In this document: one piece after another, positions 1 to 64,000 of the stretch | Numbering within the stretch: position 1 is the stretch's first letter | Layout: each line of letters begins with the position of its first letter | Virus record (IMG/VR): IMGVR_UViG_3300026078_000017 | Location: 248,001-312,000 of that record | Strand: one strand, 5' to 3' | Length of the DNA: 64,000 bases | Notes under the pieces: model-generated | The model's database searches: none | Told to the model about the DNA's origin: nothing | What the model saw: only the letters and a program-made list of their open reading frames with translations | Program-made: the position numbers and the translations under genes

Positions 1-1
1 A

Positions 2-175
2 GCTTTCGCCATTGACCAAAACTACAAGCCGTGGCGATTTGTACCAGGTATGTATATTCTCTTCCTTGATACAGTCAGGTCACTAGACATAACAGATGAA
101 TCAACACCCATTCTGTGTCAAGGTGTACGTTATCACATCATGCGACTCTATATCAGGGCCTTAGTACCTCTGTGA
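2..175 (+). CDS. partial small protein (5' truncated), probable GD-family member
   Basis: Open frame ...FVPGMYILFLD...LVPL* running off the window start. Confidence 0.5.
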   Translation, partial: AFAIDQNYKPWRFVPGMYILFLDTVRSLDITDESTPILCQGVRYHIMRLYIRALVPL

Positions 176-182
176 GACACAA

Positions 183-512
183 ATGGAATTTCATAAATCA
201 AAAATGATAGAAGTCAAAGTTGGTCAGGTGTATCAAATTCGAGAAGAGACAGATCCGGATCTGTGGTGTCACCTAATGATTTTTCAAGACGAAAGAGATA
301 GTCAAGGCAACTATCCCCACAAGCACTTGGAATACCCTTCTAAGGTCGTAATAACCCGTGAGAAGCATATTTCAAACGGACGTTGGGTGATTGAGGTTCA
401 GGTGGCAAATGTCATCTCACCGCTTCTGAGTGACCTGGAAAAACGTTGGATTTGTCGAGAAGGAGATCTCAGAGAAGATACAATTCAACTGGTAGATCAT
501 GGAACCCCATAA
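183..512 (+). CDS. small SH3/KOW-like protein (expanded GD family)
   Basis: VKVGQVYQI motif; coupled to next gene. Confidence 0.65.
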   Translation: MEFHKSKMIEVKVGQVYQIREETDPDLWCHLMIFQDERDSQGNYPHKHLEYPSKVVITREKHISNGRWVIEVQVANVISPLLSDLEKRWICREGDLREDTIQLVDHGTP

Positions 513-789
513 AAATCATAGACACTATGTGTCAAGGAAAAATCTCCCTAGTGTTGGTGACATAATCCAGTGGGGCGAATGTAAGCCCGGTGAGCATTAT
601 TTGCTGGTTTTGGAAGAGCCAAAGTTGATACAAGAAGCCAAAGATTTTTCCAGTCCCCTATTAAATGCCATAATAGACACACATTGGCAACTTTTGTGTC
701 TCGACATTGATTCTGGAACCCTGGCACACAATTGGTTTTGGGATGATGTTATCAGCGACTATGTGTTCATTAGTCGACTTGACCCATGA
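499..789 (+). CDS. small SH3/KOW-like protein (GD family)
   Basis: PSVGDII...YLLVLE...LCLD...FISR. Confidence 0.75.
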   Translation: MEPHKNHRHYVSRKNLPSVGDIIQWGECKPGEHYLLVLEEPKLIQEAKDFSSPLLNAIIDTHWQLLCLDIDSGTLAHNWFWDDVISDYVFISRLDP

Positions 790-817
790 CCAAAGCCATG
801 CTAGACTATTTGGTTCT

Positions 818-1111
818 ATGTTTCACAAAGGTACAGTAAAAAAACTGAAACTGCTTAAAGAAGTTCCCAAGAATGGCACGCTTCTTGTTCAGCAGCACAA
901 CAATGGCAATAATGTGTCGCTTGATTTTTCTCTCTATCTGGTCTTGGATTCTGAGTATATCGCGACTCGACGTGACTGGCGCTTAAATCTATGGTGTATC
1001 ACAGCAGGATATAACACAAGGTGGAATCCTCCGGGCTTTCCAAATGGAAAGCTAAATCTTGACTGGACAACAGGACCCGTTAAGTGGTATGTGTTTAGTG
1101 AGCCCGAATGA
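818..1111 (+). CDS. small SH3/KOW-like protein (GD family)
   Basis: PKNGTLLV...LYLVLD; ATG 818 follows promoter TTGACC(779)-TGCTAGACT. Confidence 0.65.
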   Translation: MFHKGTVKKLKLLKEVPKNGTLLVQQHNNGNNVSLDFSLYLVLDSEYIATRRDWRLNLWCITAGYNTRWNPPGFPNGKLNLDWTTGPVKWYVFSEPE

Positions 1112-1413
1112 CACGTCAGAAGAAAGTCAAGCATTTACCTGGCAAGATTCTTGAAATGCGTGCCAATGGATGTGTGATGTATTTTTTCTCAGATGAAGAC
1201 AATAATACTTCCAACCTCAAACACCTTCACAAGGGAAATCTCTTTATGATACTTGACACGGTCAAGTCAGAGGATGTTCCAGGCGAAGCCTGGCAAAAAA
1301 GCAACCCTCAAGAAAAGTGGTGTCGAGTTTGGCACTTCAAGTCTAATCTGATTGGATACATTGCCCTAGAGGACATAATCGTCTTCACAGAAGAAACTCG
1401 GTGGTTGACATGA
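1108..1413 (+). CDS. small SH3-like protein (GD family)
   Basis: LPGKILE...GNLFMILD; ATGA overlap. Confidence 0.65.
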   Translation: MTRQKKVKHLPGKILEMRANGCVMYFFSDEDNNTSNLKHLHKGNLFMILDTVKSEDVPGEAWQKSNPQEKWCRVWHFKSNLIGYIALEDIIVFTEETRWLT

Positions 1414-1622
1414 GCACTATTCTGCGAACAGGAGACATTATCCGTTATCGGCCAGCAGCCCTTGGTACAGTATCCTTGGTTTTGACAGAACCAATTTTGG
1501 TAAACAGTCGTTGTTGGCGTGTTAAAACGTGGGACCTAACCCGAAATGAACTGTCGGGTGCAGTCTTTTACACAATCAAGAACAATGCCGATCCCAACTG
1601 GGAAGTTATTTACCACATATGA
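1401..1622 (+). CDS. small SH3/KOW-like protein (GD family)
   Basis: RTGDIIRY...LVL...WDL...DPNWEVI; tandem paralog of next gene. Confidence 0.75.
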   Translation: MVDMSTILRTGDIIRYRPAALGTVSLVLTEPILVNSRCWRVKTWDLTRNELSGAVFYTIKNNADPNWEVIYHI

Positions 1623-1978
1623 CCAAAGGTGACAACAGGTATTTGCCAGAAGTAGGTGACTTGATCCGTTACCGTCGTCAGGAGTTTATCGAAGGTTTGC
1701 ACCTGGTTCTTTCTACTCCAGAAAAAGCCAGAAATTCAGCTTATGCCATGTATGTGGGTGGCGTGCCTGTGCATATGGACTCTTGGGTTGTGTCAGTTTG
1801 GGAATTGACTGGAATGTGTGAAAGCGGTGCAAGCTTTCAGAAGATCAACAGTCCAGATCCCAATTGGGAAATCGTCCTCAAGTTCAAGCCATCACACACG
1901 AGTCACCAGACACAGGTGCAAGGTGCAAGTATTCCGGAATGTCCTGATTGCTCAGGAAGTACACCAGACCGTCTGTAA
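1619..1978 (+). CDS. small SH3/KOW-like protein (GD family)
   Basis: PEVGDLIRY...LVL...WEL...DPNWEIV. Confidence 0.7.
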   Translation: MTKGDNRYLPEVGDLIRYRRQEFIEGLHLVLSTPEKARNSAYAMYVGGVPVHMDSWVVSVWELTGMCESGASFQKINSPDPNWEIVLKFKPSHTSHQTQVQGASIPECPDCSGSTPDRL

Positions 1979-2177
1979 GGGCGTTGCGAATCTCTTCCAC
2001 CCACAGAGCCTCGGTTTCCCGAAACTGGCTCAGATCGTCTTCTGTGGTCGCGAACATGGCACTGGCGAGCAGTAGTCCAGTCTCGTCAGAGGTTTCGTCG
2101 AAAAGAACCTTGACCGACTTGACGCCATTGGTGATCGAAGCGGTGTAGGTCGTGACGGCAGGCTGATTCATTTGCAA
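1884..2177 (-). CDS. hypothetical protein
   Basis: GC-rich codons, GAGGAG RBS, own promoter at 2200-2227. Confidence 0.75.
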   Translation of the reverse strand: MQMNQPAVTTYTASITNGVKSVKVLFDETSDETGLLLASAMFATTEDDLSQFRETEALWVEEIRNALTDGLVYFLSNQDIPEYLHLAPVSGDSCVMA

Positions 2178-2223
2178 TATCTCCTCAGTGAGTAAGAAGA
2201 GTATAACAAAAAACCCTCATGTG

Positions 2224-2457
2224 TCAAGGTGCTCTAGAAATCAACTTCCAATATTTCTGAGTTGATTCAACGATACCTAAGTCACGCTTTTCCATGGTTT
2301 CCAGGTCAAGGCCGACAAATTGGGTGTGAACGGGACTGACAGGAGTTACCGAAAGAACAAGCACAAAAAGCATGTCTCTTTCTAGAAAAGAAGATTCGTC
2401 TTCCTCGGAAAATCTTACCAGATCTCCGACTTTTATGCTGTCATGCCTAATCGTCAT
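2224..2457 (-). CDS. small SH3/KOW-like protein (GD family)
   Basis: IKVGDLVRF...VLVL...GLDL...WKLISR. Confidence 0.75.
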   Translation of the reverse strand: MTIRHDSIKVGDLVRFSEEDESSFLERDMLFVLVLSVTPVSPVHTQFVGLDLETMEKRDLGIVESTQKYWKLISRAP

Positions 2458-2677
2458 CTTCAATCCGAGCAACAAAGTGCCAACATTTTTCGGTTGACGT
2501 GATAATGCCACATTGGTCGTACTGCATGGTATCAAGATTCAGACCATCGAAATCTGTGTGACCTTCCTTGCGTGGAATCAGCTTCAAGATCAAGAAACAC
2601 TTGACATGGAAGTCACTTTCGGGCCTTGACTTGAAGGAAACAACATCCCCAACCCTAACTTCATTCCATTTAATCAC
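2447..2677 (-). CDS. small SH3/KOW-like protein (GD family)
   Basis: VRVGDVVSF...FLIL...GLNL...WHFVAR. Confidence 0.75.
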   Translation of the reverse strand: MIKWNEVRVGDVVSFKSRPESDFHVKCFLILKLIPRKEGHTDFDGLNLDTMQYDQCGIITSTEKCWHFVARIEDDD

Positions 2678-2683
2678 ATAAAC

Positions 2684-2746
2684 ACCTTAGCATATAAGCT
2701 TGTTCTTGTCAAAGGGTTTGACAAGACACAAAAACCGTGCTAAAGT
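2684..2746. promoter_or_regulatory. back-to-back divergent sigma70-type promoters
   Basis: Minus TTGACA(2712-2707)..TGCTAAGGT; plus TTGACA(2718-2723)-17bp-TAAAGT. Confidence 0.7.
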
Positions 2747-2756
2747 CTCAGGTGAT

Positions 2757-3035
2757 ATGAATCGACAAGATATTAAGGTAGGTGACTTACTTGAGTGGAC
2801 AGGTAAAATGATGAATGAGGTTGGCATCATTTTGGTCCTAGAGATTTACACTCAAGACTTTACGGTGGAAGATCCAAACCTTGGAATGAAACCAACCTTG
2901 ACGAAACATCGTTACATGCCTGAGAGAACAGTATTTCTTGGGTTGTCGCTCAAAGACAACGACAAGGAGGTTTATGCTCTCAATAAAGATACCGAATCTT
3001 TTTGGCGTCTTGTGGAGCGTGCTAAAACAACATAA
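2757..3035 (+). CDS. small SH3/KOW-like protein (GD family)
   Basis: IKVGDLLEW...ILVLE...GLSL...WRLVER. Confidence 0.75.
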   Translation: MNRQDIKVGDLLEWTGKMMNEVGIILVLEIYTQDFTVEDPNLGMKPTLTKHRYMPERTVFLGLSLKDNDKEVYALNKDTESFWRLVERAKTT

Positions 3036-3062
3036 GAGCCCACCGATTTCTCAGTAGGCTCT
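3035..3062. terminator. hairpin between convergent genes
   Basis: AGAGCC...GGCTCT inverted repeat. Confidence 0.45.
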
Positions 3063-3085
3063 CACTTGTGACTCACGGTTGAGAC

Positions 3086-3397
3086 TCAGGTTGCTTCGCC
3101 CTTGTACTCGCAATCCTGGAAGTATGCCAGAACCCAACCGTACTGTGCGTGCAAGCGCTGCTCTTCCGCCATCGAACGAACAGAAGCGTTTTGGGCATGA
3201 GCCATGCAGTGAACGATGTAGTACTGGTCGGTCTTCACGATCATGAGGTAGAGACAGTCCTCGAACATGTCGAAAAACTTGTCGTTTGCTGCCAACAGCT
3301 TCTCACGGGTGACGAGCGTGTTTGCAAGCTCAAGTGGCGCCTTCATGTCACCAACGTCGCTCGTCAAGTCGATAACCGAAACAGTGTTGTTGCTCAT
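3086..3397 (-). CDS. hypothetical protein
   Basis: GAGGAG RBS, own promoter 3421-3448, GC-rich codons. Confidence 0.75.
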   Translation of the reverse strand: MSNNTVSVIDLTSDVGDMKAPLELANTLVTREKLLAANDKFFDMFEDCLYLMIVKTDQYYIVHCMAHAQNASVRSMAEEQRLHAQYGWVLAYFQDCEYKGEAT

Positions 3398-3444
3398 ATC
3401 GCGATCTCCTCAGTGACTTTGTTTTAGCAGAATCCCAGGTTGGG

Positions 3445-3801
3445 TCAAGCGATTTTCTTAAGCCACTCAGTCAAAAGCTCAGGACGATCGCCCTTGATCC
3501 AGGGAGAAACTCCCTCAGGAATCTTCTCACGCGAGGAAAAGACCACCACTGGAAGTTCTTGCTCTTCCGCTTCCCAAAACACACGTTGACCCATGTTGTC
3601 TTCCGGCCATTGACTGTCAAGTCGGGCAGGAAACACCCAATCAGTAACCACAGCACAGAAGCCATGATCGGGTGCACGAAGGGCTTTAATGGCCTCATAA
3701 AGCGTGCCAACGTGTGTGACCTGAAGTCCCAGCGCTGCACACTCCTCCAAAACCATTTCCGCCTTGCTGAAAGTGTCCTCAACCAAAAGAATCTTTTTCA
3801 C
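3445..3801 (-). CDS. single-domain response regulator (CheY-like receiver)
   Basis: KILLVED acidic pocket, VVTDW phosphoacceptor Asp, PVVVFSS, IK. Confidence 0.85.
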   Translation of the reverse strand: MKKILLVEDTFSKAEMVLEECAALGLQVTHVGTLYEAIKALRAPDHGFCAVVTDWVFPARLDSQWPEDNMGQRVFWEAEEQELPVVVFSSREKIPEGVSPWIKGDRPELLTEWLKKIA

Positions 3802-3863
3802 CTTCTTATGGTAGCAGGCTGATTTCCCTTGTCAAGGCATATTCTGTGCACTAAGATTGGTCG

Positions 3864-4187
3864 ATGGTGGAAAAGAGAAAGCGAAAGAAAGAATTGGAAC
3901 CTGACTTCTGGATTGCCACGCACTGGATTGTTGAACGTGAGCAAGGTTGCTTTCTTGATCCCAACATGACTTCTATCAAGGAAGCCAATGAAGATCCGCG
4001 ACCTTTGACTATTGCCGATCACAATACCATCATGACCGTATTGACAGAACCTATTAACCCTTTTGCAGACCCGACAAAGGAAAGAGAACGAGTCGCAAAC
4101 AGTCCTTATGTTCAGGTTTTGTGGATGGGTCAAAAATGGCACATCTCTACCAGTCGACTTAAAGCTTACTGTCGGAGACTTAAGTGA
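3864..4187 (+). CDS. small SH3-like protein (WIV/VLWxG subfamily)
   Basis: HWIVE...YVQVLWMG; paralog of 4460..4720. Confidence 0.65.
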   Translation: MVEKRKRKKELEPDFWIATHWIVEREQGCFLDPNMTSIKEANEDPRPLTIADHNTIMTVLTEPINPFADPTKERERVANSPYVQVLWMGQKWHISTSRLKAYCRRLK

Positions 4188-4450
4188 TATTTTCAGTTGG
4201 TACTGTACTCAAAATTACCAGTCAGATGGATGGTAAGATTGCAGTAAACCAGGGTGCGGCATTTCCAGGCTTGCAGTGGCGTAATGTCAAGGGACCATAT
4301 ATTATCATTCTTGAGAAAATCCTGTCTTATACAGACAACCGCATTCCTGATACAAAGTATTGGGTCTTTGACCTCGGAGCCCAAAGAAAAACAATGGTGT
4401 GGGAAGAGGATTTAGAGGATTGCACTGAGACTCTCAGTGTGGTAGACTAA
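4184..4450 (+). CDS. small SH3/KOW-like protein (GD family)
   Basis: FSVGTVLKI...IIILE...VFDL. Confidence 0.7.
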   Translation: MIFSVGTVLKITSQMDGKIAVNQGAAFPGLQWRNVKGPYIIILEKILSYTDNRIPDTKYWVFDLGAQRKTMVWEEDLEDCTETLSVVD

Positions 4451-4459
4451 TAGGTCAAC

Positions 4460-4720
4460 ATGAATAATACTCTTCCAAGAGACGAGGATTTTGGTTGTGG
4501 GTGGATTGTTCGTGAAGGCGGATGTCTCTGGCTTGATATCTACAAAAACCAATCCACGTTTTCAAATCTCTTTCGTTCAGCCAAAGTGCCACCAAAAAGC
4601 ATAATATTCGTTATTGAGCCTTGTGTGACTCACAAGGGATACGTCAAGGTTTTGTGGAATGGAAGATTTGCTATGGTTCATGTCCACGTGTTGCAAGCTC
4701 GATGTGAGCCTTTGCCATGA
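4460..4720 (+). CDS. small SH3-like protein (WIV/VLWxG subfamily)
   Basis: GWIVRE...YVKVLWNG. Confidence 0.65.
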   Translation: MNNTLPRDEDFGCGWIVREGGCLWLDIYKNQSTFSNLFRSAKVPPKSIIFVIEPCVTHKGYVKVLWNGRFAMVHVHVLQARCEPLP

Positions 4721-4995
4721 CCGAGGAAACCATTTCTGAGGGTTCCTTGCCTGATGTGGGAGACCTTTTGATACACTCAGTGACTGGCGAAGTGGTGATA
4801 GTGTTGACTAAACCATCACAAGAATTAACTCGCAAGCTCAGACTCATAAAAGAATACAAGGAAGCGCCTTGGCGTTGGTGGTGTGATGTTTTATGGTTGA
4901 CAACCAAACACAGAACGTCTATAGAATTGAGCTTCGATATCTATCAATCAGGCATCGGATACGTGTGTCGAACATGGCGTTGGGTAAAAGAGTAA
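4717..4995 (+). CDS. small SH3/KOW-like protein (GD family)
   Basis: PDVGDLLI...VIVLTKP. Confidence 0.7.
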   Translation: MTEETISEGSLPDVGDLLIHSVTGEVVIVLTKPSQELTRKLRLIKEYKEAPWRWWCDVLWLTTKHRTSIELSFDIYQSGIGYVCRTWRWVKE

Positions 4996-5243
4996 AAGAA
5001 GAGATCACCATTGATTCCTTGTGGATTGTCACAAAGGGTGACATGGCTTTGTCCAATGCCATAGCGTTCCACGCTCAAGTTTGTCCAATCAAGGTGTATC
5101 ACACGACATTTTTGGTCGTAGACATTACGCCAAATATTTACCTTCCAAGTAGCTCACCTCACATAAAAGTCTTGTGTGAAGGTCGAACTTACTGGACGTT
5201 TCCTAGAGACATTAACAAGTGTTGCAGGAAGGTCAGCAAATGA
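4974..5243 (+). CDS. small SH3-like protein (WIV subfamily)
   Basis: LWIVTKG...FLVVD...IKVLCEG; start uncertain. Confidence 0.6.
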   Translation: MALGKRVKEEITIDSLWIVTKGDMALSNAIAFHAQVCPIKVYHTTFLVVDITPNIYLPSSSPHIKVLCEGRTYWTFPRDINKCCRKVSK

Positions 5244-5503
5244 AGCTTGACAATCCGGCCAATCACCCAATCCCAGGGGACATTATTTGCATGCGTGGAT
5301 CGATGCGTATATTTTTGGTGTTAACCAAAACGCGATGGATTGACCTACTCGAAAGAGATCTAGGATACAACGATTACCCAGATCAATACAAGCTTTGGGT
5401 TTTGGATTTACAGTCTCTTACCAAAAGAGAAATTGTGCTACATAACGCTTTTGGTAAAGCGTTATGGCACACGTACCTTGATCCCAATGATCCACGCGCT
5501 TGA
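5240..5503 (+). CDS. small SH3/KOW-like protein (GD family)
   Basis: PIPGDII...FLVLT...VLDL. Confidence 0.7.
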   Translation: MKLDNPANHPIPGDIICMRGSMRIFLVLTKTRWIDLLERDLGYNDYPDQYKLWVLDLQSLTKREIVLHNAFGKALWHTYLDPNDPRA

Positions 5504-5508
5504 TTGCG

Positions 5509-5787
5509 TCAGAATGGATCCCAAGTGCTGTAGTCGTCGAGTGCGCCCTCACGCGTGCGAAACTCGTACTCCTCACACTTGATTCCGACTGCATTCCTTG
5601 CAGCCATGAATCGACGCTTGGCATCGTAGATCTTGCCAGAACCCGGATTTTCATCCGAGAACACACCAACGATCGTCACCTCACGATCTCGATGATTCTC
5701 GATGTGATACAGAACCGTCACCATCTTGGCCGGCTGTGCAGAGATTTCGGTGGATCGAATGTGGGCGATGATTGCTTCGTTCAACAT
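5509..5787 (-). CDS. hypothetical protein
   Basis: GC-rich codon usage, coupled to upstream gene. Confidence 0.65.
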   Translation of the reverse strand: MLNEAIIAHIRSTEISAQPAKMVTVLYHIENHRDREVTIVGVFSDENPGSGKIYDAKRRFMAARNAVGIKCEEYEFRTREGALDDYSTWDPF

Positions 5788-6071
5788 GTCCAGATTATAT
5801 CAGTTTCCTCTGACCCGTCAAGTACTCGTTCACCATTTCTGATAAGATGAGCCTGAGGCTTTGCCTGGTTTTGTTCATCAAAGAACACACGTTGGATCTT
5901 TTGGGCTTGCAGAGAAAAGCCAAATATGTCAAGATAAAGATCTTCCTTGTTAAGGATATACGGTGCACCCAAATCCCCAAATCTCTCAGAGTTGATTTTG
6001 GTAATAATCCATGCTACCTTCTGGCGAGGGATTACAATCAAGTCACCAACCTGAACAGAACAAAGTTTCAC
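5781..6071 (-). CDS. small SH3/KOW-like protein (GD family)
   Basis: VQVGDLIV...LIRNGERV. Confidence 0.7.
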   Translation of the reverse strand: MKLCSVQVGDLIVIPRQKVAWIITKINSERFGDLGAPYILNKEDLYLDIFGFSLQAQKIQRVFFDEQNQAKPQAHLIRNGERVLDGSEETDIIWTC

Positions 6072-6304
6072 AACGGTATTCTCTCAATTGAGCTTGCATC
6101 CCAACCAAGAATATTGTAGTGTTTGACCTTGTGGCCTAAGTGAAAATCATACACCGTAATATTTCTTCCTGGATCATTGGGATCCTCAATGTCGATGTTG
6201 TCAACAGACAACACAAGGGAATATCTTTTCCCATATTTGTGGTCTTTTTGAATGAGTATGTCACCAGGTGATACATCACGTGCAGCAAGAAGAGTTGTAG
6301 TCAC
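6068..6304 (-). CDS. small SH3/KOW-like protein (GD family)
   Basis: RDVSPGDILI...LVLSVD...GWDA; tandem paralog. Confidence 0.75.
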   Translation of the reverse strand: MTTTLLAARDVSPGDILIQKDHKYGKRYSLVLSVDNIDIEDPNDPGRNITVYDFHLGHKVKHYNILGWDASSIERIPL

Positions 6305-6528
6305 AGAGAAATCCTTTGAGTGACCTCAGCATCCCACCCATCAATAATGTTTGGCTTGTATATAACACGTTCTTGGGTGTTTAGGTCGTATAAGGTGCAA
6401 CCTGGTCTATAACTGTTGACAGGATCAAAATCAACAGACAACACCAATAGACACTTGGGACCATTCTTGAGACCTGAACGAATGAGCAGATCTCCGAGTT
6501 TTAGGTCTCTGACGGGAAGGAGTTTCAT
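6301..6528 (-). CDS. small SH3/KOW-like protein (GD family)
   Basis: RDLKLGDLLI...LVLSVD...GWDA. Confidence 0.75.
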   Translation of the reverse strand: MKLLPVRDLKLGDLLIRSGLKNGPKCLLVLSVDFDPVNSYRPGCTLYDLNTQERVIYKPNIIDGWDAEVTQRISL

Positions 6529-6530
6529 TT

Positions 6531-6665
6531 TCAGTCACAGAAATCTGCGGTGGTACACTTATTGTCACCACTGCGAAGCTTTTGCGTCACTGACAAGTCC
6601 AGTGCAGCAACCGAAACCGCACCAAGGACCAATCCAAAGAGGACACTAGCCAGAAATCCACGCAT
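6531..6665 (-). CDS. small membrane/secreted peptide
   Basis: Hand-translated MRGFLASVLFGLVLGAVSVAAL...; follows promoter TTGACG..TGCTAAGGT. Confidence 0.5.
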   Translation of the reverse strand: MRGFLASVLFGLVLGAVSVAALDLSVTQKLRSGDNKCTTADFCD

Positions 6666-6684
6666 GAGAATACCTTAGCAGGAT

Positions 6685-6975
6685 TTATTTGAACGTCAAG
6701 ACTTTTTGTGTGGGAAGCTGCATTTGCCACACATTAGGTTCACTGTCTGGATAATCAACTGAAATCCACACATGACGTTTTATTTGCGCTGCGATGTCAA
6801 GAGCAAGGTATTCATTCGCTGACAGTTTTTTCAGTACGAGGTAAAAAGTAATTGTGGTAATATGACCTGGATCTGAATACTTTCTGAGATGATCAGAGTG
6901 AGCAAGAAGCGTACCACGAACAATTCGTTTTTTGTCTATCGGAATCACTGCCGTCGTCTCAGGTGAGGAAAACAA
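6685..6975 (-). CDS. small SH3/KOW-like protein (GD family)
   Basis: VRGTLL...FYLVLK...ALDI. Confidence 0.65.
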   Translation of the reverse strand: MFSSPETTAVIPIDKKRIVRGTLLAHSDHLRKYSDPGHITTITFYLVLKKLSANEYLALDIAAQIKRHVWISVDYPDSEPNVWQMQLPTQKVLTFK

Positions 6976-7142
6976 ATATGGCGTCTGACGTGTCGAGCAT
7001 GGTAATACTGAAGCGTCCCAAGGTTTAGTTTGTTGTTGTCAACGATCCACTTTCTCTTCTGTCGAGTGACCCATTTCTTGAGCCACGAGAATGGCCCAGG
7101 TGACACGACAGAGGGTTTAGACGACTCACGATAGGGTGTCAT
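6945..7142 (-). CDS. hypothetical protein
   Basis: MTPYR start like 38785; fills operon. Confidence 0.5.
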   Translation of the reverse strand: MTPYRESSKPSVVSPGPFSWLKKWVTRQKRKWIVDNNKLNLGTLQYYHARHVRRHICFPHLRRRQ

Positions 7143-7145
7143 GGG

Positions 7146-7277
7146 TCAACGGTTCCTAAGCCATTCTAGAGCCCACACGAGCACCTCAAAGAACACTGAG
7201 AGCAGGGTGACTCCAATCAAGAGTCCAAGACACAAAAATCCGATAGAAATCAACAAGGTTACCAAAAATCCAATCAT
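7146..7277 (-). CDS. small membrane protein
   Basis: Hand-translated 43 aa hydrophobic ORF, ATGA-coupled. Confidence 0.5.
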   Translation of the reverse strand: MIGFLVTLLISIGFLCLGLLIGVTLLSVFFEVLVWALEWLRNR

Positions 7278-7564
7278 AGCGTTACCTCTTTTCCTGTTCC
7301 AATGTGGTAGATTTTCCCATCTTGAGAGAACAACAATATAAAGTCATCTTCTATGTACAGAATTTCCTTTGTGTCTTTGTTCCGTGTGAGAACGTGCTCC
7401 ATCTTCATAAATTGAAGATGTAAACCATAGATCTTAATGGCCCACTGCGAACCCATTGTAGGGTTATTGTCAACCTTGCAGATTAGCCAAGATTCCGCAC
7501 GTGGCTTGCCATAATCCAGCCAGACAATATCGCCAGGAGAAACGATAAGGTTCGCATTTGTCAC
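7274..7564 (-). CDS. small SH3/KOW-like protein (GD family)
   Basis: VSPGDIVW...WLI; GTGA overlap. Confidence 0.7.
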   Translation of the reverse strand: MTNANLIVSPGDIVWLDYGKPRAESWLICKVDNNPTMGSQWAIKIYGLHLQFMKMEHVLTRNKDTKEILYIEDDFILLFSQDGKIYHIGTGKEVTL

Positions 7565-7881
7565 GGATAACCACAATCCTCTCTGAATCGAAGTTTTTGT
7601 CCGTCGCGCAAGAGATACCACTCGTAGGCATGTGTCAAGTTAATTTTCCCAAAATTACGTGAGAAAATCAGTGTGATGGTCCGATTTTCGAGATCCAGAC
7701 ACTGGACGTGTTCACAATCCCGCACCATCACAGACGGCACAAACTCAAGAAACAAATACATTTTCTCCTTAGGTTGTGCTGCGGCTTGATACGGGTCTGG
7801 ATATTGTCGATGGACAATCACATCACCAGGAACAAGCGTTCCATCACAGAAATAAGTCACTTCTTCTCGCTGGGCCGACAT
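7561..7881 (-). CDS. small SH3/KOW-like protein (GD family)
   Basis: LVPGDVIV...YLFLE...CLDL...LLRDGQKL. Confidence 0.75.
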   Translation of the reverse strand: MSAQREEVTYFCDGTLVPGDVIVHRQYPDPYQAAAQPKEKMYLFLEFVPSVMVRDCEHVQCLDLENRTITLIFSRNFGKINLTHAYEWYLLRDGQKLRFREDCGYP

Positions 7882-7898
7882 GTACTAAAGAATAGCAC

Positions 7899-7938
7899 AA
7901 AAAGAAACGGGAGCAAACCCTTTCGAGCTTGCTCCCGC
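7899..7938 (-). terminator. intrinsic terminator after khpA-like gene
   Basis: CGGGAGCAA...TTGCTCCCG stem plus U-tract on minus strand. Confidence 0.65.
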
Positions 7939-7972
7939 GGTATGGATCCTTTTGTCTCAGGTGTCCGATAGA

Positions 7973-8257
7973 TCAGGCATCCGAAGGATCCCAGGAAAGA
8001 CGCATCGAGGTTGCCAGCCCCCAGTTCCGCGCCTGACACAGGAAAATCCTGTGAAGCGCCTTAGCGGTGTCTCCACCCTTGCCGACGATCATGGCGAGCA
8101 TCGCACGCGGGGCAACGATGTCCACGATCAGTTCACCCTCGCACGTGGGATTCTGGTGAACGCCGATGGACACCGAGTCCGGATCGTTCACGAGAGCAAG
8201 AAGCGTATCTTCCACAAGGTCACCGAAATCCTCGAAAAGCGTCTGACTGTTGCTCAT
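7973..8257 (-). CDS. khpA: KH-domain RNA-binding protein, KhpA/YlqC-like
   Basis: LVxxLLALVNDPDSV N-terminus and IVGKGGDTAKAL GxxG loop; own promoter and terminator. Confidence 0.85.
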   Translation of the reverse strand: MSNSQTLFEDFGDLVEDTLLALVNDPDSVSIGVHQNPTCEGELIVDIVAPRAMLAMIVGKGGDTAKALHRIFLCQARNWGLATSMRLSWDPSDA

Positions 8258-8350
8258 ATCTATATCCTCTTTCTATTTCTTAGAGGCGGTTTCTTGTGCC
8301 ACCTCTTTCATTTGTTTGTTTTAGCAGAATCCGACCTAAGTGCAAAATCT

Positions 8351-8527
8351 TCAGGCGTCGGTTTCTTCTACGAAATCCACTTCCCAACGCGTGGCACGAG
8401 CCTCACAGAAATCGTCTCGTTCGATCAACTCTTCTGCCAGTTCTGTAGCATGCTCGTGATCTTCCGCCTCAACCTGAAAGGTCAAGCCACGTGTGACAGT
8501 CACGGTATACGTCTTCTTTTCGGTCAT
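8351..8527 (-). CDS. small acidic hypothetical protein
   Basis: Hand-translated MTEKKTYTVTV...VEAEDHEHATELA; RBS and own promoter. Confidence 0.65.
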   Translation of the reverse strand: MTEKKTYTVTVTRGLTFQVEAEDHEHATELAEELIERDDFCEARATRWEVDFVEETDA

Positions 8528-8588
8528 ATCGTCGACTCCCTATAGATTGAAGATAGCACCAAAATCCTCAGGTGCAAGGGGAAAATGT

Positions 8589-8654
8589 TTGTGCGTCCAA
8601 CACCCTCGGGTTGCCAGATTCTGCAAATGAATCGGAGTGAACACTAACGCACAA
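8589..8654 (-). ncRNA. degenerate tRNA-like cloverleaf
   Basis: TTGTGCGT/ACGCACAA closing stem; GATTC-7nt-GAATC arm; directly 3' of tRNA-Lys. Confidence 0.35.
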
Positions 8655-8655
8655 T

Positions 8656-8727
8656 TGGGCCATCGGGGTAACGATCCCCGTTCGTCGGATTAAAAGTCCG
8701 ATGCTTCACCATTAAAGCTTATAGCCC
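8656..8727 (-). tRNA. tRNA-Lys (UUU)
   Basis: Full cloverleaf GGGCTAT/ATGGCCC; anticodon arm TCGGA-CTTTTAA-TCCGA; atypical T-loop ATCGTTA; no encoded CCA. Confidence 0.9.
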
Positions 8728-9065
8728 TAAATCACCAAAACACCAGCATGAATCTCACCGTGACAATTAGAGCATACCAAAACGCACTTGTCAAGCTCTT
8801 CTTTTACTCGTTTCCACGACAGAGCCCAATTGCCGCTTATTTGAAATTCCTTGGTTGAGGGATCGAGATGATGAAAATGTAATGACTGTTTACATTTACT
8901 ATACCCGCAAACAATACATGAATCACCTTTGTAAGCGAAGCACTGTCGTGCTCTTTCTTTACGCCTGGCGTTGACAAGACAGGTATTACACTGCGTTTTG
9001 GTATGGCCTGCTTTTTTACTATAGCTATATGTGCGAGTGCATTGTGAACATTGATTCATGTTCAC
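8727..9065 (-). CDS. HNH homing endonuclease
   Basis: CxxC pairs, LHFHHLDP..K...KCVLVCSNCHGEIH. Confidence 0.9.
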   Translation of the reverse strand: MNMNQCSQCTRTYSYSKKAGHTKTQCNTCLVNARRKERARQCFAYKGDSCIVCGYSKCKQSLHFHHLDPSTKEFQISGNWALSWKRVKEELDKCVLVCSNCHGEIHAGVLVI

Positions 9066-9075
9066 AATTTAGATG

Positions 9076-9119
9076 AAGGCTAGAGCAATGTCTCACTCTG
9101 CCAACTGAGCTAACGCCTC
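9076..9119 (-). pseudogene. 5' tRNA fragment
   Basis: GAGGCGT-TAGCTCAGTTGGCAGAG acceptor strand and D-arm; no T-arm follows. Confidence 0.5.
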
Positions 9120-9134
9120 GAAAGAAGTTAAGTT

Positions 9135-9240
9135 AAGACACGTGGCAGTTTTGATTACCCAGGTACTGCCAGACCTTTTTGACAAAGTGGCTCACAGGGG
9201 ACACATTCCCACGACAAGTTATGTTGTCGTCCACCCGTCC
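9135..9240 (-). ncRNA. putative structured ncRNA / tRNA-operon leader
   Basis: Downstream of promoter 9245-9272; hairpins ACGACAA/TTGTCGT and TGGCAGT/ACTGCCA. Confidence 0.35.
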
Positions 9241-9260
9241 ATCTACTTTAGCAGAAAGAA

Positions 9261-9320
9261 GTGATGAAGCAAGTAGGAAGGGACGCAGCCTGGTGCTTGC
9301 CAACCTACTCGCCTCATCAC
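9261..9320 (-). ncRNA. putative ~60 nt hairpin RNA
   Basis: 17-bp stem GTGATGAGGCGAGTAGG/CCTACTTGCTTCATCAC just after promoter 9328-9355. Confidence 0.45.
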
Positions 9321-9434
9321 AAAGAACACTTTATCACAAAACCCTAAAGGGTCAAGAGAAAAGATTGGCTGTTTATCCTCCCCGCAGCCAAGGATCACGG
9401 GACACTTTCGTATCAACCGTGAGGAGTCTTTGTG

Positions 9435-9620
9435 TCAGATCGACTCGATGAAAAGCTCGATCTGATTCTGTTGTCCGGGCGTTGCCCCTGGAACTTCTGG
9501 CATCACACGACCATGCGTGTGATGCTCGCATGCTGCCGCAACCCATGCGCGACGTTCTGCGGTGTTCGGAATGAGACTGCGAAGGAAGGTCAGACCGGGG
9601 TGAACCGTTTCGTTTTCCAT
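9435..9620 (-). CDS. hypothetical protein
   Basis: Own promoter at ~9627-9654. Confidence 0.6.
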   Translation of the reverse strand: MENETVHPGLTFLRSLIPNTAERRAWVAAACEHHTHGRVMPEVPGATPGQQNQIELFIESI

Positions 9621-9665
9621 TTGAATATCCTAGCAGGCTGAAGGATTTTGTCAAGAAGATTTGTT

Positions 9666-9790
9666 GTTGTTGGCTTGAACCGGCGCACACAAGGCAAGAC
9701 AAGAGTTTCACGTGTCACTCGCTCCCACGAGTAAAAACGCTAGGCTTCTGTCAGGGGAGATCCCCATATGCGCCCATTCAAACCAACAAC
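9666..9790 (-). ncRNA. putative ~125 nt structured ncRNA
   Basis: ~25-bp closing stem with G-U pairs on minus strand; promoter TTGACA(9825-9820)..TGCTAAAGT. Confidence 0.55.
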
Positions 9791-9976
9791 ACTCTAGACT
9801 TTAGCACCAACTTAGTTTCTGTCAAGACCTTTGTGACCTTACAACCCCGATTTATTCCTCGCACCCAAACACATTAAAGGCATTTGACATATTCGTCTGT
9901 CATAGCCCAACGTGTTGTCGGGACCATACGAGGCAGAATCTCAGGTCACAAAAAGAAGCATAGCAGAGTTTGAGGC

Positions 9977-10393
9977 TTATGCAACGTCTCTTTGAAAATC
10001 TGTCGAGCTTGCCTCAAGCATGCTAGGAATATTCAGGTGGACATTGTGCGGGAATCTGATACCAAGACGACCCGTAACCGGACAAGGGAAGATAATCCCA
10101 GATTGCCACATCACGAGCATTTCTTCAAGAAGTTCTGTCAGAATGGCACTGGACGCTTTTCGCATGCCAAACTTGAGTGGACACCTTGACACAATATCCG
10201 CGATGATCGGGTCAAAGTGCCATTTCGCGACAGTGGGAGAAATCCAGTCGTCAGTTTCGTACTCGACTTCAGTGGACCTGTCGCCTTTCAGTCTCACGAC
10301 AAAATGGACCAAATGACCATAAAGTCGGATACAGGGACGCACAGTAACATCAGACTCACACAGGGATTCAGAGAGAGACAGGAAAGTATTCAT
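9977..10393 (-). CDS. hypothetical protein
   Basis: 138 aa ORF with GGAG RBS. Confidence 0.6.
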   Translation of the reverse strand: MNTFLSLSESLCESDVTVRPCIRLYGHLVHFVVRLKGDRSTEVEYETDDWISPTVAKWHFDPIIADIVSRCPLKFGMRKASSAILTELLEEMLVMWQSGIIFPCPVTGRLGIRFPHNVHLNIPSMLEASSTDFQRDVA

Positions 10394-10540
10394 GTCTCCG
10401 GGCTATGCACTCACCTTGCCAAGTAAACCCCAGGGGAAAACCCTAGTGATTTCGCGGGCTGTTCTAAAATGCCTTGTGGCTCATGCCGTACACGTGGGAC
10501 AAAGGGTGTGCCACGCAGAATTTTGCCCCGTGGGGATAAG

Positions 10541-10566
10541 GAGACGGCACGTTATTGCGCCGTCTC
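10541..10566 (-). terminator. hairpin terminator
   Basis: GAGACGGC...GCCGTCTC. Confidence 0.5.
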
Positions 10567-10603
10567 TATAATGCCTCAGAGGTGACTTCTGTATTCTTAC
10601 ACC

Positions 10604-10822
10604 CTACGACGTAAGCATGTCCGTCAAACGCTTCACAAGCTCTTGCGCTTCCGCAGGAGTGAGCGTAAGAACGTTTGCACGGGGCGCGTGCTCCATGAGA
10701 AGCGTGACGTCGATGGTGTCCGCACGGCGAGAAAAAACAACAGAGTCCTCGCCCATGTCGACTTCCGTGATTTCCGTCTTGCCCGTGTAGTCGTTGACAG
10801 TCGTTCGTACGTGAAAGCTCAT
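10604..10822 (-). CDS. hypothetical protein
   Basis: Own promoter, purine-rich leader, GC-rich codons. Confidence 0.75.
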   Translation of the reverse strand: MSFHVRTTVNDYTGKTEITEVDMGEDSVVFSRRADTIDVTLLMEHAPRANVLTLTPAEAQELVKRLTDMLTS

Positions 10823-10956
10823 ATCGTGGCTCTCTTTCTCAGTTACCTAATAATAGCACCTAACCTGAGGCATGCAAGTACTATTTTGACAAAAGAAAAT
10901 CGGGCACGGAAACCCAAAGGTCTCACATGTCCGATTGCGGCGCCTAGAAGGCTGTG

Positions 10957-11271
10957 TCAGTCATCGAAGTCGGAAAAGCTACCGTAGTCCTCGTCCGTTC
11001 CGAAACCGCAGGAAGCGAGCGCAGACTCCGCATCGCCATCCATGTCCTCACCGTAAAGGTAATCCTCGATTTCCCCTTCGGCCTCGATTTCCTCACGCTC
11101 ACGACGATTCTCTTCCTCATACGCCTCATCGAAGGCAATCTCGATGGACTGCTCGAAATGATGCGTCACGCTATTTGCGGTGGAATCCGCCTCACGCCAG
11201 GCATCGGCGTCAAGCTCAAGTGCCCGAAGATACGTGGAATGGCAGCACTGAATGGTGTGATTCTCGTTCAT
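10957..11271 (-). CDS. highly acidic hypothetical protein
   Basis: D/E-rich, C-terminal MDGDAESALASCGFGTDEDYG; own promoter. Confidence 0.8.
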   Translation of the reverse strand: MNENHTIQCCHSTYLRALELDADAWREADSTANSVTHHFEQSIEIAFDEAYEEENRREREEIEAEGEIEDYLYGEDMDGDAESALASCGFGTDEDYGSFSDFDD

Positions 11272-11359
11272 GGCATATTCTCCGTTGTTGAAGTGCCCTG
11301 CTGACAAAGAACATAATAGCAGAATGGGGTTGTCGTGCAACCCCTATTTTGCCAGATTT

Positions 11360-11599
11360 CTACCGAGCGAGTTTCTTGGCGAATGCCTTACGAGCACGCT
11401 TGTGGGCATCACGATCCGGCTTTGACATTCCGGCTTCCATACGATACCACTCGTGGACACTAAGACACTCGATCGGAACGATGATCTCGCCCCACAAGGG
11501 CGCACACAGTCCACAGTTGTCGATGTTCGGATTCGAGTGTGCCTCACCGGGACACTTGACCGCGTGATACCTGACAGCCTTCGTGGTCGACTTCGTCAT
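11360..11599 (-). CDS. hypothetical Cys/His-containing protein
   Basis: KCPGEAH...NCGLC; own promoter. Confidence 0.75.
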   Translation of the reverse strand: MTKSTTKAVRYHAVKCPGEAHSNPNIDNCGLCAPLWGEIIVPIECLSVHEWYRMEAGMSKPDRDAHKRARKAFAKKLAR

Positions 11600-11655
11600 G
11601 GCGTCCGTCCTTTGTTATGAGGATACTATAGCAAAATAGAAGACACGTGCAAGGA

Positions 11656-11880
11656 TTATTTTTCGGGAAACCACGCCTGAGTGTATCCGCCACAGTCATA
11701 CTCAAAGCTCGACACGCGCTTTCCTTCGTCGAAGCTTGCCAAGATCACACGATCGCCTGAATAAGTCGTCTGTGACAGTTTGCAAGCCTGTAGGTGTGCA
11801 GCTTGACGATCCGTGAAAACCGAAACCGTCGAAAGACCCTCGTAAGGAACATTGACTGCAACCATGTGTGCAAGTGCCAT
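11656..11880 (-). CDS. hypothetical protein
   Basis: Own promoter and RBS. Confidence 0.7.
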   Translation of the reverse strand: MALAHMVAVNVPYEGLSTVSVFTDRQAAHLQACKLSQTTYSGDRVILASFDEGKRVSSFEYDCGGYTQAWFPEK

Positions 11881-11938
11881 TTCGTCATCCGCCTTTCGAT
11901 AGATTCAATATAGCAAAAACCGAGAGTATGTGCAAGAA

Positions 11939-12100
11939 TTATTTTTCCTGCACCCGGAGTTTGTTTAGTGCGGCAAAAAACGCCACTAAGGACTCGGCAA
12001 TACACCGATTGATTGCCTTTGCGTCACCTGGACCAAAGGTGTATCCGCCAGCGGACAAAATCCGCTGTAACTTTCGGTAGTTATTTGGTCGTTTTGTCAC
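11939..12100 (-). CDS. hypothetical protein
   Basis: Hand-translated 53 aa GTG-start ORF after TGCTATTCT box. Confidence 0.45.
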   Translation of the reverse strand: MTKRPNNYRKLQRILSAGGYTFGPGDAKAINRCIAESLVAFFAALNKLRVQEK

Positions 12101-12112
12101 CTTTACAGAATA

Positions 12113-12146
12113 GCAAAACCCACTTGACTTTCAAGTGGGTTTTGCC
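12113..12146 (-). terminator. perfect hairpin terminator
   Basis: GCAAAACCCACTTGA..TCAAGTGGGTTTTGC. Confidence 0.6.
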
Positions 12147-12155
12147 AGAATGTTA

Positions 12156-12365
12156 TCAGTGGATTTCGATGCCCACACCGTAAGGCGTGAACGTTCCGCC
12201 ATCGGCGAGCTTGACGGGCCGAAGAGAAACCTGACCCGTGATCAGGTTCGTGATCTTCGCAGGAAACATGCCACGAAGGTCGGGCTTGTTGTCGAGGATC
12301 TTGACCTCACGGGTCCCACAAGCGAAAAAGAACGACCGACCAATGTTGAAATTGACGATGGACAT
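12156..12365 (-). CDS. hypothetical protein
   Basis: MSIVNFNIG start, own promoter. Confidence 0.7.
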   Translation of the reverse strand: MSIVNFNIGRSFFFACGTREVKILDNKPDLRGMFPAKITNLITGQVSLRPVKLADGGTFTPYGVGIEIH

Positions 12366-12415
12366 TTTCGACACCCTCACTTTCTGAATATAGTCTAGCA
12401 GGGTTTTGGTAAAGG

Positions 12416-12571
12416 TCAATGCAAAACGTTGGACAGAAGGGTAATCACACCCACGAACGCCAGCCAAGCAACCAAAACCCATCCAGCCGTCACGGTTGAG
12501 CCCGTGATCAAGAATGCAGCGAGGGTGAACAGAAACGCGAGAACGAAGGGGAGAGGATTCATGTTCTGCAT
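12416..12571 (-). CDS. small membrane protein
   Basis: Hand-translated 51 aa with two hydrophobic segments; stop lies within TTGACC. Confidence 0.55.
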   Translation of the reverse strand: MQNMNPLPFVLAFLFTLAAFLITGSTVTAGWVLVAWLAFVGVITLLSNVLH

Positions 12572-12595
12572 GATGATTTCTTTCTATGTTGGAGT

Positions 12596-12820
12596 CTAGC
12601 AGGATTCGGGTAAAAGTCGACCCAAATGCAGCAAAGGGTCAAAAAAACCTGAATCGGACATGAGTTGAAAGAAAAAGAACGACTGAGGCGTTTGGGTTCC
12701 AACAAATGTACTTGAACCACGACACCAAATTTCACCAACATATGAATTCCACGTCAGATATTCTTGCTCTGACAAGTCAAACTCATATGCCTCTGACACC
12801 TCAGGAAGTTCGATTCTCAT
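12596..12820 (-). CDS. hypothetical protein
   Basis: Follows promoter TTGCTT..TGCTAAGGT. Confidence 0.6.
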   Translation of the reverse strand: MRIELPEVSEAYEFDLSEQEYLTWNSYVGEIWCRGSSTFVGTQTPQSFFFFQLMSDSGFFDPLLHLGRLLPESC

Positions 12821-12858
12821 CGTAAGAAACCTTAGCACAGGTTTCATTGGAAGCAAGA

Positions 12859-13122
12859 TTACTTCTTCTCACCGTATTTCTTTTCGTAGTTTCGCACGTA
12901 TTCGGTCATGCTAGGACTGAGCAAGTCACAATCAGCCAGAAAGGTCAGACACCCTTCGTACTGTGTCAACTTGTCGCTGTCAAGCGTGCACTTGAATCGT
13001 GCATCCTCATGATTGCCACGGCGCAAGTGTGTCACAGCTTGCCTAAGCACTTCCGTGCCACGACCGTTGTTGACAGTACGATTGTAGGCTTCTACCTTAT
13101 CGGCCAGTTCATCGTTTGTCAT
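12859..13122 (-). CDS. hypothetical protein
   Basis: Follows promoter TTGCAT..TGGTAAGAT. Confidence 0.7.
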   Translation of the reverse strand: MTNDELADKVEAYNRTVNNGRGTEVLRQAVTHLRRGNHEDARFKCTLDSDKLTQYEGCLTFLADCDLLSPSMTEYVRNYEKKYGEKK

Positions 13123-13160
13123 GTGCTTATCTTACCAGGCTTTTGACAGAATGCAAGCCC

Positions 13161-13535
13161 TTACTTCTGAGATTCGTTGTAGGTTTGCCGAAGTAGGTGC
13201 TTTGCGTAATTTACACTACTCCGCAGAGAAGTTACCCACGTTGCACCGCATTTTCCTTCCATCTTGACTATGAATTCATGGTCATCCACGATATCACGAA
13301 GGAGTTGACGCATTGTGTCAAGCTCTTTCTTGAGCTTGACGATTTCGGTTTCTTCCTGTACGACTGGAGCGGTGTATTCCACTTCGGTCATCACGATCGA
13401 CAACCCTGCATCGGACGCCAGCGCCCAGAAACACCGTGCTTCATCCGAGAAAATCCACTGTTGAGCATCGGGCTCGATGAAAAACGAAGCGATCTCACGT
13501 CCAGTGGCAATGTCTTTGACAACGGCGATTTCCAT
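13161..13535 (-). CDS. hypothetical protein with coiled coil
   Basis: MEIAVVKD start, AAGGA RBS, own promoter. Confidence 0.7.
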   Translation of the reverse strand: MEIAVVKDIATGREIASFFIEPDAQQWIFSDEARCFWALASDAGLSIVMTEVEYTAPVVQEETEIVKLKKELDTMRQLLRDIVDDHEFIVKMEGKCGATWVTSLRSSVNYAKHLLRQTYNESQK

Positions 13536-13603
13536 TGTGTCCGTCCTTTGAATATAAAGAAAGCTTATCACGATTTTTCTGTCGTGCAAGCTTTCTTTTT
13601 GTA

Positions 13604-13694
13604 TGGTTGATTTCTGGAATCGAACCAGATCCGTTCCTGCGGTATGCCGGAACATGCTCCCTCTAGGACTTCCGCCCCTTACAACAAATCAACC
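13604..13694 (-). ncRNA. tRNA-like RNA with non-canonical D and anticodon arms
   Basis: Acceptor GGTTGATT/AATCAACC; perfect T-arm TCTGG-TTCGATT-CCAGA; GTTCC/GGAAC arm with 11-nt loop. Confidence 0.6.
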
Positions 13695-13711
13695 GTGACC
13701 CTAGGAACCTC

Positions 13712-13969
13712 TCAGAACGACTTTTCGATCGTCCAACCTGCCGACTTGAGGGTGATCTCGAAAGCCCGCAGAATCGAATTCTGGTGGCGCGTGGTGGTAC
13801 GCGAGCGCGTCTGACCAAAGAACCGAATCGACTTCTTGACACGATCGACGATCGCGATGTTCATGTCGTAGGAGTGAACGTGATCGCCCTTCATCGTCAG
13901 TGCGCCACTGACGCAACCAAGGCCAGTGTTGCAGAAATCGACGAATTCGGAGTCGCGATACTTTGCCAT
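13712..13969 (-). CDS. conserved phage hypothetical protein (SY...S-x-TT-x-H-Q type)
   Basis: HSYDMNIA...SRTTTRHQN; strong AAAGAAAGAGGATA leader. Confidence 0.75.
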   Translation of the reverse strand: MAKYRDSEFVDFCNTGLGCVSGALTMKGDHVHSYDMNIAIVDRVKKSIRFFGQTRSRTTTRHQNSILRAFEITLKSAGWTIEKSF

Positions 13970-14140
13970 TTCGATATCCTCTTTCTTTTCCGTGTCAGTC
14001 AGTGGATAGATATACTTTACCAGAAACCAAGTCAGAGTCAAGAACGATTTTGCTTTTTCTCGTGTTCCTGACGCATGGCAAGGATTTCCGACAGAGATCC
14101 GATTTTGTACTGAATCCCTGGGAAAATGCAAGAACCAAAT

Positions 14141-14335
14141 TCAGCGATTGACCATCGCATTGGCGAATTCCGTACCATCCATGCGGATCTCACGCTTGCA
14201 CGCGAGCCGTGAGACTCGACGCTTCATACGGGAATTCATGACCTTTGCCTGCTTGAGCGTGCCATGACGGCAGCACGAGCACTTGAAGCCACCAGGACCA
14301 CGATTGCACTTCTTGGCGGTGTCTCGGATATCCAT
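14141..14335 (-). CDS. small basic Cys-containing protein
   Basis: GPGGFKCSCC, K/R-rich; own promoter. Confidence 0.7.
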   Translation of the reverse strand: MDIRDTAKKCNRGPGGFKCSCCRHGTLKQAKVMNSRMKRRVSRLACKREIRMDGTEFANAMVNR

Positions 14336-14378
14336 GTTCTCAACCTCTGAATCTATATTAGCAGAATCAGGTAACCCG

Positions 14379-14576
14379 TCAACCGTTCTTTTTGGGATTC
14401 GGCAACCTGAGTACTTGCTTATAACCATCGCACGGACAGTGGGCACACGGACACTTTTCGTTGAAAGTGAAGTGATTACTACGTGGGTGCCCACACTCAC
14501 ACCCAACAATTCCAAGCATTTCCGCTTGTTCTTGGGTGAGATCGACTCGAATCTTTTTGCTCTTTTTCGTAGCCAT
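14379..14576 (-). CDS. small putative zinc-binding protein
   Basis: CECGH...H...CPCAHCPC. Confidence 0.7.
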   Translation of the reverse strand: MATKKSKKIRVDLTQEQAEMLGIVGCECGHPRSNHFTFNEKCPCAHCPCDGYKQVLRLPNPKKNG

Positions 14577-14578
14577 GG

Positions 14579-14974
14579 TCAATTCCCCACATGACCGCAA
14601 AAGGTCACGTCGTCATGGTTCGGTTGACACACAGCATAGCAGCGTCCAGCGGGGTCAAACTGACTCGAAAAGTCACAAACTCCATCGCTGGTGTCGCCAA
14701 AAAGACACGACTCGCACGCAACGAAGTGATTGATTTCGATATCTTCCATGCAGAAGTGTGCAGCATTGACCGGCGAAGCGTAGGTAAGACCCACACAAGC
14801 CTGCTCACACGTACGACCATTCGACGGATAACCGGCAATGTGGCAGTCGGTCTGCATGCGCTGACAGTCCGACACGCAAGCTTCCATGGCAGTCTCGTCC
14901 GTGTAGGTCATCGCCACCGGCGCGCTACAACCAACAACCGTCGCGAGCATCACGAGCGAAAATAGAGTCTTCAT
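14579..14974 (-). CDS. Cys-rich lipoprotein
   Basis: Signal peptide with VVG-C lipobox, many Cys; own promoter. Confidence 0.75.
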   Translation of the reverse strand: MKTLFSLVMLATVVGCSAPVAMTYTDETAMEACVSDCQRMQTDCHIAGYPSNGRTCEQACVGLTYASPVNAAHFCMEDIEINHFVACESCLFGDTSDGVCDFSSQFDPAGRCYAVCQPNHDDVTFCGHVGN

Positions 14975-15034
14975 ATTGGCATCACTCACTTTCTGAGTAT
15001 ATCTTAGCGGAAAATCTCGATCTGTCAAACTGAT

Positions 15035-15442
15035 TTATAGCCAGTCGTGACAATTGAGCGTTTGCGCCTGAGAGACAACACTTGGGCAATGTTCCAAGGC
15101 ATATGCCTGTAGTGCACTGTCGATTTGCGACACTGAGGCATCCTCGCACGAATTGTAGGACGAGAAGAAGCCTTCCACACACAGAATTTCGTCTTGTGAC
15201 AAGTCGACACACCCTGGAATTGCCGCATTGGCTACCGCAGTATCGTGACACTTCGTGCGATCTGCCTCGGTCGTCTCGTAACCGGGCATGGTGCAAGCAA
15301 ACACAACGTCAAGCATGTTGACGCAATCGGTCGTCAGAAGCGTGTCAGGCGCCAGCAATGGCGTACTACCAGGCGCACTTGCGCAACCGCTCGCCATCGC
15401 CACACCAACCGTCAGAAGAAATGCCATCGTGATTTTCGTCAT
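15035..15442 (-). CDS. Cys-rich lipoprotein
   Basis: Signal peptide with ASG-C lipobox, regularly spaced Cys; own promoter. Confidence 0.75.
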   Translation of the reverse strand: MTKITMAFLLTVGVAMASGCASAPGSTPLLAPDTLLTTDCVNMLDVVFACTMPGYETTEADRTKCHDTAVANAAIPGCVDLSQDEILCVEGFFSSYNSCEDASVSQIDSALQAYALEHCPSVVSQAQTLNCHDWL

Positions 15443-15495
15443 GTCGCTAACCTCAGAAGACAATATAGCAGGGTGAAGGGATCGTGCAAGGGATT

Positions 15496-15639
15496 TTAGG
15501 TAGAAAGCTTCTCTTTGTACTTTTCCAGGGCTTGCAGGAATGCCGACCCGTATCCATGACGAGCGCAAGCGCTCGAAAAGTCTCGCCCCTGGATTTCGTT
15601 GGTTGTGCCATCGAACCAAAACAGGATGAAAGTGCGCAT
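15496..15639 (-). CDS. hypothetical protein
   Basis: MRTFILFWFDG, own promoter. Confidence 0.65.
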   Translation of the reverse strand: MRTFILFWFDGTTNEIQGRDFSSACARHGYGSAFLQALEKYKEKLST

Positions 15640-15662
15640 GGTGTCGTTTCTCCCTTTGGAAT

Positions 15663-15968
15663 AACTAGCAGGAAAATACTTGCGTGCAACCTGCAATATG
15701 GCTTGCGGGGTTTTAGGTTTCTGCTATTATGATCTTACTCCAGAAGGAGGGGAGAATGAGGGATGGGAATTTTCAGGTTGGCACGGTTAGTGCTATCGCA
15801 ATCCCTAGACCATCGTACCAAACTCACTTGGCATAAAACTTTCCCAAAAAGATTTCTTGCTTCTGACGTCAAGCCTGCTAAAGTGTTGATTGTTGAAGGC
15901 GAGACGAAAGAGACGAGAAAAGAGACTCAAAAAAATCTCTTGACGAAGTTTCCGAGTCTGCTAAAGTA
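15663..15968. promoter_or_regulatory. divergence point with clustered promoters
   Basis: One leftward and at least three rightward TTG..TGCTA promoters in an ORF-poor interval. Confidence 0.6.
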
Positions 15969-16005
15969 ACCAAGTCCCAAACGAGAAAAGAAAGAGGATA
16001 TCAAT

Positions 16006-16557
16006 ATGACGAACGGAATCAAGGTCACGCGCAATGTCACGGGCTCGGTCGATGGCGCGCTTGTGCGTCTTTCCAAGGATGGCGAGATCGCCACGGTGCT
16101 CGTGCGTGACACGGGGCTTTTGGAGCGTGTGCCTGCCGCGACGCTCACGCCTGCGAAGGGTCGTCCGATCAAGCTCATTCGCGGTCTTTGCCGTGCGGAC
16201 GTGAACGAGCTTATCCGTGACGACGACGATTTCTGTCAGGACGCAATCGGCGAGCTTTTCGGTCGTCAGGCGTACGACGAGCGCGATGCGAAGGCGACCT
16301 ATCACGACAACGACGTGGGTTTCCGTGCGGACGATGCTCGCCGTGGTTCGATGCTCGCGGTCAAGTCGGCTTGTGCGTGGGGCGCGGAAGAGTACGCGAT
16401 GGCGCGTGGCATCCTTCGCAGCTACAGCGGAACGCAGCTTTTCGATATCGCTGCCGAGCGTCTTTCGGAGCGTGAGATCATCGAGGCGACGTCCAGCACG
16501 GAAACGCAGCGCTGTGTTTCGGAAGTGCTCGCCGACCTTCTGTCGATGGCGGCTTGA
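16006..16557 (+). CDS. hypothetical protein, N-terminal SH3-like KGRP domain
   Basis: Strong leader; N-terminus similar to 36179..36457. Confidence 0.8.
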   Translation: MTNGIKVTRNVTGSVDGALVRLSKDGEIATVLVRDTGLLERVPAATLTPAKGRPIKLIRGLCRADVNELIRDDDDFCQDAIGELFGRQAYDERDAKATYHDNDVGFRADDARRGSMLAVKSACAWGAEEYAMARGILRSYSGTQLFDIAAERLSEREIIEATSSTETQRCVSEVLADLLSMAA

Positions 16558-16571
16558 TTCTCTGACGAAAT

Positions 16572-16603
16572 GGGAAGGGCGGTTTATGTCGCCCTTCCTT
16601 TTT
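16572..16603 (+). terminator. intrinsic terminator
   Basis: GGAAGGGCG...CGCCCTTCC-TTTTT. Confidence 0.75.
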
Positions 16604-16641
16604 GTTTGACTTGTTCTCAAAACGTGGTAAAGTGTAGTGCT

Positions 16642-16920
16642 ATGTCCTCTCACACAATTTATCGCGAACCTTTTCGTCCGGTTGTGAAACCGGAAACCAT
16701 TTTGATCGTTCGACGTGAACTTGCGTTGTCGATCACGGGAATGGGTCAATACACGGTCGTAAATGGCTTCAAAGGTCCGGATGCACGGGTCAAGGCCAGT
16801 AAATGGCTCGGTGACTTTCTGCGAACCTTGCCCAAGTCATATTCGGCAACTTACATGGTTTGGACCTTGGAAGAGTACGAAACCCACACCGGGCGGAAAT
16901 GGGTTTGGCTTACCTTCTGA
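16642..16920 (+). CDS. hypothetical protein
   Basis: Follows promoter TTGACT..TGGTAAAGT. Confidence 0.7.
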   Translation: MSSHTIYREPFRPVVKPETILIVRRELALSITGMGQYTVVNGFKGPDARVKASKWLGDFLRTLPKSYSATYMVWTLEEYETHTGRKWVWLTF

Positions 16921-16947
16921 CCCCTACCTCCTAGGAGGATCTACAAC

Positions 16948-17238
16948 ATGCTTGAAAAGGATATTCAAGTTGGTGTTTTGGTAAGCACCATTAAAGGTGT
17001 TTACGAACTAAGTAATAACTTAGAATTAGACGTCAATTCTGTGTGGTTTCGTCAAATTCACAGAGAAAGTAAGGTCCACACATTCTTGATTTTGGATATT
17101 ATCCAAGGTCACAGACCTTGGAATATTGTTAAAGTGTTGTCAGTGGAGTTTCAGGATGTTTGGTGGATTAATCAAACTTGGCTTGAACCAATGTTTCAGG
17201 TTTTTGAGACCCCACCCTCCTCAGCTCTGTGGCGTTGA
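16948..17238 (+). CDS. small SH3/KOW-like protein (GD family)
   Basis: IQVGVLV...FLILD...VKVL. Confidence 0.7.
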   Translation: MLEKDIQVGVLVSTIKGVYELSNNLELDVNSVWFRQIHRESKVHTFLILDIIQGHRPWNIVKVLSVEFQDVWWINQTWLEPMFQVFETPPSSALWR

Positions 17239-17298
17239 TTTTTCTTGACCACCTCCTAGGTCCTGCTACAATCTGGTAACTTCTTCTCAGTTGGAGAC

Positions 17299-17730
17299 AT
17301 GAACATGAATGACTATACCTGGTTCGCTCAGATTCTGGTCGATGCGGATTACACGCCCCGCAAGTATTCTGGTCGTTTCATGTATGGAAAGCAGTGTCTT
17401 TCCATTCACCTCGATCGCGAGGATTCTCAGGCCCGGACCATCGGTCTGATTCTTGCGAACATGTCGATGGACAACAAGCATCCGGCACGGTTCAAGCAGG
17501 ATGTGCTTGATCTTTCGGAGATCTTGCAGGATGCTCGTGAGGATTCCATGGGCCTTGGAAGCGTCCTGTACTTCCCCAAGGTCACGTGGAAGGATTCCTA
17601 CGAGAATCCCACGGGCGAGGAAGAGGATTTCGACGAGGAAGACGAACAGAAGGAATGGGAAGACGAGCGTACCACGAACGCTCTTGAGTTGACCTGTTCC
17701 GATTCTGAGGAGATTTCTCCTAAGGGTTGA
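17299..17730 (+). CDS. conserved phage protein (YSGRxMYGxxC...DSMG motif)
   Basis: YSGRFMYGKQC, DSMGLGSVLYFP; acidic tail; own promoter. Confidence 0.8.
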   Translation: MNMNDYTWFAQILVDADYTPRKYSGRFMYGKQCLSIHLDREDSQARTIGLILANMSMDNKHPARFKQDVLDLSEILQDAREDSMGLGSVLYFPKVTWKDSYENPTGEEEDFDEEDEQKEWEDERTTNALELTCSDSEEISPKG

Positions 17731-17814
17731 CACCGGGGGTAGCTCCTGCTACCATTTCCTCTGTCCGTTTTGACATGTTTTTGAACATGTTTTGATGGAC
17801 GGAGGAAAACTGCT

Positions 17815-18075
17815 TTGAAGCCCACAGACATTTATACCAACGACTCGGGTAAGTCTTACATCATCACGTGGGTAAGCCCTGTCGAAAGTCTTATTTCTGC
17901 GGAGCCTGTGAGGGCTTTCCAGGGCATTTCTCTACCCCCCCACCTCCTAGCTCCTTCTAGGTTCCGCAGGATTTTCTGTGCGATTCTCGTGGCGCACTAC
18001 TGGTTAGTTCGTGGAGTCAAACGCCTTTATTGGGAGTTGATTTACCAGCCAGGGGTTTGGAAGAAACGTGGTTGA
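17815..18075 (+). CDS. hypothetical protein
   Basis: GGAGG RBS, TTG start. Confidence 0.5.
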   Translation: MKPTDIYTNDSGKSYIITWVSPVESLISAEPVRAFQGISLPPHLLAPSRFRRIFCAILVAHYWLVRGVKRLYWELIYQPGVWKKRG

Positions 18076-18322
18076 CTATATCTACAAACACTTAACGGTC
18101 GAAAATCGAACGATTGAAGTTGGAGACTTATTCAGCTTGCCTTCGGCAAGTAAGGTTTATCGAGAGGTTAATGGATTATGGCTGGTGATTGCCATTGAAA
18201 TCAGGGATAAACCTTTTGAAAATGGAGCCGTGTTTGTTTCCGCAGTAAACAAAAACAATCGAAAGGACCATTTTTGGCCTGAGATTGAAAACGTACAGGT
18301 TATTTCTCGTGTACCACCTTGA
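18068..18322 (+). CDS. small SH3/KOW-like protein (GD family)
   Basis: IEVGDLF...LWLVI...VISR. Confidence 0.75.
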   Translation: MVDYIYKHLTVENRTIEVGDLFSLPSASKVYREVNGLWLVIAIEIRDKPFENGAVFVSAVNKNNRKDHFWPEIENVQVISRVPP

Positions 18323-18536
18323 CAACACAGAACAGGTATATCGCTTTCAACCGGCAACCAATGAGGTTGTTCCTGGGGACTTGGTCATTCATAATACTGG
18401 AATGGTTCAGCTTTGGTTAGTTTTAGCAGTGTGGGGTCAGGCTCGGGACTGTTGGGTTGAAATGATGAGCTTAACCACTCATCGCAAAGTGCAGAATCCT
18501 ATTGAAGTCTTGATGGTTGCGACCCCCACCTCCTAG
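18285..18536 (+). CDS. small SH3/KOW-like protein (GD family)
   Basis: VVPGDLVI...LWLVL; start uncertain. Confidence 0.65.
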   Translation: MKTYRLFLVYHLDNTEQVYRFQPATNEVVPGDLVIHNTGMVQLWLVLAVWGQARDCWVEMMSLTTHRKVQNPIEVLMVATPTS

Positions 18537-18544
18537 GTGCTCCT

Positions 18545-18802
18545 ATGTTCACCAAGCTTAAACAAAAAATAATCTACAAGCTCACACGTGTGTTAAACAA
18601 GGCAATGTGGGTTCCCGAGAAGGGAGACCTTGTCAAGGGAATTTTCCTAAACCCAAAAGAGCTTTGGCTTGTGATGGAAGTGAACGACTCAAGCAGTGGG
18701 TATGGAAAAACTTTAACGCTCCTGAACTTGAACAGCAATCATATTTTGCAGTTTGGGTGGACAGAAGACATTGAAATTGTTACGAAGGCGGATGACCAGT
18801 GA
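18545..18802 (+). CDS. small SH3/KOW-like protein (GD family)
   Basis: PEKGDLVK...LWLVM...LLNL. Confidence 0.75.
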   Translation: MFTKLKQKIIYKLTRVLNKAMWVPEKGDLVKGIFLNPKELWLVMEVNDSSSGYGKTLTLLNLNSNHILQFGWTEDIEIVTKADDQ

Positions 18803-19044
18803 GAGTCAATCCCAAAGTGGGCGACTTGGTTAAACTTGATCGTCAAGATCTTACCAACAGATACGCTTCTGTCAAACAGGAAAATGAACCCACGTGGCTC
18901 ATATTGGATCTGGTTGAGGACAGAACAATATCGGGCACCAAAAGGTGGACACATAAAGCCTTGAACTTGCGGTCAAATGATGTTATGTGGTTTGGCCTTG
19001 AAGGAACTGTGTGGATTGTTGTGTCCTCAGCAGGTCAGAAATGA
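18799..19044 (+). CDS. small SH3/KOW-like protein (GD family)
   Basis: PKVGDLVK...WLILD...ALNL. Confidence 0.75.
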   Translation: MRVNPKVGDLVKLDRQDLTNRYASVKQENEPTWLILDLVEDRTISGTKRWTHKALNLRSNDVMWFGLEGTVWIVVSSAGQK

Positions 19045-19304
19045 TTACCTTTGAACAATTTGAGGCACTTGTCCCTGGGGACATATTCTCCCGTGAGTGG
19101 ACCGAACTAGATCAAGATGGCAATAAGTTGCTTTTACGCGATGTGTGCATGGTGCTTGAAAAACCCCGAATGCACGATAGACCCCACCCACACATGTTGA
19201 CCGTGTGGTGTCACAGACTAAATACAAACACCAAAATGACATATGTGTGGGCTAGAGAACTAGCTCACACATACACCTTTTGGGTTGGTCAAGAAGACGA
19301 GTGA
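19041..19304 (+). CDS. small SH3/KOW-like protein (GD family)
   Basis: LVPGDIF...MVLEKP. Confidence 0.7.
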   Translation: MITFEQFEALVPGDIFSREWTELDQDGNKLLLRDVCMVLEKPRMHDRPHPHMLTVWCHRLNTNTKMTYVWARELAHTYTFWVGQEDE

Positions 19305-19540
19305 TTGTCTGTCGAGAAGCGTGACATTCTGATCTTTTGGGTTGCATCATAGGTCACGGGAAACTTCGTGTGTGACTTCATCATGAAGTAAGTGACAACC
19401 ATGTACGGCTTACCATTCTGCTTTCTCGCGTAGTGGTGAATTTCCAGAACCAACATTGCTGCATCCGGGTTGAATTCTCCGGACAAGGACAGCATGTCGC
19501 CAACCTGTAGATCCGTAACACTGGTGAATCCCTGAGACAT
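19289..19540 (-). CDS. small SH3/KOW-like protein (GD family)
   Basis: LQVGDML...MLVLE; own promoter. Confidence 0.7.
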   Translation of the reverse strand: MSQGFTSVTDLQVGDMLSLSGEFNPDAAMLVLEIHHYARKQNGKPYMVVTYFMMKSHTKFPVTYDATQKIRMSRFSTDNHSSS

Positions 19541-19578
19541 GAGGATATTATAGCATCCTCATGATTTAGTGCAAGGGA

Positions 19579-19824
19579 TTATTCCTTGGGCCAGATTTGC
19601 ACGCCATCACGAAATACTATCTCAGGACTTTCAATAGGCGTGGCGACTAGACTAAGTGAGCTTTTTTTAGCTCCACTTTTACCAAAAACAAACGCTTCAC
19701 CTTGACCAATCAAGGAAATGATGAGATACCAGTCATGGGTGTCGTAAATTAAGTCACCGACTTGAAGCTCATCTCTAAAGTCACCAAAAACAAGTCTATC
19801 GACATACTTGATAGGAAGTCCCAC
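19579..19824 (-). CDS. small SH3/KOW-like protein (RDGxxIWP subfamily)
   Basis: LQVGDLIY...FRDGVQIWP. Confidence 0.75.
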   Translation of the reverse strand: MGLPIKYVDRLVFGDFRDELQVGDLIYDTHDWYLIISLIGQGEAFVFGKSGAKKSSLSLVATPIESPEIVFRDGVQIWPKE

Positions 19825-19826
19825 AG

Positions 19827-20132
19827 TTAGATTTGTTCCTTAGGCCAGATTTTCTTTCCATCTCGCCAGATTTCATCATAGGACAACAAGCCAGGTTCTA
19901 GGTCCCATGAACAGGTTTCGTGTGTGGTGAGACACCACAACTTCATGTAACGAGTCATGTCAGTACCAAAACGTGAGGAGTCTTCTGGTTCATATTCCAA
20001 ACACAAAAACCAACCTTTATTACGGGTTTCAGGAAAATCATTTCTGGTAAACCACAGGTCACCAGGCTGGACTACTTCTCTTGCGGACATACCTTCTTGT
20101 TCTTCGTTTTCGACAATGTCCCAGTTGGCCAT
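19827..20132 (-). CDS. small SH3/KOW-like protein (RDGxxIWP subfamily)
   Basis: VQPGDLW...WRDGKKIWP. Confidence 0.75.
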   Translation of the reverse strand: MANWDIVENEEQEGMSAREVVQPGDLWFTRNDFPETRNKGWFLCLEYEPEDSSRFGTDMTRYMKLWCLTTHETCSWDLEPGLLSYDEIWRDGKKIWPKEQI

Positions 20133-20413
20133 ATTTTCTTTCCGTCTCGAAAAATCTGCATGAGTCTCTTAGACAACAAGGCTGAGGTGTAAATCAGGTG
20201 TTTGGTATTATCTTCAAGACACAAGACATTCCAATAAACGTCGTCTGGAAGACCCATGAATTCTGGTGGTGGCATGTGAGGTGACACATCCAAAATAAGA
20301 TATTTTATCCACGTCTCCTCAGAGCCCTGAATTTTTAGGTACAGCAAGTCACCAATCTGACATACCGTACAAATCCTGAGCTTGTCATCCATCGGCATCC
20401 ACAAGAGTACCAC
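20072..20413 (-). CDS. small SH3/KOW-like protein (RDGxxIWP subfamily)
   Basis: QIGDLLY...YLILD...FRDGKKIWP. Confidence 0.75.
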   Translation of the reverse strand: MVLLWMPMDDKLRICTVCQIGDLLYLKIQGSEETWIKYLILDVSPHMPPPEFMGLPDDVYWNVLCLEDNTKHLIYTSALLSKRLMQIFRDGKKIWPTGTLSKTKNKKVCPQEK

Positions 20414-20433
20414 AAGAATTCAGGTGGTCAAGG

Positions 20434-20892
20434 TCATTTTTTCTTGGAGGGTGTTCCGGTAGATGAGAGAGGAAATGGATAACTTGTTGAATTGGTTATC
20501 ATCGCCGGAAAAGAAAAACTGGTTGCAGAGCTATTTGTAGTGGTTGATGTGGCATACATCATCTCACGAGGGTCAACTGGCTCACCTGTTTCCTCTGTAG
20601 AAGCAAGCAGTTCAACGCCAGAGTCATTGATTCCATTTGAAGAAAAATAAAATGTGGTTCTCTTGAAGTTGTTGACACCAGAAGTAAGCCACATGACCTG
20701 ACATACAAAATACACACTGCCATCAAACTTAGGTTGCGTGATTACCAGAAAGGTAATAGGATCTGGACTCACAGGAACAGGTCCGTTGTTCTGACTTTGT
20801 TGATATTTTACATGCGTGAACATGTCGCCCTTCTTGAAGCGACGTCTTTTCACGGGTAGACTCTTTACTATGTTGAAATTTACCACTGTCAT
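20434..20892 (-). CDS. SH3/KOW-like protein with S/T-rich tail (GD family)
   Basis: FKKGDMF...FLVITQP. Confidence 0.7.
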   Translation of the reverse strand: MTVVNFNIVKSLPVKRRRFKKGDMFTHVKYQQSQNNGPVPVSPDPITFLVITQPKFDGSVYFVCQVMWLTSGVNNFKRTTFYFSSNGINDSGVELLASTEETGEPVDPREMMYATSTTTNSSATSFSFPAMITNSTSYPFPLSSTGTPSKKK

Positions 20893-21122
20893 TCCAGGTT
20901 CTGCAACAAAATAAATTTCTCCAAGAGACTTTGTTGAAATCTTATCTTTTGCTGCTTCTTGAAGTCAAAGACCCTGTAGGAAGGTTCTCGGGTCATGCCC
21001 AATGCATTTTTCCCGCCCGCCACGTGCTCTAGGACAAGCCATCTTGGCTTAGCTGGGCTGCCATCGTCTCTCACAGTCACGAGGGCTACAAGGTCCCCAG
21101 GAGCGAACTTAAACTTGGTCAT
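20889..21122 (-). CDS. small SH3/KOW-like protein (GD family)
   Basis: FKFAPGDLV...WLVLE...VFDF. Confidence 0.75.
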   Translation of the reverse strand: MTKFKFAPGDLVALVTVRDDGSPAKPRWLVLEHVAGGKNALGMTREPSYRVFDFKKQQKIRFQQSLLEKFILLQNLE

Positions 21123-21403
21123 TGGACATCCATCAAAAGACGATAACATGTGCTGTTGTCAACTTGTAGTGAATATCTTTTGTTTTCGGTGAGACTATAA
21201 ACGATTACGACATACTCACGGAAATATTGTTCCTTACCGCTAGAGGAAAGCCATCGAGCCCTTTCTGTTAGCTCCTTTGGTTCATCCACGACCAAGTAGG
21301 TCAGTTTCTTACTGTCACCAAGGAATTGGAATATGTCACCCATTTTCAGTGGGTGACTCTTGAACTGAAACTCTCCATCGCCCTCAAGGAAGTTAAATGG
21401 CAT
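21119..21403 (-). CDS. small SH3/KOW-like protein (GD family)
   Basis: LKMGDIF...YLVVDEP. Confidence 0.7.
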   Translation of the reverse strand: MPFNFLEGDGEFQFKSHPLKMGDIFQFLGDSKKLTYLVVDEPKELTERARWLSSSGKEQYFREYVVIVYSLTENKRYSLQVDNSTCYRLLMDVQ

Positions 21404-21635
21404 TCATTTCTTCCCCTGTTTCGCCTGCCCACACACAGTTTGTCTCCAAAAAGTGTTTTCGGACTCGTGATCGTCTGTTTAGACTAAGGTCCCAAATCAA
21501 GTAGTAGTCCACTGCATATTCCTCATATGTGGCTTCCACGGTCTCGGAGCAAATCTGCTCTAAGACCAAGTAATAGTGCGTTTGGGACAAGTTTGACACA
21601 ACATCCCCACGTTGATATTTGAACCTAGAAGTCAT
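21393..21635 (-). CDS. small SH3/KOW-like protein (GD family)
   Basis: FKYQRGDVV...YLVLE...IWDL. Confidence 0.75.
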   Translation of the reverse strand: MTSRFKYQRGDVVSNLSQTHYYLVLEQICSETVEATYEEYAVDYYLIWDLSLNRRSRVRKHFLETNCVWAGETGEEMNAI

Positions 21636-21832
21636 TCGGTTTTCATCTTTAGAAGGCGTGCGTTTACGTAAAGGTAGTCATACCAAACAATTTTGTTTGG
21701 TTTTAAGTCCCAAAGGACGTATACTTCTTCCTGTAAATCTGTATCCAAGACCATCCACAAGTGTTTGGTTCTTATTCCAAGCTGTTCCATTTGGAGAAGT
21801 TCGCCCACCTTGAATTTGAAGTTAAGGCTCAT
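21632..21832 (-). CDS. small SH3/KOW-like protein (GD family)
   Basis: FKFKVGELL...WMVLD...LWDL. Confidence 0.7.
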   Translation of the reverse strand: MSLNFKFKVGELLQMEQLGIRTKHLWMVLDTDLQEEVYVLWDLKPNKIVWYDYLYVNARLLKMKTE

Positions 21833-22136
21833 ACTTGAAATTTTGGTCTGTGTCAAATGACCAAAACAATTCTCCATCTCGATAGACCTTGTCGCTTTTG
21901 TAGATGGAGTCAAAGTGGGGATGTTTCCATCCAGACTGGATATCCATAACTTCCCATCGGATGGAATTCCAATAGTCCCTTGGACTGCGACGTAATACCA
22001 GGAAATTAATCCCTCCGGAGTCGACGACGATGTCTCCTGGCACAAGGTTTGCCACAATGGTACGAGCATACTCAACCCACTGCGCGTGGATTCTTTCACG
22101 TTCCTCTAGGGCAAGCATTTCTTCTTCGGGAGTCAT
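21822..22136 (-). CDS. small SH3/KOW-like protein (RDG subfamily)
   Basis: LVPGDIVV...FLVL...YRDGELFW. Confidence 0.75.
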   Translation of the reverse strand: MTPEEEMLALEERERIHAQWVEYARTIVANLVPGDIVVDSGGINFLVLRRSPRDYWNSIRWEVMDIQSGWKHPHFDSIYKSDKVYRDGELFWSFDTDQNFKYEP

Positions 22137-22396
22137 AGTCGTTGTTGAATTCTAAAAGCTTCCTGGATATGGATCATCTCATAATCCTTATATCCGAAAC
22201 TGGAAAATCCATCATTGCACCAAAAATAGACCTGCCAGAAACTTATTTCGTTCCAATTTTGCCAAGTGCACTTAGTAATAATGGCCCAGCACTTTATGGC
22301 ACCTGGACGTTTGAATTCGACCAAGTCACCAGGAGTGTAAAGACACTTGTAGAAGAGAGGATCTTCTGTTGGTTGAGTTTCAGAAATCATAGGCAA
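22133..22396 (-). CDS. small SH3/KOW-like protein (GD family)
   Basis: YTPGDLVEF. Confidence 0.65.
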   Translation of the reverse strand: MPMISETQPTEDPLFYKCLYTPGDLVEFKRPGAIKCWAIITKCTWQNWNEISFWQVYFWCNDGFSSFGYKDYEMIHIQEAFRIQQRL

Positions 22397-22652
22397 GAGC
22401 CTGAGCCAGGTGACTCAGGAAATCCATCACGTCACCATTTGCGAAGTCGATGCGACGAAGCATATCGGCGATCTTCTCCTGTTCCTGAGCAGGAGCCGAG
22501 TACAGAATGGTGTCGATCACCACACCAGCCTCGATCACATTCTCCGTGCCAAGAGGTGCCGTGACGTGGAACGTGTGGTCACGATCCAGGTCCTTCTCGG
22601 CAAAGAAATCGGTGAGGTACTTCTTCGTGGACTGCGTCTTGGTGTTGGACAT
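22380..22652 (-). CDS. conserved phage hypothetical protein
   Basis: FFAEKDL...IDFANGDVMDFLSHLA; GC-rich codons; own promoter. Confidence 0.8.
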   Translation of the reverse strand: MSNTKTQSTKKYLTDFFAEKDLDRDHTFHVTAPLGTENVIEAGVVIDTILYSAPAQEQEKIADMLRRIDFANGDVMDFLSHLAQALAYDF

Positions 22653-22735
22653 GAGGTTATGATAGCACCCAACAAAGAAGGCGCAACAAAAATCTTTTTG
22701 TGGCAGTTCAAGACCCTTCATGATAGACTTGTCTC

Positions 22736-22990
22736 GTGGCCTTTAATTTTCTTCAGGAAACAATTGAAGTCGGAGACATGCTCAAGTGGCAATATATGCC
22801 AAACGGACTACCAGAGTATTTTCTTGTGGTTTCCGCATCATCGATGATAGTCACCGAAAATCAGTTTAATCTCAGGTTTTTCTGTGAGATTGGAATCCAG
22901 GTCTTAGACTTGAAGACTTCACATGTTGAGGTTGACTTGGTGATTGACTCAACAAATCAAGCTTATTGGACTAAGGTTTATCCAACCTAG
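22736..22990 (+). CDS. small SH3/KOW-like protein (GD family)
   Basis: IEVGDMLKW...FLVV...VLDL. Confidence 0.7.
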   Translation: MAFNFLQETIEVGDMLKWQYMPNGLPEYFLVVSASSMIVTENQFNLRFFCEIGIQVLDLKTSHVEVDLVIDSTNQAYWTKVYPT

Positions 22991-23204
22991 ACATCAGAAG
23001 GTATTTCTTCTGGTAGTCATCTTGATACATGTTGAAGTCGTGAAATTGTCTTGTAGTGAGGTTGACACAGGTAGCTCGAATGCTACCTCGACTTTCATGG
23101 TCAACAGCCAAAACAAGCCAACAGTGCATCGGATTAACGGGATTTAATGGAACCGGATTGAAGTACCGGAACAAATCACCGACAATCGGATATCTGACTG
23201 TCAT
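22971..23204 (-). CDS. small SH3/KOW-like protein (GD family)
   Basis: PIVGDLF...WLVL...LMSR. Confidence 0.75.
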   Translation of the reverse strand: MTVRYPIVGDLFRYFNPVPLNPVNPMHCWLVLAVDHESRGSIRATCVNLTTRQFHDFNMYQDDYQKKYLLMSRLDKP

Positions 23205-23223
23205 TTCCCTAAATAGGGAAACC

Positions 23224-23532
23224 TTAGGCCGATTGTATCAAAATGTAGGCATGCTGAACAGAATCATCATCCCAAACCATATGAGGAATAAGTCTACTTT
23301 GATTGAGGGTGTCCTTGATTAGCAGAATCCTAAAAACCCAAACAAACTCTACATCATTCCCAAATGCATATTTTTGGTCATAGCTTTTTTCTACATTTAA
23401 CATAAGCCAGACACAGTCCCACAGTTCATCCTTGACTGGTTCTGGTTTTTTGCCAGAAATACCATCACGAATTGGCACTCGTTGATCTCGCCAGTAGAAC
23501 AAGTCACCAACCTGAGGGATTTTGGGTGTCAT
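23224..23532 (-). CDS. small SH3/KOW-like protein (GD family)
   Basis: PQVGDLFY...VWLML. Confidence 0.7.
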   Translation of the reverse strand: MTPKIPQVGDLFYWRDQRVPIRDGISGKKPEPVKDELWDCVWLMLNVEKSYDQKYAFGNDVEFVWVFRILLIKDTLNQSRLIPHMVWDDDSVQHAYILIQSA

Positions 23533-23824
23533 CTGTTGCCTGCATCTCAATCATGGTACGCTTTGATTCCGAAATGGTGATCTTTCGAGTTATGTTATCT
23601 TTGGTCAATATTGTCATTTGAACCCACTTCTTGCATCGTTTGTGGATTTCAAGAACAAGGTAATACGAAAACTCAGGCATGTTCCTTTGCCAGGATTGCG
23701 TGGCATAGTCCCAAGAAATGCCTTTGTGTTTTTTACGAACAAGCCATCCTTCCTGGACTTTTTGCGTGTCGAATAAAATGAACATGTGTATGTCAGACTT
23801 TAGCACCGAACCCATAGAGATCAA
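23504..23824 (-). CDS. small SH3-like protein (GD family, divergent)
   Basis: MGSVL...YYLVLE. Confidence 0.6.
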   Translation of the reverse strand: MISMGSVLKSDIHMFILFDTQKVQEGWLVRKKHKGISWDYATQSWQRNMPEFSYYLVLEIHKRCKKWVQMTILTKDNITRKITISESKRTMIEMQATDDTQNPSGW

Positions 23825-23828
23825 ATGG

Positions 23829-23863
23829 AAAAGGATGGAACCCCATTTCGGTGTTCCACCCTT
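23829..23863 (-). terminator. intrinsic terminator of the 24 kb ncRNA unit
   Basis: AAGGGTGGAAC...GTTCCATCC-TTTT on minus strand. Confidence 0.7.
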
Positions 23864-24190
23864 CTCAGCAGATTATTGCGACTTTCGACATTGCTGGCAC
23901 TTGTCTAAAGCCTAACTGACTTCGGTCCAGCCCCGGTCAGCGTAACAGCCTCGCTTATCTATGAGCACAGTTGTTTCTCTATTATCTTAATTAGAGGGTT
24001 GCTAGTTTATTGGTTTGAGTGAGGGAACTATGTTCCTGAGCTGAATGCACCGAGCCTGCTCGTAATCGACCCTACTTGCCTAAAATTAGGGTGGCTTTCA
24101 TGCCGACTACCAAGGACTTTATGTGCGCACATACACCTAGGGAGCGTCCTCCAAGGTCAGGTTAGGTGCATTCAACTCAGGAACATCATG
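23864..24190 (-). ncRNA. putative promoter- and terminator-bounded structured ncRNA(s)
   Basis: ORF-free; promoter TTGACA(24223-24218)-16bp-TACAGT; 22-bp inverted repeat 24030-24051/24165-24186. Confidence 0.6.
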
Positions 24191-24219
24191 AACTTACTGT
24201 AGCAAGACTTTTGGAAGTG

Positions 24220-24543
24220 TCAAGCTGTTTCCTGCTCGGTCTGCTTGAGCCAGAGACACGAGTTTGCGTCCACACCCTTGACGATGAACGTCACGTGATC
24301 GACGGAGCACTCACGCGGATACATGGTCACATCCGTAGGCTGGATGTTGAAGTGTGCGGCAACAACCGGAATCAGACGACTCACCACCTTGCGATAGGCC
24401 GTAGACTGACCAATATTTGCCATCTCCGCGTACTGGTCGCCCGTAAGAGCCACACGAACACGACCATTCTTGCGCGGTCGACCCTTCATGCCGGTCTGCG
24501 AGGGAAGCGAAGTGGTCTGCTCAAGAGAAAGAAGCGTCGTCAT
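24220..24543 (-). CDS. hypothetical protein with AT-hook-like motif
   Basis: KGRPRK; GC-rich codons; own promoter. Confidence 0.75.
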   Translation of the reverse strand: MTTLLSLEQTTSLPSQTGMKGRPRKNGRVRVALTGDQYAEMANIGQSTAYRKVVSRLIPVVAAHFNIQPTDVTMYPRECSVDHVTFIVKGVDANSCLWLKQTEQETA

Positions 24544-24618
24544 TTGGGAATCCTTTTGTTGGTGACTTCGAACTCATTTGTTTTAGCGTATTTTCCGAAA
24601 GGCGCAAGAAGTTTTTTT

Positions 24619-24849
24619 TCACTCAGTCCTAGACAAAATTTTGTAAAACCTTATTTGATTCGGCCAGATATGAAAAGATCTTGCAAGACCTGCATAGTTG
24701 TCAGACAGAAAAAAGGCATGCCACACACGACAACTTTCTCGCCATCCTAAATCCTTTAATAGCAAAACCCGATAATAACCAGTGTCATAGTCAACAATGT
24801 CACCAACTCGAAATCTTTCAATGTCTTCAAGGTCTTCTTGATTATTCAC
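24619..24849 (-). CDS. small SH3/KOW-like protein (GD family)
   Basis: FRVGDIVD...VLLL...ILSR. Confidence 0.7.
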   Translation of the reverse strand: MNNQEDLEDIERFRVGDIVDYDTGYYRVLLLKDLGWRESCRVWHAFFLSDNYAGLARSFHIWPNQIRFYKILSRTE

Positions 24850-25121
24850 TGGTTATCCTCAGACAACAAAAAATATTCATGAGAACGGACATTCCCAATC
24901 CACCAACACTCACTGATGGTTTTGTGAAACAGGACTGGAATCTGATTGATTATCCAGCCTTTTCCCTTCCATCTTTCTGTTGCACGACTGTAATCGTCAA
25001 CAGTGAAATTTTCAAGCACCAAATAAGTGACTTTGATGAGTGAGCCATCAGACATGGTCTGACGGAGGAAAATCAAATCACCTGTTTTAGGTGGTCGAGT
25101 TAGAGTCTTCATCACATTCAT
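24846..25121 (-). CDS. small SH3/KOW-like protein (GD family)
   Basis: PKTGDLIF...YLVLE. Confidence 0.7.
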   Translation of the reverse strand: MNVMKTLTRPPKTGDLIFLRQTMSDGSLIKVTYLVLENFTVDDYSRATERWKGKGWIINQIPVLFHKTISECWWIGNVRSHEYFLLSEDNQ

Positions 25122-25545
25122 CCCACGAGGTCTGACTCATGACTACCTCAGTTGGTACAACAACGCACAGAATGCCTTGCATCTTGGCAACCCTGACCTT
25201 ATGTTCCGTCCAACCTTCTGGACTCACCCGATCCCACCCATTTCGCTTGGCATCGCCAACCGACGAGAAAATCTTGAGAGTGCCGAGAATCTTGGCAAGG
25301 TTCCAGTGCCTTGGACACTTGAAAGCAGGCGCACGGGTCAAGTGTAGGTCACTGGTGAGGGATTCCTTCCAGCGTTCGTCAGGGATTTCGTCAAACCCAA
25401 CAAAGACCGTCCCAAAGAAGGGCATCCGAATAAGGTGCGTCTTTTCTTTGTTCAGAATTTGAGAGGAATCAAGGTGATCCTGACATGCCTTAACCCACTC
25501 GGGAAGGTCAAAAGGCTTCTCTTCAAGATTTTGTAGAGGACGCAT
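25087..25545 (-). CDS. protein with S4-like RNA-binding motif
   Basis: LAKILGTLKIFSSVGDAKRNG resembles S4/TyrRS C-terminal motif. Confidence 0.55.
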   Translation of the reverse strand: MRPLQNLEEKPFDLPEWVKACQDHLDSSQILNKEKTHLIRMPFFGTVFVGFDEIPDERWKESLTSDLHLTRAPAFKCPRHWNLAKILGTLKIFSSVGDAKRNGWDRVSPEGWTEHKVRVAKMQGILCVVVPTEVVMSQTSWDECDEDSNSTT

Positions 25546-25583
25546 GATTCACCAATCTTAGCATTTAGAGCATGGGTGTCAAG

Positions 25584-25615
25584 AAAAAAGCCCACCAGTT
25601 TTTATCCTGGTGGGC
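25584..25615 (-). terminator. intrinsic terminator
   Basis: GCCCACCAG...CTGGTGGGC-TTTTTT. Confidence 0.8.
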
Positions 25616-25624
25616 CAAAAGGGG

Positions 25625-25789
25625 CTCCTCGTAAAGGACTCGAACCTTCGATAATCGAAACTCTCGGACTCTACAGCTTCTAGAACACTGCCTTTCAGCA
25701 CAGAAATTTTCCATTGTTGTACTTCCAACGGATCCAGTCTGACTTACTCGCCGACTCCTACTAGTTTCTCTCACCCACCATGACGAGGC
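25625..25789 (-). ncRNA. tRNA-like RNA with ~100 nt central expansion
   Basis: CCTCGT/ACGAGG acceptor, T-arm GAAGG-TTCGAGT-CCTTT; own promoter (25825-25798) and terminator. Confidence 0.6.
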
Positions 25790-25821
25790 ATGAAGTTGTT
25801 TTAGCTCATTCCTTGGACTTG

Positions 25822-26190
25822 TCAACCACCAACGACAACACATGGAAGCTCGCGAACGCTTTCTCGATGCAGGTAAAACCGGCAATAACGTACCGGAAAC
25901 TTCTGCCTGTAGTTCTTGTGCGACGAGAACGTTTCCACTTCTACCATGAACTTCTCGTCTTGCCAGTTGATGTTCTTCGTGATAACACGATGCGTACCAT
26001 AACCATGACCGCAAAGAATATCACCCGCTTCAGCCATACGCCAGGGCGTATATTCGCGCTTCTCGGGACTACGAGTTTGGTCGAGATATCGACTAGGTCC
26101 CGGTCGGACATGCAGCGTTCCCGTCTGCATGTCCATATTCGCCGAGAAGATACTGTGTCCCATTTGAATCTTGAACGTTTGAGGAGTCAT
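25822..26190 (-). CDS. hypothetical protein
   Basis: GC-rich codons; TGCTAAAAC box upstream. Confidence 0.7.
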   Translation of the reverse strand: MTPQTFKIQMGHSIFSANMDMQTGTLHVRPGPSRYLDQTRSPEKREYTPWRMAEAGDILCGHGYGTHRVITKNINWQDEKFMVEVETFSSHKNYRQKFPVRYCRFYLHRESVRELPCVVVGG

Positions 26191-26220
26191 TTGTCACCAC
26201 CTGTGTTTTGGTTTTAGCAT

Positions 26221-26916
26221 TTATCTCGTGGTCGTCAATGGATATCTTTCAAGTCGGTGGCGAATGTCCTCACGACCATAAGGACGTTCCCGTGGAATCA
26301 AGGGATTTACCGTACAGGTGTCATCCTCGATTTCAATCGGCACAAAGGAAATTCGGAAGAACGTCCGTTCGGTTCCCAAAGGAATGTTGTTTGGACGCCG
26401 ATGAATCACATAAGGGTCAATGCCATAAATGTGCTCAGCACGCAAGGTGCAAATGTTCGACTCATCTGCCACATCCTGGAAATACTGGTGGATGTTGTGA
26501 CGCAGTGGGTCAAAGTCCTCAGGAAGAGTGACTTCCTGGTCAAGCAGTTCTGTGGGATACCTGTTTGTCCAAATGTAGTTCTGTTCCGGATTGTGGGGAA
26601 CCCGCATGGAGAAGCCATCCACGTGCCACAGGTCATCCGTAACCGTGTTGATGACACCATGACGAACGGTGACATAAACAAAGGGATTGTAGATCTCCTG
26701 AGTAAGCTGAACCGTGTTGCAAGCCACGATTGCCGTACGAAGCCACTCCAGTTCTTTCGGAATCTGAAATCCCTCTGACCAAGGATTGCGGACCATCATT
26801 CGCAGGATCATCTGTGGGCCAGCAGGAAGCTCCAAGTCCAACGTTCGACCAATAAGCACAGCGGGCTGCCCAAAGGTTTTGCGAGGCGTCAGAAGGTCAT
26901 GTGCTCGTTCGTACAT
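26221..26916 (-). CDS. putative 2OG-Fe(II) oxygenase-like protein
   Basis: WHVD (HxD), distal H (VIHRRP), RTFFRIS. Confidence 0.6.
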   Translation of the reverse strand: MYERAHDLLTPRKTFGQPAVLIGRTLDLELPAGPQMILRMMVRNPWSEGFQIPKELEWLRTAIVACNTVQLTQEIYNPFVYVTVRHGVINTVTDDLWHVDGFSMRVPHNPEQNYIWTNRYPTELLDQEVTLPEDFDPLRHNIHQYFQDVADESNICTLRAEHIYGIDPYVIHRRPNNIPLGTERTFFRISFVPIEIEDDTCTVNPLIPRERPYGREDIRHRLERYPLTTTR

Positions 26917-26952
26917 AAGAAGACTATACCAGATTTTTCTGAGAGGTCAAGG

Positions 26953-27195
26953 TCATTCTGGAAGTACTGGTTTCCATGCCTGTCGCTGTTTGTAAAAGTC
27001 GTATAGAATTACTTTTTCATTGGTAGTGGGTGACCAACACTCATAAACGAAGGCTGCGTCAAAAGGGTCATCCTTACGAAAATGGGAACAGTATTTCAGG
27101 ACCAATAAAGACTTAAAGGTTTTCGTGTAAAGATTTACGCCTTTTGCGGTTCTGACCAAAAGCGTTCCTGGAACTTGTGGTTGTGGCAATTTCAT
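26953..27195 (-). CDS. small SH3/KOW-like protein (GD family)
   Basis: VPGTLLV...LLVL. Confidence 0.65.
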   Translation of the reverse strand: MKLPQPQVPGTLLVRTAKGVNLYTKTFKSLLVLKYCSHFRKDDPFDAAFVYECWSPTTNEKVILYDFYKQRQAWKPVLPE

Positions 27196-27455
27196 GTAGA
27201 ACTCAAGAGGAAATATTCCTCTTCATAAATCTGAAGCCAGTCCATTGTGCCAACATGTGACTCACATGTTTGTGAGTTTACTATGAAAAACAACACAGGG
27301 TAACGAATAGGTTTATCTGCTCTTGCTTCCACAGTTTTGCCTTTTTCAAGCACCAAAAACAAATAGTGCTTTCCTGGCATAAGAGGGGATTGGAATTTAA
27401 TCAAGTCTCCAACTTGCCAGTTTTTGTAACAGGCGACTTCTTCACCACTCCTCAT
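27192..27455 (-). CDS. small SH3/KOW-like protein (GD family)
   Basis: WQVGDLIKF...FLVLE. Confidence 0.7.
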   Translation of the reverse strand: MRSGEEVACYKNWQVGDLIKFQSPLMPGKHYLFLVLEKGKTVEARADKPIRYPVLFFIVNSQTCESHVGTMDWLQIYEEEYFLLSST

Positions 27456-27621
27456 TCCGCCATTCCTTCTTGTGTTCCTTGCGGTCACGCTTGTCAGCAT
27501 GAACACCGCCACCCGAACGGTGAATGGCACTCAGGGCAATGTCAGAACGCACACCCTGGAAAATCTCCACGGTGGTCGGAAGGCTGTTGTTCTTCTTGCG
27601 CTTGTTCTTCTTGCTTGCCAT
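27442..27621 (-). CDS. small basic protein
   Basis: Hand-translated MASKKNKRKK...GGGVHADKRDRK; own promoter. Confidence 0.65.
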   Translation of the reverse strand: MASKKNKRKKNNSLPTTVEIFQGVRSDIALSAIHRSGGGVHADKRDRKEHKKEWRNEEW

Positions 27622-27658
27622 GATGACCAGAGTCTATCAGAGATTATTCTGGAGTCAA

Positions 27659-28033
27659 CTAAATATCGTTGTCTGGTAGGTTTTTGGTCATTGCTCCATA
27701 ACACCAGGAGGAAGTAATCCTGTACTTCTCGTTACTTCCAACACTTAGAACAAGAGCACCAAACTCACAATTGTCCTTAAAATACTCAAGGACAAGGTAA
27801 GTCTGTCCAGTAAGGGCAGTCTCAGAGTTAACCCATCCCTCACAAGCAATAAATGCAGCGTCAGTAAGTGGATGAGCCTTTTCCAGGTCTTTGGGATCAG
27901 GAGCAACAAGACGCCAGTGTTCCTTAGTTGATACCATCAGCGTGCCAACAGGAAAGCTCTTAGCAAATGCCTGTGCAGTCAAGCTTCCATAGAGGTCGGT
28001 TATGCCTAGAAAAATGTCACTCATGATGCTCAT
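27659..28033 (-). CDS. small SH3-like protein (PVGTL subfamily)
   Basis: FPVGTLM...YLVLEYF. Confidence 0.7.
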   Translation of the reverse strand: MSIMSDIFLGITDLYGSLTAQAFAKSFPVGTLMVSTKEHWRLVAPDPKDLEKAHPLTDAAFIACEGWVNSETALTGQTYLVLEYFKDNCEFGALVLSVGSNEKYRITSSWCYGAMTKNLPDNDI

Positions 28034-28322
28034 ATGGTTTTCTAAAGTGTAGCATAAGTTGCGACCAATACAACCACACAACCTTATTTTCCGTCAGGTT
28101 CCAAACCTTAAGACCCTGATAATTTACCAGCTTAGGTCCTTGTTGAACCGAAAAATAACCAAGAACCATGAGTTGATCACCTGAATTTCCAGAATACCCT
28201 TTCTCATGACCATCAGTGGCAGTGTTTTGGGGTTTATTCAACCCTACAACATATCCGAATTCGGCTTGCAAAAGCGTGCCGACCGGGTATCCTTCTCTCA
28301 AAATCAACATGCGATCTTTCAT
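28017..28322 (-). CDS. small SH3-like protein (PVGTL subfamily)
   Basis: YPVGTLL...MVLGYF...VWNL. Confidence 0.7.
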   Translation of the reverse strand: MKDRMLILREGYPVGTLLQAEFGYVVGLNKPQNTATDGHEKGYSGNSGDQLMVLGYFSVQQGPKLVNYQGLKVWNLTENKVVWLYWSQLMLHFRKPYEHHE

Positions 28323-28597
28323 AAAGTACTTGACACAACCTCAATTTTACTTACACCACTGTTCGTGTAGGCATTTTGACTATTGCCAGGCCAAAATTTG
28401 ATTAACTTAAAGTTGTCCTTCGCCAAGAGTCTAAACTCCAAAAATTGATTTTCAGGCCAAAGAAAAAATCCCTTGTTTGTCACTATAGCCCGATGTACAC
28501 CACCTAAATCTGTGTTTGAGATATAAAGAAATCGAGGCGAAATCGTAACTTCAATCAAGTCACCAATTTGGATGTTTTCGATGTTGATACCGCTCAT
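28319..28597 (-). CDS. small SH3/KOW-like protein (GD family)
   Basis: IQIGDLIE. Confidence 0.7.
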   Translation of the reverse strand: MSGINIENIQIGDLIEVTISPRFLYISNTDLGGVHRAIVTNKGFFLWPENQFLEFRLLAKDNFKLIKFWPGNSQNAYTNSGVSKIEVVSSTL

Positions 28598-28878
28598 AAA
28601 ATGATTGGTAGCCTTACCCAATCCCCACCTGGATAAGCCTCACCACCCTCACAAAGATAAAGTTGATTGTTCTTGGGATTTATTTCCACAGTATCTTGTA
28701 TCTTTTCCAAGTTCCTAAGATTTAGGTAAGTGATCGTAACCTGTCCAAAGTGCTCTTCGATGTCAATTACCAACAAAGCAGTTTTTTGTTGACGACCGCC
28801 TTTGATTATGGAAAATCCCTCCTTGGGATAAATCAAGTCACCAATTGCTAAATTCTCGGGCATCATAAAGTTTACCAC
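28594..28878 (-). CDS. small SH3/KOW-like protein (GD family)
   Basis: LAIGDLIY...LLVID...YLNL. Confidence 0.7.
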   Translation of the reverse strand: MVNFMMPENLAIGDLIYPKEGFSIIKGGRQQKTALLVIDIEEHFGQVTITYLNLRNLEKIQDTVEINPKNNQLYLCEGGEAYPGGDWVRLPIIL

Positions 28879-29016
28879 GCAAAAAAAGAGCTGTCAAACA
28901 CGTTGACGCTCTTAGTAAAATGTGGCACACTATAGTTAAATGTATGTTGTGGTATGGTTGGGTAGCTTTAGGATATTTGACCTTGGTCTTTGTCAGCTAC
29001 TCTTGGTTGATTCTCA

Positions 29017-29262
29017 CTAAGGCTGGTCAGAGTCTTCTCCATCAGTCGAAATAACCATCCAACCCTGTAAAATAACATCAAGTCTCTGAGAGTTTTCAAA
29101 CTTCTCATTGGTGTTTAGATCAAGCCAAGTCATGGACTTATACAGTCCACTTGACTCGTCAAGTTCACAATTGGAGATTTTCAACAACATATAACAGCCA
29201 CTAGTAGCGTTTTTAAGAACGTCTCCAACATGAAGATCTGAAAATGTTGTTGCTTGTTTCAT
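29017..29262 (-). CDS. small SH3/KOW-like protein (GD family)
   Basis: FSDLHVGDVL...WLDL. Confidence 0.75.
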   Translation of the reverse strand: MKQATTFSDLHVGDVLKNATSGCYMLLKISNCELDESSGLYKSMTWLDLNTNEKFENSQRLDVILQGWMVISTDGEDSDQP

Positions 29263-29489
29263 TCTGGTGACTCAACGGTAAAGTTGTCCCAAAGCTCTTC
29301 ATCACCAATCCAAGATGCTTTCATGGTTGTTATGTGTTTTAGAGACAGAACCCTAAAGAGATAATAGTGCTGATACTCAGGTGTGGTAAAAGGTTCTTTA
29401 CTTAAGATCAACCAAAAGCTTTTATCATGCTTGTTTGTAATCAAGTCACCAGCTTCAAGATCGCCAAATTTCTCTTTACGTTTGGTCAC
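29259..29489 (-). CDS. small SH3/KOW-like protein (GD family)
   Basis: FGDLEAGDLI...WLIL. Confidence 0.75.
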   Translation of the reverse strand: MTKRKEKFGDLEAGDLITNKHDKSFWLILSKEPFTTPEYQHYYLFRVLSLKHITTMKASWIGDEELWDNFTVESPE

Positions 29490-29751
29490 TAGATTTGACC
29501 TTGTGCAACCTGCAATGAGTTAAGACCTCTGAGCGTCCATCACCGAACAAACCAGAAATGTGGTTGTTTTCCATTTCAAGAATTTTTACATACCAGGTAT
29601 TTTGCAGTCGCTCTTTTACTTCCAAGACCATCCAGAAAATAGAGAAGTTTAAGCCAGTTTCCTGACTTATCCTAAGCAGTTCCAGAATATCCCCAGGTTC
29701 CAGATCCTGGAAATAAACGGGTGGTGGAAGGCGGCTATCGACAGAAGACAT
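29476..29751 (-). CDS. small SH3/KOW-like protein (GD family)
   Basis: FQDLEPGDIL...WMVLE. Confidence 0.75.
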   Translation of the reverse strand: MSSVDSRLPPPVYFQDLEPGDILELLRISQETGLNFSIFWMVLEVKERLQNTWYVKILEMENNHISGLFGDGRSEVLTHCRLHKVKSSDQT

Positions 29752-29759
29752 AGTGATAT

Positions 29760-29987
29760 TCACTCGGGCAAAAGAAAACTCCACATGCTCTGATATCCCT
29801 CAGACTCAAATGCAGAGCTGTGTGTATCACACAGACTATTTAGATGCCAAGTCTTGTAGTGATGAAAATAGGGTCGTGAACTTTCATACTTCAAGATCAA
29901 TTCATATGGTTTATCACCATAGAAAAGTAAAGTCCCTGGTGGCAATGGCGACTTAGGAAAAACGTGAGATGGCTTTTTCACGGCCAT
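29760..29987 (-). CDS. small SH3/KOW-like protein (GD family)
   Basis: LPPGTLL...ELILKY. Confidence 0.65.
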   Translation of the reverse strand: MAVKKPSHVFPKSPLPPGTLLFYGDKPYELILKYESSRPYFHHYKTWHLNSLCDTHSSAFESEGYQSMWSFLLPE

Positions 29988-30382
29988 TCGGGGAGGGTAG
30001 GGTCCTCCTGGAAGGAAGCACGCATCTGTGCAACCTTGTCGTCAGGAACACCATGCGTGTTCTGAAATTGAGTCTTGAGACACTTCTGGAAAACCGTGTA
30101 ACCTGCCTTCTTGGCAAGGTCAACGTATTCCTTGTAGTGTTTGCGGATCAGGTTCGTGTTGTCCACGACGATCAGGTCATCACCACGAGCAAGAGCCTGC
30201 TCGAAAGCATAACGACACGACCCATGTGCCTTGCCCAAGAGAGCAGAATCGAACTGGTAGGTTCCTGAGCGTTCGAAATACAGGTCAGCGGAACACACGG
30301 TAGCCTGAGGAACGTGCGTCTTGATCCAGGTGGATTTACCCGAGCCACTCGCCGCACGCATGAGAATAACTTGCTTAGTCAT
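29978..30382 (-). CDS. P-loop kinase (AAA_33 / polynucleotide kinase-like)
   Basis: Walker A AASGSGKST, CSADLYF, VVDNTN, HGVP. Confidence 0.85.
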   Translation of the reverse strand: MTKQVILMRAASGSGKSTWIKTHVPQATVCSADLYFERSGTYQFDSALLGKAHGSCRYAFEQALARGDDLIVVDNTNLIRKHYKEYVDLAKKAGYTVFQKCLKTQFQNTHGVPDDKVAQMRASFQEDPTLPEWP

Positions 30383-30599
30383 CTGGTTATTGTACCTTGC
30401 TTTCTATGATTGTCAAGGTATAGTTACTCCTATGGCAACGATCGGTTCACAACCGAAATCTCAGAGCTTTTATTAGCGACCAAGAGATTGCTCTCAAGCT
30501 TGTCAGTGCTGGTGAAGCAACGCCTGAGCAGGTTTTCTTGGCTTTGAAGGCTGCCAAGGTACTTGACGGCGAAAGTCCTTAGTGATATAGTCACTCGTT

Positions 30600-30872
30600 A
30601 TGATTCTGGATCTTGTTCCTGGGGACTTTTTGTCAAACAATGATAAACCAAACTATACCAAGTTTTTGGTATTGGCGCCAATTCAATTGTTTTTTGTCCA
30701 TACAACAGGGTTTTGGTCATCCTCAGGAAAGACAATTGACTTAATGGAGTTTCGTCACGAATATGGTAAAGTTTTGATAGGGAGATGTACCAGGCACTTG
30801 GCTTTGTATCCAGGAATGAAGATCTACCGTGATGGCGAAGTGCTGGACCCATTTAACTCTTCTGGTTCATGA
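30600..30872 (+). CDS. small SH3/KOW-like protein (RDG subfamily)
   Basis: LVPGDFL...FLVL...IYRDGEVL. Confidence 0.7.
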   Translation: MILDLVPGDFLSNNDKPNYTKFLVLAPIQLFFVHTTGFWSSSGKTIDLMEFRHEYGKVLIGRCTRHLALYPGMKIYRDGEVLDPFNSSGS

Positions 30873-30897
30873 AGCAACTTACAATGCCTCGTGGCAG

Positions 30898-31206
30898 TCA
30901 TTCGGGCTCTGACACAATCTCGCATGTCTGCCAGAATGCTCGATTCAAAAGCCACACGTTGATGCCAAGGCGGCAGGAATAGAGTTTCCAGGTTGCCCCT
31001 CGTGTTGGATGAGCCGTTAGCAGGACGAACATGTCATCCGGTCGCGTTTGAATATTGAACTGATAACCCTGCTTCAAGGGTGCAATGGTGACCGGATCAT
31101 GATCTGCACAAGAGTACAGATTCAAAAGTCGGGTGCCAAGTCGGGAAGGAGTTGCCTTAGTTCCCCACTTAACCAAAGTTCCAGGCTTGAGAGTTTTCGG
31201 GTCCAC
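30898..31206 (-). CDS. small SH3/KOW-like protein (GD family)
   Basis: LKPGTLVKW...RLGINVWL; AGGAGG RBS. Confidence 0.7.
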   Translation of the reverse strand: MDPKTLKPGTLVKWGTKATPSRLGTRLLNLYSCADHDPVTIAPLKQGYQFNIQTRPDDMFVLLTAHPTRGATWKLYSCRLGINVWLLNRAFWQTCEIVSEPE

Positions 31207-31450
31207 ACGTACCTCCTACCACCTTCTACGTCAGGAGTCAATCATTTTCTGCAAAGGCAAAAAACACCACAAGCTGAATCAAAGCCCAATGGCACAAAAA
31301 ACTAACAAGAGTGAGAGGGTAGGGTACCAGGAACCCAATAAAGACCGTAATTAATACCGTTAGTTGCAGAAACGTTTCCAGGGGGAGTCCAATAACTTTC
31401 ATGAGATAAGTCTAGCACATTCTTTGATGGAGTGCTAGACTTATCTTGTA

Positions 31451-31777
31451 ATGCAACGAGAAGACTATGTTGGACTGTTAAGGATGGGATGTCACACAAC
31501 CCAAACATCCCGTCAGTGGTTTTTGCCTGACGTTGGCGATTTGTTTTTTACATTTTCTAGAAGTGGCGCAGAAGCACGTCGTGTTCTTGTAACAAAAAAG
31601 CCCGTGTTGGTTGATCAACACGAGTCAACCGCTTTCTCTTTGTGGAAACTGGAGGGTCTTGGACTTTTTTCTCTTGACTCTCCAGAGAAGGTCGGGATTG
31701 TGTCAGAGTGGATGTTCAACCTAGGTTCGTTCGATAGTTCTGGACATTACCACTATTATATCACTCGTCACCCGTGA
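31451..31777 (+). CDS. small SH3/KOW-like protein (GD family)
   Basis: LPDVGDLF...VLVTKKP; start uncertain. Confidence 0.65.
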   Translation: MQREDYVGLLRMGCHTTQTSRQWFLPDVGDLFFTFSRSGAEARRVLVTKKPVLVDQHESTAFSLWKLEGLGLFSLDSPEKVGIVSEWMFNLGSFDSSGHYHYYITRHP

Positions 31778-32072
31778 CAGCTTCCACCAGTAATTCGTCA
31801 TCAACACACATCCACACAATTTGGTTGGTCTTAACCACAAGGACCTTTACCCACGTCCACAAAGTGGCAGAGCCATTCAATGGCTCGTGATCAAGAACCA
31901 AAATATGATTTCCGGCCTTTAAGCCTCTAGTCATGGCACCATCTATGTTGCCAAATTTGTACATTGATTTCTTAAGCTCTGTGTCTTCAACAACCCACAG
32001 GTGTCCAACAGATAGAAACATGTTTCCAACAGGAAACAGCTTCTGTGCCTTTTCTTTATTTTCGATCAGCAT
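31761..32072 (-). CDS. small SH3-like protein (PVG subfamily)
   Basis: FPVGNMF...ILVLD...VKVL. Confidence 0.7.
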   Translation of the reverse strand: MLIENKEKAQKLFPVGNMFLSVGHLWVVEDTELKKSMYKFGNIDGAMTRGLKAGNHILVLDHEPLNGSATLWTWVKVLVVKTNQIVWMCVDDELLVEAVTGDE

Positions 32073-32479
32073 TATTCCACATCCAATGTAGCAACCAACT
32101 GCCACCGTCCATGGCTATTCCAGTAACCATCGAAAATGTTGTTGTGATTGACACTTTCGTCAAACTTTCTGTGAGTGACCATGTCAATGAAGTCAAAGGA
32201 CGTATACATGCCATCACCAACATGAGCCTTGATGAACATGCAGTTGTTGCCAGAGGGTTGGCCTAGATGATTCAACTTGACATACAAGTTGCCGTAAAGG
32301 GAATCAAAATAGGCTTGACGAACCTGCTTAGTGAACTGTGGCTTAAGGGAAACGATATTGTTGGCAATCTGCGCCTGATAAGCGAGATTTTGTTCATACC
32401 ACTCAAGAGGAACAAGAGAGTTGCCGGGTTTGTTTCTACGACGATTCTTACGTCGCCAAGCTTTGTATGCCTTGCTCAT
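32072..32479 (-). CDS. hypothetical protein
   Basis: Coupled in operon; basic N-terminus. Confidence 0.65.
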   Translation of the reverse strand: MSKAYKAWRRKNRRRNKPGNSLVPLEWYEQNLAYQAQIANNIVSLKPQFTKQVRQAYFDSLYGNLYVKLNHLGQPSGNNCMFIKAHVGDGMYTSFDFIDMVTHRKFDESVNHNNIFDGYWNSHGRWQLVATLDVE

Positions 32480-32862
32480 TGGTCTTCTTGGATCTTAGCA
32501 TTTGTTTCTGGAATTGCAACATTCTTTTCCAGAGGCCAAATCAGTCGTTCCATGTCAGACTGACACAACCAAACTGTGATTCCAAGTCTCAATGAGATAA
32601 AAGCAAAAAGTCTTGTCTTAAGGCGACTTCTGAGAGGCTTTTTGAAATCTGTCTCATGTGGACTAATCACTCGGAACGAGTGAACGTTTCCAAGGAAGAT
32701 CAAAGTATCACTTGTTTCAAGTCTGATTTCGGACTTACGAGTACCAAAATGGGATGTAGCAACCTTTTTGGAAAAATCAACACTTGTGGCAGCAAAGATC
32801 CAACCCAAATTGGTGGATTTGAGGGCATATAGCTCGCCGATGATAAGGTGTTTAGGTAGCAC
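32476..32862 (-). CDS. small SH3-like protein (GD family, divergent)
   Basis: LIIGELY...LIFLG...RLGITVWL. Confidence 0.65.
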   Translation of the reverse strand: MLPKHLIIGELYALKSTNLGWIFAATSVDFSKKVATSHFGTRKSEIRLETSDTLIFLGNVHSFRVISPHETDFKKPLRSRLKTRLFAFISLRLGITVWLCQSDMERLIWPLEKNVAIPETNAKIQEDQ

Positions 32863-33109
32863 TTTGCACCCATTCCAAGCATCCCATCACGATAAACTCC
32901 TTGTCAACAAAAACAATTCGTTGGGTCAAGGGCAGGAAGAATTTCACATACCTGCGGGTTTTCTTTTCAGGACGCATGTCGACATGAACCATAAAGGTGT
33001 TAGTTGCCCAATATCCTTGTTCGGTCCCATGATAGGTAAACTGAACCCAACAACTACGATCCTTCTTGATTCTGTAGAGTCTCCCCAGTTTCAAGCTTTC
33101 CAGTTTCAT
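32852..33109 (-). CDS. small SH3-like protein (GD family, divergent)
   Basis: LKLGRLYRI. Confidence 0.65.
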   Translation of the reverse strand: MKLESLKLGRLYRIKKDRSCWVQFTYHGTEQGYWATNTFMVHVDMRPEKKTRRYVKFFLPLTQRIVFVDKEFIVMGCLEWVQSAT

Positions 33110-33111
33110 TG

Positions 33112-33444
33112 TTATTCTTCAACCCGAGTCATCTGCGTGCCGAAGAGATAGGTTGGCACATAAACCTTCTTTTGTAGACGCAAACAAAACATCAAGCAAA
33201 ACTCACGCCCAAACTTGAACTTTCTGTTATCCACATACAACAGAAAGTCACCCTTCAAAATCGCTGAGTCATAACTGTTGATGTTGATGACACCTTCCAC
33301 ATATTTCATGTAGTATTCGTCTTTGAGACCAAATCTTGAGCTGTTGATTTCTCCAATCACATGGAACATTTCTCCATACTTCGGATATTCTTCCACGGGC
33401 ATGCTTTGAAGAGCCAATTTCCTTAGCTGGTACTTGGTTGCCAT
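33112..33444 (-). CDS. small SH3-like protein (GD family, divergent)
   Basis: PKYGEMF...KGDFLLYVD. Confidence 0.65.
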   Translation of the reverse strand: MATKYQLRKLALQSMPVEEYPKYGEMFHVIGEINSSRFGLKDEYYMKYVEGVININSYDSAILKGDFLLYVDNRKFKFGREFCLMFCLRLQKKVYVPTYLFGTQMTRVEE

Positions 33445-33472
33445 GTCGGTCTGGACATGATATCATACAAGA

Positions 33473-33811
33473 ATGACCAAGACAACCTCGTGGAATCTTT
33501 TTCTTGATGATCTTCGAATTCCACCTGAAATGCATCAACCTTCTCTTGAAAATCCGGCTTTTTGGACCCTTGCGCAGTCCTCACAAGAAGCTATGGATCT
33601 GGTTCGGGAAAAGGGCATGCCAGCATTTATGAGTCTTGATCATGACCTCGGAGGTGATGATAAGTCTATGGTCTTCCTAAATTGGCTGGCTTATGAGTAC
33701 TGGAATGGAGAAGACAACATTCCGCTTTATGTAGTTCACAGTGCAAATCCCGTAGGTGCCGAGAACATTGAGTCATTTATGTTGTCTTGGGTTAGGAGCA
33801 TGGAATTGTGA
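33473..33811 (+). CDS. cyclic-phosphate-processing receiver domain protein (cREC-like)
   Basis: LFLDDLR-x-P, SLDHDLG, VHSANPVG. Confidence 0.8.
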   Translation: MTKTTSWNLFLDDLRIPPEMHQPSLENPAFWTLAQSSQEAMDLVREKGMPAFMSLDHDLGGDDKSMVFLNWLAYEYWNGEDNIPLYVVHSANPVGAENIESFMLSWVRSMEL

Positions 33812-34053
33812 AGATTGGTGGACACAGAACCAGCAATAATTGGGACTGTATTGAAGTTGATGTTGGGGATGTTTTTTTGGCACAACGAGAGGATGGTCAA
33901 GAAATGTTCATGGTTCTGAGTATCAACGTTGGCTACATGCACCAGCCAGACATAATCGAATGCCTTAACTTAACTCAGAATGTCAAACGCAGATATACGT
34001 TTAATCATTGGTACAACCCTAAGATGGTCTGCAAACTTAATGGAGAAAAATGA
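33808..34053 (+). CDS. small SH3/KOW-like protein (GD family)
   Basis: VDVGDVF...FMVL...CLNL. Confidence 0.75.
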   Translation: MKIGGHRTSNNWDCIEVDVGDVFLAQREDGQEMFMVLSINVGYMHQPDIIECLNLTQNVKRRYTFNHWYNPKMVCKLNGEK

Positions 34054-34346
34054 GCTTATTTGGTGACCTTGTTCCGGTTCTGTCGGTTGGTGACATGATC
34101 ACGCATCGCAAGGATGATGCGAAGTACGGTCGCCTGTATTTGATTTTGGGACCTGGCAAACACGTCCGGAACACATTTGTTTCGAGATATCACCAGAGGT
34201 TTGAATATCCAGTTTATCGATACTTGGTATGGGATATTACCAAGGGCAGAATCCACGATGCAGAAGTTGCACCAAACTCAAACTGGTCCGTCTTTGCAAT
34301 GTTTAAGGAAAGTGCTACAGTGCTACATCATGTGGAAAACGATTAA
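34050..34346 (+). CDS. small SH3/KOW-like protein (GD family)
   Basis: LSVGDMI...YLILGPG...VWDI. Confidence 0.75.
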   Translation: MSLFGDLVPVLSVGDMITHRKDDAKYGRLYLILGPGKHVRNTFVSRYHQRFEYPVYRYLVWDITKGRIHDAEVAPNSNWSVFAMFKESATVLHHVEND

Positions 34347-34497
34347 CATCTATATCCGTGCCGGGTTCATTTCTCTTGGCCTTGGATTGGTCTTGGTACT
34401 TTTGCTGCCAGTGTTTGCCTTGTTGGTGATTGGGGATTATCTCTACCCAAGCAAGGACCCTCGCAAGGACTTTTATGACAACGAAGAAGAAGGTTAA
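34330..34497 (+). CDS. small membrane protein
   Basis: Single long hydrophobic segment. Confidence 0.55.
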   Translation: MWKTINIYIRAGFISLGLGLVLVLLLPVFALLVIGDYLYPSKDPRKDFYDNEEEG

Positions 34498-34750
34498 ACC
34501 TGGATACATTTCACCTAAAGAACTAATGGTGGGTGACATTGTGTCAACTTCTGATCCAGCAGAAGACAAGTCACAGTACAAACTTTCTGGCATGTTTCTT
34601 GTGTTGCAACGAAATGACTTAGGATTTGCGGATTTTCACCTGGGTGTGCAAATCAAGTACATGCAGTTTCAATCCAACATAAAAACTGAAATCATCTATT
34701 CTGATAGTGATGTCAAGCCTCTATATTTAGTGTGTCGGACAGATAAATGA
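34475..34750 (+). CDS. small SH3/KOW-like protein (GD family)
   Basis: LMVGDIV...MFLVL. Confidence 0.75.
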   Translation: MTTKKKVKPGYISPKELMVGDIVSTSDPAEDKSQYKLSGMFLVLQRNDLGFADFHLGVQIKYMQFQSNIKTEIIYSDSDVKPLYLVCRTDK

Positions 34751-35016
34751 TCTATTGCAGCGAAACTGAGAAGTTTGTCAGTCAATTTCCTCTTGTTGAA
34801 ACTTCAAAGGTTGAGGTTGGTGATATTGTCACTTATCACAATGACGCCTTCAAAGACAGCATGTTCCTGATCCTCAAAATCTTCAAGGGACAAAAGGACC
34901 GTTTCACTTTCCATGCGATGGAAGTTCGATGGGGAAAGTCAGGTAAGCTTAATGTTTTCCTGGAACTTGATCCAGAAGCTCGGGGATTTCGACTGGTACA
35001 AAAAGCTGGTAGTTGA
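34747..35016 (+). CDS. small SH3/KOW-like protein (GD family)
   Basis: VEVGDIV...MFLIL. Confidence 0.75.
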   Translation: MIYCSETEKFVSQFPLVETSKVEVGDIVTYHNDAFKDSMFLILKIFKGQKDRFTFHAMEVRWGKSGKLNVFLELDPEARGFRLVQKAGS

Positions 35017-35049
35017 CACCTCCAAGACACATGCTAAGACTAGTGAACA

Positions 35050-35298
35050 ATGACAACGTCAGTAGAACTTAAGTCTGGTGTTGTTTATACCGTGGCATCA
35101 GACTTTATCTTTGTGCCATGTAGTGGCGGATATAAAGCCGCTGTGTCGCCTGGACACAAGTTTCTGTTGACAGTACACAGTTACTTGCACGATCCAAAAC
35201 GTCGCGGGGAATGTTTCCACATGATTGGCGAGGAAACTAGTCATGTTTTTGTTATCGAACGCAAATACTTGGATAGATTGATCGAGGTAGAAAAATGA
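35050..35298 (+). CDS. small SH3-like protein
   Basis: LKSGVVY; own promoter. Confidence 0.65.
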   Translation: MTTSVELKSGVVYTVASDFIFVPCSGGYKAAVSPGHKFLLTVHSYLHDPKRRGECFHMIGEETSHVFVIERKYLDRLIEVEK

Positions 35299-35477
35299 AT
35301 TCGTCGCTTCGTAGTACCATCTTTGATATCGCTCTTGGGGCGGGTTTGGTGTTGGGGTTGTATAGCAATCCTTATGCCTGGGCTTGTGTGGTTCTCATGG
35401 TCATCATGTCATTGATTAATCCCGTGGTGCCAAAGTCTGTGCAATGTTCGTGCCAGAAAGAAAAGACTCAGGGCTGA
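35295..35477 (+). CDS. small membrane protein
   Basis: Two hydrophobic segments. Confidence 0.6.
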   Translation: MNSSLRSTIFDIALGAGLVLGLYSNPYAWACVVLMVIMSLINPVVPKSVQCSCQKEKTQG

Positions 35478-35487
35478 AAGAAACGGG

Positions 35488-36039
35488 CTAATATTTATTT
35501 GCTCGTTCTTTCCGTGTGTAGGTTGGCAAAAGAAGTGTATTATCACGATACGCAAATACCCAACCATTACATTTTTGAATGCGATTTTTGCACATACTAA
35601 CAATAGCTTCATTAGGAATATTACAGGCCCGAGATGCTTCACGAATACCGTTAAATTCCTTTATTTCTTGTGTGGCAATATTGTAACCATGAACAGGTTT
35701 CCGTTGATCTTTTTTAATCTTCATCACAACTGGAATTCCAGTCCACCTGTCTGAAACTGCTTTCCTTAGATTATAGCACGATCTCTGATTGTCATAAAAA
35801 AGGTTCAACCAGTCCTGTTCTCTCAATTCAAGATTTTCAATACAAGAAATTTCCAAGATTTGGGTACTGAAATGTTCAGTACCTGACTTATTGAAGTCAC
35901 GTTGTAAAAATATGTTTGGATGCCGATTCCTTCGTAAGTCTCTAAAATGCCTATGCATTCGTGCCTCATATGAACGTGTACTTCCGACATAAAATCGACC
36001 ATTCAAATTGTTGTTGATAACGTAAACGCAAGAAATCAT
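35488..36039 (-). CDS. GIY-YIG homing endonuclease with NUMOD1-like C-terminus
   Basis: CVYVI...FYVGST...R...H.N..LQ...E; EFNGIREASR; AT-rich and antisense to neighbours. Confidence 0.9.
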   Translation of the reverse strand: MISCVYVINNNLNGRFYVGSTRSYEARMHRHFRDLRRNRHPNIFLQRDFNKSGTEHFSTQILEISCIENLELREQDWLNLFYDNQRSCYNLRKAVSDRWTGIPVVMKIKKDQRKPVHGYNIATQEIKEFNGIREASRACNIPNEAIVSMCKNRIQKCNGWVFAYRDNTLLLPTYTRKERANKY

Positions 36040-36178
36040 AGAGTTATTGTTGTTGCACACATGATTTGATGGGTAAAGAAGAAAGAAAGAAGTTGACTTC
36101 CTAAGCTCAGGTGCTAAACCAAGGTAATCGGAAAGCGGAACCCCGCTAACAAACAAAAGAAGAAAAGAGGATACAGTA

Positions 36179-36457
36179 ATGAAGATTGGAATGCATGTTT
36201 CGGTGATCGAGTCGGGTGCGCGTGGTGTGCTTGTCGGCCTTGAGGGTGAGACGGCTACGGTTCGTCTCCGCAATGAGGACAAGACGCTTTCGGCCAGCGA
36301 GAGCACGTATGCGGTGAGTGCACTCAAGGGTGAGAAGGGTCGTCCGGTTCGTCTGGATCGCCTTGCCGCTCAGGATGCCACGGTGACGGCTGAGGCTCCC
36401 GCTGCGGAGACGGCTGTCGAGTCGGAGACGTCCACGGATGAGGTTTCGGCTGCCTGA
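36179..36457 (+). CDS. small SH3-like KGRP protein
   Basis: MKIGMHV...GETATVRL...KGRPVRL; strong leader. Confidence 0.8.
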   Translation: MKIGMHVSVIESGARGVLVGLEGETATVRLRNEDKTLSASESTYAVSALKGEKGRPVRLDRLAAQDATVTAEAPAAETAVESETSTDEVSAA

Positions 36458-36459
36458 TT

Positions 36460-36680
36460 AGCAGGTTGTCGAACACAAAAAGCAAGAACAAGAAAACAAA
36501 AAACGTTGTAATGTTCGTGTAGTCTATACTTTGTAAGCTGCATTTCTTACGGGGGATGTAGAGAACGACGTAGGGTTAGGTGTTGGAAGTGACATCGACG
36601 CGAAACGTACTTGTATGATTTGGTGAGGGAAAGCCGCCGTTGATCTGGCTTGACTCTGGGGAGAGACCTCGGCCAATTTT
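36460..36680 (+). ncRNA. possible structured non-coding RNA
   Basis: No plus-strand ORF; several short hairpins (GTAAG/CTTAC, GGTG/CGCC, GGG/CTC around GAGA). Confidence 0.3.
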
Positions 36681-36683
36681 CCA

Positions 36684-36872
36684 ATGTCGAAAAATAAGAA
36701 AGAAGCTCATGCTCAGTCTGTTGACATTGAGTCCCTTGTGTCTGATCTAGTTCAAGAACTGGATTATGACATGTGGAAGTCGCTCTTTGACGAGGAGTGC
36801 ATGGAAGATCCTGAGGCTGCCGCAGAAACGCGTGAGGCACTCTGTGAGATTGTTCGTAAACACTGTTCATAA
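36684..36872 (+). CDS. small acidic hypothetical protein
   Basis: D/E-rich 62 aa. Confidence 0.65.
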   Translation: MSKNKKEAHAQSVDIESLVSDLVQELDYDMWKSLFDEECMEDPEAAAETREALCEIVRKHCS

Positions 36873-36888
36873 GTGTTTAGCTCTGGTA

Positions 36889-36973
36889 ACTCCTGGATCC
36901 AGCGGGTAAGGAACCGTCCTCTTAAACGACAGTGGGTGATAACCCAATGCAGGTTCGAATCCTGCCAGGAGTC
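36889..36973 (+). tRNA. type II (long variable arm) tRNA, probably Leu-derived, aberrant anticodon arm
   Basis: ACTCCTG/CAGGAGT acceptor; GCAGG-TTCGAAT-CCTGC; variable arm TGGGT/ACCCA; anticodon loop CTCTTAAAC ambiguous. Confidence 0.7.
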
Positions 36974-36974
36974 T

Positions 36975-37196
36975 ATGTACAAAATGTTTGAAGACAATTT
37001 GGGTTGGGGGTTGGTCATTGTTTTTATTTTGTTTGCATTGTTTGGTGGACTCATGGTTTCCATGATTCAAAGCACTTACACACAGGACTGTCAGGAAATC
37101 TGCGATTCCCGTGGCACAGAAATGCGTCGTGTAACTTCGTTCGGATGCCTGTGCGAGAATGGCGAAGTTGTCAACCACTCCTCCAATCGGCGTTAA
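36975..37196 (+). CDS. membrane protein with Cys-rich C-terminus
   Basis: TM helix then C-x3-C...CLC; similar layout to 57859..58044. Confidence 0.65.
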   Translation: MYKMFEDNLGWGLVIVFILFALFGGLMVSMIQSTYTQDCQEICDSRGTEMRRVTSFGCLCENGEVVNHSSNRR

Positions 37197-37448
37197 ATGC
37201 TTGATCCCAATTATTACCTTGACGCAAGAGTTGGGGACATTTGGGACATTGAAGGCACAGCTTGGCGCATTGTAGTCTTGGTAATAGAACCACTTGACTC
37301 AGAAGGTCGTGCCATGTGTCTCAAGTTGAGATTTTGGAATGATGGGAACGATGAAACTCATCGTGGTCCTAGAATATCTGCCACTGCATTTGTTCATGGC
37401 CGTAAAAGATCGACCTTGATCGCAAGGATTGACGACGAAAATCCTTGA
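37197..37448 (+). CDS. small SH3/KOW-like protein (GD family)
   Basis: ARVGDIW...VLVIEP...LIAR. Confidence 0.75.
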   Translation: MLDPNYYLDARVGDIWDIEGTAWRIVVLVIEPLDSEGRAMCLKLRFWNDGNDETHRGPRISATAFVHGRKRSTLIARIDDENP

Positions 37449-37478
37449 CCAAAATCGAGAGTCTGCTAAGACCTAGTC

Positions 37479-37850
37479 ATGCGAAACAACACGACTCAGG
37501 TTATGTGGATCAACCCGCGAGCAAGCCTTACCATCGTCGCCAAGGAAAGCCGTCAGCTTGGTCGGTGCTATCATGGCACGACCTATGAGGTTTCCAGCAC
37601 CAAGGAAATTTCTCCTGCGACTCTTTACCAGCTTTTTCTCCTGGGCTTTTTCGGAGCCGGTCAGGAATTCAAGGTGGTCAGCTCGGAAGAGCACAAGGAT
37701 TCGATTGCCCCGTGTGTGGTTGACCTGACAACGAACAAGATGATCGAAGGTGCAGTTGCCACGAATCAGTATTCCGGCAAGCCCTACGAGCCCATGAACA
37801 TGTCCTATTGGGTTTATCAGGTAGAGCGTCGAACCGACAGTGGTGACTGA
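37479..37850 (+). CDS. hypothetical protein
   Basis: Own promoter, GC-rich codons. Confidence 0.75.
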   Translation: MRNNTTQVMWINPRASLTIVAKESRQLGRCYHGTTYEVSSTKEISPATLYQLFLLGFFGAGQEFKVVSSEEHKDSIAPCVVDLTTNKMIEGAVATNQYSGKPYEPMNMSYWVYQVERRTDSGD

Positions 37851-37904
37851 CCCTGTTGACAACTGTCATTTGCCATGCTAGAAGACTTCTAAGGAGTTCA
37901 AGGC

Positions 37905-38291
37905 ATGGCAAATTCAGATTCAGACTCGGGTTCGATTGCAGCATTTCTTGGCAAGGGATTGCTGAAGGTTGTGTTGCATTTCTTGTACACCGTTTACGGT
38001 GGTTGGGTTTTGACGATTGCATGGGGTTGGTTCGCTGTGGCATTTTTCCACATGGCACCCATTACGATTCTTGGGGCAATCGCTCTTTCTCTCTTGCGGA
38101 GTGTTTTTTTCATGGACATTGCCACCATGCGAGTGGCACTGGCTGTGGACAAGCATCTTAAGTTGGACAACACGACTAAGGGACTTGTTGACTGGATTGG
38201 TCAACCTCTTTTGGATACCATGGTTCTGATTGCCTGCATTATGACACACTTTGTCCTCTTCCCCTTGCTCATAGCTTTTGGTCTTTCCTGA
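37905..38291 (+). CDS. multi-pass membrane protein
   Basis: Three hydrophobic segments; AGGAG RBS; own promoter. Confidence 0.7.
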   Translation: MANSDSDSGSIAAFLGKGLLKVVLHFLYTVYGGWVLTIAWGWFAVAFFHMAPITILGAIALSLLRSVFFMDIATMRVALAVDKHLKLDNTTKGLVDWIGQPLLDTMVLIACIMTHFVLFPLLIAFGLS

Positions 38292-38298
38292 GAAGTGC

Positions 38299-38553
38299 AT
38301 GACCGAGCCCGAAAACATTGACAAGTCTCTCATTGACGTGGGGGACTTGCTTTGTTTTAAGTCTTTCAGAGACGATTTTTACTTGGTTGTGAAAAACAAC
38401 GACATGGTTGAAGTTGGCTTTGGGGACGACCTTTATTGTATTGCTTATCATCGAATATTGAATCTTCGTGATTTTCGGTGTGAGCGTATCACAGCGGCAA
38501 ACTTCGTAGCCAACCCAAACTTTTTTCTTGTAGCAAAAGCCAATCTAGAGTAA
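38299..38553 (+). CDS. small SH3/KOW-like protein (GD family)
   Basis: IDVGDLL...YLVV...ILNL. Confidence 0.75.
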   Translation: MTEPENIDKSLIDVGDLLCFKSFRDDFYLVVKNNDMVEVGFGDDLYCIAYHRILNLRDFRCERITAANFVANPNFFLVAKANLE

Positions 38554-38564
38554 GATAAGAAACC

Positions 38565-38828
38565 ATGACCAAGACCAACTATCTATACACCCACGAGGCT
38601 CTAAAAGGTCTTTGGGAGCTTTATTGGGACGCACGGATGCCTAACCACATTCCTGGTGCGGAAGTCCCTAAAGAGAACGTGGTGTCTCTAAAAATCAAGA
38701 CTAACATCGAGCAGGTAACCCGAGCTATGACCGAGGCTCTCAATCAGGTTATCGAGGAAAAAAAGAAGAACAAGAAGGAAGCAAATGACGGATCCGTATC
38801 GAGTGAGTCAAAAGCCAGAAACGCCTAA
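38565..38828 (+). CDS. hypothetical protein
   Basis: In operon. Confidence 0.6.
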   Translation: MTKTNYLYTHEALKGLWELYWDARMPNHIPGAEVPKENVVSLKIKTNIEQVTRAMTEALNQVIEEKKKNKKEANDGSVSSESKARNA

Positions 38829-39273
38829 AGTTGAACTTGACCCGAGTCTAAAGCCTTATTTTATTTATCTCGACATTGAGATAGAAAATAAAAAGACCAA
38901 GGCAACCACAGCGGCATATCATCCAGAGTACGAAATGGCTCGTGATAAATACGAGGCGTTTCAGTATGTCTTGACAAAGCTCAAGAAGATTCACTCTGTT
39001 GTGAAGATTAAGGGATTTATGGTTATAGGGCTTGAGGACTTTGGGTGGTTTGCCCCTAGTTCTGCGTCTTTCTTTCCAGTTCGTCTCATGGCTTTTGGAT
39101 GTTTTTCCACCCGTGGAATCATCTTGGAACGATTTACTTCTAGTGACAAATATGCCGCACTCAAAAAGATGAGTGATAAACATGAGTTTGGTCATGAAAA
39201 TGTAGTTATTGTCACGGCAGATGACCTTCGACAGGTGGTCAAGAATGCCATAGAAAATGCCAATTCAGAATAG
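38785..39273 (+). CDS. hypothetical protein
   Basis: MTDPYR start, AAGGA RBS. Confidence 0.7.
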   Translation: MTDPYRVSQKPETPKVELDPSLKPYFIYLDIEIENKKTKATTAAYHPEYEMARDKYEAFQYVLTKLKKIHSVVKIKGFMVIGLEDFGWFAPSSASFFPVRLMAFGCFSTRGIILERFTSSDKYAALKKMSDKHEFGHENVVIVTADDLRQVVKNAIENANSE

Positions 39274-39553
39274 CATTCCTGTCACACTGGATGGATTCAC
39301 CGAACACCTGACCAGGAATCCAAGAGTTGGTGACGTTATTTACATGCCTCACCCTAGCGGACGTCCATATGATCCAGGGAGAAGCAAGTTGCTTTTTGTC
39401 ATCGAAGTAAAAGCGACAAAAGAAAATCAAAACACGAAACTGGATCCCCTGCATGTTCGAGTGATAAACTTGTTCACCATGGAAAAGTTTGGCATGTGGA
39501 TATCGGATTTTGAATATTATCGTCTGATTGCTGAGTTAGAACTTGAAAGATAG
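39257..39553 (+). CDS. small SH3/KOW-like protein (GD family)
   Basis: PRVGDVIY...LFVIE...VINL. Confidence 0.75.
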   Translation: MPIQNSIPVTLDGFTEHLTRNPRVGDVIYMPHPSGRPYDPGRSKLLFVIEVKATKENQNTKLDPLHVRVINLFTMEKFGMWISDFEYYRLIAELELER

Positions 39554-39590
39554 TCCTTGACGCCATCTTGAAATCTGGTAAGATACTCCT

Positions 39591-39893
39591 ATGCAAACGC
39601 TCAAGCTTGAAGAGAAGGTCATCAACGTGGTCGACTACAACGATCTCGATGATTTCATCAGTTTTCACTACGGAGTCCCTTTCGAGGTTGTTGCCGACCA
39701 GGAAATGAACAACTATTCTTCCAAGCTGATCAAGGTCGAGAAGGAAAACCTTGATCAGTGGCAACAGGAAGATTTGAATTACCTCAAGGAATCGGGGGAC
39801 TATAAGGGTGGGTCACTTCGTACACTTTTGGCAGATCTGTGCAACCGTGGACACCTCGCACCCGGAAACTACCTGATTCAGGTGTTCTGGTGA
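39591..39893 (+). CDS. conserved phage hypothetical protein
   Basis: LLADLCNRGHLAPGNYLIQVFW; own promoter. Confidence 0.8.
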   Translation: MQTLKLEEKVINVVDYNDLDDFISFHYGVPFEVVADQEMNNYSSKLIKVEKENLDQWQQEDLNYLKESGDYKGGSLRTLLADLCNRGHLAPGNYLIQVFW

Positions 39894-39898
39894 CCTGA

Positions 39899-40177
39899 GT
39901 GGGACCAGGAGAAAAAGCAAGGATTCGTGTAAGAGGTGGTCAAGTTCCAGAACTTGGTGACCTCATTTACATTGAAGAGAACTTTGTTGACTCCTTGTCG
40001 ATTTATGGCATAGTGTGTAGCGAACCAGTACCGATTAGTTTTATTGGACCACCATCCAAAAAATTGCAAACAGAGGTTTTTAACCTTTTTACGCAACAAA
40101 AAGAACGGTTTCTATTCACGACAGACACCTATGGTTCTTGTTTAGTTCAAACATATGAAAGCAAAGAACGGACTTGA
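39899..40177 (+). CDS. small SH3/KOW-like protein (GD family)
   Basis: PELGDLIY...VFNL. Confidence 0.7.
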   Translation: MGPGEKARIRVRGGQVPELGDLIYIEENFVDSLSIYGIVCSEPVPISFIGPPSKKLQTEVFNLFTQQKERFLFTTDTYGSCLVQTYESKERT

Positions 40178-40415
40178 GGTAGAGATTGGGGACTTGTGGT
40201 CTTGGAAAATGGCGCCACTCAACGACAAAACAGATAACATCTTTCTTATTTTGAACGCAGAAATCGAAACACTTAAAGTAGATGGCGTTACACACGAACA
40301 AATAGTTTTCGAGGCATTTTGTTTTGAATACCACAAACGACGAAGGTTTCTGTTTCGAAACGATGCTAGATTTTACACTCTCATTTCAAGGTTAGACAAT
40401 GGTAAAGACGGTTAA
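40155..40415 (+). CDS. small SH3/KOW-like protein (NGLEVExGDLWS subfamily)
   Basis: KNGLEVEIGDLWS...YTLISR. Confidence 0.75.
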   Translation: MKAKNGLEVEIGDLWSWKMAPLNDKTDNIFLILNAEIETLKVDGVTHEQIVFEAFCFEYHKRRRFLFRNDARFYTLISRLDNGKDG

Positions 40416-40614
40416 TGGACTTGAGGTTGAACTTGGTGACCTTTGGTCATTTAGAACCGTAGACGAAGAAGACAAGTTGATTATGATTATCAGACTTGCC
40501 AAACTTCCAGGTGGAGATTCATCATTTCAGGTTCTCGACATGTCAACCAATGAAATCAAGAACTTTGGTTTTGCTCTGTTGCCTTGGAGATATGCCCTTA
40601 TTTCGAGAACTTGA
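40399..40614 (+). CDS. small SH3/KOW-like protein (NGLEVExGDLWS subfamily)
   Basis: VNGLEVELGDLWS...YALISR. Confidence 0.75.
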   Translation: MVKTVNGLEVELGDLWSFRTVDEEDKLIMIIRLAKLPGGDSSFQVLDMSTNEIKNFGFALLPWRYALISRT

Positions 40615-40650
40615 CATCTGATTTTAAGTGCGCTAACCTCTGGGTTCCCT

Positions 40651-41199
40651 ATGAGTCCAGCAGAAATTGCCTTAGTCATGATGTTGACCCGTGTGTGTAT
40701 TTCGGAAGGCGGGTTCGATGGTCATAAAGAGTGTGCAGTAATTGTACATGCCTTGACCGAACAAGCTGCCGAAAGAGGAATACCTCTCAGAACACAGGTT
40801 TGTTTATATGCTCCAAATTCTTGCCTGAGACACCGAACCGATGCACGAAGGTGGATCAATGACCTTGATCCAGAACGACGTTCTAGGCCCTCAGGATTTC
40901 CTAGAATGCTTTCTTGGACCACATACCGTCCGATGGTGGCTGCCATGTATGTGACAGCTTACAGGGCTTATACGGGCGCCATTGCAAGTCCATGTCCAGG
41001 AGCATTTCACTGGGGTGCCTCCTGGTGTCGTTCTTGTAGAGTCCGAATGCGAGAAGCAGGATTTCAGAGAATTCAGTGTGAAGGCGTAGGAAATCACTGG
41101 TGGGGACACCCTCAGGATTTTAGAAAACCTGAGCCAGAGACATTTGACCCCGTAGCATTTTGTGCTATCTCTTATTCATGGATGCCACCGAGCCAGTAG
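40651..41199 (+). CDS. putative SleB/Hydrolase_2-like cell wall hydrolase
   Basis: LTRVCISEG (catalytic Glu position), PCPGAFHW, VGNHWW. Confidence 0.55.
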   Translation: MSPAEIALVMMLTRVCISEGGFDGHKECAVIVHALTEQAAERGIPLRTQVCLYAPNSCLRHRTDARRWINDLDPERRSRPSGFPRMLSWTTYRPMVAAMYVTAYRAYTGAIASPCPGAFHWGASWCRSCRVRMREAGFQRIQCEGVGNHWWGHPQDFRKPEPETFDPVAFCAISYSWMPPSQ

Positions 41200-41546
41200 A
41201 ACACTGCCGAATCTGTCGTCACCCATTCAAGGATTTTGGATGGGGCAAACAGTCGTTGTGTTTTGGATTTGCCTGTTCTCGGTGTGTGAACAGGGCTTGT
41301 CGACTTGTTCGACGTCATAATCGTCGTGCACGGCTTGCGGACGTGAAGGGAAAGATTTTTGCTTTTGACTGGTTGTCGATCTTGTTTGCGCATGCATTCA
41401 AGTGTGCTACATGTCAAAAGGAAAAGGAGTTGACTCTTGATCACATTCGACCACTGTCGACAGGCGGCCAAAATTTGTCATGGAATATTCAGCCTCTATG
41501 CCTCTGCTGTCATGGCGAGAAGGACAATATCCGAAAGCGAGTTTGA
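41178..41546 (+). CDS. HNH endonuclease
   Basis: CATC...LTLDHIRPLSTGGQN...NIQPLCLCCH. Confidence 0.9.
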   Translation: MDATEPVEHCRICRHPFKDFGWGKQSLCFGFACSRCVNRACRLVRRHNRRARLADVKGKIFAFDWLSILFAHAFKCATCQKEKELTLDHIRPLSTGGQNLSWNIQPLCLCCHGEKDNIRKRV

Positions 41547-41895
41547 GGCGATATTCTATCCGGTAGGACGAACTTACCGGATTAGTCCTAAGTCTCTTGC
41601 GTCAACCTATTTTCATGGTTGGCCTACGGCAGAGTCACTTTTCAGTGAACTTGACGACCATTCTCAGCACTTTAACGTGAGAGCTGAGAAGGTGACATTT
41701 AAGTCTGGCGATCTTTTGTTATTGCTTGGACATGAAAAGCGTATCCAACCAGATGGTTGGCCCATGGTTATTTGGCACGTGTTTCACCTGGGTCTACAGA
41801 AAAACATGTGGATTCTTGAAAACATTGAGCCACTTGAGCCAACTCTGCTTGATAAAATCCGACAGGCAACAGACAATGACTATTCGTTTCCTTGA
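41512..41895 (+). CDS. small SH3-like protein (PVG subfamily)
   Basis: YPVGRTY...FKSGDLLLLLG. Confidence 0.7.
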   Translation: MARRTISESEFEAIFYPVGRTYRISPKSLASTYFHGWPTAESLFSELDDHSQHFNVRAEKVTFKSGDLLLLLGHEKRIQPDGWPMVIWHVFHLGLQKNMWILENIEPLEPTLLDKIRQATDNDYSFP

Positions 41896-41934
41896 GGGTT
41901 GCATCCCTTTAGAAACCTAGTATAGTGTGTGGGT

Positions 41935-42264
41935 ATGTCCACAAAAAGATCCCGCAAGCTACAAATTGGTGACTTCATCAAGTTTGATCCAAATGCTGTC
42001 GTGAAGAAGTTTCACAAGCATCCGATGGACGTGATGCACTACCTTGAAGACATTAACAACCCCAAGTTGGTTTACACTGACTCAGAAAATATTTTTCCTG
42101 AGGTTGAGCAGAACTATCTCATTTCAGATGCCCGAGACTACTTTGACCGTTTCGGTTATCGTACACGGGTCTGTAAGGTCGTAGGACTGGTCGATTCCTT
42201 GGATGGGTGGATGCCTGCTGCGAGTCTAAAGCTCGTGTATGAAGGCTCTGAGGACCCACAATGA
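41935..42264 (+). CDS. small SH3/KOW-like protein (GD family)
   Basis: LQIGDFIKF...GWMPAASLKL. Confidence 0.7.
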   Translation: MSTKRSRKLQIGDFIKFDPNAVVKKFHKHPMDVMHYLEDINNPKLVYTDSENIFPEVEQNYLISDARDYFDRFGYRTRVCKVVGLVDSLDGWMPAASLKLVYEGSEDPQ

Positions 42265-42431
42265 GCAAACCTCGGTCAGGTCACATTGGACCTGTTGGAT
42301 ATCTTTGGATTCCATACGATCCAGAGTATCACCAGTCACGATTGCAGTGGGCATTTTATCCCGAGTGTGACTCTGACTGGTGGTGGGTTCGGGTGCTTGG
42401 AGTAGAATTCTGTGTCGAACGCAAGCACTAA
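42261..42431 (+). CDS. small Trp-rich hypothetical protein
   Basis: Hand-translated 56 aa, ATGA-coupled. Confidence 0.5.
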   Translation: MSKPRSGHIGPVGYLWIPYDPEYHQSRLQWAFYPECDSDWWWVRVLGVEFCVERKH

Positions 42432-42432
42432 A

Positions 42433-42690
42433 ATGGAGTCAGATTTAGAAATTGGTGCCTTGTATAGGTGGAAACGAACACCTAAAACCTGGAATTCTTG
42501 GGAAATAACAAGTGTTATTTTTGAAGGTTCAACCACTCAACGATTTATGTTTCTTAAGGATATCCAGCGTCCCAGCACATATCCACACAGTCTTCCTTAC
42601 CTACCTCGTTACAAGTTTTGGTTTCTTGATCAAAATAAACTTGTAGAATTCGATCAAAGAGATATAGCAAGATTGGAAATGGTAAAGTGA
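42433..42690 (+). CDS. small SH3-like protein (GD family)
   Basis: LEIGALYRWK...FMFL. Confidence 0.7.
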   Translation: MESDLEIGALYRWKRTPKTWNSWEITSVIFEGSTTQRFMFLKDIQRPSTYPHSLPYLPRYKFWFLDQNKLVEFDQRDIARLEMVK

Positions 42691-43079
42691 CACTGCCTGA
42701 CACAATTGGTGAAATCTACAAGTGGAAACCTTCTACCGTCAGATTGACATATTGGGATGCATGGGTAGGAAGCACAGACAGAAATACTGACCAACCGCCA
42801 GTTTCTGCTTATGGTTACTACAAGAGAGTCGATCTCAAGGATCAATTTTTGCTCACAGACATTGTTTCCTGTCAAAACATTTTCTCAGACTCTCGTGACT
42901 TGTTTGTTTTCCTTGATGTGCTAAGAAACACCAAGGTCCGAATGTTTCCCATGGACGCAGAAGGGTTGATGTTGGCATATGACCAAAAAGAAGACACTCA
43001 GACAACGGATTCGTCAACTCGACAAGATTCTGGCGAAATGGCACTTCAAGACGTCAAGGGTGACGTTTCGGGTGGGTGA
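42687..43079 (+). CDS. small SH3-like protein (GD family)
   Basis: IGEIYKWK...FLDV. Confidence 0.65.
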   Translation: MTLPDTIGEIYKWKPSTVRLTYWDAWVGSTDRNTDQPPVSAYGYYKRVDLKDQFLLTDIVSCQNIFSDSRDLFVFLDVLRNTKVRMFPMDAEGLMLAYDQKEDTQTTDSSTRQDSGEMALQDVKGDVSGG

Positions 43080-43362
43080 TGTTTGGGAAGTGAGTCCAGA
43101 TGCCACTGTCAATTTTGATGTGGCAAACACTGATGAACAGCGTGATATTATTCAGTGGTGGGCAACACCCTTTCCTCCCAAAAGCGCTTTTTTGCTGCTT
43201 GCCAAGTCTTCTAGAGAAATGAGAAGGCAGAATGGAATCAACACAGACAGATTTACTTTCTTTGCATTGGAGCTGAAATCTCAGATGAAGTACGAAATTG
43301 TTTTCTCTCGTAAGGATGTGACAGACAAAGTCATCCGTCGGATTTCTTCCTTGCCTATCTAA
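42979..43362 (+). CDS. small SH3/KOW-like protein (GD family)
   Basis: FRVGDVW...FLLL. Confidence 0.7.
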   Translation: MTKKKTLRQRIRQLDKILAKWHFKTSRVTFRVGDVWEVSPDATVNFDVANTDEQRDIIQWWATPFPPKSAFLLLAKSSREMRRQNGINTDRFTFFALELKSQMKYEIVFSRKDVTDKVIRRISSLPI

Positions 43363-43387
43363 CCAATATCTGCTAAAGTTCCCTTAT

Positions 43388-43840
43388 ATGGAGTGCAACT
43401 TCTATAAAATGTGCGAGAAGGTTCGTGCAGATCTCGTTGAGATTTACACGGGAAATCCTTTTCCTGTAAAAGGCATGGAAAACTCCCTGATGCTCCTGAA
43501 CAATGGGCGTTGGCGTTTTTTCGATGAGCAGTTTGGTGGTGCGTGTGGTGTTGGCGCCTACATGTTGACCATTCTTGCACGACGACACAATCAGACATTG
43601 GTGCTTGCTGGACACCAGGCTCACTTTTGGTGTCAGACACCAGAAGGAACTATCGTTGACCCAACCTATGAGCAGTTTGACCCTCGTAGGCCAATTCACG
43701 TTGGTGCACCTTTGAAGTGGCATCATGGTTCTGAGGTTGACACTCGTGCCAAGGAAATTCTCAAAAGGTATCCTGAGACACAAAATCCGTTTTCACGATA
43801 TCATCGCCGGACACTTGAACGATGGATGAATACGCTGTAA
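43388..43840 (+). CDS. transglutaminase/papain-like Cys-His-Asp protein
   Basis: GACG...HFW...IVDPTYEQF. Confidence 0.65.
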   Translation: MECNFYKMCEKVRADLVEIYTGNPFPVKGMENSLMLLNNGRWRFFDEQFGGACGVGAYMLTILARRHNQTLVLAGHQAHFWCQTPEGTIVDPTYEQFDPRRPIHVGAPLKWHHGSEVDTRAKEILKRYPETQNPFSRYHRRTLERWMNTL

Positions 43841-44028
43841 AGTTTGCTGTTGGAAATATTCTTGTGTGGCATAATGTGCCATGTTATCTAATTTTAAGCG
43901 TAATGTTGCAGGATCCTATGAATTTGGGCTTTACCTGCAAAGTGTTAAATTTAAGAACACAAAAGAAAATACACAAAATTACAATTGTACCAGAAGCTTG
44001 GGAAGTTTGGAAACCAGATGACAAATAA
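43822..44028 (+). CDS. small SH3/KOW-like protein (GD family)
   Basis: FAVGNIL...YLIL...VLNL. Confidence 0.7.
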   Translation: MDEYAVKFAVGNILVWHNVPCYLILSVMLQDPMNLGFTCKVLNLRTQKKIHKITIVPEAWEVWKPDDK

Positions 44029-44455
44029 CTTAGAGACCTCTGACGTTCCAGAAGAAGAGGAACTTTCAGAAGAAGAAAAAGAACTACGCAAGATTGCTGC
44101 AACCCTGTACAGCATTCGACTTGACTCGCTTGCTCCCGTCAAGGACATAACGCCTGTTGGTTATAGAGTTATGTCACAACGTGGGTCAGACAAGTCAGGA
44201 ATCTATCTCAGTCGTTCTGCGGTTTTTATCTCTCTTGATGCATTTGAGATTTCTGGTGAGGTTATCACGGTCCACAATCTTGCCAAGTTTTCTTATGTGT
44301 ATCTCAAGTCTGACCAAGATGGCAAGGAAATCATGGTTGAAGTTCCTTCCCTTCAAGGATATCGAATCAGAAACGGAAGCCACTACTCAGGACGTGCAAA
44401 TAGGTTGTGGGTTGAAGGAGACGCACAACCCGGTGGTTTTATTCAAGTCCGATGA
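44018..44455 (+). CDS. hypothetical protein
   Basis: In operon. Confidence 0.65.
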   Translation: MTNNLETSDVPEEEELSEEEKELRKIAATLYSIRLDSLAPVKDITPVGYRVMSQRGSDKSGIYLSRSAVFISLDAFEISGEVITVHNLAKFSYVYLKSDQDGKEIMVEVPSLQGYRIRNGSHYSGRANRLWVEGDAQPGGFIQVR

Positions 44456-44712
44456 CAGCTCGGTCTAAATTCGCCCAAGGTGACATAATCAAGTGGATAG
44501 ACAAAGATCCACCTGACTATGAGTGTTGGCCTCATTTTGACTTTATTGCAAGGAATGATCAGTTTCTCATCCTCTTTTTTCACTCATACCCTGCCAAACA
44601 GTTCAACCAATATAAGGTGCTTGACCTAACACGGAACAAAATCATTTGGTTAGATCAGGACATGGTAGAGTGTAAATCCTGGATGAAGCGAACAATGAAA
44701 GTCTCAAAATAG
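44452..44712 (+). CDS. small SH3/KOW-like protein (GD family)
   Basis: FAQGDIIKW...FLIL...VLDL. Confidence 0.75.
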   Translation: MTARSKFAQGDIIKWIDKDPPDYECWPHFDFIARNDQFLILFFHSYPAKQFNQYKVLDLTRNKIIWLDQDMVECKSWMKRTMKVSK

Positions 44713-44761
44713 ACCTTGCATCCCTCAGGCATTTTGCTATAGTATCCTCAGAGGTTGAGAC

Positions 44762-45073
44762 ATGAGCACCAAGGATTTCCGAATCGTTTACATTGTTTGG
44801 TACCAGGCTGGTGGGATCGACGGACGGAGCACCGAGCCTCGGTCGATTGCACTCGCTACCTTTGACGAAAAGGAAGCGGAGATCAAGGCAAAGGCTGGTT
44901 GGTGTGAAGAGGAAGTCGAGGTGCGTGCAGTGGACATGCACGATGCCAAGAACAACGCACTTCGGAAGCTTTCGCCCCTTGACAAGCTTGCTCTTGGCCT
45001 TGGTACGCCTCCTGCAAAGGAAGAGCAGACCAATCGGTCACCCGACAAGTTCAACAACCCTCCCCGTTGGTAA
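44762..45073 (+). CDS. hypothetical protein
   Basis: Own promoter; ALRKLSPLDKLALGL. Confidence 0.75.
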   Translation: MSTKDFRIVYIVWYQAGGIDGRSTEPRSIALATFDEKEAEIKAKAGWCEEEVEVRAVDMHDAKNNALRKLSPLDKLALGLGTPPAKEEQTNRSPDKFNNPPRW

Positions 45074-45134
45074 ACATTTTCCTTGCACACAACGCGCATT
45101 CTGTTAGAATGTTCTTTGTCAAAGGGAGCTAGAT

Positions 45135-45839
45135 ATGGCCTACAAGATTGCAACGCTTGTTCTCAAGTCCAAGAACGTCAAGATCGGTGAGGTTTCTGCA
45201 ACCTACGCCAGCATTGACGGGTCGTGTCCCTCGGATTGCATGCACAAGGGTGCGGGTTGTTATGCTCAGGCTGGCAACGTGGGAATCCACGTGTCACGCA
45301 TGAATGCAACCAATAACGTGCGTACCCGTCAGGATGCTCGTGAGGTTGCTCGTGAGGTTGCTCGTGAGGAAGCACGTCAGATCAAGGCTGCAATCGCCAG
45401 CGGAGACGACACGCGCCCCTTGCGAGTGCATGTTTCTGGTGATTGTCGTACGCCTTCCGCAGCACGTGAGATTGCAACGGCAGTGGAAAATTGGAAGGCT
45501 CCCGTGTGGGGCTACACTCACGCGTGGAAGAAAGTCTCACGTCAGGATTGGGGACGTGCTAGCGTTCTTGCCTCGGTGGATTCTGCGGAAGACCTTCCCC
45601 TGGCATTTTCTCGTGGGTATGCGCCTGCTATCGTGGTAGAGAAGCACCCAGAGAATGGCAAGGCTTTCCTTCGTGAGGATGGTGTCAAGGTTATTCCTTG
45701 CCCTGCACAAACCCGTGAGGACGTGACGTGTGTCAAGTGTGGTCTGTGCATGAATGCCGACAAGCTTCATGGCATGAACGCTGCTATCTCGTTCGCGGCT
45801 CATGGAGTTTCCAAGCGAAAGTTGACCGTTATCAAGTAA
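45135..45839 (+). CDS. gp88-like Cys-rich Fe-S / radical-SAM-like phage protein
   Basis: SCPSDC...GCYA, RVHVSGD, WGYTH, CPAQ...CVKCGLC. Confidence 0.7.
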   Translation: MAYKIATLVLKSKNVKIGEVSATYASIDGSCPSDCMHKGAGCYAQAGNVGIHVSRMNATNNVRTRQDAREVAREVAREEARQIKAAIASGDDTRPLRVHVSGDCRTPSAAREIATAVENWKAPVWGYTHAWKKVSRQDWGRASVLASVDSAEDLPLAFSRGYAPAIVVEKHPENGKAFLREDGVKVIPCPAQTREDVTCVKCGLCMNADKLHGMNAAISFAAHGVSKRKLTVIK

Positions 45840-45858
45840 CGTGCTAGGGTGTTCCCGT

Positions 45859-46137
45859 ATGTCACGAAATAAATACGGGAACGCTCTCTCGCTTGCTGAG
45901 GCATGCGTTTTGACTGTTGGTGATAAGGTTTGGTATCAGTACGTGAAAAACGGAAATGTTCGGATTTCCGAGGAAGTTCTCGTAAACTACAACGACGGCA
46001 GAAATATCCTGTTTGACAACGGATATGACTTCGAACTTGGTAGAGCCCTGAGAACCTCCGGAGATCTCACTCTCATTCCAGCGAGAGTGGAATGTCATCC
46101 TGGTGAGTGTACTTTGTTTCACTTGACCAAGGTGTGA
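45859..46137 (+). CDS. small SH3/KOW-like protein (GD family)
   Basis: LTVGDKVW. Confidence 0.6.
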   Translation: MSRNKYGNALSLAEACVLTVGDKVWYQYVKNGNVRISEEVLVNYNDGRNILFDNGYDFELGRALRTSGDLTLIPARVECHPGECTLFHLTKV

Positions 46138-46187
46138 CTCCAAGTTATCAGGTGGACAACATTTGTACAGGTTGATACACTATGTGA

Positions 46188-46604
46188 ATGGCATTTTACG
46201 GTCCACCGACTTCCTATCCGCGGATTTATCCACACTTACCTGTTGTTAGTACTACAAGCGAATATTTGTCCACAGTTTGGATTAAGAGAAAAATTTGCAA
46301 GAGGAAAAAGCCCAAGTATATCTCAAAGCACGAAAAAGTTTGTCCGTTTTTGGTAGGGCAGATTATTTTCAACAAGAAACGTCCAACGATTCGCAGACTT
46401 GTTATTGGTGAGCCAAGACTCATTAACAAGACCGTGTGGAGTCGTCATAGAACCTGTTGGGAAATTCCAGTGTTGAATATTCGCAAGAGTGCGAATAACG
46501 GGAAAAAATCTATGTTGGTGATTGAACTAACACGGATTAAGAACTTTGAGATTTTCTCAGACTCTGAGGTTGCCTCTGTTTTGGAGTGTGCTAATATCGA
46601 GTAA
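46188..46604 (+). CDS. SH3/KOW-like protein (GD family)
   Basis: PFLVGQII...LVIGEP...VLNI. Confidence 0.6.
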   Translation: MAFYGPPTSYPRIYPHLPVVSTTSEYLSTVWIKRKICKRKKPKYISKHEKVCPFLVGQIIFNKKRPTIRRLVIGEPRLINKTVWSRHRTCWEIPVLNIRKSANNGKKSMLVIELTRIKNFEIFSDSEVASVLECANIE

Positions 46605-46628
46605 CTCCACAACAGGTTGAGGTCACTC

Positions 46629-47513
46629 ATGGGTTGTCTGAATTCGCAGGGTCAATTCTCTCACTGGTTTGCAAATATACACCTGAGTGGGGCTTGTAAT
46701 CGATCCTGTTACTTCTGTATCGGGCAACACATGCCCGGTCTTGACCCGATCAACAACCTGGACACTTGGCCTTTGCCAGGCATGGACGAGTTTTTGACGA
46801 AGTGTCGAGAGCAGGGCGTTAAGGAAATTAACCTGACTGGCTCTGACACCGATCCCTTGCTCTATCGTCATCTTCCTGAGTTGACGGCATTTCTCCGAAA
46901 GGAGATTCCTGGTGCCATCCTCGGAATCCGGACGAACGGGGTTTTGGAAGAGCGGCACCCTGACTTGATTGACCTGTTTGACAAGGGAAGCATTTCTGTC
47001 ACTTCCTTTGACTCGGCAATCTACAAGAAGACCATGGGTCATGGAAGCCCGCCAGACGTCGCAGGATTTCGTCAGAGGCATCCGGGGTTCCGGGTGAAGG
47101 GGAACGTGGTCCTATGTCCTGAGACCGTCACAAAGAATTCTAATGGCTTCTGTGACCTTGATGCGACCTTGAAATACTTCGCTTCCAATGGATTTGAGAA
47201 GGTCAACATCCGTGAGCCTTACGGGCAGACTCATATTGGTGATCCGCTCAAGGGATCTCAGTTTGAGCAGATTGGTACGATCTATGCCATGCCGATTTAC
47301 AATGTCTATGGCATGCAGGTTACCTATTGGGATGTTCACTACGTGGAGGTTGAATCTGTCAATCTCTATGCCAACGCCAACGTGTCTGTGACTTATCCAG
47401 TCACACTTGGACATGACCCTGTTCTTGGCACGGTGTTTGACCAGAGCAAGTTCTTGCAGGGTCGTCAGCATGAACAGTGGAAAAACAAGCGAAAGCTTTC
47501 GGTGGTGAGGTAA
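46629..47513 (+). CDS. radical SAM enzyme
   Basis: CNRSCYFC (CxxxCxxC), NLTGSDTDP, IRTNG. Confidence 0.9.
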   Translation: MGCLNSQGQFSHWFANIHLSGACNRSCYFCIGQHMPGLDPINNLDTWPLPGMDEFLTKCREQGVKEINLTGSDTDPLLYRHLPELTAFLRKEIPGAILGIRTNGVLEERHPDLIDLFDKGSISVTSFDSAIYKKTMGHGSPPDVAGFRQRHPGFRVKGNVVLCPETVTKNSNGFCDLDATLKYFASNGFEKVNIREPYGQTHIGDPLKGSQFEQIGTIYAMPIYNVYGMQVTYWDVHYVEVESVNLYANANVSVTYPVTLGHDPVLGTVFDQSKFLQGRQHEQWKNKRKLSVVR

Positions 47514-47795
47514 ATGGCCAAAAAGAAACTGAAAGTTGGCGACCTTGTCTACATCAACAACACGAGATATGGGTCAATTCGTGCCATGGAGTGTGATGTA
47601 AATTCCATAACAAAATCAAGTTTCGTTTATGTCCACTACGGAATGTTTTTGATTTTGGATACAGAGTCCTTACCACCTGGTTACTTTTCGAAAACCTCAA
47701 TGTGGCTTGAGGCTCTAGACTTGAGAAACAACACCAAGATTTTTTTGAACACGGATGACATCATGAAATATGTGGAGAATTTTCCTGACCCATAA
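47514..47795 (+). CDS. small SH3/KOW-like protein (GD family)
   Basis: LKVGDLVY...MFLILD...ALDL. Confidence 0.75.
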   Translation: MAKKKLKVGDLVYINNTRYGSIRAMECDVNSITKSSFVYVHYGMFLILDTESLPPGYFSKTSMWLEALDLRNNTKIFLNTDDIMKYVENFPDP

Positions 47796-47831
47796 GGTGG
47801 CATGTTGTTTGTTGTGTGCTAAAGTAATCCT

Positions 47832-48203
47832 ATGCCTCTTTTCTATAGAAACAGTTTAACTCAGTTGAGTCTGCCATTTCCTGAGTCGGAACGTGTGTTG
47901 ATTAAAGGCTACAACCAAGCATTTTTATTTGACCTGGTTGAGTCAGACACGTGGATTGCAACCAAGACCGTTTTATTTCTAACAGAAACCACTGATTCTG
48001 ATGGTTCGCCTTATGGTCCAGAAGTGGTTGTTCTTCAAGAAACTTGGACACAAGGTGCATTCTATGTGAATGGCAAAATCCAAGCATATACTACCACTGT
48101 CAATGAAGCCATAAGAAAATACATGATTGGCGTTTTTTCCTATGAGCGAAATCAGCACGGATGGCTGTGGGCTGGTGACTTTAAGGCAAAGTTAGAACAA
48201 TGA
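47832..48203 (+). CDS. hypothetical protein
   Basis: TGCTAAAGT box upstream. Confidence 0.65.
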   Translation: MPLFYRNSLTQLSLPFPESERVLIKGYNQAFLFDLVESDTWIATKTVLFLTETTDSDGSPYGPEVVVLQETWTQGAFYVNGKIQAYTTTVNEAIRKYMIGVFSYERNQHGWLWAGDFKAKLEQ

Positions 48204-48478
48204 CTGACATATGGAGCGACAATCCACCTTTGGCAAAGGTTATGCCAGCAGGCACCTTAATCATGCGAACAGGTGAATATGGCAAAGATATCTCATCGAC
48301 ATTTGCATTTATTGCCTTACAGCGTTTTGTTACGCCATCTTGTCGTGAGTATAATCAAGAGAAACCTGGGTTTCTCACTGGTGTGTGGGCTTGTGTCTAC
48401 GACATAGAACAACAACGTGTGCGAGACATTATGATCGATTTTTCGACTTCTTGGAAATATACTTTCCAAGAACCGTAG
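48200..48478 (+). CDS. small SH3-like protein (GD family)
   Basis: PAGTLIM...VYDI. Confidence 0.65.
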   Translation: MTDIWSDNPPLAKVMPAGTLIMRTGEYGKDISSTFAFIALQRFVTPSCREYNQEKPGFLTGVWACVYDIEQQRVRDIMIDFSTSWKYTFQEP

Positions 48479-48516
48479 ACCCTTGCATTCATGTGAAAAG
48501 GTGCTAAAACACCACT

Positions 48517-48714
48517 ATGACCACATCACAGAAGTCGCTAGAGGATGACATTCAGATTCTTGGTGGACTTGCAGAAGTTCACATGACTGCCACGACCAAG
48601 GAAGACTTTCAGCTTTGTCAGCGTGTTCGGGCCACGATCACGTGCTACATGCTGAATCGTCCAGGCTGGATCAAGATTGAATCTGGCTTGAACCTTTCCA
48701 CGTCCATGACGTGA
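48517..48714 (+). CDS. hypothetical protein
   Basis: Own promoter TTGCAT..TGCTAAAAC. Confidence 0.65.
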   Translation: MTTSQKSLEDDIQILGGLAEVHMTATTKEDFQLCQRVRATITCYMLNRPGWIKIESGLNLSTSMT

Positions 48715-48998
48715 CAATGGAAAACAAATTTCCATTTGAGGTTGGAGATCTCATTGGCTTCAAGCCAAACATGCAGCCAGGAAAAATGGTGCCAGATTGG
48801 CTTGGACTGGTTTTGACAGCAACAAAACCATATCGCTCATCCTTAGACGACATGGAGGATGAGGATGGCATGTTAGTACGATATAAGATTTTCTGTTTTC
48901 AAACAGAAAACGTGACCTCCTGGTACCATTATGAAGATGACATGCCTCGTTGGTACTTGGTTGCCTCACCCATCGAAAATCTTGTGAGACATGACTGA
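48711..48998 (+). CDS. small SH3/KOW-like protein (PFxVGD subfamily)
   Basis: PFEVGDLI...LGLVL. Confidence 0.75.
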   Translation: MTMENKFPFEVGDLIGFKPNMQPGKMVPDWLGLVLTATKPYRSSLDDMEDEDGMLVRYKIFCFQTENVTSWYHYEDDMPRWYLVASPIENLVRHD

Positions 48999-49206
48999 AC
49001 GAACAAAACCTTTTGGTGTTGGTGACATTGTTGGCAACATGTGGATTGAACCACCAGAGTTGGTCTTGGTTGTTGAGGTTAGAGTTGCTAAGTCATTTTT
49101 TGAGTATGACGTGATTTACCTAGACAAGAAACAGGGTGGACATTCGACTTGGGCAGAACTTTCTGACTTTGATCCCATGTTTAAGCTTTTTTATGAGGCA
49201 GATTAA
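48991..49206 (+). CDS. small SH3/KOW-like protein (PFxVGD subfamily)
   Basis: RTKPFGVGDIV. Confidence 0.75.
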   Translation: MTERTKPFGVGDIVGNMWIEPPELVLVVEVRVAKSFFEYDVIYLDKKQGGHSTWAELSDFDPMFKLFYEAD

Positions 49207-49461
49207 ATGTTAAAGCCTCGTACAAAGCCCTTTAAGGCAGGAGACGTTATCGAGTGGAGGTGGGAACAGAGTTGGTCCCGAGTTTTGGTCCTTGATGTAA
49301 CCTATGAGAAACAAGTAGCTAATCCTATATGGGTTTATTCTGTTTTGCATCTCAGCGACTCAAATCCACATTGTATTTATTTGCAGACCAAGTCTATTTG
49401 GCATGAAAATGAATTTCCGTTTGCGCAAAACATCAACCTGGTGTATAGTGTTGAAGAATGA
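49207..49461 (+). CDS. small SH3/KOW-like protein (PFxVGD subfamily)
   Basis: RTKPFKAGDVI. Confidence 0.75.
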   Translation: MLKPRTKPFKAGDVIEWRWEQSWSRVLVLDVTYEKQVANPIWVYSVLHLSDSNPHCIYLQTKSIWHENEFPFAQNINLVYSVEE

Positions 49462-49709
49462 TAAGAAGGCATCCATTTAAGGTTGGCGACCTAGTCAAGT
49501 TCAAGGTTGACAATGACGACTTCATTACAGCCCTTGTTGTCGACGTGAACGTCAGAAGTACCAAAAATATGGGCTTTCACTATTTCTACGATATTGTCCA
49601 CATTGGTGGAAGCACTCATGGAAGCAAGGGCATTTGGAATGAGTGTCCAGGTTTTGGAATAACGTTTTCAAATGACTTTATCCTGGTGTCATCATGCAAG
49701 ACAACTTGA
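49458..49709 (+). CDS. small SH3/KOW-like protein (PFxVGD subfamily)
   Basis: PFKVGDLV. Confidence 0.75.
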   Translation: MIRRHPFKVGDLVKFKVDNDDFITALVVDVNVRSTKNMGFHYFYDIVHIGGSTHGSKGIWNECPGFGITFSNDFILVSSCKTT

Positions 49710-49948
49710 AGTTTGTGCCATTCAAGGTTGGTGACATTGTCGAGCGTGACCTAGAAGGTGCTCCGAAGCGACTAGGATTAATTTTAGATATTTGGCCTTT
49801 TAGAACCAACACCACTGAAAGACAGTGTTTGCTTTACAAAGTGTGTCTTTTGGATGTGGCTATGTGGCGAATAGTCTCTTGGCAACATGAAAATTTGCCA
49901 AGATGGCCAAATATTCACTACAGGCTTATTTGTGGAACTGACACATGA
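49694..49948 (+). CDS. small SH3/KOW-like protein (PFxVGD subfamily)
   Basis: PFKVGDIVER...GLILD. Confidence 0.75.
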   Translation: MQDNLKFVPFKVGDIVERDLEGAPKRLGLILDIWPFRTNTTERQCLLYKVCLLDVAMWRIVSWQHENLPRWPNIHYRLICGTDT

Positions 49949-50187
49949 GAAAGACTTTCGAGATTGGTGATGTGGTCGAACGAACCTTTCGAGGCAATGT
50001 TCGTACCACATACACTGGTTTGATTTTGGATGTGACAAACACCAAAACAAACAAGTTATATACGGTTTTTGTTTTTGGTGCTAATCAGAAAGTCACCTGG
50101 ATCCACGACTTGATGTATCGTGATACAACAGTCACCTACAAACTCTGTTCTGAGGATTCCGAAAAAGAAGACAAAGAAACCGTTTGA
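49945..50187 (+). CDS. small SH3/KOW-like protein (PFxVGD subfamily)
   Basis: FEIGDVVER...GLILD. Confidence 0.75.
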   Translation: MRKTFEIGDVVERTFRGNVRTTYTGLILDVTNTKTNKLYTVFVFGANQKVTWIHDLMYRDTTVTYKLCSEDSEKEDKETV

Positions 50188-50269
50188 CAAGTTCCTGAAT
50201 GGTGCTAAAACAAAATGGTGATGAGGAGGTGACAATCAAGTCGCCCTCAAACAAATAGAGAAAAAGACA

Positions 50270-50452
50270 ATGAAGATCGGTATGATGGTTGAGACGGCTC
50301 GTTCGTGTGGCGCTCTTGGTGAGCGTGGTGGTGTGGATCTCGGCGCGGAGACGACGGGCAAGCTGCTCGGCATTCGCGGAGATCACTGCAAGTTGGAGCT
50401 TGCGGATGGCAAGGTCGTTTACCTTGCGACCGAATATCTGAAGTGGCGTTGA
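50270..50452 (+). CDS. small SH3-like protein
   Basis: MKIGMMV...; GC-rich, purine-rich leader, own promoter. Confidence 0.75.
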   Translation: MKIGMMVETARSCGALGERGGVDLGAETTGKLLGIRGDHCKLELADGKVVYLATEYLKWR

Positions 50453-50528
50453 GCCCAAAAAGACGTTCTCACGTTCGATTCGGCGCTGTTGTGGCGTTTA
50501 GGGTTGACAGCGTGAGTTGATCACCTGG

Positions 50529-50566
50529 AAGGGTGGCAGGAGAAATCTTGCCACCTTTTCTTTTTT
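50529..50566 (+). terminator. intrinsic terminator
   Basis: GGTGGCAGG...CTTGCCACC-TTTTCTTTTTT. Confidence 0.75.
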
Positions 50567-50782
50567 GTTCTTCTCCTGGGATTTTTAACCAGGTTGCACT
50601 AAAATCTAAAGGGTGATAGTCTTAGGTATCATGGAAACTCTACTGGTTGTCTCTGGCTGGTCTTGCCTCGTGACTGGTTTCTTTCTGTTTGTGCCGCTCA
50701 TGATCCTTGGATCCAAGGCAGGTTACAGTATCGGTGCAGCCATTGGTGGAAGTCTTGGAAGATTTTTTAGGTCCTTTGTTGA

Positions 50783-51142
50783 ATGACTAAATCACCCTTT
50801 GCTAAGGTTCAGGCAGGAGACATGATCCAGACAACAAAGTTTGGGGCATGGACTTTTTTGAAGAGAAACGACTACAGGAAGAATTCCCGAGATTGGAATC
50901 ACTGTGAAGGGTGGTTTTTGGTTATTGAAACAAGAACCTGGAAAATCAGTGACGAGCATCCTTGGATTTTAACCTTAGATCTTTGGTCACCCAAGGAAAA
51001 TTACTGGTGTGACATTAGAGTGTACTTATATCAAGAAGATATTCCAAAGGATGTTGAAAGTCAATTGGAGATGGTTGAAGTTAATGAACTCAACAACCCA
51101 AAATTGCTGACACATATACCTTGTGTCTCTGAGACAAAATAA
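50783..51142 (+). CDS. small SH3/KOW-like protein (GD family)
   Basis: VQAGDMI...WFLVIE. Confidence 0.7.
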   Translation: MTKSPFAKVQAGDMIQTTKFGAWTFLKRNDYRKNSRDWNHCEGWFLVIETRTWKISDEHPWILTLDLWSPKENYWCDIRVYLYQEDIPKDVESQLEMVEVNELNNPKLLTHIPCVSETK

Positions 51143-51153
51143 AGGAAAACAAA

Positions 51154-51546
51154 ATGAACGTTATTCAAGTAGTTATGGGCGATTGGTCACAGGATGGTCA
51201 CAACCACACAGAAACTGTGGTCATTATGAGCGACCACACCGCAAAGCAAATGGAAAAGGCATATAAGGCAGGTGTCAAAAAGTGCAAGTTTGACATTTCT
51301 TCATTCTGTGAGGAATATGAAGACAACACCATTTCCAATAAAATGTTTCTTTATTTTTTCAATTGGGGTGTGGAGATGGAAGAAAACTACGACGAAGATG
51401 CCGACCATCAGCCAATTGGTTATTCTGACTTTGCCAACATTTACTTGAAGACGTGCGAAATTGGAGATCCGACATTTAAGTACGTGAGAGTTGACTCCAA
51501 TGCTTCTTCGGTCAATATTGGCGGATATGGGTTGTTTTCGAATTGA
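51154..51546 (+). CDS. conserved phage hypothetical protein
   Basis: GDWSQDGH...CEEYED...IGGYGLF. Confidence 0.8.
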   Translation: MNVIQVVMGDWSQDGHNHTETVVIMSDHTAKQMEKAYKAGVKKCKFDISSFCEEYEDNTISNKMFLYFFNWGVEMEENYDEDADHQPIGYSDFANIYLKTCEIGDPTFKYVRVDSNASSVNIGGYGLFSN

Positions 51547-51625
51547 AAGTAAATTTGATACAACGCCAAACCAATCTAGATACTACTGCTTAGAGCATCC
51601 ACATTTGCTCTAGAAAGTAGTTAAA

Positions 51626-51781
51626 GTGAGAAAATACGAATACAAAATCGAGTCTTTTACAAGTAATATGTACCAGCCTACATATCTGGAAAATCATCTC
51701 AATAAACTTGGAGAAGACGGTTGGAAACTGATCGATAAAGACAAAGAGGTTATCATCCTCAGGCGTCGTAAACAGGCTTAA
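51626..51781 (+). CDS. DUF4177-like small protein
   Basis: Hand-translated KYEYK...LNKLGEDGWKLI...LRR. Confidence 0.65.
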   Translation: MRKYEYKIESFTSNMYQPTYLENHLNKLGEDGWKLIDKDKEVIILRRRKQA

Positions 51782-51791
51782 TTAACTTGAC

Positions 51792-52442
51792 ATGTTTTGG
51801 ATTTACGCGCTTCTTGATGAAAAAGGTTTTCCTAGATATGTTGGAAAAACCTATGACTTGAAAGAACGACTGAGAAATCATCTCAAAGAGAAAGGTCGTT
51901 GTCATCGAATCTGTTGGCTTAAATCTATGAAATCTAAGGGACTCAATCCCACATTGATTGCATTGGATTCTAAGCCAACAGAGCAAGAAGCTTTGGATGA
52001 AGAAGTTTTTTTGATATCTTATTTTCGTTATTTGGGTGCTGATTTAACCAACGGAACAGATGGTGGTGAAGGAATCTCTGGACACAAACATTCCTTAGAA
52101 ACAAGAAACAAAATGTCCAAAAGTCGGATAGGACATATAACTTCACCTGAAACTCGACGTAAGTTGTCTGAATCAAACAAAGGTAAACCACATAAAGGTG
52201 GATGGCATCATAATGAAACAAGTAAGAAAAAAATAACAGGTAGAAAACCAAGGCAAATTCAAGACTCGCATGGAAAAGTCTTTGCGTCTGTTCGTGAAGC
52301 TGCTAAAGTGTTTGGTGTAAGCATCGATCAAATCAAATATGCCCTTCAAAAGGGCACTCCCACCCACAAAGTACCAAGGTTACATTATGTTGAAGGTTCA
52401 AGAATATCTACTGACGCACACATTGAACGATTTAGCTCGTGA
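51792..52442 (+). CDS. GIY-YIG homing endonuclease with NUMOD3 repeats
   Basis: WIYAL...RYVGKT...R; LTNGTDGGEG; HSLETRNKMS / SPETRRKLS. Confidence 0.9.
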   Translation: MFWIYALLDEKGFPRYVGKTYDLKERLRNHLKEKGRCHRICWLKSMKSKGLNPTLIALDSKPTEQEALDEEVFLISYFRYLGADLTNGTDGGEGISGHKHSLETRNKMSKSRIGHITSPETRRKLSESNKGKPHKGGWHHNETSKKKITGRKPRQIQDSHGKVFASVREAAKVFGVSIDQIKYALQKGTPTHKVPRLHYVEGSRISTDAHIERFSS

Positions 52443-53568
52443 ACATGGCGTCTATTCTCGCTTCAGCACGAAAAATCCTTTGAAGTGGTCTCTAAATTAC
52501 GACCAGATCGAAGCGAAGGATGCAGATCCGATCGCTCAGGAGTGTCGTGGTCTGGTTCTTGCGACGGAAGAGCCGTTGGCAGACATGGATCCGACGCTTG
52601 GCGCAATGGGCGTTACGGTTGGCGAGACGAAGATTCGTGGTCTTCCCATGGGACGGTTTTTCAACTACGGCCAGGGCTCTGCCGCTACGGTTGACCTGGA
52701 TTCGCCTGACACGCGCTTCTGTGAGAAGCTCGACGGAACCCTGTGCATCATGTATTGGGATCGTCACCTTGGAGAGTGGTCCATTGCCACGCGATCTGTT
52801 CCAGACGCTGACCTTCCTATGGATGGTTTTGGCAATCAGACGTTCACGGATCTCTTCTGGAAGGCTTTTAAGGCTTCTGGTGGAATGATTTCGCAGTTGG
52901 ACTATGCACGTGGGTGGCATACCTTCTGTTTCGAGCTTTGCACGCCCGATAACCAGATTGTGGTCAAGTACCCGGACTACAAGGTTTATCTCCTGGCTGC
53001 TCGTGAGAACGAGACCGGAATCAACATGGATCCTCAGCCTTGGGCGGTCCAGATGTCGGTGGAGTGTGCTCCGACGTATCGTTTCGGCTCCACGGACGAA
53101 ATGCTGAATTTCGTTTCCTCGCGAAATCCCTTGGCTCACGAGGGAATCGTCGTTGTTGACAAGGACTTCAATCGAGTCAAGGTCAAGAATGCGGGATATC
53201 TCGCTTACAACAAGATCAAGGACTCTGTTGCAAAGTCTCCTCGTGCGGTAATGGAGATCGTTCTTCTTGGCAAGGAAGACGACGTTATGCCGCTCGTTCC
53301 CGAGCATGTGCAGAAGGTCATCCTTGACACCAAGGATCGCCTGGCGGCATTTTTGCGAGTCACGGACGAGGAATACACGGCTTGCTATCACACGGACCGT
53401 AAGACGTTTGCTCTTGCCATTCAGGCGGGTTCTGGTAACATGGGACCACAGATGGCACGATGGTCGGGAAAGTGTGCTTCTACCAAGGACTGGATCTTCT
53501 CTCAGCGGAAGGATGGAAATTGGTCAGATGGGTTCCTTGACTCGCTTATGCGTATGTGTAAGGAATAA
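52387..53568 (+). CDS. T4 Rnl1-like RNA ligase
   Basis: RFFNY, EKLDGT (motif I), FEL..P.NQIVV.Y, EGIVV (IV), RVKVK (V). Confidence 0.9.
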   Translation: MLKVQEYLLTHTLNDLAREHGVYSRFSTKNPLKWSLNYDQIEAKDADPIAQECRGLVLATEEPLADMDPTLGAMGVTVGETKIRGLPMGRFFNYGQGSAATVDLDSPDTRFCEKLDGTLCIMYWDRHLGEWSIATRSVPDADLPMDGFGNQTFTDLFWKAFKASGGMISQLDYARGWHTFCFELCTPDNQIVVKYPDYKVYLLAARENETGINMDPQPWAVQMSVECAPTYRFGSTDEMLNFVSSRNPLAHEGIVVVDKDFNRVKVKNAGYLAYNKIKDSVAKSPRAVMEIVLLGKEDDVMPLVPEHVQKVILDTKDRLAAFLRVTDEEYTACYHTDRKTFALAIQAGSGNMGPQMARWSGKCASTKDWIFSQRKDGNWSDGFLDSLMRMCKE

Positions 53569-53843
53569 TGGGAACAGACTGGCGGATTGAGGTAGTCCCT
53601 GGTGCTCATCCAGAGCATGTCGGGGACTATTTTCAATTGACAGCATATCGCGTGAATCTCATGTGGCTTCCCAAAAACACCCTATCTGCCTTAAATGAAA
53701 CATGGAGGGTTTCTGACATAGCCCTTTATCTAGGAAACAATGAGTTTCTGGTTAATGGAGAAAGGCTTGTTATGTTTAATGACCTTCATCTTGATTGGAA
53801 TTTCTACTTGACGCCAGCAAAGATCCTACCGAAGGACGACTGA
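53568..53843 (+). CDS. small protein (YLG subfamily)
   Basis: HVGDYF...LYLGNNEF. Confidence 0.7.
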   Translation: MGTDWRIEVVPGAHPEHVGDYFQLTAYRVNLMWLPKNTLSALNETWRVSDIALYLGNNEFLVNGERLVMFNDLHLDWNFYLTPAKILPKDD

Positions 53844-53845
53844 AA

Positions 53846-54130
53846 ATGTCACAGGATTTGAATCAAACACGTCCAATTGGCGGACATGCTGATAAAATCG
53901 GTGAGCTTTTTGTCATGTGTGTGGATCGTCCAGGTCCAATAAGGTGGAATTCCTCAGACTTGTTAGATGATGCCTGGTATCCTGAGGATGTTGTCATGTA
54001 TCTTGGTGACAACATGTTTTGGTGGATTAAAGGAAATTACTTGCGCGAAGTTTATTCTAAGCTAGAACCTTGGGACGACTGGTTTAGTCCTTGGAAGCCC
54101 ACATGCACAACTTCACAAAAGTCAGGATGA
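53846..54130 (+). CDS. small protein (YLG subfamily)
   Basis: IGELF...MYLGDNMF. Confidence 0.7.
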   Translation: MSQDLNQTRPIGGHADKIGELFVMCVDRPGPIRWNSSDLLDDAWYPEDVVMYLGDNMFWWIKGNYLREVYSKLEPWDDWFSPWKPTCTTSQKSG

Positions 54131-54402
54131 ACAAAAAGGCCAAGAAGATCTGGGACCAACGGATTGGAAGCCTCTTTGTTTTCAACAAAGAGGGCTACAA
54201 ATATCCTCGATGGGACCTTGAGCCTATCGTTCCTATCGAGTCAAGAAGTTCAACTCTAAAAAAATCCTCGGTGGATCATTGGGGATTTATTTTGTATCTT
54301 GGTGAAGACCTGTTTTTCTCTTATGGGCTTAACCACAAGATTAGGATGATGAGTGACATGTTTGAGTGGGATGGTTGGCTCAAGTCTGTCGATCAGGAGT
54401 AA
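54127..54402 (+). CDS. small protein (YLG subfamily)
   Basis: IGSLF...LYLGEDLF. Confidence 0.7.
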   Translation: MNKKAKKIWDQRIGSLFVFNKEGYKYPRWDLEPIVPIESRSSTLKKSSVDHWGFILYLGEDLFFSYGLNHKIRMMSDMFEWDGWLKSVDQE

Positions 54403-54406
54403 GACA

Positions 54407-54820
54407 ATGGGAGCTTGGGGAACAGAACCAAAAGATAATGACGAGTCAGCCGACTTGTTTTACGAGATTGAGACCACGTGGGATGCTTGTGGTCTTGAAA
54501 TTGCTACTCGTAATCTTCATGGACAACTCAAGACCACCGAAACGAATTATTCGGATGGCACACAACGCAAGTTTGAACTACTTGGAATGACTCAGTTGTT
54601 TTTCGACAAACTTGAAGAAGGTTACGAAGGATCTCTTACCTACGACAACCTGTGGAAAGATGAACTGATTCCTGACATTTTGTGGACATGTCATCAATAT
54701 GCCCAGGATTGCCTAAACGACACACCCTGGCAAAAGCAGTGGATGGAAACACAAAAACTGGTGGACAATCTTCATCTCTTCAAAAAGAACACCCTGGAAC
54801 TTGTCAAGAAAACATTGTGA
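54407..54820 (+). CDS. DUF4259-like protein
   Basis: MGAWGTEPKDNDESAD N-terminus; AGGAG RBS. Confidence 0.6.
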   Translation: MGAWGTEPKDNDESADLFYEIETTWDACGLEIATRNLHGQLKTTETNYSDGTQRKFELLGMTQLFFDKLEEGYEGSLTYDNLWKDELIPDILWTCHQYAQDCLNDTPWQKQWMETQKLVDNLHLFKKNTLELVKKTL

Positions 54821-54875
54821 GCATTGACAACATTTAATGGACATGATAGACTTGTTATCTTAATGGAGAAAAATA

Positions 54876-55073
54876 GTGAAGATCATTATTCGTGAGTCGG
54901 ATTTTTCAACTGGAACTTCAAAGAGTGTTGCTGGTCAGGCGGTTCGTTATGCTGTCATTGACCTTATGAACTCTCATCAGCTTGACAGATTTTTCCGTGC
55001 CAAGCGAGTGTGGTGGGATTCTTCCAAAGTAGTCAACAAGAATATCTTGTCTGGCCTTGTGTTTGAGGAGTGA
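54876..55073 (+). CDS. hypothetical protein
   Basis: Own promoter, GGAG RBS. Confidence 0.6.
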   Translation: MKIIIRESDFSTGTSKSVAGQAVRYAVIDLMNSHQLDRFFRAKRVWWDSSKVVNKNILSGLVFEE

Positions 55074-55076
55074 CAT

Positions 55077-55301
55077 ATGAGAGTACTTGCCAAAAACTAT
55101 GCCATTTTTGAGCGTGACAAGAGAAAGAAAACCGCTCCAAAACGCATCCATAACTCGATGCTTCCAGCCGGATCTCCGATGTATTTCTATTGTCTGTCAT
55201 GCAATCACCTCTGTGATGTTTTGCCAGAATCCTACACCTGTCGCCCAAAGAACTATTGTGAAGAGTGTCAGCCTTTGGTAGACAAAGGTTGGATTCGATG
55301 A
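55077..55301 (+). CDS. small zinc-finger protein
   Basis: AGSPMYFYCLSC...CEEC. Confidence 0.75.
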   Translation: MRVLAKNYAIFERDKRKKTAPKRIHNSMLPAGSPMYFYCLSCNHLCDVLPESYTCRPKNYCEECQPLVDKGWIR

Positions 55302-55498
55302 AGAATGTGCCAGAAATTGGCGACGTCTACTTAAACGAAGCACAGTTGCCCCAATATGGCAACACCATTCTGATTTTAGACATAATGCTTAATCAAACAA
55401 TTTTGTGGTTTCAGGTATACGAGTTAGACAGACAAAAAAAGGCTATGAGGTCAGAATATGAAATCTCCTCATATTACAAAAAGGTAACAGAAACATGA
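55298..55498 (+). CDS. small SH3/KOW-like protein (GD family)
   Basis: PEIGDVY...ILILD. Confidence 0.7.
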   Translation: MKNVPEIGDVYLNEAQLPQYGNTILILDIMLNQTILWFQVYELDRQKKAMRSEYEISSYYKKVTET

Positions 55499-55704
55499 CA
55501 AATCCATTCGCTCCGCACACCAAGTTTATCATCGAAGGCACCCAACAGGAGCTTGAGACGCTTCACAAGGCTCTCAGTGCCGTTCTGAGTGACCCAAATA
55601 ATGGTCAGGCTCAGGTCATCACAGACAAGTTCAACGTGATTTTCCGCAAGGATGACTCAAGCGGAACCCAAGGTGGCTTGGATGAAGTTGACGACGGCAA
55701 CTGA
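55495..55704 (+). CDS. hypothetical protein
   Basis: ATGA-coupled, GC-rich codons. Confidence 0.65.
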   Translation: MTNPFAPHTKFIIEGTQQELETLHKALSAVLSDPNNGQAQVITDKFNVIFRKDDSSGTQGGLDEVDDGN

Positions 55705-55722
55705 ATCTGCTAATCTTCAAGA

Positions 55723-55998
55723 ATGCAACTAACCCTTGAAGACCTCAAAGACTTGAAAAGTGCTGATGACTTCAAAGAATGGGGTTGGCTAATTTTTAAT
55801 CGTGGTGGTCAAGTTAAAATCCTTGAACCAGGAAGTCAGCCGCTAAAACTCAGCGAAGCATATAAAGCCACTGTCATGTTGCGTTGGCATTGGGATGCCG
55901 ATGACATGTGGGTTTTCAAGAATATGTGGGGCGAAACTGGAGTTTGGGTTTCACAAACCACCATTAGTCAAAGACCAAATCATGACAACCTTGGTTGA
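55723..55998 (+). CDS. hypothetical protein
   Basis: Follows promoter TTGACG..TGCTAATCT. Confidence 0.65.
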   Translation: MQLTLEDLKDLKSADDFKEWGWLIFNRGGQVKILEPGSQPLKLSEAYKATVMLRWHWDADDMWVFKNMWGETGVWVSQTTISQRPNHDNLG

Positions 55999-56257
55999 TC
56001 TCACACCTTTGGATGAGCCTTTGGTTCATGGCGACTTGTTGCAACATCGTCTCAATGAACGATATTATGTTGTCATTCTTGGTCCAGGAAAAGACTGGCA
56101 TGTCGAGGATGACGAAAGATTGCGTCAAACCAAACTTGAGATAAAGCAAGGAAAAACCTGGAATATCTTCATGATGATCGATGAAGGTTTCAGGTCTAAC
56201 ATGTGTGAGGAAGCTATTCGACTTGACTTCCAAAAGGTGCTATTGGAAGAGAAATAA
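55982..56257 (+). CDS. small SH3/KOW-like protein (GD family)
   Basis: LVHGDLL...YVVILGPG. Confidence 0.7.
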   Translation: MTTLVDLTPLDEPLVHGDLLQHRLNERYYVVILGPGKDWHVEDDERLRQTKLEIKQGKTWNIFMMIDEGFRSNMCEEAIRLDFQKVLLEEK

Positions 56258-56260
56258 CCC

Positions 56261-56509
56261 ATGTCAATCCCTAACAGTTATGTTTTTTGTCCTGGTGATA
56301 CTTGCATTAGGTTTCTTGATGATGGCCGTGTTTATGACACCTATTTGTTGCTTGAACACAATAATCACAATGATTGGAAGGTTCTACAACTTTCTGACAA
56401 TAAAATATTGGGCTTGTCAAGACTCTATTGTAAAACGTATTGGTTTCTTCTTGACGACCCTATGGTTGTAGAGTATCTTACACAGAGTTTCCCAAAGGAA
56501 GAGAAATAA
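56261..56509 (+). CDS. small SH3/KOW-like protein (GD family)
   Basis: FCPGDT...YLLLE...WKVL. Confidence 0.7.
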   Translation: MSIPNSYVFCPGDTCIRFLDDGRVYDTYLLLEHNNHNDWKVLQLSDNKILGLSRLYCKTYWFLLDDPMVVEYLTQSFPKEEK

Positions 56510-56511
56510 TC

Positions 56512-56796
56512 ATGAGTAAAAAGACGAAGGCAAAGGCGAAGGACAAGCGTGCAGCAGAGAAGCGCTCGCGGAAGGCGAGTCAGAAGGCTCAGTATCAGGC
56601 ATGGGCAGCGGCTGGTGTGACGAAGGGCAGCAAGCGTCAGCGAAGCAAGAAGGCTTCTGACTACAAGCTCTTGAATCCCCGCAAGAAGGGTCGTACGAGG
56701 ATTCCGTTCCCGGTTCACCTGTGGTTGGACAAGAACGGCAAGCTCAAGGCTGGTGCTCCGCATCGTGCTTGGCTTGAGCTTAATCGTCAGTCGTGA
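56512..56796 (+). CDS. highly basic protein
   Basis: K/R-rich, GC-rich codons. Confidence 0.75.
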   Translation: MSKKTKAKAKDKRAAEKRSRKASQKAQYQAWAAAGVTKGSKRQRSKKASDYKLLNPRKKGRTRIPFPVHLWLDKNGKLKAGAPHRAWLELNRQS

Positions 56797-57095
56797 CGAT
56801 TGAGAGACAAATTCCGGAAGATGTACGTGTGGGTGATATTGTTGAATTCACCTTCACGTACATCTATAAAAGTCCCACATCCTTGCCGCCAGTAAAAGAA
56901 ATCTGGCGTGCACTGATTTTAGAGCTTGTTGGTAATGATGAGTGGAAAGTGTTTGTTCTCAAGAACGACACATATCCTACACAGAACAATAGCGTTCACT
57001 TTTGGAGCACCAAGCAAGCTAGTAACGAAACAGTAGAAATTATTGGGTCAGTTGACATGGAAGATTTTCCTGCTAGTCTTAAGGAAAGAGGGTAA
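56793..57095 (+). CDS. small SH3/KOW-like protein (GD family)
   Basis: VRVGDIVEF...LILE...WKVF. Confidence 0.75.
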   Translation: MTIERQIPEDVRVGDIVEFTFTYIYKSPTSLPPVKEIWRALILELVGNDEWKVFVLKNDTYPTQNNSVHFWSTKQASNETVEIIGSVDMEDFPASLKERG

Positions 57096-57099
57096 ACTC

Positions 57100-57441
57100 A
57101 TGGAACTCACGAATCGAATGTTGATTGGCCTTGGACGCGCAATTGGCGCTACGACGGAAGCTGGTCGTAGTGCTCATGGGTGGATTCGTCTGGCACGGGT
57201 TCGCTCACGTCAGGATGAGAACAAGAATACCTACGTGATCGCCATCCGTGAGACCAAGCAGGGACTTCAGTTCGGATGTTCTTGTCCTCATTGGATCTAT
57301 CGTGTGCGACACAACCCGGGCGCCCTTTGCAAGCACCAGGAGCTTTTTCTAGGCCACACGGCAGGAACCGCACCCAAGACCGGGGTTTGGCTCTATCGTG
57401 CCGGGAAGGCATTTTTGCAGCAGACGCAGAAGGGTACGTGA
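57100..57441 (+). CDS. SWIM zinc-finger protein
   Basis: GCSCPHWIYR...CKH. Confidence 0.8.
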   Translation: MELTNRMLIGLGRAIGATTEAGRSAHGWIRLARVRSRQDENKNTYVIAIRETKQGLQFGCSCPHWIYRVRHNPGALCKHQELFLGHTAGTAPKTGVWLYRAGKAFLQQTQKGT

Positions 57442-57445
57442 CCTC

Positions 57446-57844
57446 ATGACCTACGCAATCGCAAACGTGGTGTATGGCATCGACCTCACCTATGATGAGA
57501 ATTGGCTCAAGGAACTGCCCAAGGAACTTGAACAAAGTTTCGATGACAATCCTGAGAACATTGGGATTACCACCGACTACTCGGGAAATGGTGAGCGTCC
57601 CATGTGGTTTGGGATTAAGCTGTGTGAGTTTGACGAGTGTCAGACCATTCGTCTGGACGAGATCGCCAAGTACAACAATCCCACGGATGAAATCAAGCAA
57701 AAGTGGGCAAAGAAGGTTGAGAATCTCGACCCCGAGCTTCACAAGATTTTGATTGATCATTTCGGTAGGTCAAATCCGGTTCCGGATGGAAGTGGCGGTC
57801 ATTCTTTGAGGCCGGAAGTTCTTATTATTTGGAGTAGCTCTTAA
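57446..57844 (+). CDS. hypothetical protein
   Basis: VVYGI...WFGI; GC-rich codons. Confidence 0.7.
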   Translation: MTYAIANVVYGIDLTYDENWLKELPKELEQSFDDNPENIGITTDYSGNGERPMWFGIKLCEFDECQTIRLDEIAKYNNPTDEIKQKWAKKVENLDPELHKILIDHFGRSNPVPDGSGGHSLRPEVLIIWSSS

Positions 57845-57858
57845 CAAAAGGGAAAACA

Positions 57859-58044
57859 ATGAAAACATACATGCAGGCGGTGTGGATTTTGGCTTTTGGC
57901 ATTGCTGGTTACATGATTGGAGAGGCAGTGTTTTCCACTCCAACTGAACGTGCAGAAACCGCATGCCACCAAAGCTGTGGGTATCATGGAGTTGCCAGCT
58001 TTTCCTCTGACTCTAGTGGCAATGTGACTTGTACCTGTCGCTAA
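57859..58044 (+). CDS. membrane protein with Cys-rich C-terminus
   Basis: TM helix, C-x3-C...CTC. Confidence 0.65.
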   Translation: MKTYMQAVWILAFGIAGYMIGEAVFSTPTERAETACHQSCGYHGVASFSSDSSGNVTCTCR

Positions 58045-58086
58045 TTCTGCTATCTTTTGACTTCACCTGGTCAAAGGAGCAAGGCA

Positions 58087-58734
58087 ATGAGTTTTCGCGA
58101 TAATCAAGTTGCACGTGAGGAACGTGAAAAGGTTGAGCTTCGGGATCGTGTTCTTTCCTTGAAAGAGGAGAATGAACGCCTTGCCCGTGAGCTTGCAATT
58201 GCCAAGCACAAGGAAGAGCAGACGGCTGAGGAAGATGCAATCGTCAATCGGCACAAGTACCTTGACAAGGTTGCTGTCCTTTTCGAAAAGATTTCCTATC
58301 CCTTCGTTGCCCTTGGCCGAGGGATTTTCGCCGTTCTTTCCTTTCCTGCAAGGATTTTCTCCTCACGACCAAACAAGGCTGAGGCTTTGGGTGGTATGTT
58401 CATTGCCTTGACCATTCTGACCATTGTTGGTTGTCTCGTTTGGCAGGAGTTTTATGCCGAGCGTGATGGTTATGTGGTTGGAAAGAACTACTATCCCGAG
58501 CATGAATCTTGTTCTTGGGAAGAAACCTGCACTGGTTCTGGTTCAACCCGATCCTGTACCAGCAACTACGTGTGTCACACTGTGCCTCCACAGTGGACTC
58601 TTGACATTGCTTATCAGGGCAATTCTGCCACATGGTCAGTTTCTGAGTCAGACTACGAAGCCACACAATATGGTGAGTGGTTTTGTGCTCGCGACCTTCT
58701 CCACACGGACCCTTGTGTCCAACCCCCACGATGA
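58087..58734 (+). CDS. coiled-coil membrane protein with Cys-containing extracytoplasmic domain
   Basis: N-terminal coiled coil, TM helix, C-terminal beta domain. Confidence 0.75.
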   Translation: MSFRDNQVAREEREKVELRDRVLSLKEENERLARELAIAKHKEEQTAEEDAIVNRHKYLDKVAVLFEKISYPFVALGRGIFAVLSFPARIFSSRPNKAEALGGMFIALTILTIVGCLVWQEFYAERDGYVVGKNYYPEHESCSWEETCTGSGSTRSCTSNYVCHTVPPQWTLDIAYQGNSATWSVSESDYEATQYGEWFCARDLLHTDPCVQPPR

Positions 58735-59042
58735 CTCACAATTCACTCATTTACTTCAATCACTCACAAACTGCTGATTGGAGAAATTTAAATCTGGAGT
58801 ATGCCTCACGGCTTTTCGATCGATGGATTGGAGAAGTCTTTGTGTGCCATGCCAATTATGTTGGTATGTCATCATCCAAGCCGACATTTTGGATTTATCT
58901 AGATGAGGGTAATTTCCTTGTTTGTTGTGGAAATTACGGCGGCATAGATGGAACCCTTGAATTTTTGATTGCCAAATCCTCAGCCAAAGTCTTGGTTAAG
59001 ATTAACGATTTCGACAATTTCTTTAAGAAGGCTGATGACTGA
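58731..59042 (+). CDS. small protein (YLG-like subfamily)
   Basis: HSQTADW...IGEVF...IYLDEGNF. Confidence 0.65.
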   Translation: MTHNSLIYFNHSQTADWRNLNLEYASRLFDRWIGEVFVCHANYVGMSSSKPTFWIYLDEGNFLVCCGNYGGIDGTLEFLIAKSSAKVLVKINDFDNFFKKADD

Positions 59043-59295
59043 CCTTAAGGATTTTTGTGCCAACACAACCGTGTTGGTGAGTACGGACAACATCAACTTC
59101 TGTGACCACACAGAGGCTGACTGGATGCGTTTTGCTGGTGAGTTTTATCAGCATGCTTACACAAACGACACATTTATGTTCCTTGGCAAGTTTGTTAATA
59201 GTTGTTTGATATTTTGGAACTTGAATCAAAATACCATCGTAGAAATTCCTCTCTCTGGTTTTTACCGCCTTTTAAGGATATCTAAAGAACCTTAG
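59035..59295 (+). CDS. small protein (YLG-like subfamily)
   Basis: HTEADW...AGEFY...FMFLG. Confidence 0.65.
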   Translation: MTDLKDFCANTTVLVSTDNINFCDHTEADWMRFAGEFYQHAYTNDTFMFLGKFVNSCLIFWNLNQNTIVEIPLSGFYRLLRISKEP

Positions 59296-59319
59296 ATGCT
59301 GTAAACTGACCCTAAGACG

Positions 59320-59589
59320 ATGAGCAAACCACTCCTCTTAGATAAACGCCAAGTAAAAGCCTTAAAAACAGGTGACCTGATCGAAATTGACTTCACACAG
59401 TTTCGTAGGATGAAAGACTCTCAGGTAGGCCAGTTTCTCTTTCTGAGTCACTGCAAGGTAACAGACTTCATCTCTGGCAAAACTGCCAGGGGAGTTGAAC
59501 TGGTGGCATTAACTACCGAAAGGAAGTGTTATCTTACCTATGAGCATCTGTGTGGACTATGGACAACGAGATTAGTTTCGAGAATTTAA
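59320..59589 (+). CDS. small SH3/KOW-like protein (GD family)
   Basis: LKTGDLIE...FLFL...LVSR. Confidence 0.75.
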   Translation: MSKPLLLDKRQVKALKTGDLIEIDFTQFRRMKDSQVGQFLFLSHCKVTDFISGKTARGVELVALTTERKCYLTYEHLCGLWTTRLVSRI

Positions 59590-59876
59590 CTCCAAGTGAC
59601 CTAATAGGTTGTATTCTTTGGACAACAGAAATGTTTTCTGAGTCAACTCCTAAAAATGGAGATCCTCATCTCATTCTTGAAGCTGGATATGACCACATCC
59701 AAAATGTCATAAGACCACCCGTCTTTCAGGTGAAGCTTCTTCATATCGCCCGTAACTTTGTTTTCAAGACTCGATGGGATGGTTATGAAAACTGGAGTCA
59801 CATGTTATTGCAGAGTGTCAACGGTCAAACCTTCCAGGTGATTGGAAGGGGAGAGGTCTTGACCAGATTTAGATGA
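59559..59876 (+). CDS. small SH3-like protein (GD family, divergent)
   Basis: LIGCIL...HLILE...VKLL. Confidence 0.6.
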   Translation: MDNEISFENLTPSDLIGCILWTTEMFSESTPKNGDPHLILEAGYDHIQNVIRPPVFQVKLLHIARNFVFKTRWDGYENWSHMLLQSVNGQTFQVIGRGEVLTRFR

Positions 59877-60190
59877 CTTATAAGCTGCCACCTGTTGCAT
59901 ACCAGTGGGATCCCAAATACAAAGTCGACCCACCATTTGAGGTGGGTGATCTGGTCATGCTTAAAGAAGCAAAATACATCATGAATCCAGCAACCAAGAT
60001 GTATTTTCCAAAGTTCTTTTATGGAATGGCGATTGTCCTTGAAAACAAAAAAATCACTCTGTCAAGCGGAGAAAACTCCGTTGAGGAGTTTTGCTTTACT
60101 GTATTTTGGCACCTTAAGGAACAGATCAAAATCGCCACATATGTGTGGGATGGCTCTATCACTCTGGTGAGTCATAAACCCGAACAATAA
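59873..60190 (+). CDS. small SH3/KOW-like protein (GD family)
   Basis: PFEVGDLVM...IVLE. Confidence 0.75.
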   Translation: MTYKLPPVAYQWDPKYKVDPPFEVGDLVMLKEAKYIMNPATKMYFPKFFYGMAIVLENKKITLSSGENSVEEFCFTVFWHLKEQIKIATYVWDGSITLVSHKPEQ

Positions 60191-60389
60191 ACACACGCCC
60201 GTATTCGCGTTTGGTCACAGGGTTTGTTACCATGTTGCCAATAATGTCAAACTCGGGCTGAATGAGGATTTTCTCTATATAGCCATCAGCTTCTGATGCC
60301 AGCCACACGTCATTCCAGGAAAGGAACTTTCCATCCTTTTCTACCTTGTAAGACAAATATCCTATCTGACCACGTGTCATCGTTTCCAT
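60159..60389 (-). CDS. hypothetical protein
   Basis: In operon. Confidence 0.6.
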   Translation of the reverse strand: METMTRGQIGYLSYKVEKDGKFLSWNDVWLASEADGYIEKILIQPEFDIIGNMVTNPVTKREYGRVFIVRVYDSPE

Positions 60390-60390
60390 G

Positions 60391-60654
60391 TTACTCGGTC
60401 ACTTTCTCCAACCACCACTCCGGATATAACTTGATGGACATTTTGGTTTGGGTGTTCAGATTCAACAGAATTATGCGTTCAACCTGAATTGGTAGTCCAG
60501 ACGGGTGGGTTAGAGGACGTAACTCGCCTTCAGAAACACCAAGTGTTGGTACTGTCTCAATTGCAAGAACCAAGTATTTTGTGTTAAGTAAGTTGCCTCT
60601 GTAGCGAACTTGAACAATGTCAGAAAGGGCAATGCCCTGAGAAAGAGTGTCCAT
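60391..60654 (-). CDS. small SH3/KOW-like protein (GD family)
   Basis: LSDIVQ...KYLVL...LLNL. Confidence 0.65.
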   Translation of the reverse strand: MDTLSQGIALSDIVQVRYRGNLLNTKYLVLAIETVPTLGVSEGELRPLTHPSGLPIQVERIILLNLNTQTKMSIKLYPEWWLEKVTE

Positions 60655-60694
60655 CTTTTGGAAGCTTAACACTTGTCACACCAAAGTGCAATCA

Positions 60695-60732
60695 AAAACA
60701 AATCGAGCCACCCAGCTTTATGAGTGGCTCGA
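60695..60732 (-). terminator. intrinsic terminator
   Basis: TCGAGCCAC...GTGGCTCGA then U-rich on minus strand. Confidence 0.7.
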
Positions 60733-60759
60733 CTTGGAGATTGGAACCTTTGCAGGTTT

Positions 60760-61068
60760 TCAGGCAGCCGTCACCGGCGCAGGGCGAACCGTCACGGCCA
60801 GGTCCGTGAGAACCTCACGCGACTTGATCATGAAGTACCCGTGCTCGTGGCGCGCAATCACGGTCGTGTTCGGCAGGCCGAGCTGAGCACGAAGCAGCGC
60901 GAACGCCTGGCGCCGAATCTGCTTCTCCGTCGCACCCTCGCGCATGAGGCGCTCACACCCGACCAGCGAGAGGTACACGCGGGCATTCGCCTGCGGGCGA
61001 CCAGCGCCCTCCGAGTGAGCACTACGAGCAACCTGAGCAGCCGTCACAGTAAGATTCATCGTCGTCAT
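60760..61068 (-). CDS. hypothetical protein
   Basis: Very GC-rich, AAAGAAAGAAGGATA leader, own promoter and terminator. Confidence 0.8.
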   Translation of the reverse strand: MTTMNLTVTAAQVARSAHSEGAGRPQANARVYLSLVGCERLMREGATEKQIRRQAFALLRAQLGLPNTTVIARHEHGYFMIKSREVLTDLAVTVRPAPVTAA

Positions 61069-61220
61069 TGTGGTATCCTTCTTTCTTTCTTGTTTGGTTT
61101 CTTGTTGTTTGGGAACAGGCACTAGAACTTTTGCTTCTTCTTTTTCTCTTCGGCGATCTCGCCAACAACTTAGGTTTAGCAGAACTCCCATTGTGGTCAA
61201 CCTCTTTCTGATCTTTTCTT

Positions 61221-61568
61221 TCAGACCACCGTTTCAACACTAGAAACGGTCATGGATTCAGTCACTTCCGAAAGCGCCTGAACAATCCTAAGCTCATCAG
61301 AATGAAAGAACACACGCAGTTTCATTCCGGGACATTCCGGTTTGACCTGAGACATAAGCGTCTGATCGGCCCACAAAACAAGAACGTCATACTGATAGGC
61401 GTTCGGGTCACCATCAGGCCAAACGAGGTGAGAACGCGTCAGTGTTGTCTTAGAAAGGCACTCAGACAGCACCAGGTACTTGGCAAGAAGACTCTTGGTG
61501 CTGTTGACACGTACTATAATGTCACCAGTGTGACATGGGGGCTGACACACCCAAATCTTGGCAGACAT
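61221..61568 (-). CDS. small SH3/KOW-like protein (GD family)
   Basis: HTGDIIV...KYLVL. Confidence 0.7.
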   Translation of the reverse strand: MSAKIWVCQPPCHTGDIIVRVNSTKSLLAKYLVLSECLSKTTLTRSHLVWPDGDPNAYQYDVLVLWADQTLMSQVKPECPGMKLRVFFHSDELRIVQALSEVTESMTVSSVETVV

Positions 61569-61897
61569 TATTCAATCCTCTGGACGAGAGACCAAGTGCC
61601 ACTTTGAATCCTTTTGTCGCGGGATTCGGGCACAGTAATCATGCCTCTTGCGCCTGCTCCTCTTGGCGCAGCAGGCCCAATATAAAGATTCTTCAAGTCA
61701 CCGCCCAAGTTTATGACTGTATAGGTGTGCAAAGGAATCTTCATATGAGAAGATTCAGCAGGAACTGTGCCAGCATACTTGATGACGAAAAATAAATGAC
61801 TGTCAAAGTCTAAACCCGTGTCAGAGATGAAATTATATGAAATAATGTCACCAGGTTGGAAAGGTCCACGGTACTTGGGTGGGTTGATTGTCACCAC
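61568..61897 (-). CDS. small SH3/KOW-like protein (GD family)
   Basis: PFQPGDII...FFVI...VINL. Confidence 0.7.
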   Translation of the reverse strand: MVTINPPKYRGPFQPGDIISYNFISDTGLDFDSHLFFVIKYAGTVPAESSHMKIPLHTYTVINLGGDLKNLYIGPAAPRGAGARGMITVPESRDKRIQSGTWSLVQRIE

Positions 61898-62145
61898 TCC
61901 GTTTTAGCAGAAAGCTCTTCCATGGCAAGTTTTTCTTGCCAGTCATTAAATAACAAGTCACTATATGACAGACGGACAACTTTGTTGTTTTTTAAATCCC
62001 AAGCCCTAAGGCTTGTATGTTTTATTGGACTTTCCAACAACAAATAAAGAGAAGGTATTGAATCTTTCTTTGATTCCTTGAGATCGAGACTGTAAGTCCA
62101 CCCATTGTATGACACTAAGTCGCCACACTTATGAAAATGTGTCAC
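61891..62145 (-). CDS. small SH3/KOW-like protein (GD family)
   Basis: KCGDLVS...YLLLE...AWDL. Confidence 0.75.
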   Translation of the reverse strand: MTHFHKCGDLVSYNGWTYSLDLKESKKDSIPSLYLLLESPIKHTSLRAWDLKNNKVVRLSYSDLLFNDWQEKLAMEELSAKTEW

Positions 62146-62489
62146 ACCTCATCCTTACGGTCGTAATATTTCCAGAAGAGGGTTGGATCCTTGAACCAAA
62201 CCGTGTCAAGCTTCTTGTTGTCGTCACACTTGAGGATTTTCAGGCGAACCCTTGGTGAAGCTGTAACCGGAGAATTTTCCTCTACCTTATCCAAGGACAC
62301 TTCAAGAATCGTGTAAAACCGATTCTGATCGTGCTTTGGTACAATAAGCATGCCAACGACCGGCACATTTGCTGGAATCGTATAAGGTAACGAGTTTGCC
62401 ATATCCACTTTCTCTTCTTCTTCCTTTTGTTCTGCTGGTTCATTTGCTCCAATGAACCTATCAATCATTGACCTAAGCATATTTTTCAT
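62142..62489 (-). CDS. small SH3/KOW-like protein (GD family)
   Basis: PVVGMLIV...YTILE. Confidence 0.7.
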   Translation of the reverse strand: MKNMLRSMIDRFIGANEPAEQKEEEEKVDMANSLPYTIPANVPVVGMLIVPKHDQNRFYTILEVSLDKVEENSPVTASPRVRLKILKCDDNKKLDTVWFKDPTLFWKYYDRKDEV

Positions 62490-62728
62490 TCTAATGTACT
62501 CCAAACTTCTACACGAAAACCTTCATTTACGTACCAATAGTCAAGTTCTGACCTTAAAATTATCAGGAGATGTTGTGTAAATGATGACTTTCCAAGACGA
62601 ACCACCTTGAAATAATGTGCGTACTCATGAAGTACACCATTATCAAGAGCCAAAAATAACAGGTCATTTGAATCGATACCGATGATACCGATGATTATGT
62701 CGCCTGCTTTGGCTGGAAATGGCTTCAC
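62486..62728 (-). CDS. small SH3/KOW-like protein (GD family)
   Basis: AKAGDII...FLALD. Confidence 0.7.
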   Translation of the reverse strand: MKPFPAKAGDIIIGIIGIDSNDLLFLALDNGVLHEYAHYFKVVRLGKSSFTQHLLIILRSELDYWYVNEGFRVEVWSTLE

Positions 62729-62732
62729 GAAG

Positions 62733-63128
62733 TTAGACTAGCACATGGAATGGCAATGTGCCATTGTAATCAGTCAAGTTTATTAGGTACTCATAGTGTG
62801 AGTGATTGCACCAAAACACAAACCGAATACAAGATTCCATTTGACGATTCTCAAGAACGACAGGCCAGTAAATGTTCATCAACATTGCACCTTGCCCACG
62901 TTTGGCAGTGTGCCATCCTAGGATTTTACCTTGACCTGGAGAAGAGTTGCCTCCAGATTGAACTTGACACATCGTACATGCAAAATCAAAGGCTACAGCA
63001 GTTCCACGAGGCAACTTGTCCCAATAGCCCCTAAGATTTTCCAGTTTCTTCGTGCGAGCCTTCGTTCCGTTGAATAAATCTTCGGCTATCGACTTAGCCA
63101 AATTTACCAAAATGGAACGAACCGTCAT
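62733..63128 (-). CDS. hypothetical protein
   Basis: In operon. Confidence 0.6.
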   Translation of the reverse strand: MTVRSILVNLAKSIAEDLFNGTKARTKKLENLRGYWDKLPRGTAVAFDFACTMCQVQSGGNSSPGQGKILGWHTAKRGQGAMLMNIYWPVVLENRQMESCIRFVFWCNHSHYEYLINLTDYNGTLPFHVLV

Positions 63129-63141
63129 TCCATTAAATATG

Positions 63142-63441
63142 CTATCTCTTTTGAACCAACTTCAAAAACTTGTAAACCATGTGGTCAGGGACGGTCATGA
63201 CAACGATCTGACCTTGGTCAATCATTTTGACTCCCACAAGCTCCATAAGCTTGTAGTCACCATTGCAATCGGTGTCCCAATCAAGAGACGGGGTTCGTTT
63301 GGCGCCCATGAAAACAACTGTGCTTCCAGCCTTCAACACCCCTTTGACTCTTTTTTGACCTTGAGCTATTTCACACACGTGTTCTTGCTTGACCTTAAGC
63401 AAGTCCCCGTTACGAAAGAAGTTCAGACGTTTTTTAGGCAT
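63142..63441 (-). CDS. small SH3/KOW-like protein (GD family)
   Basis: FRNGDLLKV...VVFMG. Confidence 0.7.
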   Translation of the reverse strand: MPKKRLNFFRNGDLLKVKQEHVCEIAQGQKRVKGVLKAGSTVVFMGAKRTPSLDWDTDCNGDYKLMELVGVKMIDQGQIVVMTVPDHMVYKFLKLVQKR

Positions 63442-63733
63442 GTGAAACCACTAGAAAGTCATCAATGTCCGAAATGTGACTCAACACAAAGTAACACACA
63501 ACCCGATTGTTGCTCAAGTCTAAAAGTTTCATACTATGGAAGTTTGGTGGTACTTCAAGTACAGTTCCATCAAAAAACGGAACTTTTTCCCCAAGACCAA
63601 TTTCTAAAACCAAGTAATTGCTGGAACTGTTAACAAACATATGGTCATAGGCGAAACCAGCAAATCGATGTTCTTGGTCCTTGTTTACCGTAACAATGTC
63701 TCCAACTTGATATTTGTCACACAAGGTCATCAA
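63434..63733 (-). CDS. small SH3/KOW-like protein (GD family)
   Basis: YQVGDIV...YLVLE...LLDL. Confidence 0.75.
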   Translation of the reverse strand: MMTLCDKYQVGDIVTVNKDQEHRFAGFAYDHMFVNSSSNYLVLEIGLGEKVPFFDGTVLEVPPNFHSMKLLDLSNNRVVCYFVLSHISDIDDFLVVSHA

Positions 63734-63749
63734 CTAGTACCTTAGCATC

Positions 63750-63785
63750 AAAAAGAAAAGAAGGCAAGAATCCCTGCCTTCTTCT
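63750..63785 (-). terminator. intrinsic terminator
   Basis: AGAAGGCA...TGCCTTCT then U-tract on minus strand. Confidence 0.65.
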
Positions 63786-63812
63786 CGTTAACAAAGTTAT
63801 GTGATTTTGGGT

Positions 63813-64000
63813 TCAGCGCCCAAAATGCTTGGAGAGTGTTTCGTAGAGTGCGCGTGCCTGACGTCCCGACATTTCGACCTTGACCACACGCTTGCCGCCT
63901 GTAATCGTGGTCGAAGGCAAAAGAACCTCAACACTTGAACCCTTCTTGGTTCCGTGCGACTCTACACGAACACCTGCGGCAGTCGAGTGAGTGGTGCGAA
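63813..64000 (-). CDS. partial hypothetical protein (5' outside window)
   Basis: Hand-translated ...VKVEMSGRQARALYETLSKHFGR*. Confidence 0.65.
   Translation of the reverse strand, partial: RTTHSTAAGVRVESHGTKKGSSVEVLLPSTTITGGKRVVKVEMSGRQARALYETLSKHFGR

What the first reader, a model, noticed from the sequence alone, without database searches (positions are those of the whole stretch)
7899..8346. Phage-encoded KhpA-like RNA chaperone as a monocistronic unit
Seen: intact GKGG KH loop, own promoter, strong leader and terminator, beside the small-RNA island. Known: bacterial KhpA partners KhpB/EloR/Jag and binds sRNAs and mRNAs. Inference: it chaperones the phage ncRNAs or hijacks host KhpB.
Basis: partly seen in the sequence, partly recalled or inferred. 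Interest (0 to 1): 0.6.

Follow-up and report, generated by a model that had tools for sequence, protein, structure and literature searches.

The report
Divergent KhpA-like KH protein, jumbo phage
A 320-kb soil phage carries a real, conserved early gene for a small KH-domain protein related to the bacterial RNA-binding protein KhpA, but several residues that KhpA needs for RNA binding are changed, so it may bind RNA in its own way or instead latch onto the host's KhpA/KhpB pair.

Summary
Window 7973..8257 (-) encodes a 94-aa protein under purifying selection. Its confident model is a type II KH fold, and its family aligns full-length with bacterial KhpA (hhalign 97.5%, E 5e-12). The gene has its own sigma70-type extended -10 promoter, a conserved 5'-UTR hairpin, a strong Shine-Dalgarno site and the strongest terminator in 20 kb.

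'Monocistronic' is only partly right. The upstream 58-aa gene has its own promoter and no terminator, so read-through is likely. The 'small-RNA island' is mostly a tRNA-Lys, an HNH-like ORF and tiny leaderless ORFs.

The protein is not an orthodox KhpA:
- It scores below Pfam's threshold.
- It belongs to a rare clade (about 10 clusters in 1.84 billion representatives) seen only on phage-like metagenome contigs.
- It sits on a long branch away from 80 bacterial KhpAs, so it is not a recent host capture.
- The GKGG loop is intact, but the upstream half of KhpA's extended GxxIGxxG motif and three invariant basic residues are replaced.
- The alpha1/alpha3 dimer face is conserved, and a homodimer is predicted (0.81 against 0.01 for controls).

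Best reading: an early-expressed dimeric KH protein acting on RNA. The close rival is a KhpA mimic that captures host KhpB. The host is unknown, and nothing here was tested biochemically.

The parts
8318..8345 (-). Promoter of the KH gene. The -35 TTGCAC is at 8345..8340, a 16-nt spacer ends in TGC, and the -10 TAAAAC is at 8323..8318. It is a sigma70-type promoter with an extended -10.
   Evidence: Exact match to the recurring motif. The motif class occurs 40 times in the window against 1.3 expected. Genome-wide it is concentrated at 240-300 kb. It is conserved at the same place in L002 and L003.
8258..8311 (-). Predicted 5' UTR of about 54 nt. The transcription start is inferred at about 7 nt after the -10 and has not been mapped.
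   Evidence: 74-82% identical to L002/L003, where synonymous sites are only 30-34% identical. Alignment A7.
8282..8306 (-). Leader stem-loop with an 8-bp stem and a 9-nt A/C-rich loop.
   Evidence: dG -12.3 kcal/mol, z -4.4. Equivalent hairpins fold in L002 and L003, with two outer pairs changed on both sides between the window and L003.
8265..8271 (-). Shine-Dalgarno AAGAGGA, 7 nt before the ATG.
   Evidence: Read from the sequence. Invariant in L002-L006.
7973..8257 (-). Coding sequence of the 94-aa KhpA-like type II KH protein (P0001). GKGG is at residues 59-62.
7897..7938 (-). Intrinsic terminator: a 14-bp stem-loop at 7938..7907 followed by a T-tract.
   Evidence: Equivalent terminators follow the gene in L002, L003, L018 and L023, but not in L021.
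7889..7916 (-). Promoter of the next gene. Its -35 lies in the 3' arm of the KH terminator. The -10 TATTCT ends 7 nt before the ATG at 7881, so a leaderless mRNA is predicted.
8351..8527 (-). Upstream 58-aa gene, syntenic in the close relatives. It has no terminator before the KH promoter, so it is a likely source of read-through transcripts.
   Evidence: 47-49% identical to the upstream genes of L002 and L003. No family match.
8550..8577 (-). Promoter of the 58-aa gene.
   Evidence: Motif match.
8656..8727 (-). tRNA-Lys(UUU). It lies in the same order upstream of the KH gene in L002 and L003.

Best explanation
SHOWN BY SEQUENCE AND COMPUTATION
- This is a real phage gene under purifying selection.
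- It encodes a single-domain type II KH protein that is homologous over its whole length to bacterial KhpA.
- It belongs to a rare, deeply divergent clade found only on phage-like contigs made of long arrays of tiny genes.
- It lies in the part of a 320-kb myovirus genome that is crowded with sigma70-type extended -10 promoters.
- It has its own such promoter, a conserved 5'-UTR hairpin, a strong ribosome-binding site and a strong terminator.

INFERRED
- The gene is expressed early by the host RNA polymerase, both alone and on read-through transcripts from the 58-aa gene upstream.
- The protein forms a symmetric dimer through helices alpha1 and alpha3. This is the face used by KhpA and KhpB dimers. 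The two-fold axis lies at residue 71, which is equivalent to S. pneumoniae KhpA I61.
- The dimer binds single-stranded RNA at a composite site. Invariant T64 and R70 correspond to the T88-H94' pair of the solved T. thermophilus KhpB-RNA complex, and invariant R77 sits next to the R102 position.
- In this way the protein would act as a small phage post-transcriptional regulator of phage or host transcripts. Its own conserved leader and the adjacent tRNA are candidate ligands.
- Its RNA face is re-wired relative to KhpA, so its targets and binding mode need not be KhpA's.
For: Gene reality:
- dN/dS is 0.12-0.28.

Fold:
- The model has pLDDT 92 and type II KH topology.
- Structural neighbours are S3 KH (Z 10.4), an Era-like KH domain (Z 10.2) and T. 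thermophilus KhpB 9lrg (Z 9.6, rmsd 2.3 over 78 residues).

Homology to KhpA:
- All 13 family members and intermediates hit PF13083, with a best E-value of 1e-18.
- The family profile scores 34-48 bits on bacterial KhpAs.
- hhalign gives 97.5%, E 4.9e-12 over 79 columns.
- The KhpA profile beats a size-matched KhpB-KH profile, 11-37 against 5-15 bits.
- The ESM Atlas neighbours are all KhpA clusters, with structure TM 0.80/0.88.

Dimer:
- The score is 0.81 against 0.01 for the best of 3 controls. The three runs agree in 100% of contacts, and partner pLDDT is 91.
- In the tool's calibration the mark was reached by 20 of 30 solved homodimers and 1 of 23 monomers. I supplied my own alignment, so these counts hold only roughly.
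- The interface covers residues 11-24 and 63-79, with pairs 71:71 and 70:64.
- It matches the alpha1/alpha3 interface of solved KhpB dimers and the KhpA I61 data (PMC12408800; 10.1101/435529). Numbering was checked against the 9lrg sequence.

Expression signals:
-.
Against: - No RNA binding was measured, and no RNA-seq run holds this sequence.
- Positions invariant in 80 of 80 bacterial KhpAs are different but fixed in the phage clade: G55 to A, K56 to M, R69 to H/Q. R/K63 becomes D/E in 8 of 10.
- Within the clade the loop itself is not strictly kept: K60 in 8 of 10 and the last Gly in 7 of 10.
- Of the four basic RNA contacts of T. thermophilus KhpB, only the H94 position is basic here.
- All 10 members are acidic, pI 4.4-5.2. 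Bacterial KhpAs span 4.8-10, so this is not decisive.
- F. nucleatum KhpA is reported to lack RNA binding on its own (cited in PMC12408800).
- The dimer is a prediction, and it could score well from memory of solved KH dimers.
Confidence: 0.45

Rival explanations
1. KhpA mimic or hijacker. The protein keeps the KhpA/KhpB dimerisation face but has a degraded RNA face. Early in infection it pairs with the KH domain of host KhpB (or with host KhpA). This would either sequester the host pair or retarget KhpB's R3H/KH RNA binding. The result would be disturbed host post-transcriptional control, for example of cell-division or envelope genes.
For: - The clade's most conserved residues lie in the predicted alpha1/alpha3 interface: L14, D17, A21, L22, M56, T64, A67, L68, R70, C74, N78.
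- A hydrophobic residue is kept at the position equivalent to I61 (I/V/L71). That residue contacts EloR L239 in S. pneumoniae.
- The substitutions seen here in the upstream half of GxxIGxxG are of the kind that abolished RNA binding but not KhpB binding in KhpA mutants.
- No KhpB/R3H gene is present in the phage record.
- The gene sits in an early region that looks like a host-takeover region.
Against: - The host is unknown, so the presence of KhpB in it cannot be checked. By a cited survey, 48% of bacterial species have KhpA, KhpB or both (PMC11261784).
- The same KhpA mutations also abolished homodimerisation, yet a strong homodimer is predicted here.
- The clade-specific D/E63 and R70 might favour self-pairing over pairing with a partner that carries R63 and T70. 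This is inference only.
Confidence: 0.3
2. The KH fold has been reused for something else. Examples are binding single-stranded DNA during replication or recombination, or acting as an adaptor for another phage or host protein. In this reading there is no link to the KhpA/KhpB network.
For: - KH domains, including T. thermophilus KhpB, bind single-stranded DNA about as well as RNA (Kd 6.5 against 7.9 uM; table in PMC12408800).
- The clade is very divergent and its conserved surface is its own: R51, R70, R77, W89 and the C-terminal L-S-W-x-P tail, which bacterial KhpA lacks.
Against: - The gene is not near replication genes. It sits among tiny early genes and a tRNA.
- Nothing specific points to DNA or to another partner.
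Confidence: 0.2
3. A recently captured host khpA gene carried as a passenger, doing what it did in the host.
For: - Canonical KhpA copies do occur in a few phage records, for example Tunturiibacter phage Tunturi_5 gp147.
- Some ESM Atlas KhpA clusters are mostly viral.
Against: - The clade lies on a long, well-supported branch (SH-aLRT 97-99) away from 80 KhpAs from more than 10 phyla.
- An exhaustive profile search of 1.84 billion representatives reached no canonical KhpA at E <= 0.001.
- There is no relative in 185,579 species genomes.
- Invariant KhpA residues are replaced.
Confidence: 0.03
4. Not a gene: a chance ORF with a chance GxxG.
For: - None beyond its small size and the sub-threshold Pfam score.
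Against: - Purifying selection.
- Conserved homologues with conserved signals.
- A confident fold.
Confidence: 0.02

Closest known systems
Bacterial KhpA (YlqC / UPF0109; Pfam PF13083 KH_KhpA-B)
   Same: - A single type II KH domain of similar size, with the N-terminal helix motif L-V-x-x-P-D-x-V.
- A GKxG loop.
- A hydrophobic residue at the position equivalent to I61 on alpha3.
- A predicted alpha1/alpha3 homodimer.
- Full-length profile-profile homology.
   Different: - It scores below Pfam's and NCBIfam's cut-offs.
- The extended motif reads A-M-x-V-G-K-G-G instead of G-K-x-I-G-K-x-G.
- D/E replaces R after the loop, and H/Q-R replaces R-T on alpha3.
- It has an extra conserved C-terminal L-S-W-x-P-x-D tail.
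- It is phage-borne, in an early small-gene array, and is not a cellular gene.
KH domain of KhpB / EloR / Jag (solved: T. thermophilus 9lrg/9lri, C. symbiosum 3gku)
   Same: - The same fold (Z 9.6, rmsd 2.3 over 78 residues).
- The same alpha1/alpha3 dimer face.
- The T88-H94' inter-subunit pair corresponds to invariant T64-R70'.
- The residue before the loop (position 56) is not a lysine, and position 69 is H/Q, as in KhpB.
   Different: - There is no Jag-N or R3H domain.
- The KhpB-KH profile scores the clade much lower than the KhpA profile does.
- Basic contacts R80, R97 and R102 are not kept at the same positions.
Canonical KhpA-like genes in other phages (Tunturiibacter jumbo phage Tunturi_5 gp147; mostly viral KhpA clusters in the ESM Atlas)
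   Same: - A small KH-only protein encoded among tiny genes of a jumbo soil phage of about 310 kb.
- It is unannotated and unstudied.
   Different: - gp147 carries the orthodox D-V-G-K-V-V-G-K-Q-G-R motif and has no pairwise similarity to P0001. It is an independent lineage.
Type II KH domains of ribosomal protein S3 and the GTPase Era
   Same: - They are the best structural matches, Z about 10.
   Different: - They are parts of larger proteins that bind rRNA.
- There is no sequence-level relationship beyond the fold.

Membership tests
KhpA (PF13083 KH_KhpA-B, KhpA type) | [quoted passage not shown] | tested here: met
   The model has pLDDT 92 with H3-20, E30-35, E42-49, H51-58, H60-78, E84-91. 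KH-II neighbours score Z 9.6-10.4.
KhpA (PF13083 KH_KhpA-B, KhpA type) | Score above the curated family thresholds (Pfam 32.1 bits; NCBIfam KhpA equivalogs 106 bits) | tested here: not met
   22 bits, E 1.5e-4 in Pfam. 19 bits in NCBIfam. No PHROG match.
KhpA (PF13083 KH_KhpA-B, KhpA type) | Homology to KhpA over the whole domain at family level | tested here: met
   hhalign of 10 clade members against 80 bacterial KhpAs gives 97.5%, E 4.9e-12 over 79 columns. The clade HMM scores 34-48 bits on KhpAs. All members hit PF13083 at E <= 0.01.
KhpA (PF13083 KH_KhpA-B, KhpA type) | [quoted passage not shown] | tested here: met
   G59-K60-G61-G62 in the window's protein. In the clade, G59 is kept in 10/10, K60 in 8/10 and G62 in 7/10.
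KhpA (PF13083 KH_KhpA-B, KhpA type) | Extended motif G-K-x-I-G-x-x-G (80/80 in the bacterial sample; needed for RNA binding in KhpA, PMC13015501) | tested here: not met
   The clade has A55 (10/10), M56 (10/10) and V58 (9/10). The mutagenesis is described.
KhpA (PF13083 KH_KhpA-B, KhpA type) | Conserved basic residues flanking the loop (R/K63 in 74/80, R69 in 80/80, K/R78 in 62/80) | tested here: not met
   The clade has D/E63 (8/10), H/Q69 (10/10) and N78 (9/10). It has its own invariant R70 and R77, and R51 in 9/10.
KhpA (PF13083 KH_KhpA-B, KhpA type) | Dimerisation through alpha3, with a hydrophobic residue at the position equivalent to S. pneumoniae I61 | tested here: met
   This is a prediction only. 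The homodimer scores 0.81 against 0.01 for the best control, with contact 71:71. Position 71 is I/V/L in 10/10.
KhpA (PF13083 KH_KhpA-B, KhpA type) | A KhpB (Jag/EloR) partner in the same cell | not testable with these tools
   No R3H or second KH_KhpA-B match in the phage record, which is 81% complete. The host is unknown. The source is a rhizosphere metagenome.
KhpA (PF13083 KH_KhpA-B, KhpA type) | Binds RNA (sRNAs, mRNA 5' UTRs, tRNAs) | not testable with these tools
   No experiment was possible. No RNA run holds the sequence.
KhpB KH domain | KH domain followed by an R3H domain (with or without Jag-N) | tested here: not met
   The protein is 94 aa and is all KH. There is no R3H in the record. 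The KhpB-KH profile scores 5-15 bits against 11-37 for the KhpA profile.

The most novel reading that the evidence does not exclude
A lineage of jumbo phages has evolved a KhpA look-alike that keeps the KhpA/KhpB pairing face but has given up KhpA's own RNA-binding determinants. It would be made in the first minutes of infection. It would plug into the host KhpB (or KhpA) dimer as a dominant-negative or retargeting subunit. That would make it the first viral antagonist or hijacker of the KhpA/KhpB global RNA-binding system.
Probability: 0.25. Interest if true: 0.7.

Novelty: new variant of a known kind. Interest (0 to 1): 0.45.

Why it matters
KhpA and KhpB have recently emerged as global RNA-binding proteins in roughly half of bacterial species, often those without Hfq or ProQ. 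In the papers I could search, none describes a phage-encoded KhpA.

This clade is a natural experiment. The dimer face is kept, while the residues that mutagenesis ties to RNA binding are changed. That makes two questions directly testable with existing two-hybrid and three-hybrid assays:
- whether KhpA-type dimers can bind RNA by a KhpB-like composite site without the extended GxxIGxxG motif;
- whether phages target the KhpA/KhpB network.

The limits are serious. The phage is uncultured, its host is unknown and there is no expression data. A cultivable phage with a canonical KhpA copy, Tunturi_5, offers an experimental entry point.

Tried and rejected
- **Close relatives in public collections.** megablast and tblastn against 50,697 GenBank phages found none. 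Pattern scans of IMG/VR found none. A scan of 185,579 species genomes found none. These blanks say that the clade is rare, not that it is absent.
- **Sequence search of the PDB.** The 3-member profile gave only weak type I KH hits around the GxxG loop, E 0.003-1. They are uninformative beyond 'KH'.
- **Generic sigma70 scan.** It missed the promoter. The motif had to be derived from relatives and then tested for enrichment.
- **Idea that the protein is closer to the KhpB KH domain than to KhpA.** A few positions prompted this. Size-matched profiles rejected it.
- **Idea that strong acidity rules out RNA binding.** It is weakened because 22 of 80 bacterial KhpAs also have pI below 6.
- **Host inference.** The closest isolates by portal and sheath are Microcystis phage Mel-JY01 (40.7%) and Flavobacterium phage immuto (36%), and the DnaE-like polymerase is 25-30% identical to many phages. 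This is too distant to name a host.
- **Expression evidence.** The one run that holds the stretch is a DNA rhizosphere metagenome that may be the source itself.
- **Word search from P0029.** It gave only 3 relatives. Bacterial KhpAs were obtained instead from a genome scan.
- **Pfam on the neighbours.** It found nothing for the 58-aa, 61-aa and PGD-motif proteins. It did not confirm HNH for the 112-aa ORF.
Full report
**What is there.** The window is bases 248001-312000 of a 320,479-bp IMG/VR virus record (linear, estimated 81% complete), with GC 44.3%.
- The genome encodes a portal, tail sheath, tape measure, SbcC-like nuclease and a DnaE-like polymerase.
- Its closest isolates are only distant: the portal is 40.7% identical to Microcystis phage Mel-JY01 and 36% to Flavobacterium phage immuto.
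- The one public run that holds the stretch is a rhizosphere DNA metagenome, and no RNA run holds it. The host is unknown.

**The gene.** The minus-strand ORF at 7973..8257 encodes 94 aa with I-V-G-K-G-G at residues 57-62.
- The 197-aa plus-strand ORF over it (7952..8545) is antisense noise.
- Against four homologues, dN/dS is 0.12-0.28. Synonymous sites are 66-70% different from the two closest relatives. The gene is therefore real and constrained.

**Fold and family.**
- Pfam gives only a sub-threshold match to KH_KhpA-B (22 bits against a 32.1 cut-off, E 1.5e-4).
- NCBIfam KhpA equivalogs score about 19 bits, and PHROGs gives nothing.
- The AlphaFold model from three sequences is confident (pLDDT 92). 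[quoted passage not shown]
- Foldseek and VIA-align find the KH domains of ribosomal protein S3 (Z 10.4, rmsd 2.4, 86 residues), an Era-like protein (Z 10.2) and T. thermophilus KhpB (9lrg: Z 9.6, rmsd 2.3, 78 residues). These are tied within one Z unit.
- The word search found two relatives at 68-69% identity.
- The exhaustive profile search of 1.84 billion representatives found only 27 hits at E <= 0.001. Seven were small proteins at E <= 1e-10. No canonical KhpA was reached.
- All 13 clade members and intermediates hit PF13083, with a best E-value of 1e-18.

I then collected 80 bacterial KhpAs from more than ten phyla and compared them with the clade.
- The clade profile scores 34-48 bits on them.
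- hhalign gives 97.5% probability, E 4.9e-12 over 79 columns.
- A size-matched profile of nine KhpB KH domains scores the clade far lower than a KhpA profile does: 5-15 against 11-37 bits, and hhalign 92% over 49 columns against 97.3% over 74.
- ESM Atlas neighbours are all KhpA clusters, with feature score 0.85 and structure TM 0.80/0.88.
- In a maximum-likelihood tree (77 columns, quick search), the clade plus two intermediates sits on a long branch with SH-aLRT 97-99, away from all 80 bacterial KhpAs.
- The bacterial sample is biased and lacks Actinomycetota and Cyanobacteriota.

Conclusion: the protein is KhpA-like by descent and architecture. It is an old, divergent, phage-associated lineage and not a recent host capture.

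**Where the clade lives.** Every member that I looked up lies in a long same-strand array of genes of 50-130 aa on phage-like contigs. One of these is a 302-kb contig. In the two closest relatives the order tRNA-Lys, 58-63-aa gene, KH gene, PGD-motif gene is kept.

**How it differs from KhpA.** Column counts are.

| Position (P0001 numbering) | 80 bacterial KhpAs | Phage clade (10 members) |
|---|---|---|
| 53 | D, 80/80 | E/M/Q |
| 55 | G, 80/80 | A, 10/10 |
| 56 | K, 80/80 | M, 10/10 |
| 58 | I, 80/80 | V, 9/10 |
| 59 | G, 80/80 | G, 10/10 |
| 60 | K, 80/80 | K, 8/10 |
| 62 | G, 80/80 | G, 7/10 |
| 63 | R/K, 74/80 | D/E, 8/10 |
| 69 | R, 80/80 | H/Q, 10/10 |
| 78 | K/R, 62/80 | N, 9/10 |

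- The clade also has its own invariant T64, R70, R77 and W89, and R51 in 9/10.
[quoted passage not shown] This includes the upstream Gly and Lys. The motif is not needed for pairing with the KhpB KH domain (PMC13015501).
- All ten members are acidic (pI 4.4-5.2). Bacterial KhpAs range from 4.8 to 10, so this is not decisive.

**What is kept.**
- The predicted homodimer scores 0.81 against 0.01 for the best of three controls. The runs agree in 100% of contacts, and partner pLDDT is 91.
- In the tool's calibration the mark was reached by 20 of 30 solved homodimers and 1 of 23 monomers. My own alignment was used, so these counts are rough.
- The interface is alpha1 (residues 11-24) plus alpha3 (63-79), and it holds most of the clade's invariant residues.
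- It matches the alpha1/alpha3 interface of the T. thermophilus and C. symbiosum KhpB crystals (PMC12408800).
- It also matches the genetics of S. pneumoniae KhpA. There I61 on alpha3 is required for homodimers and crosslinks to EloR L239 (10.1101/435529).
- R53, R59, T60 and I61 of that protein correspond to positions 63, 69, 70 and 71 here. Position 71 is I/V/L in all members and makes the 71:71 contact.
- I checked the KhpB numbering on the 9lrg sequence: G83 = G59, T88 = T64, H94 = R70, R97 = L73, R102 = N78 and R80 = M56.
- The T88-H94' inter-subunit pair of the RNA-bound KhpB dimer therefore corresponds to invariant T64 and R70, which the model also puts in contact (pair 70:64).
- H94 is one of four basic residues that hold the RNA backbone in that structure. 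Mutating the GxxG loop (G83D) did not change its RNA binding.
- A KhpB-like composite RNA site on the dimer therefore remains plausible for the phage protein, although only one of the four basic contacts is kept in place.

**Transcription signals.**
- *Terminator.* It lies at 7938..7907 with 14 bp, dG -25.9, z -5.9 and a T-tract. It is the best terminator-like site in the first 20 kb of the window. Equivalent terminators follow the gene in L002, L003, L018 and L023, but not in L021.
- *Promoter.* Upstream, relatives share TTGC-N-N, thirteen bases, then TGC-TAAAAC. The general form TTG-N16-TGNTAWNNT occurs 40 times in the window against 1.3 expected, on the strand of the local genes. The TAAAAC variant with one mismatch allowed occurs 15 times against 2 expected.
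- *Early region.* Across the genome, 57 of 90 matches lie between 240 and 320 kb, against 8-21 for the whole genome in shuffles. The region looks like an early block read by the host sigma70-type polymerase. This is an inference.
- *Leader.* It has an 8-bp hairpin (8306..8282) that folds in all three close relatives, with two outer pairs changed on both sides. An invariant Shine-Dalgarno follows. From the -10 to the ATG the leader is 74-82% identical to relatives whose synonymous sites are only 30-34% identical. It is therefore under selection. It could serve as a 5' stabiliser or as a regulatory site, possibly for the protein itself, which is speculation.
- *Read-through.* The unit is not cleanly monocistronic. 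The 58-aa gene has its own promoter (8577..8550), and its stop lies 6 nt before the KH promoter without a terminator.
- *Next gene.* Immediately after the KH terminator, a new promoter (7916..7889) overlaps the terminator's 3' arm. It places its -10 seven bases before the next ATG, which predicts a leaderless mRNA.

**The 'small-RNA island'.** Rfam and ARAGORN find only tRNA-Lys(UUU).
- The stretch 8727-9065 is a Cys/His-rich, HNH-like ORF. Pfam does not confirm HNH. The block is conserved together with the tRNA in L002 and L003 at 75-78% nucleotide identity.
- The stretch 9245-9984 holds five promoter motifs.
- At least one product there is a conserved leaderless 61-aa protein, 59% identical to a called gene in L003.
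- The case for a cluster of regulatory RNAs next door is therefore weak.

**Known or new.**
- Full-text searches found no paper on a phage KhpA.
- Canonical KhpA copies are rare in GenBank phages: 12 of 50,697 records, most of them short unannotated fragments.
- One is gp147 of the 309-kb Tunturiibacter jumbo phage Tunturi_5. It is annotated as hypothetical and is not discussed by its authors. It has the orthodox motif and no pairwise similarity to this protein.
- Phages have therefore taken up KhpA-type proteins more than once.

**Verdict.** The gene, the KH-II fold, KhpA-type ancestry, the dimer face and the expression signals are well supported (about 0.9). Function is inferred:
- RNA-binding dimer: 0.45.
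- KhpA mimic acting on host KhpB or KhpA: 0.30.
- Another use of the fold: 0.20.
- Remaining readings: 0.05.

It is a new variant of a known kind and is of moderate interest.

Noticed in passing
window 1-64000; genome 240-320 kb: A sigma70-like promoter with a 16-nt spacer and an extended -10 (TTG-N16-TGNTAWNNT) occurs 40 times against 1.3 expected. Matches are on the minus strand up to about 33 kb and on the plus strand from about 39 kb. This looks like a divergent early region. The rest of the genome is at background level.
   Followed up: partly
window 7881 and 9620 (-); L018 and L023 downstream of their KH genes: Several small genes have a -10 box ending 6-7 nt before the ATG and no Shine-Dalgarno, so leaderless mRNAs are predicted. 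The one after the KH gene has its promoter overlapping the KH terminator.
   Followed up: partly
window 8727-9125 (-): A 112-aa Cys/His-rich, HNH-like ORF has no Pfam support. Its stop abuts tRNA-Lys(UUU), and the block is conserved in L002 and L003. Just upstream, at about 9125..9085, lies a stretch that resembles the 5' half of a tRNA and that ARAGORN does not call. It could be a tRNA remnant or a split or intron-bearing tRNA.
   Followed up: partly
window 5781-7881 (-): A run of paralogous small proteins shares a P-G-D-[IL]-[IL]-V motif (7561..7881, 7274..7621, 6301..6528, 6068..6304, 5781..6071). Homologues follow the KH gene in L002 and L003. No family match was found.
   Followed up: partly
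window 9245-9984 (-): Five promoter motifs lie within about 750 nt that have few ORFs. One product is a conserved leaderless 61-aa protein (9435..9620). What the other promoters drive is unknown.
   Followed up: partly
L142:2971-3243 (PP885688.1, Tunturiibacter phage Tunturi_5 gp147): An unannotated canonical KhpA-like 90-aa protein sits in a cultivable 309-kb jumbo phage of Acidobacteriota. It is independent of the window's clade.
   Followed up: partly
G005 (genome of L073, a Deltaproteobacteria MAG): This genome has seven KhpA-type matches of 76-88 bits in open frames of 93-128 aa, plus one KhpB-like match of 46.7 bits in a 246-aa open frame. That is an unusual expansion of KhpA paralogues.
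   Followed up: no
window 7952-8545 (+): A 197-aa TTG-started ORF lies antisense to the KH gene and the 58-aa gene. It is the longest ORF here but is an artefact of the opposite strand.
   Followed up: yes

What the first reader, a model, noticed from the sequence alone, without database searches (positions are those of the whole stretch)
8656..53568. Dispersed RNA-repair and tRNA-protection toolkit
Seen: Rnl1-like ligase (52387), stand-alone P-loop kinase (29978), cyclic-phosphate-processing receiver (33473), tRNA-Lys(UUU), several tRNA mimics, KH and S4-like proteins. Known: T4 Rnl1 with Pnkp repairs PrrC-cleaved tRNA-Lys(UUU), needing 5' kinase, 2',3'-cyclic phosphate removal and ligation. 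Inference: the three activities are split over unlinked small genes, with the receiver-like protein as the 3' end-healing enzyme and tRNA mimics as decoys.
Basis: partly seen in the sequence, partly recalled or inferred. Interest (0 to 1): 0.68.

Follow-up and report, generated by a model that had tools for sequence, protein, structure and literature searches.

The report
Split tRNA-repair genes in jumbo phage
A 320-kb soil phage carries an RNA ligase, a small kinase, a receiver-like enzyme and a lysine tRNA that together look like a scattered version of the known phage kit for mending tRNAs cut by bacterial defences; the idea is already in the literature and still untested.

Summary
The four core features are real and lie at the stated coordinates: tRNA-Lys(UUU) at 8656-8727(-), an AAA_33 P-loop kinase at 29978-30382(-), a cREC_REC protein at 33473-33811(+), and an Rnl1-family RNA ligase at 52387-53568(+). 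No KH or S4 protein was found. "Several tRNA mimics" reduces to two sub-threshold tRNA-like elements and one 5' tRNA fragment.

The window comes from a 320-kb metagenomic jumbo phage. The RNA-repair reading is well supported by gene context. Relatives of this kinase sit next to Rnl1 plus a calcineurin-like phosphoesterase in many phages, or are fused to both. In one phage (L127) a ligase, a kinase and a cREC gene are contiguous, with cREC in the phosphoesterase's place. The kinase and cREC form a conserved divergent pair in four related jumbo phages. In the window each follows a sigma70-like promoter that ends 6 nt before its ATG.

The hypothesis is not new. Iyer, Aravind and co-workers (2021, 2022) named cREC and predicted this role. 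The kinase lacks the acceptor arginine and lid arginines of proven polynucleotide kinases. No phosphomonoesterase is detectable. No activity has been tested. Verdict: a new member of a known, predicted kind, of moderate interest.

The parts
8656..8727 (-). tRNA-Lys, anticodon UUU, 72 nt. No CCA is encoded. The T-loop reads AUCGUUA, so the usual T54-A58 pair is swapped to A54-U58.
   Evidence: ARAGORN. Rfam RF00005 at 49.9 bits, E 1.1e-7. Sequence read.
8727..9065 (-). HNH homing endonuclease gene (112 aa). It ends where the tRNA-Lys begins.
   Evidence: phrog_2255 at E 2.4e-26 and four further HNH PHROGs. Sequence read.
9075..9112 (-). Orphan 5' tRNA-half-like stretch (acceptor strand, D-arm and start of the anticodon arm), just upstream of the HNH gene. 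Probably the remnant of a disrupted tRNA gene.
   Evidence: Exact TAGCTCAGTTGG D-loop motif. Sequence read. No matching 3' acceptor strand nearby. No significant fold (z -0.27).
13604..13693 (-). tRNA-like four-way fold: a 9-12 bp acceptor-like stem and a canonical T-arm (UCUGG UUCGAUU CCAGA). It overlaps the predicted start of ORF 13161-13655(-). No tRNA tool calls it.
   Evidence: Exact GGTTCGATTCC match. MFE -32.2 kcal/mol, z -2.39, with 3 of 200 shuffles folding as well. No Rfam hit at E<=5.
29978..30382 (-). Stand-alone Pnk-like P-loop kinase (134 aa), the proposed 5'-OH end-healing enzyme. It has the P-loop G13-S-G-K16-S-T18, the general-base Asp33, Thr76 and an invariant His110 in the motif N-x-H-G-V-P. 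It has no D-x-x-R arginine (Phe36 instead) and no lid RxxxR.
   Evidence: AAA_33 at E 7.4e-12. phrog_2071 at 1.6e-27, phrog_505 (polynucleotide kinase) at 3.9e-8, and the kinase end of phrog_8238 at 2.3e-7. CthPnk kinase 4GP7 at E 7e-5. TIGR04075 bacterial Pnkp at 8.4e-8. AF2 model with pLDDT 90. Foldseek top hit T4 Pnk 1LY1 at E 2.3e-6, TM 0.72. Family alignment.
30389..30416 (-). Sigma70-like promoter TTGACA-16-TACAAT (11 of 12). It ends 6 nt before the kinase ATG, which implies a leaderless or near-leaderless transcript.
33438..33466 (+). Sigma70-like promoter TTGCCA-17-(TG)TATCAT (10 of 12). It ends 6 nt before the cREC ATG.
   Evidence: The same geometry precedes the cREC genes of relatives L007 and L010.
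33473..33811 (+). cREC (cyclic-phosphate-processing receiver) protein of 112 aa, the first gene of the rightward gene array. It is the proposed 2',3'-cyclic phosphate / 3' end-healing enzyme. Residues invariant across the family: D12, D13, D56-H57-D58, H89-S90, N92, N98, W106.
   Evidence: PF20274 at E 5.3e-20, 72.3 bits. phrog_1479 at 4.4e-21. 607 homologues found. Alignment A4. AF2 model with pLDDT 90.1. All top structural matches are CheY-like receivers: Foldseek E 1e-3 to 6e-2 and VIA Z 7.3-9.3.
36889..36973 (+). Sub-threshold tRNA-like element. It has type II shape (long variable arm), a perfect acceptor stem and T-arm, and a 9-nt anticodon loop CUCUUAAAC that resembles tRNA-Leu(UAA) with 2 extra nt. 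Probably a decayed or variant tRNA-Leu copy.
   Evidence: Rfam tRNA at 26.5 bits against a gathering score of 29. Not called by ARAGORN. Fold z -1.89. Aligned with the phage's own tRNA-Leu(UAA).
51792..52442 (+). GIY-YIG/NUMOD3 homing endonuclease gene (216 aa). Its 3' end overlaps the ligase start.
   Evidence: Pfam marks on the called gene (GIY-YIG weak, NUMOD3 faint). GIY-YIG and NUMOD3 hits within alignment A2.
52387..53568 (+). Rnl1-family ATP-dependent RNA ligase (393 aa), the proposed sealing enzyme. Motif I is C-E-K-L-D-G, motif III F-E, motif IV E-G-I-V, motif V K-V-K. The match runs on into the T4 Rnl1 C-terminal domain, up to T4 residue 328.
   Evidence: phrog_562 at E 1.8e-39. TIGR02308 at E 3.7e-18, below the equivalog cut-off. 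T4 Rnl1 2C5U, 5TT6 and 9DO4 at E about 1e-10, with alignment shown. 912 phage records hold relatives, all below 60% identity.

Best explanation
The window is part of the accessory-gene region of a 320-kb jumbo phage. It encodes a heal-and-seal tRNA repair pathway split into three separate small genes, together with a replacement tRNA-Lys(UUU).

Proposed mechanism. [quoted passage not shown] The Pnk-like kinase phosphorylates the 5'-OH. The cREC protein opens, and possibly removes, the cyclic phosphate. The Rnl1-type ligase then seals the break. The phage's own tRNA-Lys(UUU) supplies a substitute for the tRNA most often attacked.

The kinase and cREC each follow a host-type promoter placed 6 nt before the start codon. 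This suggests, but does not show, that both are made early by host RNA polymerase.

Shown here: the family assignments, the folds, the intact ligase motifs, the gene-neighbourhood and fusion evidence, and the promoter geometry. Inferred: every enzymatic activity, the substrate, and the timing of expression.
For: Ligase. The Rnl1 family match is strong and all nucleotidyl-transferase motifs are kept.

Kinase. The closest solved sequence is the CthPnk kinase domain. The closest folds are T4 Pnk, mammalian PNKP, PSTK and CthPnk.

Context of the kinase clade. Members are translationally coupled to Rnl1 plus a calcineurin-like phosphoesterase in Aeromonas phage 2L372X, Vibrio phage F88 and E. coli phage ESCO9, and lie next to Rnl1 in uncultured phage LR756511. 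Of 80 IMG/VR loci holding relatives of the kinase, 27 have an Rnl1-type ligase within 10 kb. In 7 of those the kinase and ligase share one ORF; the one scanned, L135, reads kinase-Metallophos-Rnl1. Ten loci have the metallophosphoesterase and 5 have cREC.

cREC. L127 carries contiguous genes for an RNA ligase, a kinase and cREC with no metallophosphoesterase, so cREC sits in the phosphoesterase position. The divergent kinase/cREC pair, 1.9-5 kb apart, is conserved in four related jumbo-phage contigs. All three genes recur on two further viral contigs. cREC has a receiver fold with invariant acidic and histidine residues at the strand ends where receivers do phosphoryl chemistry.

tRNA. tRNA-Lys(UUU) also occurs in loci L010 and L126.

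Literature. cREC was predicted to process 2',3'-cyclic ends and was found linked to T4-like ligase and nucleotide-kinase genes (PMC7824862; PMC9503650). A phage tRNA-Lys neutralises the PARIS defence system, which degrades tRNA (PMC11464382, title and abstract).
Against: No activity of any of the three proteins, nor of any cREC protein, has been measured. PMC9503650 states that cREC is experimentally uncharacterised.

The kinase has Phe36 where CthPnk Arg41 and T4 Arg38 lie. That arginine is essential and anchors the acceptor strand. The kinase also has His110 in place of the lid arginines, so its phosphate acceptor could be something else.

Opening a cyclic phosphate leaves a monoester that Rnl1-type sealing cannot use at the 3' position. 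No HAD, metallophosphoesterase, 2H, Tpt1/KptA or sirtuin is detectable in the window.

Only 6 of 80 cREC loci have an Rnl1 within 10 kb. Other cREC genes lie with NAMPT, an Acb1-like 2H enzyme and PIN-PhoH, or with RecA/gp32/helicase modules.

The ligase lies 18.6 kb from cREC and has no promoter of its own.

The host and its defence systems are unknown.
Confidence: 0.6

Rival explanations
1. The ligase and kinase do repair RNA, but cREC is not the RNA 3' end-healing enzyme. Instead it degrades small phosphodiester or cyclic-phosphate molecules of the NAD/ADP-ribose world or of nucleotide-based immune signalling, such as ADP-ribose 1''-2'' cyclic phosphate, cADPR-type signals or 2',3'-cyclic nucleotides. 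Under this reading 3' healing is done by an unrecognised protein or by a gene elsewhere in the 320-kb genome.
For: In BF/CBB/GAP32-type jumbo phages cREC is fused to Nudix (annotations; PMC9503650). There it lies beside NAMPT, an Acb1-like 2H phosphoesterase and PIN-PhoH. Only 6 of 80 cREC loci have an Rnl1 within 10 kb. Two Nudix genes and an NAD-kinase-like gene lie 2-6 kb beyond the right end of the window. The 2021 and 2022 papers give both roles as possible.
Against: In this phage clade cREC is paired with the Pnk-like kinase, not with Nudix or NAD genes. L127 has a contiguous ligase-kinase-cREC cassette with no other phosphoesterase. Five of 80 kinase loci carry cREC within 4 kb.
Confidence: 0.25
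2. The four features are functionally unrelated accessory genes that happen to lie in one 45-kb stretch of a gene-dense jumbo phage. Under this reading the kinase phosphorylates a nucleotide or metabolite, the ligase has another RNA or tail-fibre role as T4 gp63 does, and the tRNA-Lys simply supplements codon usage.
For: The genes are dispersed over three locations, and the ligase has no obvious shared regulation with the others. The kinase lacks the residues that bind the polynucleotide acceptor in proven Pnks. AAA makes up 33% of the phage's Lys codons, so some translational demand exists. The window holds about 185 small genes, so picking a few by theme is easy.
Against: Relatives of this kinase have an Rnl1-type ligase within 10 kb in 27 of 80 loci and are fused to it in 7. 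cREC lies near the kinase in 5 of 80 kinase loci, although only 119 of 50,697 phage records hold a cREC match. The kinase/cREC pairing is conserved across four diverged jumbo phages.
Confidence: 0.12
3. The tRNA-like elements are functional decoys that soak up host anticodon nucleases.
For: Two elements keep an exact T-arm and an acceptor stem while their anticodon arms are aberrant. The element at 36889 has a 9-nt loop that still shows the UAA anticodon context. A related phage has a 1.2-kb non-coding stretch with similar tRNA-like pieces.
Against: Neither element reaches tRNA thresholds. Fold z-scores are modest (-1.9 and -2.4). One element overlaps a predicted coding start. The sequences are not conserved in relatives beyond a 15-nt T-arm match. 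A homing endonuclease sits next to a tRNA fragment, which fits ordinary decay of tRNA genes. No expression data exist.
Confidence: 0.05

Closest known systems
Bacteriophage T4 Pnkp + Rnl1 tRNA-Lys repair pathway (counter to the PrrC anticodon nuclease)
   Same: It uses an Rnl1-family sealing ligase with the same catalytic motifs and a kinase with the T4 Pnk fold. The target logic is the same: tRNA-Lys(UUU).
   Different: T4 joins the kinase to a HAD-type (DxDxT) 3' phosphatase in one protein. Here the kinase stands alone, lacks the acceptor arginine (T4 Arg38) and the lid arginines, and no HAD domain is present. T4's eight tRNA genes include no tRNA-Lys (stated from general knowledge, not tested here), whereas this phage carries one.
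Three-gene cassette of metallophosphoesterase, Rnl1 and small kinase in phi92-like (ESCO9), Aeromonas (2L372X) and Vibrio (F88) phages, and the single-chain kinase-Metallophos-Rnl1 fusion (phrog_8238, L135)
   Same: The kinase belongs to the same clade: the H-x-V-P motif is shared and D-x-x-R is absent. The ligase is of the same Rnl1 type.
   Different: In those phages the genes overlap or are fused, and the 3' enzyme is a calcineurin-like phosphoesterase. In the window the genes are 3-22 kb apart, no metallophosphoesterase exists, and cREC is the only candidate phosphoesterase.
cREC-containing RNA-repair / NAD-ADPr systems predicted by Iyer, Anantharaman, Krishnan, Burroughs and Aravind (PMC7824862, 2021; PMC9503650, 2022), e.g. 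the phage V5 / Mydo neighbourhood of sirtuin, T4-like ligase, cREC, nucleotide kinase and MazG
   Same: The trio of families is the same (T4-like ligase, cREC, nucleotide kinase), as is the proposed role for cREC.
   Different: No sirtuin, MazG, Nudix, 2H or calcineurin partner is detectable in the window. The genes are dispersed rather than operonic. The stable unit in this clade is a divergent kinase/cREC pair.
Bacterial Pnkp-Hen1 RNA repair system (Clostridium thermocellum Pnkp)
   Same: The kinase's closest solved sequence relative is the CthPnk kinase domain. The P-loop, the Asp general base and the Thr are shared.
   Different: There is no Hen1 methyltransferase, no fused phosphatase or ligase, and Arg41, Arg120 and Arg123 are not conserved. 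A SpoU-type methylase lies just outside the window, but a link to it is speculative.
Phage-encoded tRNAs that bypass tRNA-cleaving defences (T5 tRNA-Lys against PARIS/AriB; mycobacteriophage tRNAs with altered anticodon loops)
   Same: A lone phage tRNA-Lys(UUU) in an accessory region fits the replacement strategy (PMC11464382 and PMC10264068, abstracts).
   Different: Resistance of this tRNA to any nuclease is untested and the host tRNA is unknown. The only unusual feature seen is the swapped A54-U58 T-loop pair.

Membership tests
Rnl1 (T4 RnlA) RNA ligase family | Motif I lysine nucleophile in KxDG | tested here: met
   C-E-K-L-D-G aligns with T4 T-K99-E-D-G.
Rnl1 (T4 RnlA) RNA ligase family | Motifs III (FE), IV (EGxV) and V (KxK) | tested here: met
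   FELCTP aligns with FEFVAP, HEGIVVV with IEGYVAV, and RVKVKN with HFKIKS.
Rnl1 (T4 RnlA) RNA ligase family | Profile score at the curated family threshold | tested here: not met
   TIGR02308 scores 65.8 bits against an equivalog cut-off of 242. PF09511 gave no hit at E<=0.01. phrog_562 matches at E 1.8e-39. A 39%-identical relative in L009 does carry PF09511. The protein is therefore a divergent member of the superfamily branch, not an equivalog.
Rnl1 (T4 RnlA) RNA ligase family | C-terminal all-helical domain that confers tRNA specificity | tested here: inconclusive
   The alignment runs to T4 residue 328 of 374 with low identity. No structure was predicted for the ligase.
Polynucleotide 5'-kinase (T4 Pnk / CthPnk type) | P-loop GxxxxGK(S/T) with the catalytic Lys and Ser | tested here: met
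   S12-G-S-G-K16-S17-T18. G13, G15 and K16 are invariant in both family alignments, and T18 is invariant or nearly so.
Polynucleotide 5'-kinase (T4 Pnk / CthPnk type) | Aspartate general base (CthPnk Asp38, T4 Asp35) | tested here: met
   Asp33 aligns with Asp38 and is invariant in the family.
Polynucleotide 5'-kinase (T4 Pnk / CthPnk type) | Essential arginine three residues after the Asp, which anchors the acceptor's first phosphodiester (CthPnk Arg41, T4 Arg38) | tested here: not met
   Phe36 is at that position. The column is F/Y/W/M/H across the family. Essentiality is taken from PMC3902929.
Polynucleotide 5'-kinase (T4 Pnk / CthPnk type) | Lid arginines that contact the NTP gamma phosphate (CthPnk Arg120/Arg123) | tested here: not met
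   The lid region reads F-Q-N-T-H110-G-V-P. His110 is invariant, and an arginine before the Asn is present in only some members.
Polynucleotide 5'-kinase (T4 Pnk / CthPnk type) | Pnk-type P-loop kinase fold | tested here: met
   Foldseek top hits are 1LY1 (T4 Pnk, E 2.3e-6, TM 0.72), 1YJ5 (PNKP), 3ADB (PSTK) and 4JT2 (CthPnk).
Polynucleotide 5'-kinase (T4 Pnk / CthPnk type) | Phosphorylation of 5'-OH RNA or DNA ends | not testable with these tools
   This needs a biochemical assay.
cREC_REC (PF20274) | Profile score above Pfam's gathering threshold | tested here: met
   72.3 bits against a cut-off of 27, E 5.3e-20.
cREC_REC (PF20274) | Receiver (CheY-like) fold with conserved aspartates after strand 1 and strand 3 | tested here: met
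   The model has pLDDT 90.1, with strands at 8-11, 32-34, 52-55 and 85-88. D12/D13 follow strand 1, D56-H57-D58 follow strand 3 and H89-S90 follow strand 4, and all are invariant. All 50 top VIA matches are receivers, Z 7.3-9.3.
cREC_REC (PF20274) | Never associated with histidine kinases; found in RNA-repair or NAD/ADPr contexts | tested here: met
   No histidine-kinase domain appears among the 176 window proteins. The neighbours seen in relatives are kinase, ligase, metallophosphoesterase, NAMPT and 2H genes.
cREC_REC (PF20274) | Hydrolysis of 2',3'-cyclic or 1''-2''-cyclic phosphates | not testable with these tools
   The activity is predicted only, and the papers read here report no experiment.
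tRNA (RF00005) | Score at or above the gathering threshold and a call by ARAGORN | tested here: met
   This holds for 8656-8727 only. The element at 36889-36973 scores 26.5 against 29 and is not called. The element at 13604-13693 is not detected.
   No such match among 176 predicted proteins at E<=0.1. In one search only the first 25 of 28 families were listed.

The most novel reading that the evidence does not exclude
In this clade of soil jumbo phages the bifunctional Pnkp has been replaced by two unrelated-looking small proteins that are kept as a divergent gene pair. One is a Pnk-fold kinase that has swapped the canonical acceptor and lid arginines for an invariant histidine motif. The other is a four-stranded receiver-like enzyme (cREC) that on its own converts a 2',3'-cyclic phosphate end to a ligatable 3'-OH. 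It would do so through an aspartyl-phosphate intermediate, in the way the HAD domain of T4 Pnkp does. If so, cREC is a complete 3' end-healing phosphoesterase and a non-orthologous replacement for the metallophosphoesterase and HAD modules.
Probability: 0.25. Interest if true: 0.6.

Novelty: new member of a known kind. Interest (0 to 1): 0.38.

Why it matters
Cutting tRNAs is now recognised as a common bacterial anti-phage tactic; PrrC, RloC, PARIS, retron effectors and Schlafen-type nucleases all do it. The only phage repair pathway proven biochemically is T4 Pnkp plus Rnl1.

This locus, together with the L127 cassette and the conserved kinase/cREC pair found here, offers a clean minimal set of three small proteins. 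That set could test two open predictions. The first is that cREC is a phosphoesterase acting on RNA ends. The second is that the arginine-less, Rnl1-linked kinase clade is a true polynucleotide kinase.

A positive result would give the first biochemical function for a domain reported in up to 18% of jumbo phages (PMC9503650). A negative result would redirect cREC toward degradation of NAD/ADP-ribose-derived or nucleotide signals. The locus itself is not a new kind of system.

Tried and rejected
Near-identity DNA search of 51000-56000 against 50,697 phage records gave no match, so no annotated close relative exists.

Pfam and PHROGs scans of all 176 predicted proteins looked for KH, S4, sirtuin, Nudix, MazG, 2H, HAD, Macro, metallophosphoesterase and RtcB. 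None was found.

tblastn of the cassette metallophosphoesterases and of an HD protein from phages 2L372X and F88 against the window found nothing credible.

Regex motif scans for HAD DxDxT, calcineurin-like, sirtuin and RtcB motifs gave no hits. The 2H-type HxT/S pairs that matched are non-specific.

I searched for the missing 3' half of the tRNA fragment at 9075-9112 and for a group I intron around the HNH gene. There is no complementary acceptor strand nearby and no intron family in Rfam.

The T-arm consensus with one mismatch is not enriched over shuffled sequence (6 found, 5.9 expected). Only the two exact matches were followed up. The candidate at 25615-25740 did not fold better than shuffles (z +0.54) and was dropped.

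A sequence search of solved structures with cREC found nothing at E<=10.

Complex prediction on kinase plus cREC returned no verdict (score 0.01, controls not run). This is no evidence either way, and I make no claim that the two proteins bind.

I considered codon compensation as the reason for the tRNAs. AAA is 33% of Lys codons and UUA is 3% of Leu codons. Without knowing the host this cannot be decided.

The sroH and mir-7558 Rfam hits at E 0.2-5 were dismissed as chance.

The rest of the 320-kb genome was not scanned beyond 10 kb on either side of the window.

Full report
**Source and setting**

The window matches record positions 135,061-199,060 of JGI metagenome contig Ga0068856_100000003. 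That contig is 320,456 bp and is also held as IMGVR_UViG_3300026078_000017 (320,479 bp). It is a jumbo phage with no close annotated relative: megablast against 50,697 phage records found nothing.

The window holds about 185 small genes at a G+C content of about 0.45. It is almost entirely unannotatable. Pfam at E<=1e-3 recognises only AAA_33, cREC_REC, GIY-YIG (in two proteins), NUMOD3, DUF7227, GP88 and Radical_SAM among 176 predicted proteins. PHROGs adds homing endonucleases and families of unknown function.

**Checking the observation**

The four core features are real.
- tRNA-Lys(UUU) lies at 8656-8727(-). It is the only tRNA in the window that ARAGORN calls and that reaches Rfam's gathering score.
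- The ligase at 52387-53568(+) gives the 393-aa product on record in public collections. It matches phrog_562, the T4 gp63 family, at E 1.8e-39. It also matches TIGR02308 at E 3.7e-18, below the equivalog cut-off, and T4 Rnl1 structures at E about 1e-10. It keeps the motif I lysine (KxDG) and motifs III, IV and V.
- The 134-aa protein at 29978-30382(-) is an AAA_33 P-loop kinase.
- The 112-aa protein at 33473-33811(+) matches Pfam PF20274, "Cyclic-phosphate processing Receiver domain", at 72 bits.

The other claims fare worse.
- No KH or S4 domain appears even at E<=0.1.
- "Several tRNA mimics" comes down to three items:
  - a sub-threshold tRNA-like element at 36889-36973(+), scoring 26.5 bits against a gathering score of 29; it has a long variable arm, and its 9-nt loop CUCUUAAAC aligns with the anticodon loop of the phage's own tRNA-Leu(UAA), which lies outside the window;
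  - a cloverleaf-like element at about 13604-13693(-) with an exact T-arm and a fold z-score of -2.4;
  - an orphan 5' tRNA fragment at about 9075-9112(-), directly upstream of an HNH homing endonuclease gene that abuts the tRNA-Lys.
- Two exact GGTTCRAWTCC matches in 128 kb of both strands compare with about 0.1 expected for random sequence (my own arithmetic). The elements are therefore probably tRNA-derived. Nothing indicates that they act as decoys; decay of tRNA genes is the simpler reading.

**The kinase**

By sequence, its nearest solved relative is the kinase domain of Clostridium thermocellum Pnkp, 4GP7, at E 7e-5. An AlphaFold2 model with pLDDT 90 is closest to T4 polynucleotide kinase 1LY1 (E 2.3e-6, TM 0.72). 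Mammalian PNKP, O-phosphoseryl-tRNA kinase and CthPnk follow.

The family alignment keeps the P-loop, the general-base Asp33 and Thr76. It differs from proven polynucleotide kinases in two ways. The arginine three residues after the Asp is a hydrophobic or aromatic residue here (Phe36); that arginine is essential in CthPnk (Arg41) and T4 Pnk (Arg38) (PMC3902929). The lid arginines are replaced by an invariant His110 in the motif N-x-H-G-V-P. I therefore file the protein as Pnk-like in fold, not as a proven member of the Pnk family.

Gene context argues strongly for an RNA-repair role.
- In Aeromonas phage 2L372X, Vibrio phage F88 and E. coli phage ESCO9, members of the same clade are the last gene of an overlapping three-gene cassette of calcineurin-like phosphoesterase, Rnl1 and kinase.
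- In the 595-kb uncultured phage LR756511 the kinase lies 270 bp upstream of the ligase.
- Of 80 IMG/VR loci around relatives of the kinase, 27 have an Rnl1-type ligase within 10 kb.
- In 7 of those 27 the kinase and the ligase are one polypeptide. L135, the one scanned with Pfam, reads AAA_33 + Metallophos + RNA_lig_T4_1.

**cREC**

The family is large, with 607 homologues at E<=1e-3, most of them stand-alone proteins of about 100 aa. The invariant residues are D12, D13, D56-H57-D58, H89-S90, N92, N98 and W106.

The model has pLDDT 90.1 and shows a four-stranded alpha/beta domain. The acidic residues sit at the C-terminal ends of strands 1, 3 and 4. An exhaustive structural comparison returns only CheY-like receiver domains among the top 50 matches, at Z 7.3-9.3 and rmsd about 3 A over about 92 residues. 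Foldseek agrees, though weakly. No solved structure is related by sequence.

Iyer et al. named the domain, noted that it is never found with histidine kinases, and proposed that it opens 2',3'-cyclic phosphates of RNA or 1''-2''-cyclic ADP-ribose phosphate. They reported operonic links to RNA ligases and, in V5/Mydo-type phages, to a T4-like ligase, a nucleotide kinase, a sirtuin and MazG (PMC7824862; PMC9503650). They state that it is experimentally uncharacterised, and a further literature search found nothing newer.

My own neighbourhood survey gives a mixed picture.
- Among the 80 best cREC loci in IMG/VR, only 6 have an Rnl1 within 10 kb, 5 have the kinase and 3 have the metallophosphoesterase.
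- Eleven related loci place cREC in a RecA/gp32/helicase module.
- The BF/CBB/GAP32-type jumbo phages place it with NAMPT, an Acb1-like 2H phosphoesterase and PIN-PhoH.
- Seen from the kinase side, cREC lies within 4 kb of the kinase in 5 of 80 loci, although only 119 of 50,697 phage records hold a cREC match.

The most telling case is L127. There an RNA ligase (PF09414 with an OB domain, 8979-9992), an AAA_33 kinase (9995-10456) and cREC (10470-10862) are contiguous. A PF09511 Rnl1 lies 5 kb upstream, and there is no metallophosphoesterase. cREC thus sits where the phosphoesterase sits in the common cassette.

**Arrangement in this phage clade**

The kinase and cREC are not unlinked. In the window they lie 3.1 kb apart on opposite strands, and cREC is the first gene of the rightward array. 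The same divergent arrangement, 1.9-5 kb apart, recurs in three related jumbo-phage contigs, where the kinase or cREC used to find each contig is 53-60% identical to its window counterpart.

All three genes co-occur on two further viral contigs:
- IMGVR_UViG_3300042453_005404: kinase at 106.6 kb, ligase at 114.4 kb, cREC at 126.3 kb;
- IMGVR_UViG_3300027924_001428.

In L009 a kinase (45% identity) and a PF09511 ligase (39% identity) lie 5.6 kb apart.

**Regulation**

Of 19 strong sigma70-like promoter matches (at least 10 of 12 positions) in the window, 9 end 2-9 nt before a predicted start codon, and 6 of them end exactly 6 nt before it. Two of these precede the kinase (TTGACA-16-TACAAT) and cREC (TTGCCA-17-TATCAT). 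The same geometry precedes cREC in L007 and L010, and precedes both the kinase and the ligase in L009.

The window's ligase has no such promoter. Its start is overlapped by a GIY-YIG homing endonuclease gene. The pattern suggests leaderless transcripts made by host RNA polymerase. Early timing is an inference from that.

**What is missing**

A cyclic phosphodiesterase would leave a phosphomonoester. I found no HAD, calcineurin-like, 2H, Tpt1/KptA, sirtuin or Macro protein in the window.

The 10 kb beyond the right end of the window holds two Nudix genes, a SpoU-type RNA methylase, an RNase T-like exonuclease, an NAD-kinase-like gene, a sigma-factor gene and tRNA-Leu(UAA). The remaining 236 kb or so of the genome was not examined.

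Three possibilities follow. cREC may complete the 3' healing by itself; receiver chemistry through an aspartyl-phosphate would allow this, as in the HAD domain of T4 Pnkp, but that is my inference. A partner may lie elsewhere in the genome. Or cREC may serve a small-molecule role instead.

**Conclusion**

The best-supported reading (about 0.6) is a split heal-and-seal RNA repair set (kinase, cREC, Rnl1) plus a replacement tRNA-Lys(UUU), directed against tRNA-cleaving host defences. The main rival (about 0.25) keeps the ligase and kinase in repair but assigns cREC to ADP-ribose-derived or cyclic-nucleotide substrates. A coincidental grouping (about 0.12) is unlikely given the fusion and neighbourhood evidence. 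The decoy idea has little support.

The system is a new member of a kind already predicted in the literature. Its value is as a compact test case for the untested cREC activity and for the arginine-less kinase clade.

Noticed in passing
Window-wide; e.g. 30389-30416(-), 33438-33466(+), 26950(-), 9654(-), 5821(-), 3835(-), 28897(-), 25582(-), 30563-30591(+): Nine of the 19 strongest sigma70-like promoter matches end 2-9 nt before a predicted start codon, six of them exactly 6 nt before it. This points to a set of leaderless (or nearly leaderless) transcription units read by host RNA polymerase. The same geometry appears in relatives L007, L009 and L010.
   Followed up: partly
8727-9112(-): An HNH homing endonuclease gene sits between a 5' tRNA fragment and the intact tRNA-Lys, and its stop codon abuts the tRNA's first base. 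This looks like endonuclease invasion of a former tRNA cluster.
   Followed up: partly
8656-8727(-): The tRNA-Lys has the T-loop AUCGUUA. The universal T54-A58 reverse-Hoogsteen pair is swapped to A54-U58, and no CCA end is encoded.
   Followed up: no
51792-52442(+), plus a second GIY-YIG hit somewhere among ORFs 32476-63730: A free-standing GIY-YIG/NUMOD3 homing endonuclease gene overlaps the start of the ligase gene. Pfam and PHROGs report a second GIY-YIG endonuclease in the right half of the window, whose position I did not determine.
   Followed up: no
45135-45839(+) and 46629-47513(+): A DUF7227/GP88 protein lies near a radical SAM enzyme whose weak best matches are MoaA and viperin-like enzymes (NCBIfam E about 1e-6 to 3e-4; PDB 1TV7 and 6B4C). 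DUF7227 keeps its position about 9-12 kb downstream of cREC in a 304-kb relative.
   Followed up: partly
Outside the window: L092 931-8518 (record 199,984-207,571): The 10 kb beyond the right end of the window carries tRNA-Leu(UAA), an RNase T-like exonuclease, two Nudix hydrolases, a SpoU-type RNA 2'-O-methylase, an NAD-kinase-like protein and a sigma70 region-2 protein. The Nudix and NAD genes bear on the alternative (ADP-ribose) role of cREC. A 2'-O-methylase could protect RNA from transesterifying nucleases.
   Followed up: no
L127 3708-10862: One viral contig holds a PF09511 Rnl1, a methyltransferase and a GmrSD_N-like protein, followed by contiguous genes for a PF09414 RNA ligase (with OB domain), an AAA_33 kinase, cREC, an APS-kinase-like P-loop protein and DHFR. 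It has two ligases and no metallophosphoesterase.
   Followed up: partly
L135 9938-12421 (also L136, L139, L141, L154, L155, L167): These loci encode single polypeptides of about 720-870 aa in which a kinase and an Rnl1-type ligase are fused. L135, the one scanned, reads AAA_33 kinase + calcineurin-like phosphoesterase + RNA_lig_T4_1. This is a phage Pnkp-like fusion that uses an Rnl1-type ligase domain (phrog_8238).
   Followed up: partly
L007 16735-17932: A related 326-kb phage has a 1.2-kb gene-free stretch with several tRNA-like pieces. One is an 80-nt 'tRNA-Arg(GCG)' called only by ARAGORN. Another is a T-arm identical over 15 nt to that of the window element at 36889.
   Followed up: no
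8600-15700: This stretch has higher G+C (0.48-0.51) and unusually long gaps between predicted genes (130-600 bp). It contains the tRNA, the tRNA fragment and the tRNA-like element at 13.6 kb. It may hold other non-coding RNAs that no tool recognised.
   Followed up: no
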